The notes: a model not told the origin generated them from the letters alone. A stretch of DNA of 64,000 nt from an uncultured Albidiferax sp. (GCA_963512645.1 CAUPNM010000021.1:12123-76122); one strand, 5' to 3'; positions 1-64,000 are shown, numbered from the stretch's first letter. Program-made: numbers and translations.

Positions 1-571
1 TGCTGTGGGCCCGCACGGTGGGCCGGATACCGGCGATGAACAGCGCCTCGGACGCATAGATATTGCCCACGCCCACCACCACCTCGCCCGCCAGCAGCAC
101 CTGTTTGATGGCGGTTTTGCGCGTCTGTAACCCCGCGTAAAAAGCTGGTAAAGAAAACCCATCGTCCAGCGGCTCCATGCCCAGGTGGCCCAGCAGCTTG
201 GTGGCCTCGGGCGTGTCCTGGCTGTCGGCATACACCACCGCACCAAACCGGCGTGGGTCGTGCAGGCGCAAGATGCCCAGGTGGGTGACCACATCGCAAT
301 GGTCGTGTACGCCCGGCGCGGGCTGCTGGGCCGCGAAATGCAGGCTGCCCGACATGCCCAGGTGCAGCAGCAGCAGGCCGGCATCCAGGTCCAGCAGCAA
401 ATACTTGCCCCGGCGGCGCACCTGCAACACGGTGCGGCCCGCCAGCAAAGCCGGATCCACGCCCAGCGGCCAGCGCAGCGGTTTGCCCATGCGCAGGTGG
501 TGGATACGCGCGCCCTGGATACGGTCGGCAAAACTCAGGCGGGTGACTTCTACCTCGGGGAGCTCGGGCAT
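1..571 (-). CDS. mutM: Formamidopyrimidine-DNA glycosylase, runs off the window (3' part missing)
   Basis: Manual reverse-strand translation from ATG at 571 gives [23 protein letters not shown]...RRGKYLLL...HLGMSGSL (Fpg PELPEVE and HLGMSG motifs). Absent from the ORF track because it has no stop in the window. Confidence 0.95.
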
Positions 572-659
572 GGTGGGCTTGAAAAGAAGGGGAATGGCGT
601 TGCCGAGGGCTTCGCCCCTTGCGCCACGTACGTTAATGGGCTTGGATTATTATGAGCCG

Positions 660-2420
660 ATGAAGCGATATATCAGACTGGCTACCCACGGATTGGCAAC
701 TTTGGCTTTGGCCATGGGCGGCCTGCACGCCTTTGCACAGACAGCCCCCAAGGCGCTGGCCCCGGATGCTTCAGAGGCGTCGCCTGCACAGTCGGCGATG
801 AACGGTGAGCTGTTCTACATCGTGCTGTTGGGCGAACTCAACGCCGCGGGCGGCGAGCCCGGCATTGCCTACCAGTTGTATCTGGAAGGTGCCCGCAAGG
901 CCGCCGACCCTATCTTGTACCGCCGCGCCGTCGAGATCGCTCTGCAATCACGCTCCGGCGATGCTGCGCTGCAAGCCGCCCGCGCCTGGAGCAAGGCCGA
1001 GCCCGCATCGCGCGATGCCAACCGCTACGTGCTGCAAATCCTGCTGGCCCTGAACCGCGTGGCCGACACCGCCGAGCCGCTCAAAACCGAGCTGGCGATG
1101 GCCTCCGAAGCCAACCGCTCCGCCGCCATCACCGCCATTCCCCCTACCTACGCGCAAATCTCCGACAAGAACCAGGCGGCCAAGGTGGTGGAACAGGTGC
1201 TGGGCCGCTACCTGAAAGACGAGGCGGTAGGCCCCACGGCCTGGACCACCATAGGCCGCATGCGGCTGGCGGCGGGCGATACCTCGGGCGCACTGGAAGC
1301 GGCCCGCAGCGCCCAGGCACTGTCCATCAATGCGCCCGGCCCGGTGCAACTGGCACTGGAAATGATGGGCCCCAAGGTCCCGCTGGCCGAACCGATCGTG
1401 TTGCATTACCTGGACGGCAAGCCACTGCCCGAGTTACGCATGGCCTATGCCCGCGCATTGCTCGAGGGCCAACGCTACGCCGAAGCCACCCAGCAGCTCC
1501 AGCTGTTAACCAGCCAAAACCCGGATTTCGCCGATGCCTGGCTGGTGCAGGGCAGCCTGCAAGTACAGGAGAACCAGCTCAGCGCCGCCGAGGCTTCGCT
1601 GCAGCGCTTCATTACCCTGGCCGAGCCCCTGCCAGCCAGCGAAGGACGCACCCGGGGCTTGTCCTCTGCCTATATGGCCCTGTCGCAGGTGGCAGAAAAC
1701 CGCAAGGACTACCCCGCCGCTTCCGCCTGGCTGCAAAAAATCGACAACGCCGAAGAACTGATGGCCGTGCAGGGCCGCCGGGCGTCGCTGATGGCCAAGC
1801 AAGGCAAGCTGACCGAAGGCCGCGCCCTGCTGCAAGCCCTGCCCGAACGCACGGCGGCAGAAGCGCGCCTGAAGCTGTCTGCCGAAGTGCAACTGCTGCG
1901 CGACAACAAGCAGTTCCAGACCGCTTACGACCTGATGGCCAAGGCGGTAGCCGACCATCCTTTTGATGCCGACCTGCTGTACGACCAGGCCATGCTGGCC
2001 GAGAAGCTCGACAAACTGGACGAAATGGAGCGCCTGCTGCGCAAACTGATCGCCAATAAACCCGACTACCACCATGCCTACAACGCCCTGGGCTACTCAC
2101 TGGCCGAACGCAATCTGCGCCTGCCCGAGGCCCGCGAGCTGATCCGCAAGGCACTGGAATTTGTACCTAACGACCCGTTCATCGCCGACAGTCTGGGCTG
2201 GGTCGAATTCCGCATGGGCAACAACGACGAAGCCCTGCGCGTACTCGACGGAGCCTTCAAAGCCAAACCCGATGCCGAAATCGCCGCCCATCTAGGCGAA
2301 GTGCTGTGGACCTTGGGCCAGCGCGAGCGCGCCACCAGTGTCTGGAAAGAAGGCCTGCGCATCAACAGCGACAACGAAACCCTGCTGGCCACACTGAAGC
2401 GCCTGCAAGTCAAGCTGTGA
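660..2420 (+). CDS. Periplasmic tetratricopeptide-repeat protein
   Basis: ORF 177..2420 trimmed to MKRYIRL (signal peptide ending AFA); TPR-like segments including NALGYSLAERN and DSLGWVEFRMG; usual position upstream of lolB. Confidence 0.85.
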   Translation: MKRYIRLATHGLATLALAMGGLHAFAQTAPKALAPDASEASPAQSAMNGELFYIVLLGELNAAGGEPGIAYQLYLEGARKAADPILYRRAVEIALQSRSGDAALQAARAWSKAEPASRDANRYVLQILLALNRVADTAEPLKTELAMASEANRSAAITAIPPTYAQISDKNQAAKVVEQVLGRYLKDEAVGPTAWTTIGRMRLAAGDTSGALEAARSAQALSINAPGPVQLALEMMGPKVPLAEPIVLHYLDGKPLPELRMAYARALLEGQRYAEATQQLQLLTSQNPDFADAWLVQGSLQVQENQLSAAEASLQRFITLAEPLPASEGRTRGLSSAYMALSQVAENRKDYPAASAWLQKIDNAEELMAVQGRRASLMAKQGKLTEGRALLQALPERTAAEARLKLSAEVQLLRDNKQFQTAYDLMAKAVADHPFDADLLYDQAMLAEKLDKLDEMERLLRKLIANKPDYHHAYNALGYSLAERNLRLPEARELIRKALEFVPNDPFIADSLGWVEFRMGNNDEALRVLDGAFKAKPDAEIAAHLGEVLWTLGQRERATSVWKEGLRINSDNETLLATLKRLQVKL

Positions 2421-2908
2421 CCGCCCTGGCCCGCCGCTGGGCGCTGATGGTGTGTGCTTTGCTGCTGGCCGGATGTGCGCACCTCAACAGCGACCGCCAG
2501 AACGCCGACCCCTCCGCTTTCTGGAGCGGTCGTATCGCCTTGCAGGTCGATGGATCGGCTGCGCAGTCTTTTTCGGCCAGCTTTGAACTCAAGGGCTCGG
2601 CAGAAACGGGCGAACTCACCCTCTTCAACCCGCTCGGCGGCACCGTGGCGCGCATGCTGTGGCAGCCCGGATCGGCGACCTTGCACGCCCATGGCGAAGT
2701 ACGCCCCTTTGACTCGCTCGAAACCCTGGTGGCCCAGGCCACCGGTGCGCCACTGCCGCTGGCGGCGCTGTTCGATTGGCTGCATGGCAGCAACACACCG
2801 GTGCCAGGCTGGCAAGCCGATCTGGCCCGCCTGCAGGATGGCCGGATTACAGCCGTGCGCAGCCAACCAGAACCCACCGCCACCCTGCGCCTCGTCCTCG
2901 ACAAATAA
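2417..2908 (+). CDS. lolB: Outer-membrane lipoprotein insertase LolB
   Basis: GTG start overlapping the TPR stop; lipobox LLAGC; WSGRIAL, F.L.G...GEL.L..PLG and LPL..LFDWL motifs; lolB-ispE synteny. Confidence 0.88.
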   Translation: MTALARRWALMVCALLLAGCAHLNSDRQNADPSAFWSGRIALQVDGSAAQSFSASFELKGSAETGELTLFNPLGGTVARMLWQPGSATLHAHGEVRPFDSLETLVAQATGAPLPLAALFDWLHGSNTPVPGWQADLARLQDGRITAVRSQPEPTATLRLVLDK

Positions 2909-2910
2909 GC

Positions 2911-3765
2911 ATGCAAGCCCTGTACGACGTGGCCGCCCCGGCCAAGCTGAATCTTTTTCTGCACATCACCGGCCGCCGTGCCGATGGCTACCACCTGCTG
3001 CAATCGGTCTTCATGCTGATCGACTGGTGCGACACCCTGCACTTTGAACTGCGTGTCGACGGCCAGCTCAGCCGCGAAGATCTCAGCACCCCGCTGCCAC
3101 CGGACGACTTGGTGCTGCGCGCTGCCCGTGCACTCCAAGCCGCTTCCGGCACCACCCTGGGCGCGCACATCGGGGTACTGAAAAGCATTCCCGCGCAAGC
3201 CGGTATGGGTGGAGGCTCGTCCGATGCCGCATCCACCCTGCTGGCGCTGAACCGTTTGTGGAAGTTGGATCTGCCGTTGGCGCAACTGCAAACCATAGCC
3301 CTGCAACTGGGGGCGGATGTACCTTTTTTCCTGGGCGGTAACAACGCCTGGGTCGAAGGCATTGGCGAAAAAATTACCCCGATTTCGCTGCCCCCGGCGC
3401 GCTTTGCGGTGGTCAAACCGCCCGAAGGCCTGGACACCAAACTGATTTTTTCATCAAGAGATTTAAAACGCGATTCAGATAGTGCTATACTCGCAGGCTT
3501 TGCTGCACAGCCTTATTACTTTGGTACTAATGACTTGCAGCCAGTCGCGCAAAACCTCTGCCCTGCTGTAAATCAAGTCCTTGCGTGGCTTGAAGGCAAA
3601 GGTTTAAATGCTAGAATGACTGGCTCTGGTAGCGCGGTGTTTGCGCAAATGCTGAGCGATGTAGATTTGTCAGATGGTCCCAGCCAACATGGGTCGTGGC
3701 AAGTTCGCAAATGCAGCAATATGGACGTTCATCCTCTCAAAGGATGGGCCTCCAGCGATGGTTAA
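2911..3765 (+). CDS. ispE: 4-diphosphocytidyl-2C-methyl-D-erythritol kinase
   Basis: APAKLNLFLHITGRR, IPAQAGMGGGSSDAA, LGADVPFF and MTGSGSAVF motifs. Confidence 0.97.
   Translation: MQALYDVAAPAKLNLFLHITGRRADGYHLLQSVFMLIDWCDTLHFELRVDGQLSREDLSTPLPPDDLVLRAARALQAASGTTLGAHIGVLKSIPAQAGMGGGSSDAASTLLALNRLWKLDLPLAQLQTIALQLGADVPFFLGGNNAWVEGIGEKITPISLPPARFAVVKPPEGLDTKLIFSSRDLKRDSDSAILAGFAAQPYYFGTNDLQPVAQNLCPAVNQVLAWLEGKGLNARMTGSGSAVFAQMLSDVDLSDGPSQHGSWQVRKCSNMDVHPLKGWASSDG
3463..3491 (+). promoter_or_regulatory. Putative sigma70 promoter inside ispE for tRNA-Gln/prs
   Basis: TTAAAA-17 bp-TATACT with an extended TGn, in an AT-rich patch of the ispE coding sequence. Confidence 0.5.
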
Positions 3766-3797
3766 TCGGTTCGCAGCTTCACGCTGTGGACCCGTGT

Positions 3798-3874
3798 AGG
3801 GGAGTCGCCAAGTTGGTTAAGGCACTGGATTTTGATTCCAGCATGCGAAGGTTCGAGTCCTTCTTCCCCTGCCA
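3798..3874 (+). tRNA. tRNA-Gln (TTG)
   Basis: Cloverleaf AGGGGAG...CTGGA-TT-TTG-AT-TCCAG...GTTCGAGTC...TTCCCCT-G-CCA. Confidence 0.97.
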
Positions 3875-3937
3875 AATATTCTGGGTACGCTGATATTCAG
3901 AATATTCACACACAGTTATTTCATCGCAAAGACGCTC

Positions 3938-4912
3938 ATGCAGCCCCACCACACTGATTTCATGATTTTCACGGGCAATGCCAATCCTGGCATGGCCGCC
4001 GAGATTGCCAAGCATTTGGGCATTGCCCTGGGTGCAGCCCGCGTGGGCCGTTTCTCTGATGGTGAAGTGACCGTCGAAATCAACCAGAATGTGCGTGCCC
4101 GCGATGTGTTTGTGGTGCAAAGCACCTGCGCACCCACCAACGAAAACCTGATGGAACTGCTGATCATGGTGGACGCGCTCAAACGCGCCTCTGCCGAACG
4201 CATCAGCGCGGTGATCCCGTACTTTGGTTACGCCCGCCAAGACCGCCGCCCCCGCTCGGCCCGCGTGCCCATCACCGCCAAGGTGGTGGCCAACATGCTG
4301 CAAGCCGTGGGCGTGGACCGCGTGCTGACCATGGACCTGCATGCCGACCAGATCCAGGGCTTCTTCGACATCCCCGTCGACAATATTTACGCCTCGCCTG
4401 TCTTGTTGGGCGACCTGCGCCAAAAGAACTACGAAGACCTGATCGTGGTGTCACCCGACGTGGGCGGCGTGGTGCGTGCCCGTGCGCTGGCCAAGCAACT
4501 GGGTTGCGACATGGCCATCATCGACAAGCGCCGCCCCAAGGCCAATGTCAGCGAAGTGATGCACGTGATCGGCGAAATCGATGGCCGCAACTGTGTGGTC
4601 ATGGACGACATGATCGACACCGCTGGCACGCTGGTCAAAGCCGCCGAAGTCTTGAAAGAGCGCGGCGCGAAAAAAGTTTATGCGTATTGCACCCACCCCA
4701 TCTTCTCCGGCCCGGCCATCGAACGCATTGCAAACGGTTCGGCCCTGGACGAAGTCGTGGTGACCAACACCATTCCGCTCAGCGCTGCGGCGCTGGCATG
4801 CCCCAAAATTCGCCAACTCACCGTAGCCCCCCTGATCGCCGAAACGATCCAGCGGATTGCCAATGGTGAGTCGGTCATGAGTTTGTTCTCGGACCAGGAA
4901 AACCTTTTCTAG
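3938..4912 (+). CDS. prs: Ribose-phosphate pyrophosphokinase
   Basis: [27 protein letters not shown] and DDMIDTAGT motifs. Confidence 0.98.
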
Positions 4913-4930
4913 GCCAGAGAACAAAAAAGC

Positions 4931-4963
4931 AGGCCCGCGCGCATATTGCGTGCGGGCCTTTTT
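4931..4963 (+). terminator. Rho-independent terminator after prs
   Basis: AGGCCCGCGCGC-ATATT-GCGTGCGGGCCT followed by a T run, preceded by an A run. Confidence 0.75.
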
Positions 4964-5009
4964 AAATCGGAGTGACACTGGTCGCGGTGCACTCTCACAG
5001 GAGTTGATT

Positions 5010-5660
5010 ATGAAATTCGTCGCTTTTGAGCGCGCAAAGCAGGGCACGGGTGCGAGCCGCCGTCTCCGCATTACCGGCCGTACCCCCGGCATCGTTTACG
5101 GTGGTGAAACACCGGCAACCCAGATCGAAATCGACCACAACGCTCTGTGGCACGCTCTGAAAAAAGAAACCTTCCACTCCACCATTCTGGACATGGAACT
5201 GGCTGGCAAGGAAAGCAAAGTGCTGTTGCGCAATGTGCAAATGCACCCCTTCCGCCAACTGATTCTGCACGCTGACTTCCAGCGCGTTGAAGCCAACACC
5301 AAGCTGACCATGAAGGTGCCACTGCACTACAGCGGTCAGGACGTGTGCCCCGCCGTCAAGACGGAAAACTGCATGGTCACCCCCGTGGCGACCGAACTGC
5401 AAATCTCCTGCCTGCCTGCCGATCTGCCCGAGTTCATCGCGGTGGACCTGAGCGGCCTGACCAAAGGCTCGTCTTTGCACGCCAAAGACCTGGTTTTGCC
5501 CAAGGGCGTGTCGGTTGTCACCAAGGGCAAGGAAAACCCCGCCCTGGTGTCCGTGATCGCTCTGGCCGAAGAAGTAGCTGTCGATCCAGCCGCTGCTGCA
5601 CCCGCCAAGGGCAAAGCCGGTGCCAAGGCACCTGCCGCCAAGCCTGCTGCCAAGAAGTAA
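5010..5660 (+). CDS. rplY: 50S ribosomal protein L25/Ctc (TL5-type, long form)
   Basis: [19 protein letters not shown] and HADFQRV motifs; C-terminal Ala/Lys tail. Confidence 0.97.
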
Positions 5661-5685
5661 TTCTTTTCAGCCCGGTTTAGCCCTG

Positions 5686-5712
5686 AAAGGCCCACTTCGG
5701 TGGGCCTTTTTT
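5686..5712 (+). terminator. Rho-independent terminator after rplY
   Basis: AAAGGCCCAC-TTCG-GTGGGCCTTT plus T run. Confidence 0.88.
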
Positions 5713-5732
5713 GTTTTTGGATAATCCCCGTC

Positions 5733-7319
<1,587 letters not shown>

Positions 7320-7368
7320 GGGCCGTATTTTCGCAGACGCTGTATGCCAGCACGGTACGATCCGGCCC

Positions 7369-7767
7369 ATGCCCAAATACCAGTTCACCGTTGAAGTCTT
7401 GCCGCTGTACCTGCCAGAGCAGTCCGACCCCACCCAGGCCGTGTACAGCTTTGCCTACACCGTCACCATCCAGAACACCGGCGACACCACCGCCCAGCTG
7501 ATTGCCCGCCACTGGACCATCAGCGATGCCAATGGCCATGTGGAAGAGGTCAAAGGCCTGGGCGTGGTGGGCCACCAGCCTTTGCTCAAGCCGGGCGACT
7601 CGTTCCAGTACAGCAGCGGCTGCCGCCTGCGCACCGGTACCGGTGCCATGCGCGGCAGCTATTTTTGCGTGGCCGAAGACGGCGAGCGCTTTGAAGCCCC
7701 CATCCCTACCTTTGTGCTCGATGCCACCGGCAACCACCTGCCCCCGGCCAGCCACACGCTGCACTGA
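7369..7767 (+). CDS. apaG: ApaG protein
   Basis: [33 protein letters not shown] and Y.SG..L.T..G.M.GSY motifs. Confidence 0.95.
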
Positions 7768-7768
7768 G

Positions 7769-8752
7769 ATGGGCGAATTCGACCTGATCCGGCGCTACTT
7801 CACCCGCCCCACGCCGCGTGCCGTGCTGGGCGTGGGCGACGACTGCGCGCTGCTGCAGCCCCGGCCCGGCATGCAACTGGCCATCTCCAGCGACATGCTG
7901 GTCGAGGGCCGCCACTTCCTCAGCACCGTGCCGCCCGCCGCGCTGGGCCACAAGGCGCTGGCGGTCAACCTGAGCGACCTGGCCGCCTGCGGCGCGCAGC
8001 CGCTGGCCTTTACCCTGGCGCTGGCCCTGCCGCGTGCCGATGCCGCCTGGCTGGAGCCGTTCTCAAAGGGTCTGCTGGCCCTGGCCGATGCCCACGGCTG
8101 CGAACTGGTGGGTGGCGACACCACCCAGGGGCCTTTGAACATCTGCATCACCGTGTTCGGCGAAGTGCCTCCCGGCCAGGCGCTGCTGCGCTCAGGCGCA
8201 CAGGTGGGCGACGATCTGTATGTGAGCGGCACCTTGGGCGATGCGCGGCTGGCGCTAGAGGTGTTTCGCGGCACGCTGTCGCTGCCCGAAGCCGCCTTTG
8301 CCCAGGCCCGCGTCCGGTTGGAGCGGCCCACGCCCCGCGTGGCCCTGGGGATGGCGCTGCGCGGCGTGGCTACGGCGGCAGCCGATGTGAGCGACGGCCT
8401 GTGGGGCGACCTGGGCCACATCCTGCAGGCATCGGGCGTGGGTGCAGTGGTAGATGCCTCAATTGCTATTCAATTGCTAGCTGCTCGTGCTTATCTTATA
8501 AGCACGGAGGCCATATTTGATGCAGAACAGCTGCTGGACTATGTTTTGGCCGGTGGGGACGACTACGAGCTGGTATTCACCGCACCGCCCTCGGCCCGCC
8601 ATGCCGTAGCCGCCGCCGCCGCCCAGGCCGACACGCCGGTGACGCGCATCGGGCAGATCGAAACCCGCCCGGCCGACGGGGCCATCCGCCTGGTCGATGG
8701 CCAGGGCGCGCCGATATTGCGCAGCCTTAGCGCGTTCGACCACTTTGCCTGA
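7769..8752 (+). CDS. thiL: Thiamine-monophosphate kinase
   Basis: MGEFDLIRRYF, GVGDDCA, NLSDLAACGA, GGDTT and GGDDYEL motifs. Confidence 0.97.
   Translation: MGEFDLIRRYFTRPTPRAVLGVGDDCALLQPRPGMQLAISSDMLVEGRHFLSTVPPAALGHKALAVNLSDLAACGAQPLAFTLALALPRADAAWLEPFSKGLLALADAHGCELVGGDTTQGPLNICITVFGEVPPGQALLRSGAQVGDDLYVSGTLGDARLALEVFRGTLSLPEAAFAQARVRLERPTPRVALGMALRGVATAAADVSDGLWGDLGHILQASGVGAVVDASIAIQLLAARAYLISTEAIFDAEQLLDYVLAGGDDYELVFTAPPSARHAVAAAAAQADTPVTRIGQIETRPADGAIRLVDGQGAPILRSLSAFDHFA
8464..8523 (+). repeat. Dispersed ~60-bp palindromic repeat, copy in-frame in thiL
   Basis: GCTAT-TCAATTG-CTAGC-TGCTCGTGCTTAT-CTT-ATAAGCAC-GGAGGCC-ATATTTGATGC. Confidence 0.85.
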
Positions 8753-8812
8753 GCACGGGTGGCCGCAGATGGTTTTGGCTTTGGCATCAAGCTTGCGTAA
8801 ACTAAGCCCTCC

Positions 8813-9235
8813 ATGAATGAAGCCGACGCCATCCGCCAAATCCTGACACACGCCCGCACCATTGCGGTGGTGGGCCTGTCGCCCAACCCTGGCCGCCCCA
8901 GCCACCAGGTGGCGCGCAGCCTGCAGGCGCGCGGTTACCGCATCATCCCCATCAACCCGAACGCCAGCGAAATCCTGGGTGAAAGGGCCTACCCCAGCCT
9001 GACCGCAGCGGCCCAGGACCAGGTGATCGAGGTGGTGAACTGCTTTCGGCGCAGCAAGGAGATTCCGCCCCTCGTCGATGAAGCCCTGGCCATCAAGGCC
9101 AAGGCGGTGTGGATGCAGCTGGGCATCTCCCACGCCGCCGCCGCCCAAAAGGCCAAGATGGCCGGGCTGCGGGTCGTGCAAAACAAGTGCATCAAGACCG
9201 AGCACGCGGTGTTATCGGCCCGAGGTGTTATTTAA
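8813..9235 (+). CDS. CoA-binding protein (YccU-like)
   Basis: IAVVGLSPNPGRPS, GYRIIPINP, GE.AYPSL and VWMQLGI motifs. Confidence 0.9.
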   Translation: MNEADAIRQILTHARTIAVVGLSPNPGRPSHQVARSLQARGYRIIPINPNASEILGERAYPSLTAAAQDQVIEVVNCFRRSKEIPPLVDEALAIKAKAVWMQLGISHAAAAQKAKMAGLRVVQNKCIKTEHAVLSARGVI

Positions 9236-9293
9236 CGCCATTTAGGCCTCTCGCGCTTATTCCCTGGGCGTGAGCAGCTACTGAATATATAGC
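9236..9293 (-). repeat. Dispersed palindromic repeat, intergenic copy
   Basis: Reverse complement reads GCTAT-ATATTCA-GTAGC-TGCTCACGCCCAGGGAATAAGCGCGAGAGGCCTAAATGG. Confidence 0.85.
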
Positions 9294-9375
9294 GCCGGGA
9301 TAGAGATACGCCCAGGCCAAAGGTCGGTGCGGTAAGCTCCCCAGTTTGCCCACCCCTCGCACATCTCCCGCCGCC

Positions 9376-10464
9376 ATGTCCTTCGCCCCCCTCCAAAACG
9401 ACAGCTTTCTGCGCGCCTGCCTGCGCCAGTCCACCGACCACACGCCCGTGTGGCTGATGCGCCAGGCGGGCCGTTACCTGCCGGAGTACCTGGCCACGCG
9501 GGCCAAGGCGGGCAGCTTCATGGGCCTGGCCACCAACACCGACTACGCCACCGAAGTCACGCTGCAGCCGCTGGAGCGTTTCCCGCTGGACGCCGCGATT
9601 TTGTTCAGCGACATCCTCACCGTGCCCGATGCCATGGGCCTGGGCCTGAGCTTTGCGCAGGGCGAAGGCCCGCGCTTTGCCCACCCGGTGCGCGACGAGG
9701 CCGCCGTAGCCGCACTGGAAGTGCCCGACATGGACAAGCTGCGCTACGTGACCGATGCGGTCACCTCCATCCGCCGCGCGCTCAATGGCCGGGTGCCGCT
9801 GATCGGCTTCTCGGGCAGCCCCTGGACGCTGGCCTGCTACATGGTGGAGGGCAAGGGCTCGGACGACTACCGCCTGGTCAAAAGCATGCTGTACAGCCGC
9901 CCCGACCTGATGCACCGCATGCTGCAGGTGAATGCCGACGCGGTGGCCGCCTACCTGAATGCGCAAATCGAAGCGGGCGCGCAGGCAGTGATGATTTTTG
10001 ACAGCTGGGGCGGCGTGCTGGCCGACGGCGCGTTCCAGCAGTTCAGCCTGGCCTACACCCAACAGGTGCTCAAACAGCTCAAAACCGAGCACAACGGCCA
10101 ACGCATCCCGCGCCTGGTGTTCACCAAGGGCGGTGGCCTGTGGCTGGACGAAATGGCCGGCCTGGACTGCGAAGTACTGGGCCTGGACTGGACGGTCAAC
10201 CTGGCCAAGGCCCGCGCCCTGGTCGGCCATAGCAAGGCCTTGCAGGGCAATATCGACCCCAATGTGCTGTTTGCACCGCCCGCGCAGATTGCCACCGAGG
10301 TGGAGCGCGTGGTGAACAGCTTTGGCGTGCCGCACCAGGGCGCAGGCACCGGCCCCACGCACATCTTCAACCTGGGCCACGGCATCAGCCAGCACACGCC
10401 GCCGGAGCACGTGGCCGCGCTGGTAGAGGCGGTACACCGGGCTTCCCGGCAAATTCGGGCCTGA
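9376..10464 (+). CDS. hemE: Uroporphyrinogen decarboxylase
   Basis: [38 protein letters not shown] and HIFNLGHGI motifs. Confidence 0.98.
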
Positions 10465-10486
10465 AAACAGCGTTGGAATACACCAC

Positions 10487-10726
10487 TTATGCACAAAACT
10501 TGGGGTGCACTGTGGTAGGGCCCCACAGAGGCACCACCAACCGCTATGAAACCCATAGCGATCCTAAGTTGTTGATTTATATAGTCATCTGAAATTGCTT
10601 TTTTTAGAGGCAATCCGTCGAAAGCCTTGATTTATCGGGCTTTGCAGCCTGCCCCATGGAGATATCAACAAAGTTATCCACAGATTCTTTGGATACCTTT
10701 TAAATCAGTTGCAAATCAAGCACTTA
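10487..10726. promoter_or_regulatory. AT-rich intergenic cluster of DnaA boxes and IHF consensus sites
   Basis: TTATGCACA 10487-95; TTATCCACA 10674-82; inverted degenerate box TTTGGATAC 10688-96; WATCAA-N4-TTR matches at 10565-77 (reverse) and 10714-26. Confidence 0.6.
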
Positions 10727-10765
10727 GGCGCATTCCCTCCAGTTCACGTGAAATAACACACGCAC

Positions 10766-12865
10766 ATGCAGCACCGGCTCTCCGTCGCCGTCCAAACCCC
10801 CGCCCACAGCGCCATCGCCGGGCCACTCACCTACAGCCACAGCGCCGCCCTCCCCCCCGGCAGCCTGGTGCGGGTGCCGCTGGGCACGCGCGAGACACTG
10901 GGCGTGGTGTGGGACGGCACGCCGCCAGAGTCTGATTTCGAGGTGCGCCCCTTAAGCGCCGCGCTCGACGGCCTGCCGCCGCTCAACGCCGCCTGGCGCG
11001 GCCTGGTGCAATTTGCCGCCCTGTACTACCAGCGCGCGGTGGGCGAAGTCGCCCTGGCCGCCCTGCCCCCGCAACTGCGCGAACTGGGCGCGGCACAGCT
11101 CACCCGGCGGCTCAAGCGGCCCGCCAAAGGAGCCGATGCACAGGCCGAAGCCGCTATAGTTTCTGCAGCACTCAGCGCCGAACAAACAAGCGCCATTGCC
11201 ACTTTTGAGTCCCAAAATGGGCCGTTTTTGCTGTTTGGCTCCACCGGCAGCGGCAAGACCGAGGTGTATTTGCAACTGGTGCAGCGCCTCCTGGCCCGCG
11301 ACCCCACCGCCCAGGCCCTGGTGATGGTGCCCGAGATCAACCTCACGCCGCAGCTTGAAGCCCGCTTTCGCGAACGTTTCGAGCCCCGCTTTGGCGCGGC
11401 AGCGGTGGTGTCCATGCACAGCGGCATGACCGCCCCGCAGCGCCTGAAAAGCTGGCTGGCCGCCCACGGGGGCACGGCGCGCATCGTGCTGGGCACGCGC
11501 ATGGCGGTGTTTGCGTCCATGCCCCGGCTCAAGCTCATCGTGGTCGACGAAGAGCACGACCCCAGCTACAAGCAGCAAGAAGGCGCGCGCTACTCGGCCC
11601 GCGACCTGGCCGTGTACCGCAGCCAGCTCGAAACCCGCCTGTCCCCCGATACGGAGCCCTGCCGCGTGCTGCTCGGCTCGGCCACCCCGTCGCTGGAGAG
11701 CTGGCACCACAGCCGCCCCGCCGCCGAGGGCGGGCGCTACGTACGCCTGGCCATGCCCAGCCGCATCGGCGCGGGCGCACTGCCCAAGGTGCGGCTGGTG
11801 GATATGGGCTTGCAGCAAAAGAAAACCGTGTTCTCGCCCCAGCTGCTGGCCGCCATCCAGCAGCGCATAACACGCGGCGAGCAAAGCATGGTGTTTTTGA
11901 ACCGGCGCGGCTACGCCCCGGTGCTGGCCTGCGGCAGCTGCGAATGGAAAAGCGAATGCCCGCACTGCAGCGCCTACCGCGTGTTCCACAAGATCGACCG
12001 CAGCCTGCGCTGCCACCACTGCGGCTATGCCGAGCCCGTGCCCCGCGCCTGCCCCAGTTGCGGCAATCCCGACATCGCCCCCGTGGGCCGGGGCACCGAG
12101 CGGCTCGAAGAACACCTGGCCGAGCTGCTCGCCACCGTGCGCCGCCCCGACGGTGGCCCGGTGGTGGTGGCCCGCATCGATGCCGACAGCACCAAGGCCA
12201 AGGGCGCGCTAGAAGCCCAACTGGCCGAGGTGCATACCGGCGCAGTCGATGTGCTGGTGGGCACGCAGATGATCGCCAAGGGCCACGACTTTCGCCGCAT
12301 CACCCTGGTGGCCGCCATCCAGCCCGACGGCGCGCTGTTCTCCAGCGACTTCCGCGCGCCCGAGCGCCTGTTTGCCCTGCTGATGCAGGCGGGGGGCCGC
12401 GCAGGCCGCGATGCCGCCCACAGCGCGGCCAGCGAGATGTGGGTGCAAACCGCGCACCCGCAGCACCCGCTGTTTGCCGCACTGCGCCAGCACGACTACC
12501 CGGCGTTTGCCGCCAGCCAGCTCGACGAGCGCCGCATCGCCGGCATGCCACCGTTCAGCTTCCAGGCCCTGGTGCGCGCCGAGGCCCGCACGCAGGAGGC
12601 CGCCCAGGCCTTTTTAACGCTGGCCAGCGCCGCCGCCTGCGACGTGCCCGACGTAGACCGCGTCACCCTCTACCCCGCCGTGCCCATGGGCGTGCAGCGC
12701 GTGGCCAACATCGAACGCGCCCAGATGCTGGTGGAAAGCCCGTCCCGCCAGGCCCTGCAGCGCTTCCTGCTGGCCTGGCAAGCCGTGCTGCGCGCCACCC
12801 GCAGCCAGCCCGAGGCCAAGGGCTTGATCCGCTGGGCGATCGACGTGGATCCACTGGGAATCTGA
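10766..12865 (+). CDS. priA: Primosomal protein N' (replication-restart helicase)
   Basis: GSTGSGKTEVY, VPEINLTPQ, VDEEHD, four CxxC pairs, GTQMIAKGHDF and DVDP C-terminus. Confidence 0.98.
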   Translation: MQHRLSVAVQTPAHSAIAGPLTYSHSAALPPGSLVRVPLGTRETLGVVWDGTPPESDFEVRPLSAALDGLPPLNAAWRGLVQFAALYYQRAVGEVALAALPPQLRELGAAQLTRRLKRPAKGADAQAEAAIVSAALSAEQTSAIATFESQNGPFLLFGSTGSGKTEVYLQLVQRLLARDPTAQALVMVPEINLTPQLEARFRERFEPRFGAAAVVSMHSGMTAPQRLKSWLAAHGGTARIVLGTRMAVFASMPRLKLIVVDEEHDPSYKQQEGARYSARDLAVYRSQLETRLSPDTEPCRVLLGSATPSLESWHHSRPAAEGGRYVRLAMPSRIGAGALPKVRLVDMGLQQKKTVFSPQLLAAIQQRITRGEQSMVFLNRRGYAPVLACGSCEWKSECPHCSAYRVFHKIDRSLRCHHCGYAEPVPRACPSCGNPDIAPVGRGTERLEEHLAELLATVRRPDGGPVVVARIDADSTKAKGALEAQLAEVHTGAVDVLVGTQMIAKGHDFRRITLVAAIQPDGALFSSDFRAPERLFALLMQAGGRAGRDAAHSAASEMWVQTAHPQHPLFAALRQHDYPAFAASQLDERRIAGMPPFSFQALVRAEARTQEAAQAFLTLASAAACDVPDVDRVTLYPAVPMGVQRVANIERAQMLVESPSRQALQRFLLAWQAVLRATRSQPEAKGLIRWAIDVDPLGI
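11153..11218 (+). repeat. Degenerate repeat copy in-frame in priA
   Basis: GCTAT-AGTTTCT-GCAGC-ACTCAGCGCCGAACAAACAAGCGCCATTGCCACTTTTGAGTCCCAAAAT; same spacing as other copies, AT-rich codons in a GC-rich gene. Confidence 0.6.
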
Positions 12866-12880
12866 TGACAGGAGATAACA

Positions 12881-12902
12881 ATGCGCATACCATGCGCATA
12901 AT
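12881..12902 (+). promoter_or_regulatory. Putative CcdA operator / -10 element
   Basis: Palindrome ATGCGCAT twice (12881-88, 12892-99), 11 bp apart, overlapping CATAAT (12897-902), just upstream of ccdA. Confidence 0.6.
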
Positions 12903-12922
12903 CTCCATGCCCAGGACTTTGT

Positions 12923-13177
12923 ATGAACACCCTGACCGCCCCGCCTACCGGACGCAAGCGCCCCGTCAACCTCACGCTAAGTGAAGACCTGGTGCAGCAA
13001 GCCCGCGGTATGACCAGCAACCTGTCTGCCGTGGTGGAGACCCTGCTGTCAGGCTATGTGCAGGAGCATGCCCAGGCGCAGCAGGCGCGCCAGCAGCAGG
13101 CCACGCAAACCGCACAGGCCTGGAACGCGTTCAATGACGCGGCGGGCGCTTTTGCCGACGAACACTCCACGCTGTAA
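12923..13177 (+). CDS. ccdA: CcdA-family antitoxin
   Basis: RKRPVNLTLSEDLV..AR....NLS..VE.LL (ribbon-helix-helix-like N-terminus) and W..FN...G.FADEHSTL C-terminus. Confidence 0.88.
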   Translation: MNTLTAPPTGRKRPVNLTLSEDLVQQARGMTSNLSAVVETLLSGYVQEHAQAQQARQQQATQTAQAWNAFNDAAGAFADEHSTL

Positions 13178-13184
13178 ACAGGGC

Positions 13185-13511
13185 ATGGCTCAATTTGACG
13201 TACACCGCAACCTGGGTGCGCAGCGGGCCCAGATTCCCTTTGTGGTGGTAGTGCAATCGGCCCTGTTCGATACCTACCGCCGCCGGGTGGTGGTGCCCCT
13301 GGTGCGCAGCAACAGCCCCGGTGCCGCACAGATCAAGCCGTCCCGGCTCAACCCGGTTTTCAGCATCGAGGGCATCACCGTAGTGCTCCACCCCCTGGAG
13401 ATCGTTTCGGTGGCGGTGGACCAGTTGGGAGCCCGGGTGGGCGACCTGCAAGACCAGGGGGCCGCCATCGCCGATGCCCTGGACGAGGTGTTTACCCGCT
13501 CCTGGGGCTGA
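13185..13511 (+). CDS. ccdB: CcdB-family toxin
   Basis: MAQFDVHRN..., VVVQS.L......RVVVPL, RLNPVFSIEG and I.DALD motifs; 7 bp downstream of ccdA. Confidence 0.9.
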   Translation: MAQFDVHRNLGAQRAQIPFVVVVQSALFDTYRRRVVVPLVRSNSPGAAQIKPSRLNPVFSIEGITVVLHPLEIVSVAVDQLGARVGDLQDQGAAIADALDEVFTRSWG

Positions 13512-14106
13512 CATACCCCGCCTGCTGCCCCACAAACCCATCAAACGCCGCCAGCAAGGGTTGGAAGCGGTCTGCATCCCCCTCCAACTGCGCCAGCGCC
13601 GCACAGGTCGCCTCCAGCGTGGACAGCTGGTCGGGCAGATGCGCCTTGCGGATGCGGTAGTGCGAGGGCGGCAGGCCGCGCAGGGCCAGGCGGGGCAAGG
13701 CTTGCAGCGGCGGGCTGCTGTACAGCATCTTGCGGCTTTTGCGCCAGGTGCCGTCCAGCACCACCAGGCGCAGGCGCGACGGGTTTTGCAGCCATTCGGA
13801 CGGGAGTGGCGGTGGGGGCAACAGGTCGGGGGCCGTGTCCAAAGGCGTGTCGGGGTACAGCAGCAGCGTGTGTTTGCCGTCTACCGGCCAGACCGGTGTG
13901 GCAAACGCCTCGCCCACCACGATGCGGCTGTGCGGCAGGCTGAGGTGCAGCAGGCGGGCGCTGCCCTTGGCCTGGTGCTTTTCCAGCGGGTGCTGCAACA
14001 CCAGCACTTCCACCACGTGGGCTGTGGGGCGCACCCATTGGCAGATGCAGGTGCTGGATGGGCGCAGGCAGTGGCCACACACGGGGCGATGGGTGACGGA
14101 ATCCAT
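13492..14106 (-). CDS. DTW-domain protein (tRNA-uridine aminocarboxypropyltransferase family)
   Basis: N-terminal CxxC...CxC, LQHPLE, LLYP, LVVLDGTWRKSRKM, Y.IRKA and LSTLEA motifs. Confidence 0.9.
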   Translation of the reverse strand: MDSVTHRPVCGHCLRPSSTCICQWVRPTAHVVEVLVLQHPLEKHQAKGSARLLHLSLPHSRIVVGEAFATPVWPVDGKHTLLLYPDTPLDTAPDLLPPPPLPSEWLQNPSRLRLVVLDGTWRKSRKMLYSSPPLQALPRLALRGLPPSHYRIRKAHLPDQLSTLEATCAALAQLEGDADRFQPLLAAFDGFVGQQAGYVSPRSG

Positions 14107-14141
14107 GGGGCATTGTAGGAAGCGACTTCACACGCATCAGG

Positions 14142-14207
14142 TACTATGGTTTTGATAGCCGCCTACGCTCACCGAATAAGCACGGGCGGCCATTTTTATT
14201 CTAAAAA
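14142..14207 (+). repeat. Dispersed palindromic repeat, intergenic copy
   Basis: ACTAT-GGTTTTG-ATAGC-CGCCTACGCTCACCGAATAAGCACGGGCGGCCATTTTTATTCTAAAA. Confidence 0.75.
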
Positions 14208-14222
14208 TTTCGACACAGCGCC

Positions 14223-16880
14223 ATGACAACGCTCCTCCTCCGCATCTCGCTGCCCCTGGCTTTTGTGCTGGCCAGTTGCACCACAACCACCACCAAGGTG
14301 ACCCAGGCGGTCAACGAGGCCCAGGCCGCCGCCAACGTGGCCACCACGGCGGCCATCGTGGCGCAGTCGGCGGCCAGCGCACCGCGTGCGCCCGGCGCGC
14401 CCCCCTCGCCCCTGCCGCTGTTTGCCACCGTGCTGCAGGGCACGCAGCGCAGCATTGGGCTGTTTCCGGTGTACCAGCGCGACGAGCGTTTCTGGCTGGA
14501 GCTGGGGCCGGACGACTTTGGCAAGCCCTTCTTTTTGTCGCCCAAGATGGCCAACGGCATTGGCGAAGGCGGGCTGTTTGGCGGGCGCATGCTCAGCCCC
14601 CGGCTGGTGGAATTTCGCCGCGTGCACAACCTGGTGCAACTGGTGGCGCGCAACACCGACTTCGTGGCCCCGCCCGGCACGCCCGAGGCCCGGGCCGTGG
14701 CCGCCGCCTACGCCCCCAGCCTGCTGGGCAGCACCCCGGTGGCCAGCCAGCCGCACCCCAACCGCCAGAGCGTGCTGGTGGACGCGGGCGCGCTGTTCAT
14801 CAACGACATGGGCGGTGTGGCCCAGGCGCTGGCCCACACCTACCGGCAAAACTACGGCGTGGACATGCGCAACTCGGCCATCCTGAAGGTGCGCGGCACG
14901 CCCGACCTGCTGGTGCTGGAGGTGATGAACCACTACGCCACCGCAGGTATCGCCCTGCCCGCGCCCGGCAGCAGCCTGCCCGGTACGCCCCAGAACCTGG
15001 TGGACCCGCGCAGCATGTTCATCCAGATCCACTACTCGCTGGCCCGCCTGCCCGCGCAAACCATGGCCCCGCGCCTGGCCGACCCGCGCATCGGCCACTT
15101 TGTGGAGGCGGCAGACAACTTTGGCGACGACCTGGCCCCCACGGCACGGCAGCGCTTCATCGCCCGCTGGCGGTTGGAGAAGCAGGACCCGCTGGCCGAG
15201 CTGTCCGAGCCGGTCAAACCCATCACCTACTGGATCGACCGCAGCGTGCCGCTGAAATACCGCGAGGCCATCCGCGCGGGCATCCTGGCCTGGAACCCGG
15301 CGTTCGAACGCATTGGCTTCAAAGACGCGATCCGGGTGCAGCAGCAGGCAGACGATGCCGACTTCGACACCCTGGACTTTGGCCGCGCCTCGGTGCGCTG
15401 GTCTACCAACAACCGCACCGGCTTTGCCGCCATCGGCCCGCGCCACGTAGACCCGCGCAGCGGCGAGATCCTGGATGCCGACATCCGGATTGAGAGCCAA
15501 AGCGTGCGCGCCACCCGGGCTACCGCCGTGCGCCGCCTGGAATCCACCGCCGCAGAGGCCCATGGCGACTGCGACATCGGCGCAGAAGCGGGCGCGCAAC
15601 TGGCCTACGCGCTCGACCTGCTGGCCGCCCAGGGCGACCTGGTCCCTGACAGCCCCGAGGCCGAGCAGTTCGTGCGCGACTACATCACCAGCCTGACGGT
15701 GCACGAGGTGGGCCACACCCTGGGCCTACGGCACAACTTCCGCGCCTCGCGCCTCTTCACCCAGGCGCAGCTGGCCGACCCGGCCTTTACCCGGGCGCAG
15801 GGCCTGGGCGGCTCGGTGATGGACTACATGCCGGTCAACCTCGGCCTGCCCGGCCAGCCGCGCCCGGCGGCCTTCCAGACCACGCTGGGCCCCTACGACT
15901 ACTGGGCCATCGACTACGCCTACCGGCCCATCGCTCCCGCCGTGGAAGCCGCCACGCTGGCGCAGATTGCCAGCCGCAGCGCCGAGCCCGCCCTGGCCTA
16001 TGGCACCGACGAAGACTTCTACCTCGGAGCCGACCCCGAAACCCTGCAGCGCGACCTGGGCGGCGACCCGGTGGCCTTTGCCCGGCAGCGTTTCGCCATT
16101 GCCCACAACGTGTTCCAGCGGCTGGAGACCCAACAGCCCCCGCCCGACCAGGACTGGAGCCGTGTGCGCCGCCTGCTGCGCGAGTCGCTGAATGACGCGG
16201 GCTCGGCCATTGGCATCCTGCTGCGCCAGCTGGGCGGCGTGCGCATGCTGCGTGACTTTGCCAACACCGGGCGCGACCCGGCCCAGGCCACGCCCACCGC
16301 CGACCAGCGCGCCGCGCTCGACCTGCTGCTGCGCGAGGTGCTGGCCGCCGACCGCTTCAGTATCTCGCCCGCCTTGCAACGCCGCCTGGTGCCCGACTAC
16401 CTGGCCCGCGCCGAAGCCCCCGCCAGCGCCGGGGATCTGCCCCTGGCCCGCGAAGTATTTGGCCTGCGCCTGCTGGTGCTCAACAGCCTGATGGGCGACG
16501 CGCTGGCGGGCAAGCTGCTGGACAACGACAGCCGCCAGGCCCCCGGCACCGACGCACTGCGCCTGCCCGAGCTGGTGCAGCGTGTGCAGGCCGAAGTCTG
16601 GGCCGACCTGAGCGCACCCACCATCGCCCCTGGCCCCGAGCAGCGCGAGCTACAACACGCCTACACCGAGCGCCTGGCCGCCCTGGTGCTGCGCCCCGCC
16701 GGGGCCTCGCGTGCCGATGCCCGCAGCCTGGTGCGCGGCCAGGCCACGGCCCTGCTGGCGCGCATCAATGCCGCCCAGCAGCGGCGCGACCACAGCCCGC
16801 AAACCCGCCAGCACCTGGCCGATACCGCCCTGACCCTGCGCAACGCTTTGTCGGCCAAGCTGGTCCGGCCCAGCAGCTGA
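14223..16880 (+). CDS. Zinc-dependent metalloprotease lipoprotein (EcxA-like, DUF5117/DUF4953-type)
   Basis: Lipobox LAS-C; PR.ADPRIG.F; W..AFERIGF; VDPRSGEILDADI; metzincin HEVGHTLGLRHNF with Met-turn SVMDY. Confidence 0.88.
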   Translation: MTTLLLRISLPLAFVLASCTTTTTKVTQAVNEAQAAANVATTAAIVAQSAASAPRAPGAPPSPLPLFATVLQGTQRSIGLFPVYQRDERFWLELGPDDFGKPFFLSPKMANGIGEGGLFGGRMLSPRLVEFRRVHNLVQLVARNTDFVAPPGTPEARAVAAAYAPSLLGSTPVASQPHPNRQSVLVDAGALFINDMGGVAQALAHTYRQNYGVDMRNSAILKVRGTPDLLVLEVMNHYATAGIALPAPGSSLPGTPQNLVDPRSMFIQIHYSLARLPAQTMAPRLADPRIGHFVEAADNFGDDLAPTARQRFIARWRLEKQDPLAELSEPVKPITYWIDRSVPLKYREAIRAGILAWNPAFERIGFKDAIRVQQQADDADFDTLDFGRASVRWSTNNRTGFAAIGPRHVDPRSGEILDADIRIESQSVRATRATAVRRLESTAAEAHGDCDIGAEAGAQLAYALDLLAAQGDLVPDSPEAEQFVRDYITSLTVHEVGHTLGLRHNFRASRLFTQAQLADPAFTRAQGLGGSVMDYMPVNLGLPGQPRPAAFQTTLGPYDYWAIDYAYRPIAPAVEAATLAQIASRSAEPALAYGTDEDFYLGADPETLQRDLGGDPVAFARQRFAIAHNVFQRLETQQPPPDQDWSRVRRLLRESLNDAGSAIGILLRQLGGVRMLRDFANTGRDPAQATPTADQRAALDLLLREVLAADRFSISPALQRRLVPDYLARAEAPASAGDLPLAREVFGLRLLVLNSLMGDALAGKLLDNDSRQAPGTDALRLPELVQRVQAEVWADLSAPTIAPGPEQRELQHAYTERLAALVLRPAGASRADARSLVRGQATALLARINAAQQRRDHSPQTRQHLADTALTLRNALSAKLVRPSS

Positions 16881-16881
16881 T

Positions 16882-16945
16882 TGCTATTTAAAAAGTAGCT
16901 GCTTGCGCCCTATCCATGCGCGCAAACCGGCAAATCGCTGCATAA
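16882..16945 (+). repeat. Dispersed palindromic repeat, intergenic copy
   Basis: GCTAT-TTAAAAA-GTAGC-TGCTTGCGCCCTATCCATGCGCGCAAACCGGC. Confidence 0.8.
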
Positions 16946-16959
16946 GCCCCACGGGGACC

Positions 16960-18528
16960 TTATTTCGTCAGCCGGAACACCCGCACGCTCTCCGACACCG
17001 CCTCCGACTGCCCGTGCAGTGCGGTGGCGGCGGCGGCAATCTGCTCTACCAGGGCGGCGTTTTGCTGGGTGATGTTGTCCATCTGGGTGATGGCATCGTT
17101 CACCTGCGCAATGCCCTGCTGCTGCTCACTGGAGGCAGCGCTGATCTCGTTGACCAGCGAGGTCACTCGGCTCACCGATGCCAGGGCATCGCCCATGGTG
17201 ACCTGGGCGGCATCGGCCAGGCGGCTGCCGCTGTCTACCGTGGCGGCCGACTCGGAAATCAGGGTCTTGACCTCGCGCGCTGCCGAGGCCGTGCGCTGCG
17301 ACAGCGCCCGCACCTCGCTGGCCACCACGGCAAAGCCCCGGCCCTGCTCGCCCGCACGCGCGGCTTCCACGGCGGCGTTCAGGGCCAAAATATTCGTCTG
17401 GAAGGCGATGCTGTCGATCACCTGGATGATTTCGCCAATGCGTTGCGACGAGGCGCTGATCTCGCGCATGGTGCGGGTCACGTCCTGCACCGCTTCGCCG
17501 CCACGGCGGGTAACGGCATCGGCCTGCGCCGCCAGCTGGGCGGCCTGGATGGCGGAATCGGTGTTTTGCCGCACCGTGGCGGTGAGCTGCTCCATGGAGG
17601 CTGCCGTCTGCTCCAGGTTGCTGGCCTGGCTTTCGGTGCGCTGCGACAGGTCGTTGTTGCCCTGCGCAATCTCCTGGGTGGAGATGGACATGTTTTCCAC
17701 CCCGGTGCGCGCATCGCGCACGATGGAGAGCAGGTTGACGTTGAGCTGGTTCAGCGCGGCCGACAGGCTGCCCAGGGCGTCGGTGCCCCGGCTTTGCAGG
17801 CTCTGGGTCAGGTCACCGGCGGCCATGCGGTTGGAAAAAGCCACCAGGTCGAGCAGCGGATCGATCGCCAGGGTCTTCAGCAACCAGCCGCCCCCCAACG
17901 CGCAGACAAGCACGGTGGGCAGCGCCACCAGCGTCACCGTACCGGCCGATGCCCCGCCGATGGCCACCCCGGCGGCCACGCCCACCGCCGCCAGGCCTGC
18001 GGCGACCAGGGTGAATTTGCCCGCCAGCCCCAGCCTGAGCGCCGACACGGTGCGCCCTGCCAGGGTGTTGATGCGCACCTGGCCACCCTCCAGGCAGGTG
18101 ATGCGCTGGCCCTGGGCTTTTTCGGCGCGCATGCGGGCGTACAGCGCGGTGGCGGCATCGATGTCGGCACGCAGGGGTTCGGTGCGCACCGACATGTAGC
18201 CGGTGGGCTGGGTGCCCTCCATCAGCGGCGTGACGTTGGCCCGCACCCAGTAGTAGCTGCCGTCCTTGCGCCGGTTCTTCACCATGCCCGACCAGGGCCG
18301 CCCGCTCTGGATGGTGGCCCACATGTCGCGGTAGGCCTCTTCGGGCATGTCCGGGTGGCGGATCAGGTTGTGCGGCTGGCCCAGCAGCTCGTCGCGGCTG
18401 AAGCCACTGACCTCGATGAAGTACGGATTGCAGTACCGGATATGGCCCTGCAGATCGGTCGTGGAGACCAAGGTCTGCCCACTGGGAAACGGATATTCCT
18501 GGTTTAGTATGGGTTGGTTGTTGCGCAT
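16960..18528 (-). CDS. aer: Aer-like PAS-domain chemoreceptor
   Basis: MRNNQP...[14 protein letters not shown]...[36 protein letters not shown] signalling core [30 protein letters not shown]. Confidence 0.92.
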
Positions 18529-18576
18529 CAGAGTCCTCAACGGTTGTGGATCGACAAACAGAGTTCCAAAGTGGTG

Positions 18577-20178
18577 TTACGGCCCGCCCGGCACACGCGA
18601 GGGCGGCAAGCCCAGGCCAGCACCCGTAGGCAGTGTGAACACCGCCACCGAAGCCACCAGATCCTGCGCCTGGCTCTTCATGCTGCTGGCCGCCGCCGCC
18701 ATTTCTTCCACCAGGGCGGCGTTTTGCTGCGTGACGTGGTCGATCTGGGAGACGGCCTCCCCGATCTGCGACACGCCCGCGCTTTGTTCGTTGCTGGCGG
18801 CACTGATCTCGCCCACGATACCGGTGACCCGGCGGATGGCGGCCACCACTTCGGCCATGGTGATCCCGGCTTTGTCCACCAGCAGCGTGCCCTGGGCCAC
18901 GCGGTCCACGCTGGCATTGATGAGCTGCTTGATTTCCTTGGCCGCATCGGCGCTGCGCCCGGCCAGGGAGCGCACCTCGCTGGCCACCACCGCAAAGCCC
19001 CGGCCCTGCTCACCCGCGCGGGCGGCTTCCACCGCAGCGTTCAGCGCCAGGATAGTGGTTTGGAAGGCGATGCCGTCAATCACGCCGATGATGTCGGCGA
19101 TCTTCTTGGAACTTTCGTTGATGCCCTGCATGGTGCTCACCACTTCGGCCACCACCTCGCCGCCCTGCACCGCCACCGCACTGGCACGCTGGGCCAACTG
19201 GTTGGCCTGGATGGCGCTATCGGCGTTTTGCCGGACCGTGGCGCTGAGCTGCTCCATCGAGGCGGCAGTTTCTTCCAGCGCGCTGGCCTGCTGCTCGGTG
19301 CGGGCGCTCAGGTCGTGGTTGCCCTGGGCGATCTCAAAACTGGCGTTGGCCACACTTTCCGAGCCTAGGCGGACCTGGGTGACCAGCCGCACCAGGCTGG
19401 ACTGCATGCTCTGCAACTGGGCCATCAGGCTGCTGCTGTCCCCGGCGCGCAGGCGGATCTGCACCCCCAGGTTGCCAGCGGCCACGCCCTGCGCCAGGGC
19501 GGTGGCGGTGCGGGGCTCGGCCCCCAGTTGGCGCACGATGGAGCGGGTGATGAGCGCGCCGACCACGGCCGCCAGCACCACGCCGAACAGGCTAAATCCG
19601 ATCAGCAGCGTGCGCGCCTGGTGGTAGTCGTGCATCGCCGCGTCGTAGTCCCGGTCGTTGTTTTCCTGCTGGAGGTGGATGTTCTCGGCGATCGCCTCTT
19701 GCCACAGCGTTGTGGCCGGGCCGGCCTGTTTGAGCAGCAGCGCGGTGGCATCGGCGGGTTGACCGGCCAGGCCCAGCGCCAGGACCTGGTTGTTCAGCGC
19801 GCGGGCGGTCTGGGCGGCCTGGGCAATCTTGTCGCCCTGGGCTTTGCCGGTGTCGCTGGAAGGAAAGGCCCCCAGCGCGGCCCAGGCCTTGTCATAGGTA
19901 TCGCGCGCCTCGGAGATCTTGCGCATCTCGCTTTCTTTGGCCGCCGGGTCGTCCAGCAGCGCAATGGTGCGGATGACGCGGGAGACGATGTGCACGTCCT
20001 GCGACAAGGTGGTGTTGAGCGCAATCTTGGCGTTGTTGACCTTGACCACATCCTCCAGGTCCGCCGCCACCGCCGCCAGCTTGTACAAGGCCAAACCCGC
20101 CGACAGCAGCGACAGCAGCAGCACCAGACCAAAACCAACGTTCAGTCGCGTGCTAACTTTCAAGTCGGAAAGCTGCAT
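18577..20178 (-). CDS. Methyl-accepting chemotaxis protein with four-helix-bundle sensor domain
   Basis: Two TM helices flanking a periplasmic domain, then the MCP signalling domain ([26 protein letters not shown]). Confidence 0.93.
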
Positions 20179-20352
20179 GGAAAGCGTCCTTTCAAAGGGG
20201 GCAGAGGCCGTCCGCAAAGACATTGCGGCACGGGCTCAGCCTGCCAATCCTTCGCGATACGTAACCGATAGTAACTAGTTTGTACGCAACATTGGCCACA
20301 CTGTGGGGTCTTTTTTACACCGGTTTCCTCGCTTTGCGCAAGCCGCCCAACA

Positions 20353-20416
20353 GCTATATAAAAAATAGCTGGTTACGCCCATTCCACAAGCGCTAAAGGC
20401 ATAAAAAGCACTTAAT
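20353..20416 (+). repeat. Dispersed palindromic repeat, intergenic copy
   Basis: GCTAT-ATAAAAA-ATAGC-TGGTTACGCCCATTCCACAAGCGCTAAAGGCATAAAAAG. Confidence 0.82.
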
Positions 20417-20538
20417 CCATGGGGCAGCACCCGGGCCCCAGGCACCCCAGAAAGGGCGGCTCCCTACGGCGGCTGTGGCTGGCAACAAGCGGTAGGAGAT
20501 GGGCGCGCAGCCCTGAGCCAGGGCTGTACCCATATAGC

Positions 20539-20600
20539 GCTATGTAAAATATAGCTGCTTGCGCTTATGGAATAAGCGCTGGCGACCTAAAAGACTTAAA
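20539..20600 (+). repeat. Dispersed palindromic repeat, best-conserved copy
   Basis: GCTAT-GTAAAAT-ATAGC-TGCTTGCGCTTAT-GGA-ATAAGCGC-TGGCGACCTAAAAG. Confidence 0.88.
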
Positions 20601-20629
20601 AGGCTTGAATAAATCGCCTGTAGATGGGC

Positions 20630-22003
20630 CTAGAACTTCGGCATGCCGCCGCCGCCCAGGCCCTTCATGCCGCCCATGCGCTTGATCATCTTCATCATGC
20701 CGCCGCCCTTCATCTTCTTCATCATGTCCTGCATCTGGCTGAACTCGTTGAGCATGCGGTTGACCTCTTGCACCTGGACACCGGCACCGGCGGCGATGCG
20801 GCGTTTGCGGGTGGCCTTGATGAGGTCGGGCTTGCGGCGCTCCAGCGGGGTCATGCTGTAGATGATGCCTTCCTTGCGGCGGATGTCGCGCTCGGCCTTG
20901 TCCATGTCCATGGTGCCCGCCTTGGCGGCCATCTGGGCGGGTAGTTTGTCCATCAGGCTGGACAGGCCGCCCATTTGCTTCATCTGCTGGATTTGGCTCA
21001 GAAAGTCGTTCAGGTCAAAACTTTCGCCGCTTTTGACCTTGGCGGCCAGCTTTTGCGCCGCCGCCATGTCCACCCCGGCGGTGACCTGCTCGACCAGGGC
21101 CAGGATATCGCCCATGCCCAGCACGCGCCCGGCGTGGCGTTCGGCGTCGAACACCTCCAGGCCGTCGATCTTTTCGCTGGTACCGGCAAACTTGATCGGC
21201 ACACCGGTGACGTGGCGCACCGACAAAGCGGCACCGCCACGCGAGTCGCCGTCGGTCTTGGTGAGGATGATGCCGGTGAGCGGCAGCGCATCGGAGAAGG
21301 CCTTGGCCGTATTGATTGCGTCCTGGCCCTGCATGGCATCGACCACAAACAGGGTTTCCACCGGCTTGAGGAAGGCGTGCAGGTCCTTGATTTCGCGCAT
21401 CAGCACTTCGTCGATGGCCAGGCGACCGGCGGTATCGACCAGCAGCACGTCAAAGTAGTGCTTGCGGGCGTAGTCGATGGCGGCGGCGGCAATGTCCAGC
21501 GGCTTCTGGTCGGGCGTGCTGGGGAACCACTCGGCCCCGGCCTGCTTGGTGACCATCTTGAGCTGCTCGATGGCGGCCGGGCGGTACACGTCGCCCGACA
21601 CGGTGAGCACCTTCTTTTTGCGCTTCTCAATGAGGTGCTTGGCCAGCTTGGCGGTGGTGGTGGTTTTACCCGCGCCCTGCAAACCGGCCATCAAAATCAC
21701 GGCGGGCGGCTGGGTGGCCAGGTTGATGTCGCTGACCCCCTCGCCCATGGTGCGGCTGAGTTCGCGGTTGACGATGCCCACCAGCGCCTGCCCGGGCGAG
21801 AGCGAACCCATCACCTCCTGGCCCAGGGCTTTTTCTTTCACCCGCGCAATGAAGTCGCGCACCACCGGCAGGGCCACGTCGGCCTCCAGCAGGGCCATGC
21901 GCACTTCGCGCAGCATGTCGGCCACGTTGGACTCGGTGATGCGGGCCTGGCCCCGGATTTCTTTGACCAGGCGGGAGAGTTTGTCGGTAAGAGCGGAGGC
22001 CAT
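20630..22003 (-). CDS. ffh: Signal recognition particle protein Ffh
   Basis: GLQGAGKTTT, DTAGRL, TKTDGD.RGGAALS and a Met-rich M domain. Confidence 0.98.
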   Translation of the reverse strand: MASALTDKLSRLVKEIRGQARITESNVADMLREVRMALLEADVALPVVRDFIARVKEKALGQEVMGSLSPGQALVGIVNRELSRTMGEGVSDINLATQPPAVILMAGLQGAGKTTTTAKLAKHLIEKRKKKVLTVSGDVYRPAAIEQLKMVTKQAGAEWFPSTPDQKPLDIAAAAIDYARKHYFDVLLVDTAGRLAIDEVLMREIKDLHAFLKPVETLFVVDAMQGQDAINTAKAFSDALPLTGIILTKTDGDSRGGAALSVRHVTGVPIKFAGTSEKIDGLEVFDAERHAGRVLGMGDILALVEQVTAGVDMAAAQKLAAKVKSGESFDLNDFLSQIQQMKQMGGLSSLMDKLPAQMAAKAGTMDMDKAERDIRRKEGIIYSMTPLERRKPDLIKATRKRRIAAGAGVQVQEVNRMLNEFSQMQDMMKKMKGGGMMKMIKRMGGMKGLGGGGMPKF

Positions 22004-22080
22004 AAAGAAGTGTCCGGGGAGGGTTGGGCTAGCAAAAACAGGGGAAATATAGGGATAGGGTGAAACGCTAAACTGCGCCC

Positions 22081-22881
22081 ATGATTTTAACGACCACGCC
22101 CCTTGCCACCGTGCTGCTGTTCGCCGCCACGGCGCTGGCCTATGCCGTGCCTGCGGTGGGGGCCGGGGCCCTGAGCATGCGCGCCAGCCGGGCGGCGCTG
22201 TGGCTGGCCTGGCTGCTGCACGCCCTGGTGCTGAGCCTGGGCCTGTTTGGTACGCCGCCGCGCTTTGGTTTTGCGCCCGCGCTGTCGGTCACGGCCTGGC
22301 TGGTGCTGACGGTGTACGCGGTAGAAACCCATCTGTTCCCGCAGCTACGGGCCCGCTGGGCGCTGGCCGGGCTGGGGGCGGTGGCGGTGCTGCTGGCCCT
22401 GCTGTTCCCCGGTACGCCGCTGCACGCCATGGCCTCGCCCTGGCTGCCGCTGCACTGGGCGTTGGGTATTGCCTCGTACGGACTGTTTGCCGCCGCCGTG
22501 GTGCACGCCTGGCTGATGACCCGGGCCGAGCGCCAGATGCGCATGGCCGCCGACTCGCACAACGGCATCCCGCTGCTGACGCTGGAGCGGCTGACGTTTC
22601 GGCTGGTGACTGCGGGCTTTGTGCTGCTGTCGGCCACGCTGCTGGTGGGCTGGCTGTTTGGCGAGCAGCTCTACGGCACCAACGACTGGAAGTGGAGCCA
22701 CAAGACCGTGTTTTCGGTGCTGGCCTGGCTGACCTTTGCGGTGCTGCTGCTGGGCCGCAGCCGCTTTGGCTGGCGTGGCCGCAAGGCGGTGCGGGTGCTG
22801 TACGCCGGGGCCGGGCTGCTGTTGCTGGGCTATGTGGGTTCGCGCTTTGTGCTGGAAGTGGTGCTGGGGCGGGTCACATGA
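22081..22881 (+). CDS. CcsA/YpjD-family inner membrane protein
   Basis: Multi-TM; PL.TLE, HKTVFSVLAW and GR.RFGWRG motifs; divergent from ffh as usual. Confidence 0.88.
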   Translation: MILTTTPLATVLLFAATALAYAVPAVGAGALSMRASRAALWLAWLLHALVLSLGLFGTPPRFGFAPALSVTAWLVLTVYAVETHLFPQLRARWALAGLGAVAVLLALLFPGTPLHAMASPWLPLHWALGIASYGLFAAAVVHAWLMTRAERQMRMAADSHNGIPLLTLERLTFRLVTAGFVLLSATLLVGWLFGEQLYGTNDWKWSHKTVFSVLAWLTFAVLLLGRSRFGWRGRKAVRVLYAGAGLLLLGYVGSRFVLEVVLGRVT

Positions 22882-23105
22882 AGCTGCTGATCATCTTGCT
22901 GGCGGTGCTGTTGGGCGTGTGGCTGTGGCGCTCGCGGCGGGTGCCGCCCCGCCGACCACCGCCCAAACCCACCCAGGCGCTGCAGGAAATGGTGGCCTGC
23001 CAGGTGTGCGGCCTGCTGCTGCCACACACCGAGGCCGTGACCACCGCCCACGGCGTGTACTGCGGCCCCGCCCACCGCGCACAGGCGGAGCAGGCCCCAC
23101 GGTGA
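22878..23105 (+). CDS. PP0621-family small membrane protein with zinc-binding motif
   Basis: MKLLIILLAVLLGVWLWR...MVACQVCGLLLP...YC..AH; start overlaps the upstream stop. Confidence 0.8.
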   Translation: MKLLIILLAVLLGVWLWRSRRVPPRRPPPKPTQALQEMVACQVCGLLLPHTEAVTTAHGVYCGPAHRAQAEQAPR

Positions 23106-24808
23106 TGCCTGCCAGCCCCGCCGCGCACCTGGTAGAGCCCGACCCGCTCGCCCTGGCGCGGATCTGGTACGGTTTCATGACGGCCCGGGTGACGATTGCC
23201 CTGGCCATTTTGGTCTGGCACGGTGCGCTGCTGGTTTTGGGCCAAGCGGTATCACCCTGGCTGCTGCTGTTTTGCAGCGGCTACCTGGCCAGCGCCCTGG
23301 CGCTGCGCCTGACCGGGCGGCCCAGCCACAGCCAGCCCCCGTCCAAGCGTTTCTGGATCGGCACCGTGGGCATGGATGCCCTGGTGTTCTCCACCCTGCA
23401 GCTGATGCAGTCGGGCGGCAGCGTCAACTACAGCCCACTGCTGGGCCTGCCGGTGCTGCTGGCGGCTGTGCTGGGTCGGCGCGCCATTGCCATGGGTACG
23501 GCAGCGGGCATGACGCTGCTGCTGTTGCTGCTGGACATGTGGAAGCTGTATGCCCGCCAGGCGGGCGACGAAGCCGCACTGTTCATGCAAAGCGGCCTGA
23601 CCGGCATGGGCTATTTTGTGGCGGCCTTTCTGGTCAACCAACTGGCAGCGCGGCTGGAACGCGAGGAACAGCTGGCACAACGCAGCCAGCAGGACGCGCA
23701 GCTGCAAACCCGGGTCAACGAGCTGGTAATCGAGACCCTGACCGACGGTGTGCTGGTGGTCGATGCCCGTGGCAGCGCACGCGCGGCCAACCCGGCGGCC
23801 CGCCTGCTGCTGGGTACCGACAGCCGCGATGGCCATGCGCCGCTGCAGCTGGGCAGCCAGCCCGGCTGGCAGGCGCTGCTGGCGTTGGCGCAAACCACTT
23901 TTGCCGAGGAGCACCCGCAGCAGGCCGACATCCGTATCCAGCACACCGGTCGCAGCCCGCGCCGGGTGCGGGTGCGCACCCGCATGACGGCGGCCATGGA
24001 GGGGCAGACCGACAGCCTGTGCGTGATGTTTTTGCACGATCTGCGCGAGATGGAAGCCCGGCTGCGCACCGAAAAAATGGCCGCCATGGGCCGCATGTCA
24101 GCGGCCGTGGCGCATGAAATCCGCAACCCGCTGGCGGCCATCACCCAGGCCAATGCCCTGCTGGAAGAAGAACTGAGCGACCCGGCACAGCAGCGGCTGA
24201 CCACCATGGTGCGGCACAACGCCCAGCGCCTGGCCAAAATTGTCGACGAGGTGCTGGAGCTTGCCCGGGTGCCGGTGCGCTCCAAGCACGACAGCGTCCC
24301 CCCACAAATCAAGCTGGACGAGGCGGTGGACAACATCTGCCGCGACTGGTCGCAGCAGGACCCGGCCCGGCGCAAGGTGCAGGTGGCGCTGGGCACGCTG
24401 GGTTTGCCGGTGGACTTCGACCCCGACCACCTGCGCCGGGTGCTGGTCAACCTGCTGGACAACGCCTTGCGTTATGAAAGCGGCCAGGCCGGGGCGGTCC
24501 AGGTGGGCACCCAGCTGCTGCCCAGCCGCCAATCCAGCCTGGCGGTGTGGAGCGACGGCCCGCCCATGGAGCACACGGTGGAGCAGCATTTGTTCGAGCC
24601 TTTTTTCAGTTCGGAAAGCCGATCCAGCGGTTTGGGTCTGTATATTTGCCGGGAACTGTGCGAACGCCACCGCGCCAGCATCGGCTACCAGCGCACCAGC
24701 CGGGAACGCGGCGGCCTGGTGGTGCAGGGCAACGAGTTTTTTGTGCAGTTCCGCCCGTCCAAACCCAGCTCTCTGGTGGCGCGCCCTTTTGACATCCAAC
24801 CGGTCTGA
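23105..24808 (+). CDS. pilS: PilS-like sensor histidine kinase
   Basis: N-terminal TM segments, PAS-like region, H-box AHEIRNPL, N-box NLLDNA, FEPFFS and GLGLYI; upstream of pilR. Confidence 0.85.
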   Translation: MPASPAAHLVEPDPLALARIWYGFMTARVTIALAILVWHGALLVLGQAVSPWLLLFCSGYLASALALRLTGRPSHSQPPSKRFWIGTVGMDALVFSTLQLMQSGGSVNYSPLLGLPVLLAAVLGRRAIAMGTAAGMTLLLLLLDMWKLYARQAGDEAALFMQSGLTGMGYFVAAFLVNQLAARLEREEQLAQRSQQDAQLQTRVNELVIETLTDGVLVVDARGSARAANPAARLLLGTDSRDGHAPLQLGSQPGWQALLALAQTTFAEEHPQQADIRIQHTGRSPRRVRVRTRMTAAMEGQTDSLCVMFLHDLREMEARLRTEKMAAMGRMSAAVAHEIRNPLAAITQANALLEEELSDPAQQRLTTMVRHNAQRLAKIVDEVLELARVPVRSKHDSVPPQIKLDEAVDNICRDWSQQDPARRKVQVALGTLGLPVDFDPDHLRRVLVNLLDNALRYESGQAGAVQVGTQLLPSRQSSLAVWSDGPPMEHTVEQHLFEPFFSSESRSSGLGLYICRELCERHRASIGYQRTSRERGGLVVQGNEFFVQFRPSKPSSLVARPFDIQPV

Positions 24809-24830
24809 CCCATCCCTGTAAGCTCACTGT

Positions 24831-26270
24831 ATGGCCCAGCCCCCTTCGACCCTAGCCGCATCCGTCCTGGTGGTGGACGACGAGCCCGACCTGCGCACGC
24901 TGTACGAGCTGACCTTGCTGCGCGAGGGCTACCGCATCGACACCGCCGCCAACCTGCAGGAGGCGCGCCTGCTGCTGGCCAGCAAGCGCTTTGACGTAGT
25001 GATCACCGACATGCGCCTGCCCGACGGCCTGGGGCTGGCCTTGCTGCACGGACTGAAAGCCCAGCAGCGGCCCGAGCGCGTCATCGTCATGACCGCTTAC
25101 GGCTCGGCAGAGAACGCGGTCGAAGCCCTGAAGGCCGGGGCCTTCGACTACCTGACCAAGCCGGTGGACCTGAAGCAATTCCGCACCGTAGTGGTCTCGG
25201 CTATCCAGGACACCAGCCAGGCCGCACGCCCTGCGACCAACAACGAAAAAGCACTCTCACGCTTATCTGGTGGGCAGGGGGCGCTACAAAAATTGGTAGG
25301 CACCTCGGAGGCCATGCAACAGGTCAAGCAGCGCATCGTCAAGGTGGCGCGCAGCATGGCGCCGGTGCTGGTGCGCGGCGAATCGGGCACCGGCAAAGAG
25401 CTGGTGGCCCAGGCCCTGCACGCCAACAGCCACCGCGCCGCCGGGCCGCTGGTGGCAGTGAACTGCAGCGCCATCCCCGAAAATCTGCTGGAGGCCGAGT
25501 TCTTTGGCGCCAAGAAAGGCTCGTACACCGGCGCGGTGCAAGACCGGCAAGGCTATTTCCAGGCGGCCCGCGACGGCACCCTGTTTCTGGACGAGATCGG
25601 CGACCTGCCGCTGGCCATGCAGTCCAAACTGCTGCGCGCCATCCAGGAGCGCAGCGTGCGCTCGCTGGGCTCCACCCAGGAGGACGCGGTGGACGTGCGC
25701 ATCGTCAGTGCCACCCACAAGGACCTGGCCGCCGATGTGCGGGCTGGGCGCTTCCGGCAAGACTTGTACTACCGGCTGAATGTGATCGAAATCGCTGTGC
25801 CGCCGCTGCGCGAGCGCCGGGGCGACCTGCCCGCACTGTGCGAGGCACTGCTGGCCCGCATCGCCCTGGAGTCCGGCATGCCGGTGCCCCTGCTGTCACC
25901 CGAACTGCTGGCACAGCTGGCCAGCCACCCGCTGAGTGGCAATGTGCGCGAGCTGGAAAACCTGCTGCACCGCGCCGTGGCCATGGGCGACGGCGACGCG
26001 CTGCACGCCGACTTTGATGCCACCGAGCCGACCCCGCTGGCAGAAAGCAGCCGCCCTGCTGCGACCGTGCCGTCGACCGGGATTCCTAGCGACCTGCAGG
26101 CTTTTTTAGACCAGCAGGAGCGCGATATCCTGGTCAAGGTGCTGCAGGAGACCGGTTTTAACCGCACCGCTACCGCCCAGCGCCTGGGCCTGAGCCTGCG
26201 CCAGATCCGCTACCGCATCGAGCGCCTGAACATCGCCACCCCGCAAGACAATGAACCCCAAGACCCCTGA
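24831..26270 (+). CDS. pilR: Sigma54-dependent response regulator PilR
   Basis: Receiver VVDDEPD and TDMRLPDG; AAA+ GESGTGKE, GSYTGA, FLDEIG and FRQDLYYRL; C-terminal Fis-type HTH. Confidence 0.9.
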   Translation: MAQPPSTLAASVLVVDDEPDLRTLYELTLLREGYRIDTAANLQEARLLLASKRFDVVITDMRLPDGLGLALLHGLKAQQRPERVIVMTAYGSAENAVEALKAGAFDYLTKPVDLKQFRTVVVSAIQDTSQAARPATNNEKALSRLSGGQGALQKLVGTSEAMQQVKQRIVKVARSMAPVLVRGESGTGKELVAQALHANSHRAAGPLVAVNCSAIPENLLEAEFFGAKKGSYTGAVQDRQGYFQAARDGTLFLDEIGDLPLAMQSKLLRAIQERSVRSLGSTQEDAVDVRIVSATHKDLAADVRAGRFRQDLYYRLNVIEIAVPPLRERRGDLPALCEALLARIALESGMPVPLLSPELLAQLASHPLSGNVRELENLLHRAVAMGDGDALHADFDATEPTPLAESSRPAATVPSTGIPSDLQAFLDQQERDILVKVLQETGFNRTATAQRLGLSLRQIRYRIERLNIATPQDNEPQDP

Positions 26271-26862
26271 TACCCAGCTGGCGCCGCAAGCCCCGCTGTG
26301 GCAGGGCGGCTGGTACCGGTTTGCCCACCGCCACCCTTCGCCCAACTTCGGCCCCCGGCCCGTCGGTGCGCGCACCGATCTGGTGGTGGTGCATTCCATC
26401 AGCCTGCCACCGGGCGAGTACGGCGGCAACCATGTGCAGGCGCTGTTTGGCAACACCCTGGACTGGAGCGCCCACCCGTACTTTGAAAGCATCCGTGGCC
26501 TGCAGGTGTCGGCCCACTTCTACATCCGCCGCCAGGGTGAGCTGTGGCAGTTTGTGAGCGCCGACGACCGGGCCTGGCACGCAGGGGCCTCCCAGTACCG
26601 GGGCCGCAACAACTGCAACGACGACTCCATCGGCATCGAACTCGAAGGCCTGGAGGGCGAAAGCTTTGAGCCCGCGCAGTACGACACCCTGGCCAGCCTG
26701 CTGGCCGCACTGGTGCCCGCCTACCCCATCCGCCATGTGGCGGGCCATGAGCACATTGCGCCGGGCCGCAAGCACGATCCAGGGGCCGGATTTGACTGGC
26801 AGGCGGTGCAGCGCGGTACGGGCTGGGACGCACGCTGCTTTCCATCTGTAGTCCAAAAATAA
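26251..26862 (+). CDS. ampD: 1,6-anhydro-N-acetylmuramyl-L-alanine amidase
   Basis: SPNFGPRP, VVHSISLPPG, VSAHF, RAWHAG, SIGIELEG and GHEHIAPGRK.DPG motifs. Confidence 0.96.
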   Translation: MNPKTPDTQLAPQAPLWQGGWYRFAHRHPSPNFGPRPVGARTDLVVVHSISLPPGEYGGNHVQALFGNTLDWSAHPYFESIRGLQVSAHFYIRRQGELWQFVSADDRAWHAGASQYRGRNNCNDDSIGIELEGLEGESFEPAQYDTLASLLAALVPAYPIRHVAGHEHIAPGRKHDPGAGFDWQAVQRGTGWDARCFPSVVQK

Positions 26863-27052
26863 AAATGTAACAGTGCAGGGCCCCTCGCATGGCACCTGCA
26901 GCACAGGAGCTAGGAAGTACGCCGTTTTGCGGGGCAAATGCCCCGCCAAGCCGCTTGTTTACTGGCTGTGCATACCGTTCGCCTGATGGGACAACGCTTA
27001 CCGGGCGATTACGGGAAAACCCTTGACTCTTTACAGCCCTTTGGGTCGCGAT

Positions 27053-27100
27053 ACACTACCCCTAGTGGCTCGAAATAGCTCCAGACCCCATATGTAGCGT
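27053..27100 (+). promoter_or_regulatory. Tandem NrdR boxes overlapping the nrdA promoter
   Basis: ACACTACCCCTAGTGG (27053-68) and ACCCCATATGTAGCGT (27085-100), 32 bp apart; TTTACA-16-TACACT promoter overlaps box 1. Confidence 0.7.
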
Positions 27101-27231
27101 TCGCCTTGTATTGCGGATATACCCTATTCCGCGGCGTAGACGGAGTATTTGCCGCCTTTCGCGCAGACCCGCCGCCCGTTTTAGTCTTTTCGCGCCCACA
27201 CACCCTCCTACTGTCAGACCCCAAGGAAACC

Positions 27232-30174
27232 ATGCAAACTGCATTGAACACCCCCTCCGCCGTCGCGCCGCTGCAATCTACCCTGCGCCCCCAAGACCCG
27301 GCCCCCCGGTCTGACCGCAGCGATGCCAGTGCCCCCGAGATGCTGGCGCACTACCAGATCATCCGCCGCAACGGCGCGGTGGTGCCTTTCGAGCCAGGCA
27401 AGATTGCCATCGCCATGATGAAAGCCTTTTTGGCGGTGCATGGCACGCAGGGCGCCGCCTCGGCCAGCGTGCGCGAAGTGGTGGACACGCTGACACAAGG
27501 CGTGGTTCGCGCGCTGGTGCGTTCGCGTCCCGGTGGCGGCACCTTCCACATCGAAGACGTGCAAGACAATGTGGAACTGGGCCTGATGCGTGGCGGCCAC
27601 CACGAAATCGCCCGCGCCTACGTGCTGTACCGCGAACGCCACACGCAAGAGCGTGCCAAGCAGGTCGCCGAGCAGGCCCCTGCCGCCCCGGTACTGCACG
27701 TGCTGGACGATGGCCAGCGCGTGGCCCTGGACACGGCGCGCCTGCAGCAGCTGATCGAGCAGGCCTGCGCCGGTCTGGGCAGCGAAGTCACGGCTGCGCC
27801 CATCGTCGCCGAGACCATGCGCAACCTGTACGACGGCGTGCCCATGGAAGAGGTCTACAAGGCCGCCATCCTGGCCGCCCGAACCCTGATCGAAACCGAT
27901 CCCGACTACACCTACGCCACCGCCCGCCTGCTACTGCACACCATCGCCAAAGAGGTGCTGGGTGCCGACCTGACGCAAGCCGAGCTGGCCGCCAAGTATG
28001 TGGACTACTTCCCCCAGTACATCCAGAAGGGCGTAGATAACGAGCTGCTGGATGCCGCCCTGCTGACCTACGACCTGCCAAAGCTGGCTGCCGCTCTGAA
28101 GCCCCAGCGCGACCTGCAATTCGACTACCTGGGTCTGCAAACCCTGTACGACCGCTACTTCCTGCACGTGCGCAAGACCCGCATCGAGCTGCCCCAGGCT
28201 TTCTTCATGCGCGTGGCCATGGGCCTGGCGCTGAATGAGCCCCAGCGCGAAGCCCGCGCCATCGAGTTCTATGAAGTGATGTCGTCGTTCGACTTCATGT
28301 CGAGCACGCCCACGCTGTTCAACAGTGGCACGCTGCGGCCCCAGCTCTCCAGCTGCTACCTGACCACCGTGCCCGACGATCTGGACGGCATCTACGAGTC
28401 GATCAAGGAAAACGCCCTGCTGTCGAAGTTTGCCGGTGGCCTGGGCAACGACTGGACCCGTGTGCGCGCGCTGGGCAGCCACATCAAGGGCACCAATGGC
28501 GAATCCCAAGGCGTGGTGCCGTTCCTGAAAGTCGTCAACGACACCGCCGTGGCGGTGAACCAGGGCGGCAAGCGCAAGGGTGCGGTCTGCACCTACCTGG
28601 AAACCTGGCATCTGGACATCGAAGAGTTCCTGGAGCTGCGCAAGAACACCGGCGACGACCGCCGCCGCACCCACGACATGAACACCGCCAACTGGGTACC
28701 CGATCTGTTCATGCGCCGCGTCATGGAAGGCGGTAACTGGACCCTGTTTTCGCCCAACAACGTACCCGACCTGCACGACAAGTTCGGTGCCGAGTTCGAA
28801 GCCGCCTACGTGGCCTACGAAGCCCGTGCCCAGCGCGGTGAAATCAAGCCTTCGCGCACCCTGGCCGCCAGCGACCTGTGGCGCAAGATGCTGACCATGC
28901 TGTTTGAAACCGGCCACCCCTGGATTACGTTCAAGGATGCCTGCAACGTGCGCAGCCCCCAGCAGCACGTCGGCGTGGTGCACTCCAGCAATCTGTGCAC
29001 CGAGATCACCCTGAACACCAGCGACACCGAGACCGCCGTCTGCAACCTGGGCTCGGTGAACCTGTTGCAACACATCACCAATGGCCAGCTTGACCACGCC
29101 AAGCTGCAAAAGACCATCACCACAGCCATGCGCATGCTGGACAACGTGATCGACATCAACTACTACGCTGTTCAAAAGGCCCGCACCTCCAACATGCTGC
29201 ACCGCCCGGTCGGCATGGGCCTGATGGGCTTCCAGGACAGCCTGTACGCACTGCGCATCCCCTACGCCAGCGAGGCCGCCGTGGCCTTTGCCGACACCTC
29301 GATGGAAGCCATCTGCTACTACGCCTACTGGGCCTCCAGCGAGCTGGCCAAAGAACGCGGCCAGTACTCCAGCTACAAGGGTTCGCTGTGGGACCAGGGC
29401 ATCCTGCCACTGGACACCCTGGACCTTTTGTCAAAGGCCCGTGGCGGCTATGTGGATGTGGACCGCTCCTCCACCCTGGACTGGGGCAGCCTGCGCCAGA
29501 AAATCCAGGCGGACGGCATGCGCAACTCCAACTGCGTGGCGATCGCCCCCACGGCCACCATCTCGAACATCATTGGTGTGGACGCGTCGATCGAGCCCTG
29601 CTTCGGCAACCTGTCGGTCAAGTCCAATCTGTCGGGTGAGTTCACCGTCATCAACAGCTACCTGGTGCACGACCTGAAACGCCTGGGCCTGTGGGACAAC
29701 GTGATGCTGATGGACCTGAAGCACTTCGACGGTTCGCTGCAATCCATCGACCGCGTGCCGAATGAAATCAAGGCGCTGTACCGCACCGCGTTCGAAGTGG
29801 AAACCACCTGGCTGGTGGAAGCCGCGTCGCGCCGCCAGAAGTGGATCGACCAGGCCCAGTCGCTGAACATCTACATGGCCGGTGCCTCGGGCAAAAAGCT
29901 CGACGACACCTACAAGCTGGCCTGGACGCGTGGCCTGAAAACCACCTACTACCTGCGCACCCGCAGCGCCACCCACGTCGAGAAATCGACGGTGGCCGCA
30001 GGCCGCATGAACGCCGTGTCGTCAGGCCAGGCTCCCAGCCAAAAAATGAGCGCCATCGACACCGCCGCCATGGCCGCACGCCAGCAAATGAACGCCGACG
30101 CCCTCAGCGCCAGCCCCGCCACGGACATCAAGTTTTGCGCGATCGACGACCCGGGTTGCGAGGCCTGCCAGTAA
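27232..30174 (+). CDS. nrdA: Class Ia ribonucleotide reductase alpha subunit
   Basis: ATP-cone (IIRRNG.VVPF), TPTLFNSG, SSCYL, SSNLCTEI, CNLGS, IAPTATIS, KTTYYLR and C-terminal C..CQ. Confidence 0.98.
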   Translation: MQTALNTPSAVAPLQSTLRPQDPAPRSDRSDASAPEMLAHYQIIRRNGAVVPFEPGKIAIAMMKAFLAVHGTQGAASASVREVVDTLTQGVVRALVRSRPGGGTFHIEDVQDNVELGLMRGGHHEIARAYVLYRERHTQERAKQVAEQAPAAPVLHVLDDGQRVALDTARLQQLIEQACAGLGSEVTAAPIVAETMRNLYDGVPMEEVYKAAILAARTLIETDPDYTYATARLLLHTIAKEVLGADLTQAELAAKYVDYFPQYIQKGVDNELLDAALLTYDLPKLAAALKPQRDLQFDYLGLQTLYDRYFLHVRKTRIELPQAFFMRVAMGLALNEPQREARAIEFYEVMSSFDFMSSTPTLFNSGTLRPQLSSCYLTTVPDDLDGIYESIKENALLSKFAGGLGNDWTRVRALGSHIKGTNGESQGVVPFLKVVNDTAVAVNQGGKRKGAVCTYLETWHLDIEEFLELRKNTGDDRRRTHDMNTANWVPDLFMRRVMEGGNWTLFSPNNVPDLHDKFGAEFEAAYVAYEARAQRGEIKPSRTLAASDLWRKMLTMLFETGHPWITFKDACNVRSPQQHVGVVHSSNLCTEITLNTSDTETAVCNLGSVNLLQHITNGQLDHAKLQKTITTAMRMLDNVIDINYYAVQKARTSNMLHRPVGMGLMGFQDSLYALRIPYASEAAVAFADTSMEAICYYAYWASSELAKERGQYSSYKGSLWDQGILPLDTLDLLSKARGGYVDVDRSSTLDWGSLRQKIQADGMRNSNCVAIAPTATISNIIGVDASIEPCFGNLSVKSNLSGEFTVINSYLVHDLKRLGLWDNVMLMDLKHFDGSLQSIDRVPNEIKALYRTAFEVETTWLVEAASRRQKWIDQAQSLNIYMAGASGKKLDDTYKLAWTRGLKTTYYLRTRSATHVEKSTVAAGRMNAVSSGQAPSQKMSAIDTAAMAARQQMNADALSASPATDIKFCAIDDPGCEACQ

Positions 30175-30248
30175 GCTGGTTAACGTGAAACAACTTGTCT
30201 GGCTCGGGGTGCTTCGCACCCGCGTCCATGAAAGTTAGCCGCTTCGCC

Positions 30249-30284
30249 ATCGCATCGCAAAAAGCTCCTTTTTTGCGATGCGAT
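30249..30284. repeat. 15-bp perfect inverted repeat between nrdA and nrdB
   Basis: ATCGCATCGCAAAAA-GCTCCT-TTTTTGCGATGCGAT. Confidence 0.85.
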
Positions 30285-30375
30285 TGAGCAACAAAGCCCT
30301 TAAAAACAGCCGCATTGGAAATGAATACTTTTCATTTTTCAGTGCTGCTCTCATAATCCTAGCATTGGAAAATTT

Positions 30376-31563
30376 ATGTTGACCTGGGACGAAGAAGTCA
30401 AGCCCTCACCGCTATCTGCAGCCCCCCTCGGTTTACCCACCAGCCGTGTGGAATCCCTCGCTGTTTTTTCGACCGATACCCCCTCTGCAGCACCCTCGGC
30501 CATGGCCACCGCTGTCGCCCACGTCGCAGTACAGGCCACAGCAGCACGCCGCGTTAACGCCGCCGACAAACGCATCATCAACGGCCAGACCGATGTGAAT
30601 CAGCTGGTGCCATTCAAGTACAAATGGGCCTGGGAAAAATACCTGGCCTCTTGTGCCAACCACTGGATGCCGCAAGAGGTCAACATGACCCGCGACATCG
30701 CGCTGTGGAAAGACCCGAACGGCCTGACCGAAGACGAGCGCCGCATCGTCAAGCGCAACCTGGGTTTCTTTGTCACCGCTGACTCGCTGGCTGCCAACAA
30801 TATCGTGCTGGGCACCTACCGCCACATCACCGCACCCGAGTGCCGCCAGTTCCTGCTGCGCCAGGCGTTTGAAGAAGCCATCCACACCCACGCCTACCAG
30901 TACATCGTGGAGTCGCTGGGCCTGGACGAGAGCGAGATCTTCAACGCCTACAACGAAGTCGCATCCATCCGCAACAAAGACCAGTTCCTGATCCCCTTCA
31001 TCGAAGCTATCATGTACCCCAACTACCACACCGGCACCCCCGAGACCGACCAGACCCTGCTCAAGTCGCTGATCGTGTTCGCCTGCCTGATGGAAGGCCT
31101 GTTCTTCTATGTCGGCTTCACACAAATCCTGGCGCTGGGCCGCCAGAACAAGATGACCGGTGCTGCCGAGCAGTACCAGTACATCCTGCGCGACGAGTCC
31201 ATGCACTGCAACTTCGGTATCGACCTGATCAACCAGCTCAAACTGGAAAATCCGCACCTGTGGACGGCCGAGTTCAAGACCGAGATCAAAGACCTGTTCA
31301 TGCGTGCCGTCGAGCTGGAGTACCAGTACGCCGAAGACACCATGCCGCGTGGCGTACTGGGCATGAACGCCTCAATGTTCAAGGGCTACCTGCGCTACAT
31401 CGCCAACCGCCGCGCCACCCAGATCGGCCTGGAAGCCTGCTTCCCGCACGAAGAAAATCCATTCCCCTGGATGAGCGAAATGATCGACCTCAAGAAAGAG
31501 CGCAATTTCTTCGAAACCCGCGTGATTGAGTACCAATCGGGCGGCGCGCTTTCCTGGGACTGA
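30376..31563 (+). CDS. nrdB: Ribonucleotide reductase beta subunit
   Basis: [31 protein letters not shown] and [13 protein letters not shown] motifs. Confidence 0.98.
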
Positions 31564-31740
31564 ACGCCATCACGTCCATGCTTTTAAATACCGCGCAAAC
31601 CCCAGCCTGCACACAGCAGGTGCGGGTTGCTCTTTGCGCCCCCGAGTCCATGGTGCTGGGCAGTCGCCCAACACCATGCATCGCTCTATGCCTAACAATC
31701 GGTATAAAGTGCTCTTTGTAAACAGATCAAGGAGAAAATA

Positions 31741-32391
31741 ATGGCAACTGCAAAAAAACCGGCCGCAAAAAAGGCCTCCCCCGCAAAGACGGCAACCCCT
31801 ACCAAGGCCGTCGCTGCGAAAAAAGTAGCGGCCGCTAAAACCGCTGCTAAACCGGTCGCCGTGAAGGCTGCGCCCGTCAAAGCTGCAGCTGTCAAGGCGG
31901 CTCCCGCCAAGAAGGCCGCTGCACCTGCCAAGAAAGTCGCGGCAGCCAAAGCTGCTCCGGCCAAAGCGGCTCCTGTAAAGGCAGCACCGGCCAAAGCCGC
32001 TGCAACCAAAGCAGCCCCCGCCAAGAAGGCGGCTCCAGCAAAGAAAGCAGCGGTCGCCAAGCCTGTAGCAGCCAAAGCCGCTCCCGCCAAAGCGGCCCCG
32101 GCCAAGAAAGCAGCGGCCCCCGCGCCCAAAGCCGCTGTGAAAGCGCCTGCAAAAACCGCGGCACCCGCCAAAAAAGCACCTGCTGCCAAAAAGGTAGCTG
32201 CGGTGGCAAAGGCTGAGCCCAAGAAGGCAGCGCCGAAAGCTGCAGCTTCGAAAGCGGCACCCAAAGCCGCAGCAAAAAAGGCAACCAAAGCATCTGCAGC
32301 CAAACCTGCCTCTGCGCCGGCTGCAGCATCGGCCCAAACGACGCTCAATCCACAAGCGGCCTGGCCTTTCCCTACGGCCAACAAGCCCTGA
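31741..32391 (+). CDS. Histone H1-like Ala/Lys/Pro-rich nucleoid protein
   Basis: Strong RBS AAGGAG; many AAPAKK/KAAPAK units; C-terminal [14 protein letters not shown]. Confidence 0.85.
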
Positions 32392-32413
32392 CCGGATACA
32401 CTGGATCCGCATC

Positions 32414-32446
32414 AGGCTCGGTATCGCAAGGTACCGAGCCTTTTTT
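32414..32446 (+). terminator. Terminator between the convergent histone-like and DUF3426 genes
   Basis: AGGCTCGGTA-TCGCAAGG-TACCGAGCCT plus T run. Confidence 0.85.
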
Positions 32447-32454
32447 GATGCCGC

Positions 32455-33405
32455 TCAGGGGTAAAAGGCCAGCAGCCGGTAACCTACGATACGCCCCTTG
32501 TTGGGGTTATCAACGACCCGTAGGTCGACCGAGGTCGCCCATTCGCGCCCCGCAAACAGTACCCGGGATGCGGCCCCAAGTTCCGTCGGGGTCAACACCC
32601 GCCGAAACACCGCCTGCTCGTCGATATCGGTCAGTACGAACTCGATCGCGGGCATCGCCAAATCCACGGTAGCCTGGTTCTTGAGCACCAGATTCAGGCG
32701 GTAAGTGTCCTCATTTTGCAAGGCGCTCAAGGTCGAGCTATCAATAACAATCGCCTCGATCCGCCGCAAGGCCTGTACCGTACACCCCAGCCGGACACAT
32801 GCCGCCTGTAGCCAGGGTCGGGTCTCAGGCCAGGTCGCTGCCAAACGGTCACGTCCTTGGAAAACACCTTGCAAACCCAAGGCCACGACCAGTAACACCG
32901 CTACTGCCGCCCAGACTCCGCGCAGAAACGGGCGCGGCAGCGCGGGCTGAGAAGGCGGTTTACGGGTAAAGGAATAGCCACCGCTGTCCTCCGGTTCAGG
33001 AGGCAGAACAGCAGGCCCGTCTGGCACATCGCCGGCCGCTGGTACGGCCAGAGAAGCAGAGGGCTCCAAGGCAGCTTGCTCCGCAAGCAGAACTATTTCA
33101 GGTTCAACCTCGACCGGAGGAATGGACTCATCAGGAGCGGCCTGCGCCGGTCCAGACTGGGTGGCGGGCTCAGGAAGAGGCTCGGCAGGCGGGGGGGCGG
33201 GGGGCCGCACCTCGGGCAAGGACTCGGGCAACGAGCCCACCGACTGGACCTCCAGGGGCTCGGCACTACTTTGCTGCAGATCGCCCGAAGCATCGAATAT
33301 CTCGGCGCAATGGCCACAGCGCACCCAGCCTTCGGAGATACGGAGCTGGTCAGGAACGACTTTGAACAGAGTCCCGCATACCGGGCAGCGCGTGATCAAG
33401 GCCAT
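32455..33405 (-). CDS. Zinc-ribbon/DUF3426 membrane protein
   Basis: TRCPVCGTLFKV..DQL..SEGWVRCGHC, Pro-rich linker, TM helix, C-terminal GYRLLAFYP; downstream of prmA. Confidence 0.88.
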   Translation of the reverse strand: MALITRCPVCGTLFKVVPDQLRISEGWVRCGHCAEIFDASGDLQQSSAEPLEVQSVGSLPESLPEVRPPAPPPAEPLPEPATQSGPAQAAPDESIPPVEVEPEIVLLAEQAALEPSASLAVPAAGDVPDGPAVLPPEPEDSGGYSFTRKPPSQPALPRPFLRGVWAAVAVLLVVALGLQGVFQGRDRLAATWPETRPWLQAACVRLGCTVQALRRIEAIVIDSSTLSALQNEDTYRLNLVLKNQATVDLAMPAIEFVLTDIDEQAVFRRVLTPTELGAASRVLFAGREWATSVDLRVVDNPNKGRIVGYRLLAFYP

Positions 33406-33445
33406 GGTCTACGGATGGTGTGCTCGGGCCTAAAAAAGCAGGGGC

Positions 33446-34330
33446 CTAAAGCCGCGCCGTCATTAAGACCCAGCCGTCCTGCGTGTCCGACACTTCCAGC
33501 GCAGCGTAGGGGGCATAGGCCGTCTTCAGTTCATCGGTCTGGCGCTCCAGAATACCGGCCAGCACGAGAGCCCCACCAGGAGCCACATGGGCGCACAACA
33601 GGGGGGCCAGCACCTTCAGCGGCGTGGCAAGAATATTGGCGAGCACGGTGCCGTAGAGGCCTTGTGCCTGATCCGGCAAACCGGCCTTGAGCTGGACATG
33701 GTTGGCATGGGCGTTGAGCACGGTGGACTGCACCGCGGCGTCGTCAATGTCCACCGCATCGATATCGGTCGCACCGAACTTGGCCGCGCCAATCGCCAAA
33801 ATACCCGAACCGCAACCGTAGTCCAACACCCGGGTCAAAACGCCCGCATCCTGCCGGGCAATCCAGCGCAGGCACATGCGGGTGGTGGGGTGGGTGCCCG
33901 TGCCAAAGGCCAGACCCGGGTCGAGGCGGATCACCCGCGTCGCCTCGGCGGGTGGCTCGTGCCAGGTCGGCACAATCCAGAAATCCGGCGTGATGTCCAC
34001 CGGCGCGAACTGCGACTGGGTCAGACGGACCCAATCCTGCTCCGGCACAGGAACGATGCCCAGCAAATCGCAGCCTGCAAAAAAGTCCTGCACCGCCAAA
34101 ACGCCTGCCGCATCGCGTGCCAGCACCTCGTTGGCAAACAGTGCCTGGATACGCGAGCGCTGCCAGCCGTCTTTGGGTGGCGGCATGCCGGGTTCGCCAA
34201 ACAGGGCTTGTTCGGCATCGGTCTGTGCGTCCGCGTCTTCCACGCTCACGCTAAGGGCATCCAAGGCATCCAGCGCGTCGCTGACCATCTCGACCCGGTC
34301 TTGCGGGCACATCAAACTGATTTCAAACAT
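33446..34330 (-). CDS. prmA: Ribosomal protein L11 methyltransferase
   Basis: DPGLAFGTG.HPTT, VLDYGCGSGILAI, ANILA and LAGIL motifs. Confidence 0.97.
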   Translation of the reverse strand: MFEISLMCPQDRVEMVSDALDALDALSVSVEDADAQTDAEQALFGEPGMPPPKDGWQRSRIQALFANEVLARDAAGVLAVQDFFAGCDLLGIVPVPEQDWVRLTQSQFAPVDITPDFWIVPTWHEPPAEATRVIRLDPGLAFGTGTHPTTRMCLRWIARQDAGVLTRVLDYGCGSGILAIGAAKFGATDIDAVDIDDAAVQSTVLNAHANHVQLKAGLPDQAQGLYGTVLANILATPLKVLAPLLCAHVAPGGALVLAGILERQTDELKTAYAPYAALEVSDTQDGWVLMTARL

Positions 34331-35679
34331 CAACGCTTGTGCTGCGAGAGCCACTCTTCCAGGTAATGGATATTGGTACCACCCGCCATGAACTTGGCAT
34401 CTACCATCAGCTCGCGGTGCAGCGGGATGTTGGTATTGATGCCTTCGATCACGGTCTCCAGCAAGGCCGTGCGCATGCGCGCCATAGCCTGCTCACGGGT
34501 GTCGCCGTGGACAATGATCTTGCCGACCATGGAGTCGTAGTTCGGGGGCACGTAGTAATTGGTATAGACGTGCGAGTCCACGCGCACGCCCGGGCCACCG
34601 GGCGGGTGCCACATGGTGATGCGGCCGGGCGAAGGCGTGAACTTGTATGGATCTTCGGCATTCACCCGGCATTCGATGGCGTGGCCATGGATGCTGATCT
34701 GGCGCTGGGCAAAAGGCAGTTTTTCGCCTGCCGCCACCATGATCTGGGTGCGCACGATGTCCACGCCGGTGATCAGCTCGGTCACGGGATGCTCAACCTG
34801 CACGCGGGTGTTCATTTCAATGAAATAGAACTCGCCGTTCTCGTACAGGAACTCGAACGTACCCGCACCCCGGTAGCCAATTTTCTTGCAGGCGGCCGCA
34901 CAGCGTTCGCCAATGCGTTCGATCAGTTTGCGAGGAATGCCGGGCGCAGGCGCTTCTTCCAGCACCTTCTGGTGGCGGCGCTGCATGGAGCAGTCGCGCT
35001 CGCCCAGGTACACCACGTTGCGGAACTTGTCGGCGAGGATCTGGATTTCGATGTGGCGGGGATTCTGGAGGTATTTCTCCATGTACACCGCGCCGTTGCT
35101 GAAGGCGGCCAGAGCCTCGGCCTTGGTCATTTGGACCGCATTGATCAGGGCCGCCTCGGTGTGCACCACGCGCATGCCACGGCCACCGCCCCCGCCTGCA
35201 GCCTTGATGATGACCGGGTAGCCCACGGCCTTGGCAGTGCGCTTGATCACCACCGGGTCGTCCGACAGCTCGCCTTCCGAGCCGGGCACGCAGGGCACGC
35301 CAGCTTTGATCATGGCCTGCTTCGCCGATACCTTGTCGCCCATCATGCGGATGTTCTCAGGCGTGGGCCCGATGAACTGGAAGCCGCTTTTTTCCACGCG
35401 CTCGGCAAAGTCGGCGTTTTCGCTCAGGAAGCCATAGCCGGGGTGGATAGCCTCGGCATCGGTCACTTCGGCAGCCGAAATCAGCGCGGGCATGTTCAGG
35501 TAGCTCAGGGCCGAAGCCGCAGGCCCGATGCACACGGCTTCATCGGCCAGCTTGACGTACTTGGCTTCCCGGTCCGCCTCGGAGTAGACCATGACGGCCT
35601 TCACGCCCATTTCACGACAGGCCCGCTGGATGCGAAGGGCAATCTCCCCCCGGTTCGCGATCAGTATTTTTTTAAACAT
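34330..35679 (-). CDS. accC: Acetyl-CoA carboxylase, biotin carboxylase subunit
   Basis: [39 protein letters not shown] and [14 protein letters not shown] motifs. Confidence 0.98.
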
Positions 35680-35700
35680 GCGCCACCAAACTCTGTGGGT

Positions 35701-36159
35701 TTACTCAATCACGTACAAAGGTTGGCCGTATTCGACGGCCTGGCCGTTTTCACACAGCATTTGCACCACGGTACCGGCTTTGTCGGCCTCGATTTCGTTC
35801 AGGATTTTCATCGCTTCGATGATGCAGATGGTGTCGCCTTCCTTGACCTGGCTGCCCACTTCCACGAAGGACTTGGCACCAGGGCTGGACGAACGGTAGA
35901 AAGTGCCGACCATCGGCGACTTGACCACGTGCCCGGCGGGGGCGGCGGGGGCGACCGGAGCCGCCACCACGGCCGCAGCGGCTGCGGGTGCCACATCGAC
36001 CACCGGAGCGGCCACCATGGCGGGGGCCGCAGCCTGGTACACCATGGCACCGCCACCCTTGACGATGCGGACTTTGCCCTCGGCTTCGGTAATTTCGAGT
36101 TCTGACACGTTGGAATCAGACACCAAGTCGATCAACGTTTTGAGTTTGCGCAAATCCAT
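35701..36159 (-). CDS. accB: Biotin carboxyl carrier protein
   Basis: [18 protein letters not shown] and EAMK biotinylation motif. Confidence 0.98.
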
Positions 36160-36296
36160 AAAACCTCCAGCCACGATGCATGAAAAGGGGTGGAATCTAC
36201 CCTAATTTCACACAACGATCGTTTATTTCTTGTATTTACATATTACAGACTGCCGCAAAAGACAGTCCGCAGGTGGCAAGTCTGCCACCGAATGCG

Positions 36297-36824
36297 CTAT
36301 TTCAACCCCGCCCATACTTGCAAATCAGCAGGGCTAACCCTGCCCATTTTACGGTGAAGCACCGTCCCGGCCGACCCGAGCACTACGGTAAATGGCAAGC
36401 CCCCCGCCAGGTTGCCCAGCGACCGCCCCAACTCGGTACCGCCCAGACCGGCCATTCCGATGGGGTAACTGACCGGCGTTTTTTGCAAAAAATTACGCAC
36501 CGAACTGGGCTGATCAACCGCCAAGCCCAGAACTTGCCAACCATTGGGCGCATGTTCCTGAAAAAAGCGACTGAGCATGGGCATCTCCTCCACACACGGA
36601 GGGCACCAGGTGGCCCAAAAATTCAATAACACCGGGCGACCGCGCAAATCCTGCATCGCCAACGAAGATCCGTTAGGGGTGTCAAAACTGAGCCGCCACA
36701 GCGCCTCCTCCACACCCGACAGCATGGGCGCGGGCTGGTACTTCCACCACGCCACACCGGCCCCTGCCAATCCGGCAGCTGCTGCCACCCCGGCCATCAA
36801 CTTTCGGCGTGAAGCGGCCATCAT
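36297..36824 (-). CDS. TlpA-family thiol:disulfide oxidoreductase
   Basis: N-terminal RR plus hydrophobic anchor; LNFWATWCPPCVEEMP and GGLPFT motifs. Confidence 0.92.
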   Translation of the reverse strand: MMAASRRKLMAGVAAAAGLAGAGVAWWKYQPAPMLSGVEEALWRLSFDTPNGSSLAMQDLRGRPVLLNFWATWCPPCVEEMPMLSRFFQEHAPNGWQVLGLAVDQPSSVRNFLQKTPVSYPIGMAGLGGTELGRSLGNLAGGLPFTVVLGSAGTVLHRKMGRVSPADLQVWAGLK

Positions 36825-37411
36825 GGTGCGTCCTGCGCCAGCAAGCGGCGTACAGCAGCGGTATCGCCCCGGGGGGCTCGGCCTTTGGAGTCGGGCTTTA
36901 AGGCCCCGCGCAGGTCGTCCAGGTCGTAGACCATCAAATGCACGCCTACCGTCTCGCCCAGCTCCAGGCTCGGACAAGCAAAGCTCAGCGCCTCTACCGG
37001 TTCGCCACGAAAGCCGGTGACGGTGGCGGGGGTGTAGGGCACACGGCGGTCGATCAGCGCAATCTCGGCGGATTTGGGGTCGTCGCAGAATAGCTGGATC
37101 GCTACGTCGGACAAGCGCGTCGCCGTACCCTGCCAGACCGCTCCACACAAATGCGGCCGAAACACGGCCATACGCTCCATCCAGGTCAAGGCTAACTGGC
37201 GCAGAGCACGCAACTCAGTGGGCTGGGTGTCGCCACAAAACAGGTCGATATAGGCGCGTACCGCGTCCTCCACCACATCGTTGCCGGGTAAAGCCGCGCG
37301 GCCCGCACCCAGTTGTGCCGCAGCGCGGCGCTTGGCCGGGCCGTATTCCAGTCCTTCTTCGACCACCATGCGGGCGGCGGTCTCGGCGATCTCTAAGGTC
37401 AATGCATCCAT
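36821..37411 (-). CDS. Conserved hypothetical protein (possible nucleotidyltransferase-like fold)
   Basis: EIAETAARMVVEEGLEYGPAKRRAA...P.L.GAVW.GTA...SD..IQLFCDD; stop overlaps the TlpA start; divergent from mpl. Confidence 0.75.
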   Translation of the reverse strand: MDALTLEIAETAARMVVEEGLEYGPAKRRAAAQLGAGRAALPGNDVVEDAVRAYIDLFCGDTQPTELRALRQLALTWMERMAVFRPHLCGAVWQGTATRLSDVAIQLFCDDPKSAEIALIDRRVPYTPATVTGFRGEPVEALSFACPSLELGETVGVHLMVYDLDDLRGALKPDSKGRAPRGDTAAVRRLLAQDAP

Positions 37412-37474
37412 GTGGGAGATTCTGCCCTTTTTGCCGATCCCAGTAAGAACCAGGGCCACCCCTAAAATCTCCGC

Positions 37475-38845
37475 ATGCACATTCATATTTTGGGTATTTG
37501 CGGCACCTTCATGGGAGGTTTGGCCGCTTTGGCGCGGGAGGCTGGGCACCGGGTGACGGGCTGCGACGCGGGGGTCTACCCCCCCATGAGCGACCAGTTG
37601 CGCGCACTGGACATTGGGCTGATCGAGGGCTTCTCGGCCGACCAGTTGGCGCTGGAGCCCGACATGTTCGTGGTCGGCAACGTGGTGTCGCGTGCCCGCA
37701 CGGCTGACGGCAACCCCAAATTTCCGTTGATGGAAGCCATTCTGGACGCGGGCCTGCCCTACACCAGCGGGCCGCAGTGGCTGGCCGAGCACGTGTTGCA
37801 AGGCCGCCATGTGCTGGCGGTGGCGGGCACCCACGGCAAAACCACCACCACGGCAATGCTGGCCTGGGTGCTGGAGCACGCGGGTCTGCAGCCGGGCTTT
37901 CTGGTCGGTGGTGTGCCGCTGAATTTCGGGGTGTCGGCCCGTTTGGGTGCAGGCAAGACCTTTGTGATCGAGGCCGACGAATACGACACCGCCTTCTTCG
38001 ACAAGCGCAGCAAGTTTGTGCACTACCGTCCGCGCACGGCAGTGTTGAACAACCTAGAATTCGACCACGCCGATATTTTTGACGACCTGCCCGCCATCGA
38101 GCGCCAGTTCCACCACCTGCTGCGCACCGTGCCCAGCACCGGCCGGGTGGTGACCAACGGGCTGGAAGAAAGCCTGGCCCGGGTGCTGCACCAGGGCTGC
38201 TGGAGCGAGGTGCGCAGCTTTGGCGCTGCGGTGAGCGACTTCACCGCCCAGGGCGAACCCCACCACTTCGATGTGCTGCAACACGGCAAACCAGTGGCCA
38301 CGGTGGAATGGGCGTTGGGCGGCGTGCACAACCAGCTCAATGCGCTGGCCGCCATTGCCGCCGCCGACCACGTAGGCGTGCCCGCCGACGTGGCGGCAAG
38401 GGCGCTGGGCGCTTTCCAAAATGTGAAGCGCCGCATGGAAGTGGTCGGAAACGTGCGCGGCATGACCGTGTACGACGACTTTGCCCACCATCCCACCGCC
38501 ATCCGTACCACGGTGGACGGCCTGCGCCGCCGGATCGGGCCGGGCCAGCGTATCCTGGCCGTGTTTGAGCCGCGCAGCAACACCATGAAGCTGGGGGCGA
38601 TGAAGGCCCAGTTGCCGTGGAGCCTGGAAGATGCCGACCTGGCGTTTTGCCACAGTGGCGGCCTGGGTTGGGATGCCCGCAGCGCCCTGGAACCCATGGG
38701 CGACCGGGCCCAGGTGGCCGACACGGTGGATGCGCTGGTGGCGCAGGTGGTGGCAGCAGCCCAGCCGGGCGACCACATCCTGTGCATGAGCAACGGTGGG
38801 TTCGGCGGCATCCACGCCAAACTGCTAAGCGCACTACAAAATTAA
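37475..38845 (+). CDS. mpl: Murein peptide ligase
   Basis: MHIHILGICGTFMGGLA, GTHGKTTT, EADEYDTAFFDKRSKF and DDFAHHPTAI motifs. Confidence 0.98.
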   Translation: MHIHILGICGTFMGGLAALAREAGHRVTGCDAGVYPPMSDQLRALDIGLIEGFSADQLALEPDMFVVGNVVSRARTADGNPKFPLMEAILDAGLPYTSGPQWLAEHVLQGRHVLAVAGTHGKTTTTAMLAWVLEHAGLQPGFLVGGVPLNFGVSARLGAGKTFVIEADEYDTAFFDKRSKFVHYRPRTAVLNNLEFDHADIFDDLPAIERQFHHLLRTVPSTGRVVTNGLEESLARVLHQGCWSEVRSFGAAVSDFTAQGEPHHFDVLQHGKPVATVEWALGGVHNQLNALAAIAAADHVGVPADVAARALGAFQNVKRRMEVVGNVRGMTVYDDFAHHPTAIRTTVDGLRRRIGPGQRILAVFEPRSNTMKLGAMKAQLPWSLEDADLAFCHSGGLGWDARSALEPMGDRAQVADTVDALVAQVVAAAQPGDHILCMSNGGFGGIHAKLLSALQN

Positions 38846-38895
38846 TAGCTGCTCGTGCTTATGGAATAAGCGCCAGAGGCACTTTTTACCCTTAA
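38832..38895 (+). repeat. Repeat copy overlapping the mpl stop codon
   Basis: ACTAC-AAAATTA-ATAGC-TGCTCGTGCTTAT-GGA-ATAAGCGC-CAGAGGCACTTTTTA; the mpl TAA lies inside the first palindrome. Confidence 0.87.
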
Positions 38896-38917
38896 CTTCC
38901 AAATACGCCCGAGATGG

Positions 38918-39928
38918 CTATTGCGGGCTGGTGGTGTCGCCTGCGGCCAGGGGCGCAGCGTAGCCCGAACCTGCAGGCGGCGGGGCACCCACGGCGATCT
39001 CAGACAGCGACGAGGGATCAAACACCGAGGTTCGCTGGTTGGCCGACGACAGCCAGTTCATCTCGCCCGAGACGGTGGACAGCGCGCCGTCAAAATACAG
39101 GCTGACCAGATCGCGGCCCAGCTGCTCGGGGTTCACGCCGCTTTGTAGCAATTGCTCCAGGCTACAGGGGCCGAGCTCCAGCGCGCGCAACACCGTGCGC
39201 TGGGAATCCTTGAGCCAGGCTTCGGGTACCTGGGGCGGACGCAGCAGCCGGATGGCATCGGTTTTGAAAGCCACCGGCAGCAGATCGGCCGCAGAGTGCT
39301 GGGCAAACTGCCACATCACCTCCCGCAGGCCCGCTTTCTGGAACCGAATCGGCACCGGCTCGGCGTTGGGCGCGCGCGCAGCCCACACCGCCTGCTCCAG
39401 CTGCACCGGGCTGGCATCTGCCAGGTAATCGATGCGGCGCTTGGGAATGTCCACCACCGCCAGCAACACATCCTGGTGCGTCAGCGCATACACCCCAAGC
39501 GACAGATTACCCACCCGCTGGTACAACAAAGCCCCCAGAAAATACTGGGCCCGCAAAGGCTGCAGCCAGGTTTCGAACTTTTTCAGCACCATGCGCACCG
39601 CCCGCTCAGACTCGGGATCAAAAGTGGTCAACGGCTCGATTTCGGGGGCCGACAAGGGCGTGGTGAAGGCCAGCGGACGATCCACCTTGTCCAGCTGCAA
39701 CAGCAGTTCGGGCTCGGCGCTGCGGCTGTCGGGGACCGCCAGGGTGCCATCATCGTGCAGCCGGGCGGCCGGGCCGCTGATGCACCAGGCATCGGATTCA
39801 GAGAACTTGGCCACCCGCCAGGCGGGCAAACTGGTCGGAAGGAAGGGTAAGACGGCCACCAAAGCGGCCCGCTGCGGTGGTGACAGGCCCGCCAAACCCA
39901 GCCAGAAAATAGGTCGATCCAGTGCCAT
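38918..39928 (-). CDS. Hypothetical protein
   Basis: 336-aa ORF filling the mpl-aroG gap with protein-like composition; no motif I can name. Confidence 0.7.
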   Translation of the reverse strand: MALDRPIFWLGLAGLSPPQRAALVAVLPFLPTSLPAWRVAKFSESDAWCISGPAARLHDDGTLAVPDSRSAEPELLLQLDKVDRPLAFTTPLSAPEIEPLTTFDPESERAVRMVLKKFETWLQPLRAQYFLGALLYQRVGNLSLGVYALTHQDVLLAVVDIPKRRIDYLADASPVQLEQAVWAARAPNAEPVPIRFQKAGLREVMWQFAQHSAADLLPVAFKTDAIRLLRPPQVPEAWLKDSQRTVLRALELGPCSLEQLLQSGVNPEQLGRDLVSLYFDGALSTVSGEMNWLSSANQRTSVFDPSSLSEIAVGAPPPAGSGYAAPLAAGDTTSPQ

Positions 39929-39993
39929 TCTGCTGCTCCGTTCACAAAATCAACGAATCCACCCCATAAAAGGCGCGGATTCGCTCCATGCGG

Positions 39994-41115
39994 TCAGCTT
40001 ACCCGACGCGCCTGGACTGCGGCAGACAAAATTTCCAGGGTCTGTAAAGACTGGTCCCAGCCCAGGCAGGCATCGGTGATGCTTTGGCCGTAGGCCAGCG
40101 ACTTTTGGTCGGTCTTGCCAGGGGTGAACTTCTGCGCGCCTTCGACCAGGTGGCTTTCCACCATCAAACCGAACACCTGGCGCGAACCACCGGCCACCTG
40201 GCCCGCGATGTCCCGGGCCACTTCGATTTGTTTTTCGTGCTTTTTGCTGCTGTTGGCGTGGCTGCAATCGACCATCAGCGTGGCGGGCATTTGGGCGGCG
40301 CTGAGCTCGGCACAGGCAGCGGCCACGCTGGCAGCATCGTAATTGGGTGCTTTGCCGCCGCGCAGGATGACGTGGCAATCCTTGTTGCCATTGGTCTGCA
40401 CGATGGCGACCTGGCCGTTTTTATGCACCGACAGGAAGTGGTGGCCACGGGCTGCGGCCTGGATGGCATCGGTGGCGATGCGGATATTGCCGTCGGTGCC
40501 GTTCTTGAAACCGATGGGGGCCGACAGACCGGAGGCCAGCTCGCGGTGAACCTGGCTCTCGGTGGTACGAGCGCCAATCGCACCCCAGGCGATCAGGTCG
40601 CCGATGTACTGGGGCGAAATCACGTCCAGGAACTCGCTACCGGCGGGCAGGCCCAGGCGGTTGATGTCGATCAGCAACTGGCGGGCGATGCGCAGGCCTT
40701 CGTCGATGCGGTAGGTTTCATCCAGGTAGGGGTCGTTGATCAGGCCCTTCCAGCCCACGGTGGTGCGGGGCTTCTCGAAGTAGACGCGCATCACGATCTC
40801 CAGCGTGTCGGCGTATTTCTCGCGCTGCACCATCAGTTGGCGGGCGTAGTCCATGGCGGCTGCCGGGTCGTGGATGGAGCAGGGGCCAATCACCACCAGC
40901 AGGCGGTCGTCGGTGCCCGCCATGATGTTGTGGATGTTTTTGCGGGTGGCGGAGATCAGCGTCTCGACCGGCGTGCCGCTGATGGGGAAGAAGCGGATGA
41001 GGTGTTCTGGAGGGGGTAGCACGGTGATGTCCTTGATGCGTTCGTCGTCGGTTTTGCTGGTTTTTTCGACGCTCGCATACCAGCTGTCGCTGGTGGGGTG
41101 GGTCTTGGCATTCAT
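39994..41115 (-). CDS. aroG: Class I-alpha DAHP synthase
   Basis: GPCSIHD, RVYFEKPRTTVGWKG, GAIGARTTESQ.HR..ASGLS, GFKNGTDG, DCSHANS and YGQSITDAC motifs. Confidence 0.96.
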   Translation of the reverse strand: MNAKTHPTSDSWYASVEKTSKTDDERIKDITVLPPPEHLIRFFPISGTPVETLISATRKNIHNIMAGTDDRLLVVIGPCSIHDPAAAMDYARQLMVQREKYADTLEIVMRVYFEKPRTTVGWKGLINDPYLDETYRIDEGLRIARQLLIDINRLGLPAGSEFLDVISPQYIGDLIAWGAIGARTTESQVHRELASGLSAPIGFKNGTDGNIRIATDAIQAAARGHHFLSVHKNGQVAIVQTNGNKDCHVILRGGKAPNYDAASVAAACAELSAAQMPATLMVDCSHANSSKKHEKQIEVARDIAGQVAGGSRQVFGLMVESHLVEGAQKFTPGKTDQKSLAYGQSITDACLGWDQSLQTLEILSAAVQARRVS

Positions 41116-41167
41116 GGGTTGCTCCTGTGGGTTTTATAAAAGAAGGGAATCAAACAAAAAGGGGACG

Positions 41168-41205
41168 AAAAAAAACCGCCTGAGAGCTGGGGCTCCGGCG
41201 GTTTT
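41168..41205 (-). terminator. Attenuator terminator upstream of aroG
   Basis: Minus strand AAAACCGCC-G-GAGC-CCCA-GCTC-TCA-GGCGG followed by eight U, ending about 50 nt before the aroG ATG. Confidence 0.85.
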
Positions 41206-41238
41206 CATGAAGGGCTTGCTTGTCTACAACTTAGCCTC

Positions 41239-48671: not shown

Positions 48672-49826
48672 TCAGGACTGCACCAGCCGCCGCGCCTTGG
48701 AAATTGACATCAAAATGCCCAGCCCCAGCCCCAGCGTAACCATGGCCGTGCCACCGTAGCTAATGAACGGCAGCGGCACGCCCACCACCGGCAAGATGCC
48801 GCTGACCATTCCCATATTGACAAAGGCATAGGTAAAGAAAATCAGGGTCACACTGCCGGCCAGCAGGCGCGAGAAAAGGGTCGGGGCGTCCATGGCAATC
48901 ACCAAGCCACGCAGGATCAGAAACAAAAACCCGGATATCAGCAACAGGTTGCCCACCAGGCCGAACTCTTCAGAAAAGGCCGCAAAAATAAAGTCGGTCG
49001 TGCGCTCGGGGATGAATTCCAGGTGGGTTTGCGTGCCCTGCATAAAACCCTTGCCCAGCATCCCGCCCGAGCCGATGGCGATCATGCCCTGGATGATGTG
49101 AAAACCTTTGCCCAGCGGGTCGCGGGTCGGGTCCATCAGGGTGCAGATACGTTGCTGCTGGTAGTCGTGCAACACCACCCAGCGCACGCCGTCGGCACAC
49201 AGGTCGGGGGCATACAGCACCACCAGGCCCATACCTACCAGGGCCAGCAAGAACGGTGGCACGATCAGCTTCCAGCTCAACCCCGCAAAAAACATCACCG
49301 ACAGCCCGGTGGACATCACCAAAATGGCGGTCCCCAGGTCGGGCTGCTTGACGATCAACGCGACCGGCACCAAGAGCAGCATCCCGGCGACCACAAAGTC
49401 CAGCGACCGCAACTGCCCCTCGCGCCGCTGGAACCACCACGACAGCATCAAGGGCATGGCGATTTTGAGAATTTCGCTGGGCTGGATGACGATGCCCAGG
49501 TTGATCCAGCGCCGCGCGCCTTTTTTGGTAATGCCAAAAATAGCCACCGCAATCAGCAGGGAGACACCAATCGCGTACATCGGCACGGCAAACGCCATCA
49601 ACCGCTGCGGCGGAATTTGCGCCACCACAAACAGAATAAATCCCGCCAGCAGCATATTGCGGCCATGGTCTGCAAAACGCGTACCGTGGTCGTAGCCTGA
49701 GGAATACATGGTGAGCAGGCCCGCACAGACCAGCAAAAAAATGGCAAATGCCAGCGGACCGTCAAAGCCGCGAAACAGCGGCCCGATCCGCCGCCATAGC
49801 GGGGGGTTTTCAAAGACAACAGACAT
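48672..49826 (-). CDS. mrdB: Rod shape-determining protein RodA
   Basis: GARRWI, QPSE..K, QPDLGT, GFHIIQ..IAIGSGG, PERTTDFIF and GVPLPFISYGG motifs. Confidence 0.97.
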   Translation of the reverse strand: MSVVFENPPLWRRIGPLFRGFDGPLAFAIFLLVCAGLLTMYSSGYDHGTRFADHGRNMLLAGFILFVVAQIPPQRLMAFAVPMYAIGVSLLIAVAIFGITKKGARRWINLGIVIQPSEILKIAMPLMLSWWFQRREGQLRSLDFVVAGMLLLVPVALIVKQPDLGTAILVMSTGLSVMFFAGLSWKLIVPPFLLALVGMGLVVLYAPDLCADGVRWVVLHDYQQQRICTLMDPTRDPLGKGFHIIQGMIAIGSGGMLGKGFMQGTQTHLEFIPERTTDFIFAAFSEEFGLVGNLLLISGFLFLILRGLVIAMDAPTLFSRLLAGSVTLIFFTYAFVNMGMVSGILPVVGVPLPFISYGGTAMVTLGLGLGILMSISKARRLVQS

Positions 49827-49848
49827 CCCGCGATTATCGCGGCTGCGG

Positions 49849-51405
49849 CTACCCTGCCAAGACGCGGTTCTTGCCGTTGCGCTTGGCCAGGTACATGGCC
49901 TGGTCGGCGCGTTTGATGCAATCGCCGCCCGACTCGTCGCTATCCAATTGCGCCACCCCGGCACTGAAGGTGATCAGCACCTTTTGGTTGTCACGCAAAA
50001 AGAACTTCTTGGTGAGTTCGCGCTGCAACCGGGTGAGCGCGCCCACGCCCAGCTCCAGCAGGGTGTCGGGCAGCACGATGACGAACTCTTCGCCGCCGTA
50101 GCGGGCCAGGGTGTCCTGTGGCCGCATGGATTCACGGGTGACGTTAGCCAGGTGGGTCAGGGCCTCGTCTCCGGCTTCGTGGCCCAGGTCGTCGTTGAGT
50201 TTTTTGAAGTTGTCGATATCCAGCAGCGCCAGGCACAGCGGCGTGCCCTTGCGCCGGGCGTTGGCGATTTCGCGCTGGATGGCTTCGTCCAGCCCCCGGC
50301 GGTTGAGTGCGCCGGTCAGCGGGTCGTGCCGGGCCTGGGCGCTAACGCGGTCCAGCTCCAGGTGCAGTTTGCTGATTTCAGCCTCGGCATGTTCGGTTTT
50401 TTCGCGCATGGCCTGCAGCTGGTCGCGCGAATTTTGCGTGTCCAACGCCATGCTGCGGGTGGCGCTGAGGGCGGTTTGTAGCACCGGGCCCAGTTCTTCG
50501 ATGTTTTGTACCTGCTCGATCTGGCGCGCGCATTCTTCAATCTTGCCGTGGTAGACACCGCTGGACTCACCCATCAGCGACAGCCGGTCCACGAACGCGG
50601 CCAGGAGCTGGCGCATTTGCGTCTGGGCTTCAAAAGCGCGGGCCTTGGCTTCGGACTGCTTTGCGATTACGTCCACCAGCCGCCGCTGCACGTCGTCCAG
50701 GCGGCGCAGACTCAGGGGCGGGGTAGAGGCCAGCACCAGCGCGTCGATCTGGCCGCGCAACCATTGGTCGTCCAGGCAGAGCTCGCCAATATTGCTAAAT
50801 ACCAAGTGCAGTAGCTGCAACAAGGCGTTTTTGATCTCGAACTGGTCTTCGGCCGTGAACGACAACCGGTGGGTGAAGTTGGCCAGCATGGTCTTGGTCC
50901 GCGGCAAATCCGGCACTGGCTGGCGGATAAAGGCCAGTAATTCGCGGGCTTGCTCGAGAAAACGCGGGTCATCGGAGCCCAGTGCAGGCAAGGCGTTGTC
51001 GATCAGGCGGGCGATCTGCTCCATGAACTCGGGGGTCAGCGCCGGGTTGGCCGGGGTGCTGGCCGGGGCACCAAAACCGCTTTCGCCAAAACCAGAGTTT
51101 CCACTGGAAGCGATGCCAAGCATGCCAAATCCGGCATACCCTACCAGCGCGTTTTGCACACCGTCCCAGCTGCGCTGGGTAATGGCCGATTCCAGCAGAC
51201 CGCATTGTTTTTGCTGGCCGGGATTTTTCGCAGGCAAGGCTGCCGCGATCAGCCGCAGACGTTCAAACGGGAAGTGCGCAGGCACCATCGTTCCCGCCAC
51301 CTCGTGGTACAGGATTTGGTAGTTTTCAGGCGTGGGGGGCAGCTTTTTGACGCTGAGCAGCCTGAAAGTTTCACGGGCGATTTCGGCAGGGGATCGTTCA
51401 GCCAT
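49849..51405 (-). CDS. Diguanylate cyclase with long helical N-terminus
   Basis: HDPLTGALNRR, DIDNFKKLND..GH..GD, RxxD I-site (RPQD) and RYGGEEF; no TM segment. Confidence 0.93.
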   Translation of the reverse strand: MAERSPAEIARETFRLLSVKKLPPTPENYQILYHEVAGTMVPAHFPFERLRLIAAALPAKNPGQQKQCGLLESAITQRSWDGVQNALVGYAGFGMLGIASSGNSGFGESGFGAPASTPANPALTPEFMEQIARLIDNALPALGSDDPRFLEQARELLAFIRQPVPDLPRTKTMLANFTHRLSFTAEDQFEIKNALLQLLHLVFSNIGELCLDDQWLRGQIDALVLASTPPLSLRRLDDVQRRLVDVIAKQSEAKARAFEAQTQMRQLLAAFVDRLSLMGESSGVYHGKIEECARQIEQVQNIEELGPVLQTALSATRSMALDTQNSRDQLQAMREKTEHAEAEISKLHLELDRVSAQARHDPLTGALNRRGLDEAIQREIANARRKGTPLCLALLDIDNFKKLNDDLGHEAGDEALTHLANVTRESMRPQDTLARYGGEEFVIVLPDTLLELGVGALTRLQRELTKKFFLRDNQKVLITFSAGVAQLDSDESGGDCIKRADQAMYLAKRNGKNRVLAG

Positions 51406-51517
51406 GGAGCTTTGTAGTTAATCTGTCGGGACTCGCGTCTCCCAATGGGGGCTATCGTAGAGGCTCGGCCCACCGCATCCCAGCGGTGGGTGCATGCGGT
51501 TTTGATAGCATCTTCGC

Positions 51518-52132
51518 ATGCTTGCGCCCCATTTTGCTACCCATCTGCTATATCTACACGGCTTTCGCTCGTCGCCGCAATCGGCCAAGGCCCGGCAGGT
51601 AGCTGCGCGGGTGCAGGCCCAGCACCCCGATGTGACATGGTGGTGTCCACAACTTCCACCGTCACCCCAGGCTGCCATCGATCTGCTGCGCCAAGGCATA
51701 ACCGACTGGCCGTGGGAGACGATGGCGGTGGTCGGCTCCTCGCTAGGCGGTTTTTACGCCACCTGGGTGGCCGAGCACACCGGCTGCAAGGCCGTGCTGC
51801 TAAACCCTGCGGTCCACCCGGCGCGGGACCTGGCCCGGTACATTGGCGAGCAAACCAGTTGGCAAAACCCGCAGGAACGCTTTTTTTTCGAGCCGTCCTT
51901 TGTCGACGAGCTGCAGGCCCTGACCCTGCACAACCAGCCCCCGCCCGAGCGCTACCGGGTTTTGATCGCCAAGGGCGACGAGGTACTGGACTGGCGCGAG
52001 ATGGCGGCCCGCTATGCCAGCGCCCAGCCCACGCTCTTGGAGGGCGGTGACCATGCGCTGAGCGACTTTGACGCGCATATCGACGGCGTGTTTCGTTTTC
52101 TCAACCTCTTGCCTGGCCCATCGCCCAAATAA
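51518..52132 (+). CDS. YqiA-family esterase
   Basis: LYLHGFRSSP.S.KA, GSSLGG, LLNPAV, GDEVLD and GGDHAL motifs. Confidence 0.93.
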   Translation: MLAPHFATHLLYLHGFRSSPQSAKARQVAARVQAQHPDVTWWCPQLPPSPQAAIDLLRQGITDWPWETMAVVGSSLGGFYATWVAEHTGCKAVLLNPAVHPARDLARYIGEQTSWQNPQERFFFEPSFVDELQALTLHNQPPPERYRVLIAKGDEVLDWREMAARYASAQPTLLEGGDHALSDFDAHIDGVFRFLNLLPGPSPK

Positions 52133-52163
52133 ACAGGCCACGGCGCATGGGAGAATTCAGCCC

Positions 52164-54227
52164 ATGTTTGCATTATTTGAAGAAGCCGGAAAATTCATGG
52201 CCGGACGCATCTTGTCCGAAGCGGAGTCGTCCGCGCAGGTCGAGCTCGACAGTGGCAAGCGGGTCAAGGTCAAGGCCGCCAACCTGTTGCTGAAGTTCGA
52301 CAAGCCCACGCCCGCCATCCTGTTGCAGGGCGCGCAACTCGTCGCCGCCGACATCGAGCTGGAGATGGCCTGGGAGTTCGCCCCCGAGGACGACTTTGGC
52401 TTTGCCGACCTGGCGCGTGACTATTTCAGCCTTAACGCCACGCTGGAGCAGCAAACCGCCATGCTGCTGCGCCTGTTTGACGCGCCCCATTACTTCCGCC
52501 GCGCGGGCAAGGGCCGGTTTCGCAAGGCATCCGCCGAGATCCTGCAACTGGCGCTGGCCGCCATCGAGAAAAAGCAGCAACTTGCTATACAAATTGCGGC
52601 CTGGGCGGAGGAGCTAAGCCAGGGCTCGTGCCCACCGGCTGTGCGTGAGCAGCTATACAAAATACTGTTTAAACCCGATAAAAACGGCCCTGAATACAAG
52701 GCCGTGGTCGAGGCCTCGCGCGCCACCCACAAGGCCCCGCTGGTGCTGCTGCAGCACGCTGGGGCCATCGACTCGCCCTACCAGTTCCACTGGCGGCGGT
52801 TTTTGCTGGAGAACTTTCCCAAAGGCACGGGTTTCCCGAACTTGGACGCGCCACAGATCGTGGACGACCTGCCGCTGTCGACCGCACAGGCGTTTTCCAT
52901 CGACGATTCGCAAACCACCGAGATCGACGATGCGCTGTCGGTGCAAGGCCTGGGCACGGGCACGGTCACGCTGGGCATCCACATTGCCGCGCCCGGCCTG
53001 GCCATCGCCCCCGGTAGCGCCATCGACCAGCTGGGCCGCGCCCGCCTGTCCACCGTCTACATGCCCGGCTACAAGCTGACCATGCTGCCCGACGCAGTGG
53101 TGCAAAACTACACCTTGCAAGAGGGCCGCAACTGCCCCGCCGTGTCGCTGTATGCCACGCTGGATGAGGCCACGCTAGAGATCACCGCCACCGAGACGAA
53201 GCTGGAGCGGGTGCACATTGCCGCCAATCTGCGCCATGACCAGCTCGATACCCTGGTGACCGCCGAGTGGCTGGAGAACCCGGATTTTGAGCATGAAATT
53301 GGCACCCAGCGCTTATCCATTGAGCGGGAGCAGCTATCATTTTTATATAAACTGGCGAAGCATCTGAAAGCCCAGCGCGAAGTGGTGCGCGGCAAGCCCG
53401 AGAACTTCAACCGGCCCGACTACAACTTCAAGCTGCTCGGCAAGACCGCCGACGAGCCGGTGGGCGACGAGCAAGTGCAAATCACCACCCGCCAGCGCGG
53501 TGCCCCTCTGGACCTGATGGTGGCTGAGGCCATGATCCTGGCCAACAGCACCTGGGGCAACTGGATGGCCGAGAACGGCGTGCCCGGCATCTACCGCAGC
53601 CAGGCCAGCCTGCTGCCGGGCGTGAAGGTGCGCATGGGCACCAAGGCGCTGCCCCACGCGGGCATCGGGGTCAAAAGCTACGCCTGGAGCACCTCGCCCC
53701 TGCGCCGCTACACCGACCTGGTCAACCAGTGGCAAATCATCGCCTGCGCCCGGCACGGCAAAACCGCCGCCCTGGCCGCGCCGTTCAAGCCCAAGGATGC
53801 CGATCTGTTCTCCATCATCTCGATGTTTGACGCGGCCTACGCCACCTACAACGGCTACCAGGGCGCGATGGAGCGCTTCTGGACGCTGAAGTACCTGCAG
53901 CAAAACGGCATCACCGAGATCATCGGCAGCATCTTCAAGGACGGCATGGTCCGCGCGGATGATTTGCCGCTGGTGCTGCCGGTGCTGGGCGATGCGCCGC
54001 GCGGTGCCAAGGTGCGGGTCAAGTTGGGCGACATCGACGAGATCACGCTGGATGTGCACGGCACCGTGGTCGAGCGGCTGGACACGCCGGTCGAAGTGGC
54101 ATCTGAGGCAACCGCCGAAGAAGCAGAAGACGACGAGGACGACACCGCCGCCGGGCCGATTGCCATCGCCGTCGATATGGACGAGCCCGAAGCGGCGGCC
54201 GCATCCACCGTCGAACCCGCACCGTGA
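52164..54227 (+). CDS. RNB-domain exoribonuclease (RNase II family)
   Basis: FSIDDSQTTEIDDALS, TVY.PG.K..MLP, EAMILAN and TSPLRRYTDLVNQ motifs. Confidence 0.93.
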   Translation: MFALFEEAGKFMAGRILSEAESSAQVELDSGKRVKVKAANLLLKFDKPTPAILLQGAQLVAADIELEMAWEFAPEDDFGFADLARDYFSLNATLEQQTAMLLRLFDAPHYFRRAGKGRFRKASAEILQLALAAIEKKQQLAIQIAAWAEELSQGSCPPAVREQLYKILFKPDKNGPEYKAVVEASRATHKAPLVLLQHAGAIDSPYQFHWRRFLLENFPKGTGFPNLDAPQIVDDLPLSTAQAFSIDDSQTTEIDDALSVQGLGTGTVTLGIHIAAPGLAIAPGSAIDQLGRARLSTVYMPGYKLTMLPDAVVQNYTLQEGRNCPAVSLYATLDEATLEITATETKLERVHIAANLRHDQLDTLVTAEWLENPDFEHEIGTQRLSIEREQLSFLYKLAKHLKAQREVVRGKPENFNRPDYNFKLLGKTADEPVGDEQVQITTRQRGAPLDLMVAEAMILANSTWGNWMAENGVPGIYRSQASLLPGVKVRMGTKALPHAGIGVKSYAWSTSPLRRYTDLVNQWQIIACARHGKTAALAAPFKPKDADLFSIISMFDAAYATYNGYQGAMERFWTLKYLQQNGITEIIGSIFKDGMVRADDLPLVLPVLGDAPRGAKVRVKLGDIDEITLDVHGTVVERLDTPVEVASEATAEEAEDDEDDTAAGPIAIAVDMDEPEAAAASTVEPAP
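53284..53348 (-). repeat. Repeat copy in-frame in the RNB gene, antisense to the gene
   Basis: Reverse complement TATAT-AAAAATG-ATAGC-TGCTCCCGCTCAAT-GGA-TAAGCGCTGGGTGCCAATTTCATGCTCAAAAT. Confidence 0.82.
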
Positions 54228-55090
54228 CCTGGCGCATCCTTCGCAACGTCACCGCCCTGCAAATTGCGCTGGGGGTTTCTATCACCGTGCACGCGGTGCT
54301 GCTGACGCTGCGCTTCATCGACCCCGAGTCTTTTAACCGGGTGTTCCAGGACACGCCGCTGGAGGTGATTCTGGTCAACGCCAAGTCCACCACCCCACCC
54401 GAGCGCGCCACGGCCATCGCCCAGGCCACACTGGCCGGGGGCGGTGAGGCAGATGCAGGCCGCGCCACCTCCCCGCTGCCGCCGTCGGCCATCACCGACC
54501 TGGGCGAAACCATGGAAGCCACGCAGCGCAAGATGGACGCCATGCAACAGCAGCAAACCATGCTGTTGGCGCAGGTCACCCAGCAACTGGCGACCCTGCC
54601 CCTGCCCGACCCCAAAAAGGCCAGCAACTCCCCCGAAGCCGCCGCGCAGGAAGAAAAACGCCGCCAGTTGCTGAACCTGCTGGCCGAGATCGAGCGGCGC
54701 ATCAACCAGGAAAACGCCCGCCCCAAGCGCCGCTACGTCAGCCCCGCCACCCGCGAAGAGGTGTACGCGGTGTACTACGACAACCTGCGCCGCCGGGTGG
54801 AAGATCGGGGCACCGAGAACTTCCCCGAGGTGGCGGGCAAAAAGCTGTATGGCGCGCTGACCATGATCGTCACCGTCAATTTCGACGGCCAGGTGCTGGC
54901 CACCCAAATCGCCGAAAGCTCGGGCAACCGCACGCTGGACCGGCGCGCCGAAGCCATCGTGCGCAATGCCGGGCCGTTTGGCCTGTTCAGCGACGCGATG
55001 CGGGCGAAAGTGGACCAACTGGTGGTGGTGTCGCGGTTTCGTTTCACCCGCGACCAGACGCTGGAAACCAAGGGCGGCACCACCCCCTGA
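54224..55090 (+). CDS. TonB-family protein
   Basis: N-terminal TM containing SxxxH; C-terminal TonB-C-like SSG...LD..A..IV..A.PF. Confidence 0.85.
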   Translation: MTWRILRNVTALQIALGVSITVHAVLLTLRFIDPESFNRVFQDTPLEVILVNAKSTTPPERATAIAQATLAGGGEADAGRATSPLPPSAITDLGETMEATQRKMDAMQQQQTMLLAQVTQQLATLPLPDPKKASNSPEAAAQEEKRRQLLNLLAEIERRINQENARPKRRYVSPATREEVYAVYYDNLRRRVEDRGTENFPEVAGKKLYGALTMIVTVNFDGQVLATQIAESSGNRTLDRRAEAIVRNAGPFGLFSDAMRAKVDQLVVVSRFRFTRDQTLETKGGTTP

Positions 55091-55124
55091 ATCCACCGAA
55101 TCCACCGAATCCACCGAATCCCCT
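55089..55124. repeat. 9-bp tandem repeat
   Basis: GAATCCACC three times plus a degenerate GAATCCCCT. Confidence 0.92.
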
Positions 55125-55156
55125 GAATTTCCTTTTTTCAGACAGAAAGTACGTGT

Positions 55157-55984
55157 ATGGACCGCTATTGCGTGATGGGCAATCCGATAGAACACAGCCG
55201 GTCGCCGTGGATCCAAAGCCGGTTTGCCGCCTTGATGGGCCACAGCCTGCAATACGACAAGCGCCTGGTGCCGCTGGACGGCTTTGCGCAAGCGGTGGCC
55301 GCCTTCCGCGCCGAGGGGGGGCTGGGCTGCAACATCACCGTGCCGTTCAAATTTGAGGCCGCAGCGCTGGCCAACCACCTGTCCCCGCGCGCCGAACTGG
55401 CCGGGGCCAGCAACTTTCTGCATTTCCAGGGTGGCAGCATCCATGCCGACAACACCGATGGCGCAGGCCTGGTCAACGACATCCAGAACAACGCCGGGGT
55501 GGCCCTGGCGGGTCGCGACGTGCTGCTGATCGGAGCCGGTGGCGCATCCGCCGGGGTGCTAGGCCCACTGATCGCCGCCCAGGCCCGCCGTATCACCGTG
55601 GCCAACCGCACCCTGGGCAAAGCCGAAGCGCTGGTGGCGCGCCACGTGGCGCTGGCCCAGGCGCATGGCGTGCAGGTGGATAGCGCCGAGCTCGCCGCCG
55701 TGCAATCGCCTTACCACGTGGTAGTCAACGCTACTGCCAGCAGCCTGAGCGGCGCGGGCGTACCGGTGGCCTCCAGCGTGCTCCAAACCGGCGCGTTGGC
55801 GCTGGACATGATGTATGGCCCAGCCGCTGCGGGCTTTATGGACTGGGCACGGGCACACAGTGCCATTGCACGCGACGGCCTGGGCATGCTGGTCGAGCAG
55901 GCCGCCGAGGGATTTTTGCTGTGGCGCGGCGTGCGTCCACCGTCGGCCCAGGTGTTGGCCGAGCTGCGCGCCACCCTGGGCTGA
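55157..55984 (+). CDS. aroE: Shikimate dehydrogenase
   Basis: GNPIEHSRSP, G.NITVPFK, DNTDG.G, IGAGGA, NRT..KA and DGLGMLVEQAA motifs. Confidence 0.97.
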   Translation: MDRYCVMGNPIEHSRSPWIQSRFAALMGHSLQYDKRLVPLDGFAQAVAAFRAEGGLGCNITVPFKFEAAALANHLSPRAELAGASNFLHFQGGSIHADNTDGAGLVNDIQNNAGVALAGRDVLLIGAGGASAGVLGPLIAAQARRITVANRTLGKAEALVARHVALAQAHGVQVDSAELAAVQSPYHVVVNATASSLSGAGVPVASSVLQTGALALDMMYGPAAAGFMDWARAHSAIARDGLGMLVEQAAEGFLLWRGVRPPSAQVLAELRATLG

Positions 55985-55988
55985 AGCG

Positions 55989-56744
55989 ATGCGCCCCCTG
56001 TTGCGCTGGCTGGTGCTGGTGGTGATTGCCGCGCTGGCGCTGCAACTGTTTTTTGTAGGCCGTATCGCCCTGATGCTGGTGGCGGCACCGCAGTCCACCG
56101 CGTTTGAGCGCTCGGAAGCCTGGCGGCTGCTGACCAGCGCCGACAAATCCTTGCGCTGGAAGCAGGAATGGGTGCCGTACAGCCAGATTTCGGACAACCT
56201 CAAACGCGCCGTCATCGCCTCGGAAGACAGCAGCTTCAGCAACCACGACGGCGTGGACTGGGAGGCGCTGGAAAAAGCCTGGGAAAAGAACGAAAAAGCC
56301 GAGGCGCGTGCCGCCAAGCTGGCCGCACCAGCCAAGGCCAAAGCGACCGCCACGGCCAAGCCGGTCAAACCACCCAAGGTCATCGGCGGCTCCACCATCA
56401 CCCAGCAACTGGCGAAAAACATGCTGCTGTCGGGCGAACGCACGCTGCTGCGCAAGGGCCAGGAATTCGTGCTGACCCTGCTGCTGGAGCACCTGCTGAG
56501 CAAGCAACGCATCCTGGAGATCTACCTGAACAACGTGGAATGGGGCGAAGGCGTGTTCGGTGCCGAGGCTGCCGCGCAGCACTATTACCGCAAGTCCGCA
56601 TCCCGCCTCAGCGCGTTTGAAGCCGCCCGGCTGGCGGTGATGCTGCCACGGCCCAAGTATTTTGAAAAGTTGCCCAATTCCGGCTACCTGGGTAGCCGCG
56701 CCTCCACCATCGTGGCCCGTATGGCCAGCGCCGAACTGCCTTGA
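55989..56744 (+). CDS. mtgA: Monofunctional peptidoglycan glycosyltransferase
   Basis: AVIASED..F..H.GVD, GGSTITQQLAKN, RK..E and ILEIYLNNVEWG motifs. Confidence 0.96.
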   Translation: MRPLLRWLVLVVIAALALQLFFVGRIALMLVAAPQSTAFERSEAWRLLTSADKSLRWKQEWVPYSQISDNLKRAVIASEDSSFSNHDGVDWEALEKAWEKNEKAEARAAKLAAPAKAKATATAKPVKPPKVIGGSTITQQLAKNMLLSGERTLLRKGQEFVLTLLLEHLLSKQRILEIYLNNVEWGEGVFGAEAAAQHYYRKSASRLSAFEAARLAVMLPRPKYFEKLPNSGYLGSRASTIVARMASAELP

Positions 56745-56797
56745 ATGGCCGGATGGATAATGCACGGCATTCCCGCTGAACCCGCCTGAGCCCCTCC

Positions 56798-57592
56798 ATG
56801 TCTGACATCCTCGAACAAATCATCACCGTCAAGCGCACAGAAATCGCCACTGCGATGCGCCGCACCTCCCTGGCAGACATGCGTGCCGACGCAGAATCCC
56901 GCGTACTGACCCGCGACTTCGTGGGGGCCATGCGCCAGAAAATCGCCGCCGGGCAGGCCGCCGTCATCGCCGAAATCAAAAAAGCCAGCCCCTCCAAAGG
57001 CGTGCTGCGCACCGACTTCATCCCCGCCGACATCGCCCAAAGCTACGCCGAATATGGCGCAGCCTGTTTGTCCGTACTCACTGACAAACAATTCTTTCAG
57101 GGCCAGGTGGACTACCTGAAGCAAGCACGCGCCTCCTGCCAGTTGCCGGTGCTGCGCAAAGACTTCATCGTCGATGCCTACCAGGTTTACGAATCCCGCG
57201 CCATGGGGGCCGACTGCATCCTGCTGATCGCTGCGGCCCTGGACGATGGCCACATGGCCGAGCTGGAGGCCATCGCCCGCTCGCTGGACATGGCGGTGCT
57301 GGTGGAAGTACACAATGCCGCTGAGCTACAGCGCAGCCTGAAACTGAAAACCCCGTTAATCGGCATCAACAACCGCAATTTGCGCACCTTCGAAGTCAGC
57401 CTGGACACCACGCTGGCCCTGCAAAAAGACGTGCCCGCAGACCGCCTGCTGATCACCGAAAGCGGCATCCTGACCACGGCAGACGTACAGCGCATGCGCG
57501 ACGCCAACATCCACGCCTTCCTGGTCGGCGAAGCCTTCAAGCGCGCAGCCGACCCCGGCGTGGCGCTGGACGGTCTATTCGCCACCGCATAA
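56798..57592 (+). CDS. trpC: Indole-3-glycerol phosphate synthase
   Basis: [39 protein letters not shown] and TESGI motifs. Confidence 0.97.
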
Positions 57593-57601
57593 CGCCCCGC
57601 C

Positions 57602-58342
57602 GTGCCTCTTTTCCAAGAGGATTGCCTGCAAACCTGGCCGCCCCCTGCAAGCTGCGTCGCACCCGACTGGCAGCCTTGCGTTGCGGACTTTCTGGCCTCG
57701 GCACCAGGCCAACAGCTCAGCAATTTTCTGAATCAACGCTTGGCTCAGAAAGCCACGATATACCCGCCACAGCCTTTGCGCGCCCTGGCCCTGACTCCGC
57801 TGAGCGCCGTCAAGGTCGTCATCCTCGGCCAAGACCCTTACCACGGCCCCGGCCAGGCCGAAGGGCTGGCATTTTCTGTCGCGCCCGGCACCCAGCCGCC
57901 GCCCTCGCTGCGCAACATCTTCAAAGAACTCCAGCAGGAAGGCATGCCGCCCCGCGCCCCGGGCGGATCCCTGGCCGCCTGGGCCGGGCAAGGCGTTTTG
58001 CTGCTCAATACCTGCCTGACGGTCGAGGACGGGCTCCCCGCCAGCCACGCCAAACGCGGCTGGGAAGCACTGACCGACGCGGTGGTCATGCAAGTCGCAC
58101 AAACCGTACCGGTGTGCGTCTACCTGCTGTGGGGAGCCCATGCCCAGACCAAGGCACCCTTGATCCAGCAAGTTGCCGCGGCCCATGGCAGACACATTCT
58201 GGTGTTGCAATCCAACCACCCATCCCCCCTATCGGCAATGCGCCCGCCCACTCCGTTCATAGGTTGCGGCCACTTTCGGCAAGCCAACGACTTCCTACGC
58301 CAGTTGGGTGCCGCCGCCATCGACTGGTCGCACACGGCATGA
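57602..58342 (+). CDS. ung: Uracil-DNA glycosylase (family 1)
   Basis: VVILGQDPYHG, PPSLRNI, WA.QGVLLLN, LWG.HAQ and HPSPLS motifs. Confidence 0.96.
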   Translation: MPLFQEDCLQTWPPPASCVAPDWQPCVADFLASAPGQQLSNFLNQRLAQKATIYPPQPLRALALTPLSAVKVVILGQDPYHGPGQAEGLAFSVAPGTQPPPSLRNIFKELQQEGMPPRAPGGSLAAWAGQGVLLLNTCLTVEDGLPASHAKRGWEALTDAVVMQVAQTVPVCVYLLWGAHAQTKAPLIQQVAAAHGRHILVLQSNHPSPLSAMRPPTPFIGCGHFRQANDFLRQLGAAAIDWSHTA

Positions 58343-58416
58343 AGACAAAATTCAGCCGCCCGAAGTCATCGGTCACCACAACGCGGTATGATTGAAAGCT
58401 GTTAAACACAGAGTTG

Positions 58417-58445
58417 TTAGCCAGCTAAAAACTCTGTGCTATAAT
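58417..58445 (+). promoter_or_regulatory. Promoter of the tRNA-tuf operon
   Basis: TGc-TATAAT extended -10 (58437-45), 13 nt before tRNA-Tyr; weak -35 TTAGCC. Confidence 0.65.
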
Positions 58446-58458
58446 TTAAGGCTTCGCC

Positions 58459-64000: not shown

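Follow-up and report, generated by a model that had tools for sequence, protein, structure and literature searches.

A dispersed ~65-bp DNA motif of Comamonadaceae, spelled into genes by codon choice, as a possible chromosome-wide DNA signal

Among the described systems closest to the repeat reported here, the uptake signals USS and DUS are marked by genic copies without length change, orientation neutrality, conserved positions and lineage variants, with cores of 9-12 bp at about 1 per kb. REP sequences are extragenic, MITEs are defined by terminal inverted repeats (TIR), target-site duplication (TSD) and insertion polymorphism, and a Rickettsia palindromic element (RPE) adds its own length to the protein in which it lies. 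The Beta-proteobacterial repeat element (BRE; Hot et al. 2011, PMC3110155) is GC-rich, measures 75-91 bp (..GCCCCCTCGGGGGGCAGCAAGC..) and is often arrayed in tandem. The motif described below is ~65 bp long and dispersed across Comamonadaceae at 0.6-1.7 copies per 10 kb; as in USS/DUS, its genic copies are free of indels and it has no orientation preference, whereas its length and density are not those of USS/DUS cores. Inside ORFs lie 30 of its 206 copies, unlike REP; no TIR, TSD or insertion polymorphism of the MITE kind was found; and host proteins are lengthened by far less than the element (TldD +2 aa, ThiL +7 aa).

The window, i.e., the whole 64-kb stretch of DNA that was analysed, comes from a Rhodoferax-like genome of the Comamonadaceae, and its repeat family is real. 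Pattern counts gave three exact matches to GCTAT-N7-ATAGC in the window and three matches to the second palindrome with at most two mismatches, compared with 0.01 expected in each case. Leave-one-out nhmmer searches recovered eight of the ten copies listed in the original prediction (8464+, 9293-, 14142+, 16882+, 20353+, 20539+, 38832+ and 53348-), with E-values from 1.8e-13 to 6.4e-6. The family model was an nhmmer profile iterated over 206 copies from many genomes, against which reversed-sequence decoys reached a maximum of 7.9 bits. Regarding the remaining two listed copies, the one at 42433 failed leave-one-out (E=0.64), but the family model gave it 29.5 bits (E=3e-7), far above the decoys, and an independent Infernal sequence model (R1) gave it 33.9 bits; it is therefore a real but diverged member. 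The one within priA (11153..11223, plus strand) is unsupported as a member in the window (leave-one-out E=0.59; family model 9.5 bits, E=1.0, 3' half only); a relative reaches 25.4 bits at the corresponding site of its priA (L001:13384), so that 11153 may be a decayed copy. The lone GCTAT-N7-ATAGC palindrome at 10543..10559, put forward as a possible relative, is an exact pattern match only, with no nhmmer match at E<=10 and no Infernal match at E<=1, and was dropped from the family. Rfam had no family at the copies, even at E<=10, and the core sequence of the repeat was not found in any paper of the literature searched.

The consensus across Comamonadaceae is tTGCTAT-N7-RTAGCTGCT.GCGC-N11-GSGCTRSAGSC-ATTTGA, and both "palindromes" are present at the consensus level only. 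The most conserved block is RTAGCTGCT.GCGC. (Note that about half of the analysed copies were picked by a pattern fixing blocks A and B, which inflates the apparent conservation of these blocks.) The N7 spacer is fixed in length, as had been claimed, with no gaps in 206 copies. The centre TTAT-N3-ATAA, first described as general, proved to be merely a local variant of a variable centre of 11 nt, and from the element reported as RGAGGC plus an AT-rich tail the tail stands, as ATTTGA...AAAA, while RGAGGC is part of the degenerate block GSGCTRSAGSC. Immediately 5' of the second palindrome is RTAG (A in 133 and G in 69 of the 206 copies, then T, A and G nearly invariant), which presumably recalls the GTAG tetranucleotide of REP sequences; an imperfect palindrome so preceded also recalls REP elements as a whole, a likeness that tells against a DNA signal. 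No conservation was seen outside the motif blocks in the 206-copy alignment, and terminal inverted repeats and target-site duplications were, as originally noted, not seen.

Several copies in the window are intergenic. Those between a CoA-binding protein gene and hemE (URO-D) (9224..9296, minus strand, 49.2 bits; flanking genes by Pfam), between the divergent DTW-domain and DUF5117/Met-zincin genes (14136..14214, plus strand, 39.9 bits) and between the convergent DUF5117/Met-zincin and PAS-MCP genes (16872..16947, plus strand, 39.0 bits) are each matched by a copy at the orthologous site in L001 and in L003. Between an MCP gene and ffh lies a direct pair spaced by 186 bp: its first copy (20348..20420, plus strand, 40.6 bits) is retained in the same-species contigs L328-L331, and its second (20533..20603, plus strand, 44.4 bits), adjoining the ffh 3' end, has the perfect centre GCGCTTAT-GGA-ATAAGCGC. 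Another copy (38834..38900, plus strand, 43.8 bits; flanking gene by Pfam) sits in a convergent gap and overlaps a Mur-ligase stop codon. Orthologous sites are occupied both in genomes with ThiL 91-92% identical and in same-species contigs, and the empty sites that had been proposed as a check were not found in either: presence/absence polymorphism was absent, save for one site replaced by a ccdAB module.

A pattern scan with one genome per species gave matches almost exclusively in Comamonadaceae genera. The density (about 1 copy per 7-11 kb across Comamonadaceae DNA) corresponds to nine copies in the 64-kb window and 89 matches in 1.02 Mb of related DNA picked independently of the repeat, from which the hundreds of copies per genome originally envisaged are extrapolated as a few hundred. 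The 8:2 plus-strand bias of the window is absent from the family of 206 copies, in which 35 sense and 39 antisense copies lie between co-directional genes and 14 sense and 16 antisense copies within genes, and copy orientation was unrelated to GC skew. The copies within ORFs (about 15%) have coding signal on both sides. Intergenic copies number 41 between convergent and 25 between divergent gene pairs, a preference that selfish repeats also show and that counts against the DNA-signal explanation.

Genic copies were checked against orthologues in thiL, tldD, an RNase II-like (RNB) gene and aroE. In the window, a full-length copy lies in sense orientation within thiL (8457..8532, plus strand; 41.8 bits by the family model, leave-one-out E=8e-11) and encodes SIAIQLLAARAYLISTEAIFDAE; the diverged copy (42425..42490, plus strand) lies within tldD, antisense to the gene, and encodes TVRSISAAAQNRRAKVATQKVA; and a full-length copy within the RNB-domain gene (53278..53348, minus strand, 41.2 bits), likewise antisense, encodes NPDFEHEIGTQRLSIEREQLSFLYK. 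Inside genes the motif is spelled by A/T-ending codons, with a GC3 of 0.22-0.48 compared with about 0.85: inside the copy versus elsewhere in the gene, GC3 is 0.22 versus 0.86 in thiL, 0.33 versus 0.83 in tldD and 0.48 versus 0.85 in the RNB gene (p from 1e-11 to 2e-5). The rare thiL codons TTA, ATA, GCT and ATT are retained from Rhodoferax to Variovorax, the length of ThiL is conserved in all relatives, and its loop exceeds that of solved ThiL structures by just 7 aa. The tldD codons in the window are AAA GTA GCT ACA CAA AAA GTA GCA AAA, whereas the closest relative, L128, uses the G/C-ending AAG GTG GCG ACG CAG AAG ATC GCG AAG for the same peptide; the motif region of TldD differs in length from E. 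coli TldD by 2 aa. Among 80 orthologues of the RNB gene, presence or absence of the motif makes no difference to length in most, and some differ by a few residues; aroE is recoded in the same manner as tldD and the RNB gene, and most AroE orthologues are equally long whether or not they carry the motif. Genic copies add 0-7 residues to their host proteins, compared with about 22 for a full insertion; in L146 and L148, in contrast, the RNB gene bears an unrelated BRE that adds about 27 aa as a true in-frame insertion. Recoding with length kept argues for selection or drive on the DNA itself and against ongoing MITE/REP transposition, and a motif spelled into an existing frame with rare codons looks like a selected DNA signal rather than a jumping element or an RNA.

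The variable centre evolves in concert within genomes. Average identity over the central 11 nt was 0.50 within genomes and 0.32 between genomes (0 of 5000 permutations reached 0.50), and genic copies carry the centre variant of their own genome. At the 16882 site L001 bears a different central 11 nt at the same position, a wholesale change between two close genomes. Similarity between copies within the window is no more than about 60-80%, full-length copies that are nearly identical occur only inside segmental duplications, and inverted REPIN-like pairs were not seen. The likeness of centres within a genome could stem from copying instead of co-evolution, which is a point against the DNA-signal explanation.

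The likeliest reading of such a constraint is a binding site for a DNA-binding factor peculiar to the lineage. We tentatively read the element, with confidence somewhat short of even, as an old, vertically inherited cis-acting DNA motif of Comamonadaceae that is read by a lineage-specific trans-acting factor of this kind; of the uses first suggested, that by a nucleoid or other DNA-binding protein is favoured by the evidence. Four blocks with invariant spacing (TGCTAT, then 7 nt of A/T-rich spacer, RTAGCTGCT.GCGC, then a variable centre of 11 nt, GSGCTRSAGSC and ATTTGA..AAAA) would work as DNA, either double-stranded or for a moment single-stranded; a dimer would suit the 5-7-5 palindrome, and the flanking blocks would give further contacts. 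Copies would hold their chromosomal positions by purifying selection or biased transmission, and where intergenic space is not used the motif would be built into permissive gene loops by synonymous and loop substitutions, not by transposition. The variable centre would change in concert per genome, through co-evolution with the factor or conversion between copies. We infer that a protein reads the motif and that the cell gains from it, with nucleoid or chromosome organisation and a self-DNA signal as candidate roles. A wider claim, made with greater reserve, is that a ~65-bp family-wide signal may be written into chromosomes by selection or by transmission or conversion drive rather than by transposition, overriding codon usage in essential genes and dictating the hypervariable loops of ThiL, TldD, the RNase II-like protein and AroE, loops that would follow the variant proper to each genome. 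A length of ~65 bp is long for one protein, which speaks against the DNA-signal explanation.

Rather unlikely, and still the best of the alternatives, is a REP/MITE-like selfish element that a RAYT/IS200-type HUH transposase, with its gene at another place, mobilises or once mobilised in trans; either this enzyme or gene conversion would keep the copies homogeneous, and they would be tolerated chiefly downstream of genes. Such an origin is consistent with a dispersed imperfect palindrome that has RTAG just 5' of the second palindrome, with the extrapolated copy number, the excess in convergent gaps, the genome-specific centres (including the replaced centre at the 16882 site) and the direct pair between the MCP gene and ffh. 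The mobile-element interpretation originally preferred does not sit well with fixed orthologous sites, 60-80% similarity between copies, genic recoding in place of insertion and the lack of strand bias; a true insertion, the BRE, is readily visible in the RNB gene, and TIR, TSD, inverted pairs and, apart from the ccdAB replacement, insertion polymorphism were not seen. A tblastn search with E. coli RayT gave no match in 2 Mb of loci, an uninformative result.

Less probable again, and doubtful, is an uptake-signal-like sequence, by which a bias in uptake or recombination drives the motif in by point substitutions, genes included. The genic copies do occupy permissive frames and loops with no change in length, the motif is neutral in orientation, and it is family-wide with genome-specific variants at positions conserved between species. 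However, its ~65 bp hold roughly 30 informative positions, compared with the 9-12 bp of USS/DUS cores, and its density is about 1 per 10 kb instead of about 1 per kb. About 12 of 80 pattern matches in IMG/VR were full-length copies, which also tells against uptake, although these may be host fragments. Sequence-specific uptake is not known to have been reported for the Comamonadaceae.

A structured RNA (a small RNA gene, a terminator or an mRNA-stabilising hairpin) is very improbable, because no compensatory covariation was found in the motif (70.8% of cells paired versus 70.4% in shuffles; 113 of 500 shuffles reached the observed value) and RNAalifold found no structure in the copies (consensus energy 0). 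Folding with RNA parameters does favour the plus over the minus strand (-11.0 versus -8.9 kcal/mol, p=1e-20), copies fold better than shuffles (mean z -1.5) and a T-run follows some of them, but the strand asymmetry stems from the consensus (G-T pairs) and not from individual copies. Swapping 3' halves between copies left the folding energy nearly unaltered (-11.0 versus -10.5 kcal/mol, p=0.14). In the inner pair of palindrome 1 T/C changes independently of A/G, the 3' arm is degenerate and the 5' arm invariant, and helix 2, an imperfect palindrome in consensus, has 61% of cells paired, no more than shuffled and partner-swapped controls. Neither the flanking nor the host gene predicts which way a copy faces, and no copy coincides with a promoter-like or terminator-like consensus. 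The preference first expressed for a protein site over an RNA hairpin is upheld by the fixed length and variable sequence of N7 and by the first palindrome's lack of covariation.

Should the motif be a selected DNA signal, the Comamonadaceae, which are abundant in freshwater, wastewater and soil, would own a recognition system that spans the chromosome in several hundred sites and has a putative reader protein, the first uptake-signal-like or chromosome-organiser-site system described for the family, implying a conserved DNA-binding factor. Its strength would be such that housekeeping genes retain rare A/T-ending codons despite a GC3 of about 0.85, and that protein loops take their shape from it, a rare example of DNA-level constraint overlapping coding beyond the classic USS/DUS and parS cases. 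The motif accounts for local codon-usage anomalies open to misreading as horizontal transfer, and it is a family-specific multicopy marker, the conserved core of which draws many metagenome contigs from different copies; the core of the second copy of the ffh pair (20551-20582) occurs in multiple copies among contigs from wastewater metagenomes and metatranscriptomes.

Compared with known systems, the motif shares with REP/REPIN-RAYT (Enterobacteria, Pseudomonas, Stenotrophomonas SMAG) short dispersed imperfect palindromes at hundreds per genome, a conserved (G/A)TAG adjoining the palindrome, species-specific variants, long persistence at the same sites and enrichment downstream of genes; it differs in that 15% of copies are genic and leave the length unaltered, in the lack of inverted doublets, in a stem without evidence of selection and in the 5-7-5 palindrome with an A/T-rich spacer upstream. 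BRE (PMC3110155) also occur in Comamonadaceae genomes, mainly intergenic and at times inside ORFs, but their published sequences share nothing with the motif consensus. RPEs likewise lie within protein genes in either orientation and keep the frame open, but are true insertions adding tens of residues, whereas hosts of the present motif differ by 0-7 residues. USS (Pasteurellaceae) and DUS (Neisseriaceae) are likewise superimposed on coding sequence without indels in permissive frames, orientation-neutral and family-wide, with lineage variants and positions common to several species, whereas the Comamonadaceae motif has five times their length and a tenth of their frequency. The chromosomal protein-binding palindromes parS, SlmA SBS, Noc NBS and matS measure 12-16 bp and number in the tens, in contrast to several hundred multi-block sites of ~65 bp with a variable centre; like the motif as proposed here, they are read by a dimeric protein and are selected DNA motifs that also lie in coding sequence by codon choice.

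Exact matches to the first palindrome of the repeat (GCTAT-N7-ATAGC) occurred three times in the window against 0.01 expected, and the second palindrome, which encloses an 11-nt variable centre, gave three matches with at most two mismatches, also against 0.01 expected. The ten listed copies, named by their start in the window (8464, 9293, 11153, 14142, 16882, 20353, 20539, 38832, 42433 and 53348), were aligned and each was scored by a profile from the other nine. Eight of the ten were recovered (E 1.8e-13 to 6.4e-6), and copies 11153 and 42433 were missed (E approximately 0.6 each); this recovery and the excess of pattern matches bear out the original prediction of a recurrent, non-chance design. 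The profile scan also found further copies, as had been anticipated: iteration over the loci of a pattern scan gave a family of 206 distinct copies, and reversed-sequence decoys reached a maximum of 7.9 bits with the family profile. With this family model, copy 42433 scored 29.5 bits (E=3e-7), which makes it a genuine yet diverged member, whereas copy 11153 scored just 9.5 bits (E=1.0) and is the one of the predicted ten without support in the window; its orthologous priA site in the close relative L001 scored 25.4 bits. The lone first palindrome at 10543, put forward as a possible member, was unmatched by the family model and is not retained as one. In the hemE-priA spacer (10543-10620), about 55 nt beyond this lone GCTAT-N7-ATAGC, stands ..TTTTTTTAGAGGCAAT, a sequence similar to the 3' block; the stretch could be a disrupted copy, though unscored by any model. 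Positions 52628-52663 on the minus strand, within the 5' portion of the RNB (RNase II-like) gene, matched the family model weakly and over part of its length (14.4 bits, E=0.003), which could reflect chance or a copy in decay.

The consensus of the 206 copies, about half of which were chosen by a pattern fixing blocks A and B (the left conserved blocks), reads tTGCTAT / t.AtTta / RTAGCTGCTtGCGC / 11 variable nt / GSGCTRSAGSC / c.aTTTgaC..aAAA. The 7-nt spacer showed zero variation in length across copies, as predicted. When one genome per species was scanned for GCTAT-N7-RTAGCTGCT-N3-GC, at least 120 stretches matched; among the matches listed, nearly all belonged to Comamonadaceae (Polaromonas, Rhodoferax, Acidovorax, Simplicispira, Curvibacter, Alicycliphilus, Xenophilus, Giesbergeria and Aalborgicola). 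Related metagenome DNA picked via the RNase II-like gene, independently of the repeat, contained 89 matches in 1.02 Mb (approximately 1 per 11 kb), and density ranged from 0.6 to 1.7 per 10 kb, varying with locus GC. The window, with a GC content of approximately 64%, holds 9 copies in 64 kb. Extrapolated from these densities to the relatives' genomes of 4.8-5.1 Mb rather than counted, the total would be approximately 400-700 copies per genome, in line with the predicted hundreds. Copies were absent from the window's housekeeping stretch at 20.6-38.8 kb (nrdAB, accBC, prmA) and from 58459-63400 (a standard tRNA cluster, then tuf, tRNA and secE-nusG-rplK-rplA). The anchoring pattern matched at least 119 predicted viral contigs of IMG/VR, mostly by chance; a full-length copy was present in approximately 12 of the 80 examined (L209-L288), which may be Comamonadaceae prophages or host fragments. 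DNA near-identical to window positions 14000-21000 was seen in many metagenome runs from wastewater, freshwater, soil and seawater, which marks the source organism as a widespread environmental Rhodoferax-like species.

Approximately 15% of the 206 copies lie within ORFs (gene calls in fetched loci were based on GC3), and the length of the host protein was retained in every checkable case. In the window these are copy 8464 in thiL (sense), copy 42433 in tldD (antisense) and copy 53348 in the RNB gene (antisense). Across its site the length of TldD departs from that of the E. coli protein by 2 residues; ThiL measured 324-334 aa in all 120 relatives, its loop exceeding that of solved ThiL structures by 7 residues; and the RNB-domain protein and AroE were of equal length in most orthologues, whether the motif was present or absent. 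On the strength of these conserved lengths, in-frame insertions like those of Rickettsia RPEs were rejected. It is the choice of codons that creates the motif within genes. The tldD of the window spells AKVATQKVAK as GCG AAA GTA GCT ACA CAA AAA GTA GCA AAA, and that of the closest relative (L128) spells AKVATQKIAK as GCC AAG GTG GCG ACG CAG AAG ATC GCG AAG; in the RNB gene QLSFLYK is CAG CTA TCA TTT TTA TAT AAA in the window and QLSFLYR is CAA CTC TCC TTC CTG TAC CGC in L128. GC3 within the window footprints was 0.22 in thiL (p = 1e-11), 0.33 in tldD (p = 9e-8) and 0.48 in the RNB gene (p = 2e-5), compared with 0.83-0.86 over the remainder of these genes. In thiL, ATT GCT AT. ... TTA ATA GC. 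was kept from Rhodoferax to Variovorax, which implies that these nucleotides are under long-term constraint; the host-protein segment over the variable centre was hypervariable. One locus (L180) carries a sense copy in the same RNB loop with only approximately 6 extra residues, the 3' block coinciding with native W-A-G-E-L codons. In the aroE of many relatives, a sense-strand copy (..ALLQKTELLAQDLRGL..NFD) directly precedes the conserved FDxxINAT motif, as seen in L132/L165:13453, L166, L187, L174, L195, L170 and L152; the aroE of the window (55157-55984) has the same length and no copy. Between the TonB-like gene and aroE, at 55090-55130, the window has a short tandem repeat of approximately four units (GAATCCACC).

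Regarding the central 11 nt, identity was 0.50 between different sites of one genome and 0.32 between genomes; 0 of 5000 permutations came up to the observed value. Centres were genome-specific (..GAATAA GCGC in the window, AGRTAC.. in L005, GGAGC...GATT GG in L180), and in-gene copies matched the variant of their own genome, e.g. in thiL of the window and of L005. At the DUF5117/MCP site the centre of L001 was wholly different from that of the window or L003. We tentatively read the repeat as a DNA-level signal, a reading that is possible though somewhat short of an even chance: the motif would be kept, and within genes also created, by substitutions under selection or under transmission or conversion drive, and would be read by a putative factor co-evolving with the variable centre.

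An origin as REP-RAYT or MITE elements, possible for the intergenic copies, is rather doubtful. Three features recall REPs: RTAG adjoining an imperfect palindrome, a tilt towards convergent gene pairs (41 vs 25) and variants specific to each genome. Length-neutral in-gene copies are left unexplained, and no mobility was seen. The window's ThiL shares 92% identity with its counterpart in Comamonadaceae bacterium OS-1 and 91% with the one in Rhodoferax sp. WC2427, and thiL neighbourhoods were compared among these two genomes (L001, L003) and the more distant L005, L006 (Polaromonas) and L007 (Variovorax); a source names the ThiL of the L005 contig Rhodoferax ferrireducens. Gene order around thiL was kept among the fetched relatives, and four sites (thiL-internal, CoA-binding/hemE, DTW/DUF5117 and DUF5117/MCP) were occupied alike in the window, L001 and L003. 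Both ffh/MCP copies were retained in same-species metagenome contigs, among which no gain or loss was seen. Together with the length-neutral in-gene copies, this speaks against the predicted MITE/REP-like mobility. The search for empty orthologous sites gave one apparent case, since L003 and L005 carry a copy behind priA that the window and L001 lack; it was rejected, as a ccdA/ccdB toxin-antitoxin module occupies the spot. This module (CcdB Pfam hit) lies at 12900-13511 in the window, directly after priA, and likewise in L001. Five near-identical truncated copies without the left half-site in L152:1-5200 were rejected as signs of recent mobility, since larger segmental duplications, with units from 258-300 nt upwards, contain and explain them. 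The 2 Mb of fetched loci gave no RAYT match, an uninformative negative, and the full-text literature search returned nothing relevant pairing RAYT or REPIN with these genera.

A drive resembling that of uptake signals would explain the in-gene behaviour well, but the length of the motif and its low density do not suit such a model, and we consider it improbable; we know of no uptake bias in Comamonadaceae.

Orthologous copies seemed compensatory by eye, and an RNA or ssDNA hairpin was dropped after four independent tests without excess pairing. In palindrome 1 the inner T/C was independent of the opposite A/G, with C-A frequent, and variation disrupted pairing without compensation. In palindrome 2 the 5' arm was invariant and the 3' arm degenerate, with three positions taking either G or C; at the four apical positions 1.65 of 4 were paired, against 1.76 with permuted partners. 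Joining 5' halves to 3' halves from other genomes gave -10.5 vs native -11.0 kcal/mol (p=0.14), and pair counting gave 70.8% vs 70.4% in shuffled copies (113 of 500 shuffles reached the observed value). RNAalifold returned no consensus structure, and no Rfam family matched any copy at the gathering threshold or at E up to 10. Folding is stronger on the plus strand than on the minus strand, an asymmetry that belongs to the consensus (G-T pairs). Copies between co-directional genes were 35 sense and 39 antisense, those inside genes 14 and 16, and orientation was unrelated to local GC skew; a strand bias, or a replichore bias as judged from local skew, was rejected on these grounds, and the earlier eight-of-ten excess on the plus strand is absent family-wide. 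No promoter-like or terminator-like consensus overlapped any copy, and the transcript evidence, which consists of metagenome or metatranscriptome contigs, showed the 32-bp core as multicopy in wastewater communities and nothing strand-specific. With orientation unrelated to genes, no Rfam match and neither excess pairing nor consensus structure, a structured RNA is highly improbable. The original prediction of a protein site rather than an RNA hairpin thus stands on its RNA side, with no covariation and no structure found; the reader protein of the DNA-level signal is one that we infer.

The motif's core words were absent from the literature searched in full text, and the family is therefore regarded as undescribed within that literature. 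The sole repeat described for these genomes that the search found was BRE, a Beta-proteobacterial repeat element (Hot et al. 2011, PMC3110155). It was rejected as a name for the family: BRE is GC-rich, and its published sequences are different from and unrelated to this motif. In RNB orthologues (L146:2886-2902, L148:2553-2569, also L195) BRE (core CCCC..SGGGGGGCAGC) forms a true in-frame insertion that adds approximately 25-28 residues (..GPPQG..AP.GGS..), with approximately 27 in L146 and L148; it is a true selfish insertion in a gene that elsewhere holds the length-neutral motif. The family belongs to the known class of dispersed bacterial repeats, from whose other members it is distinguished by its overlay on coding sequence.
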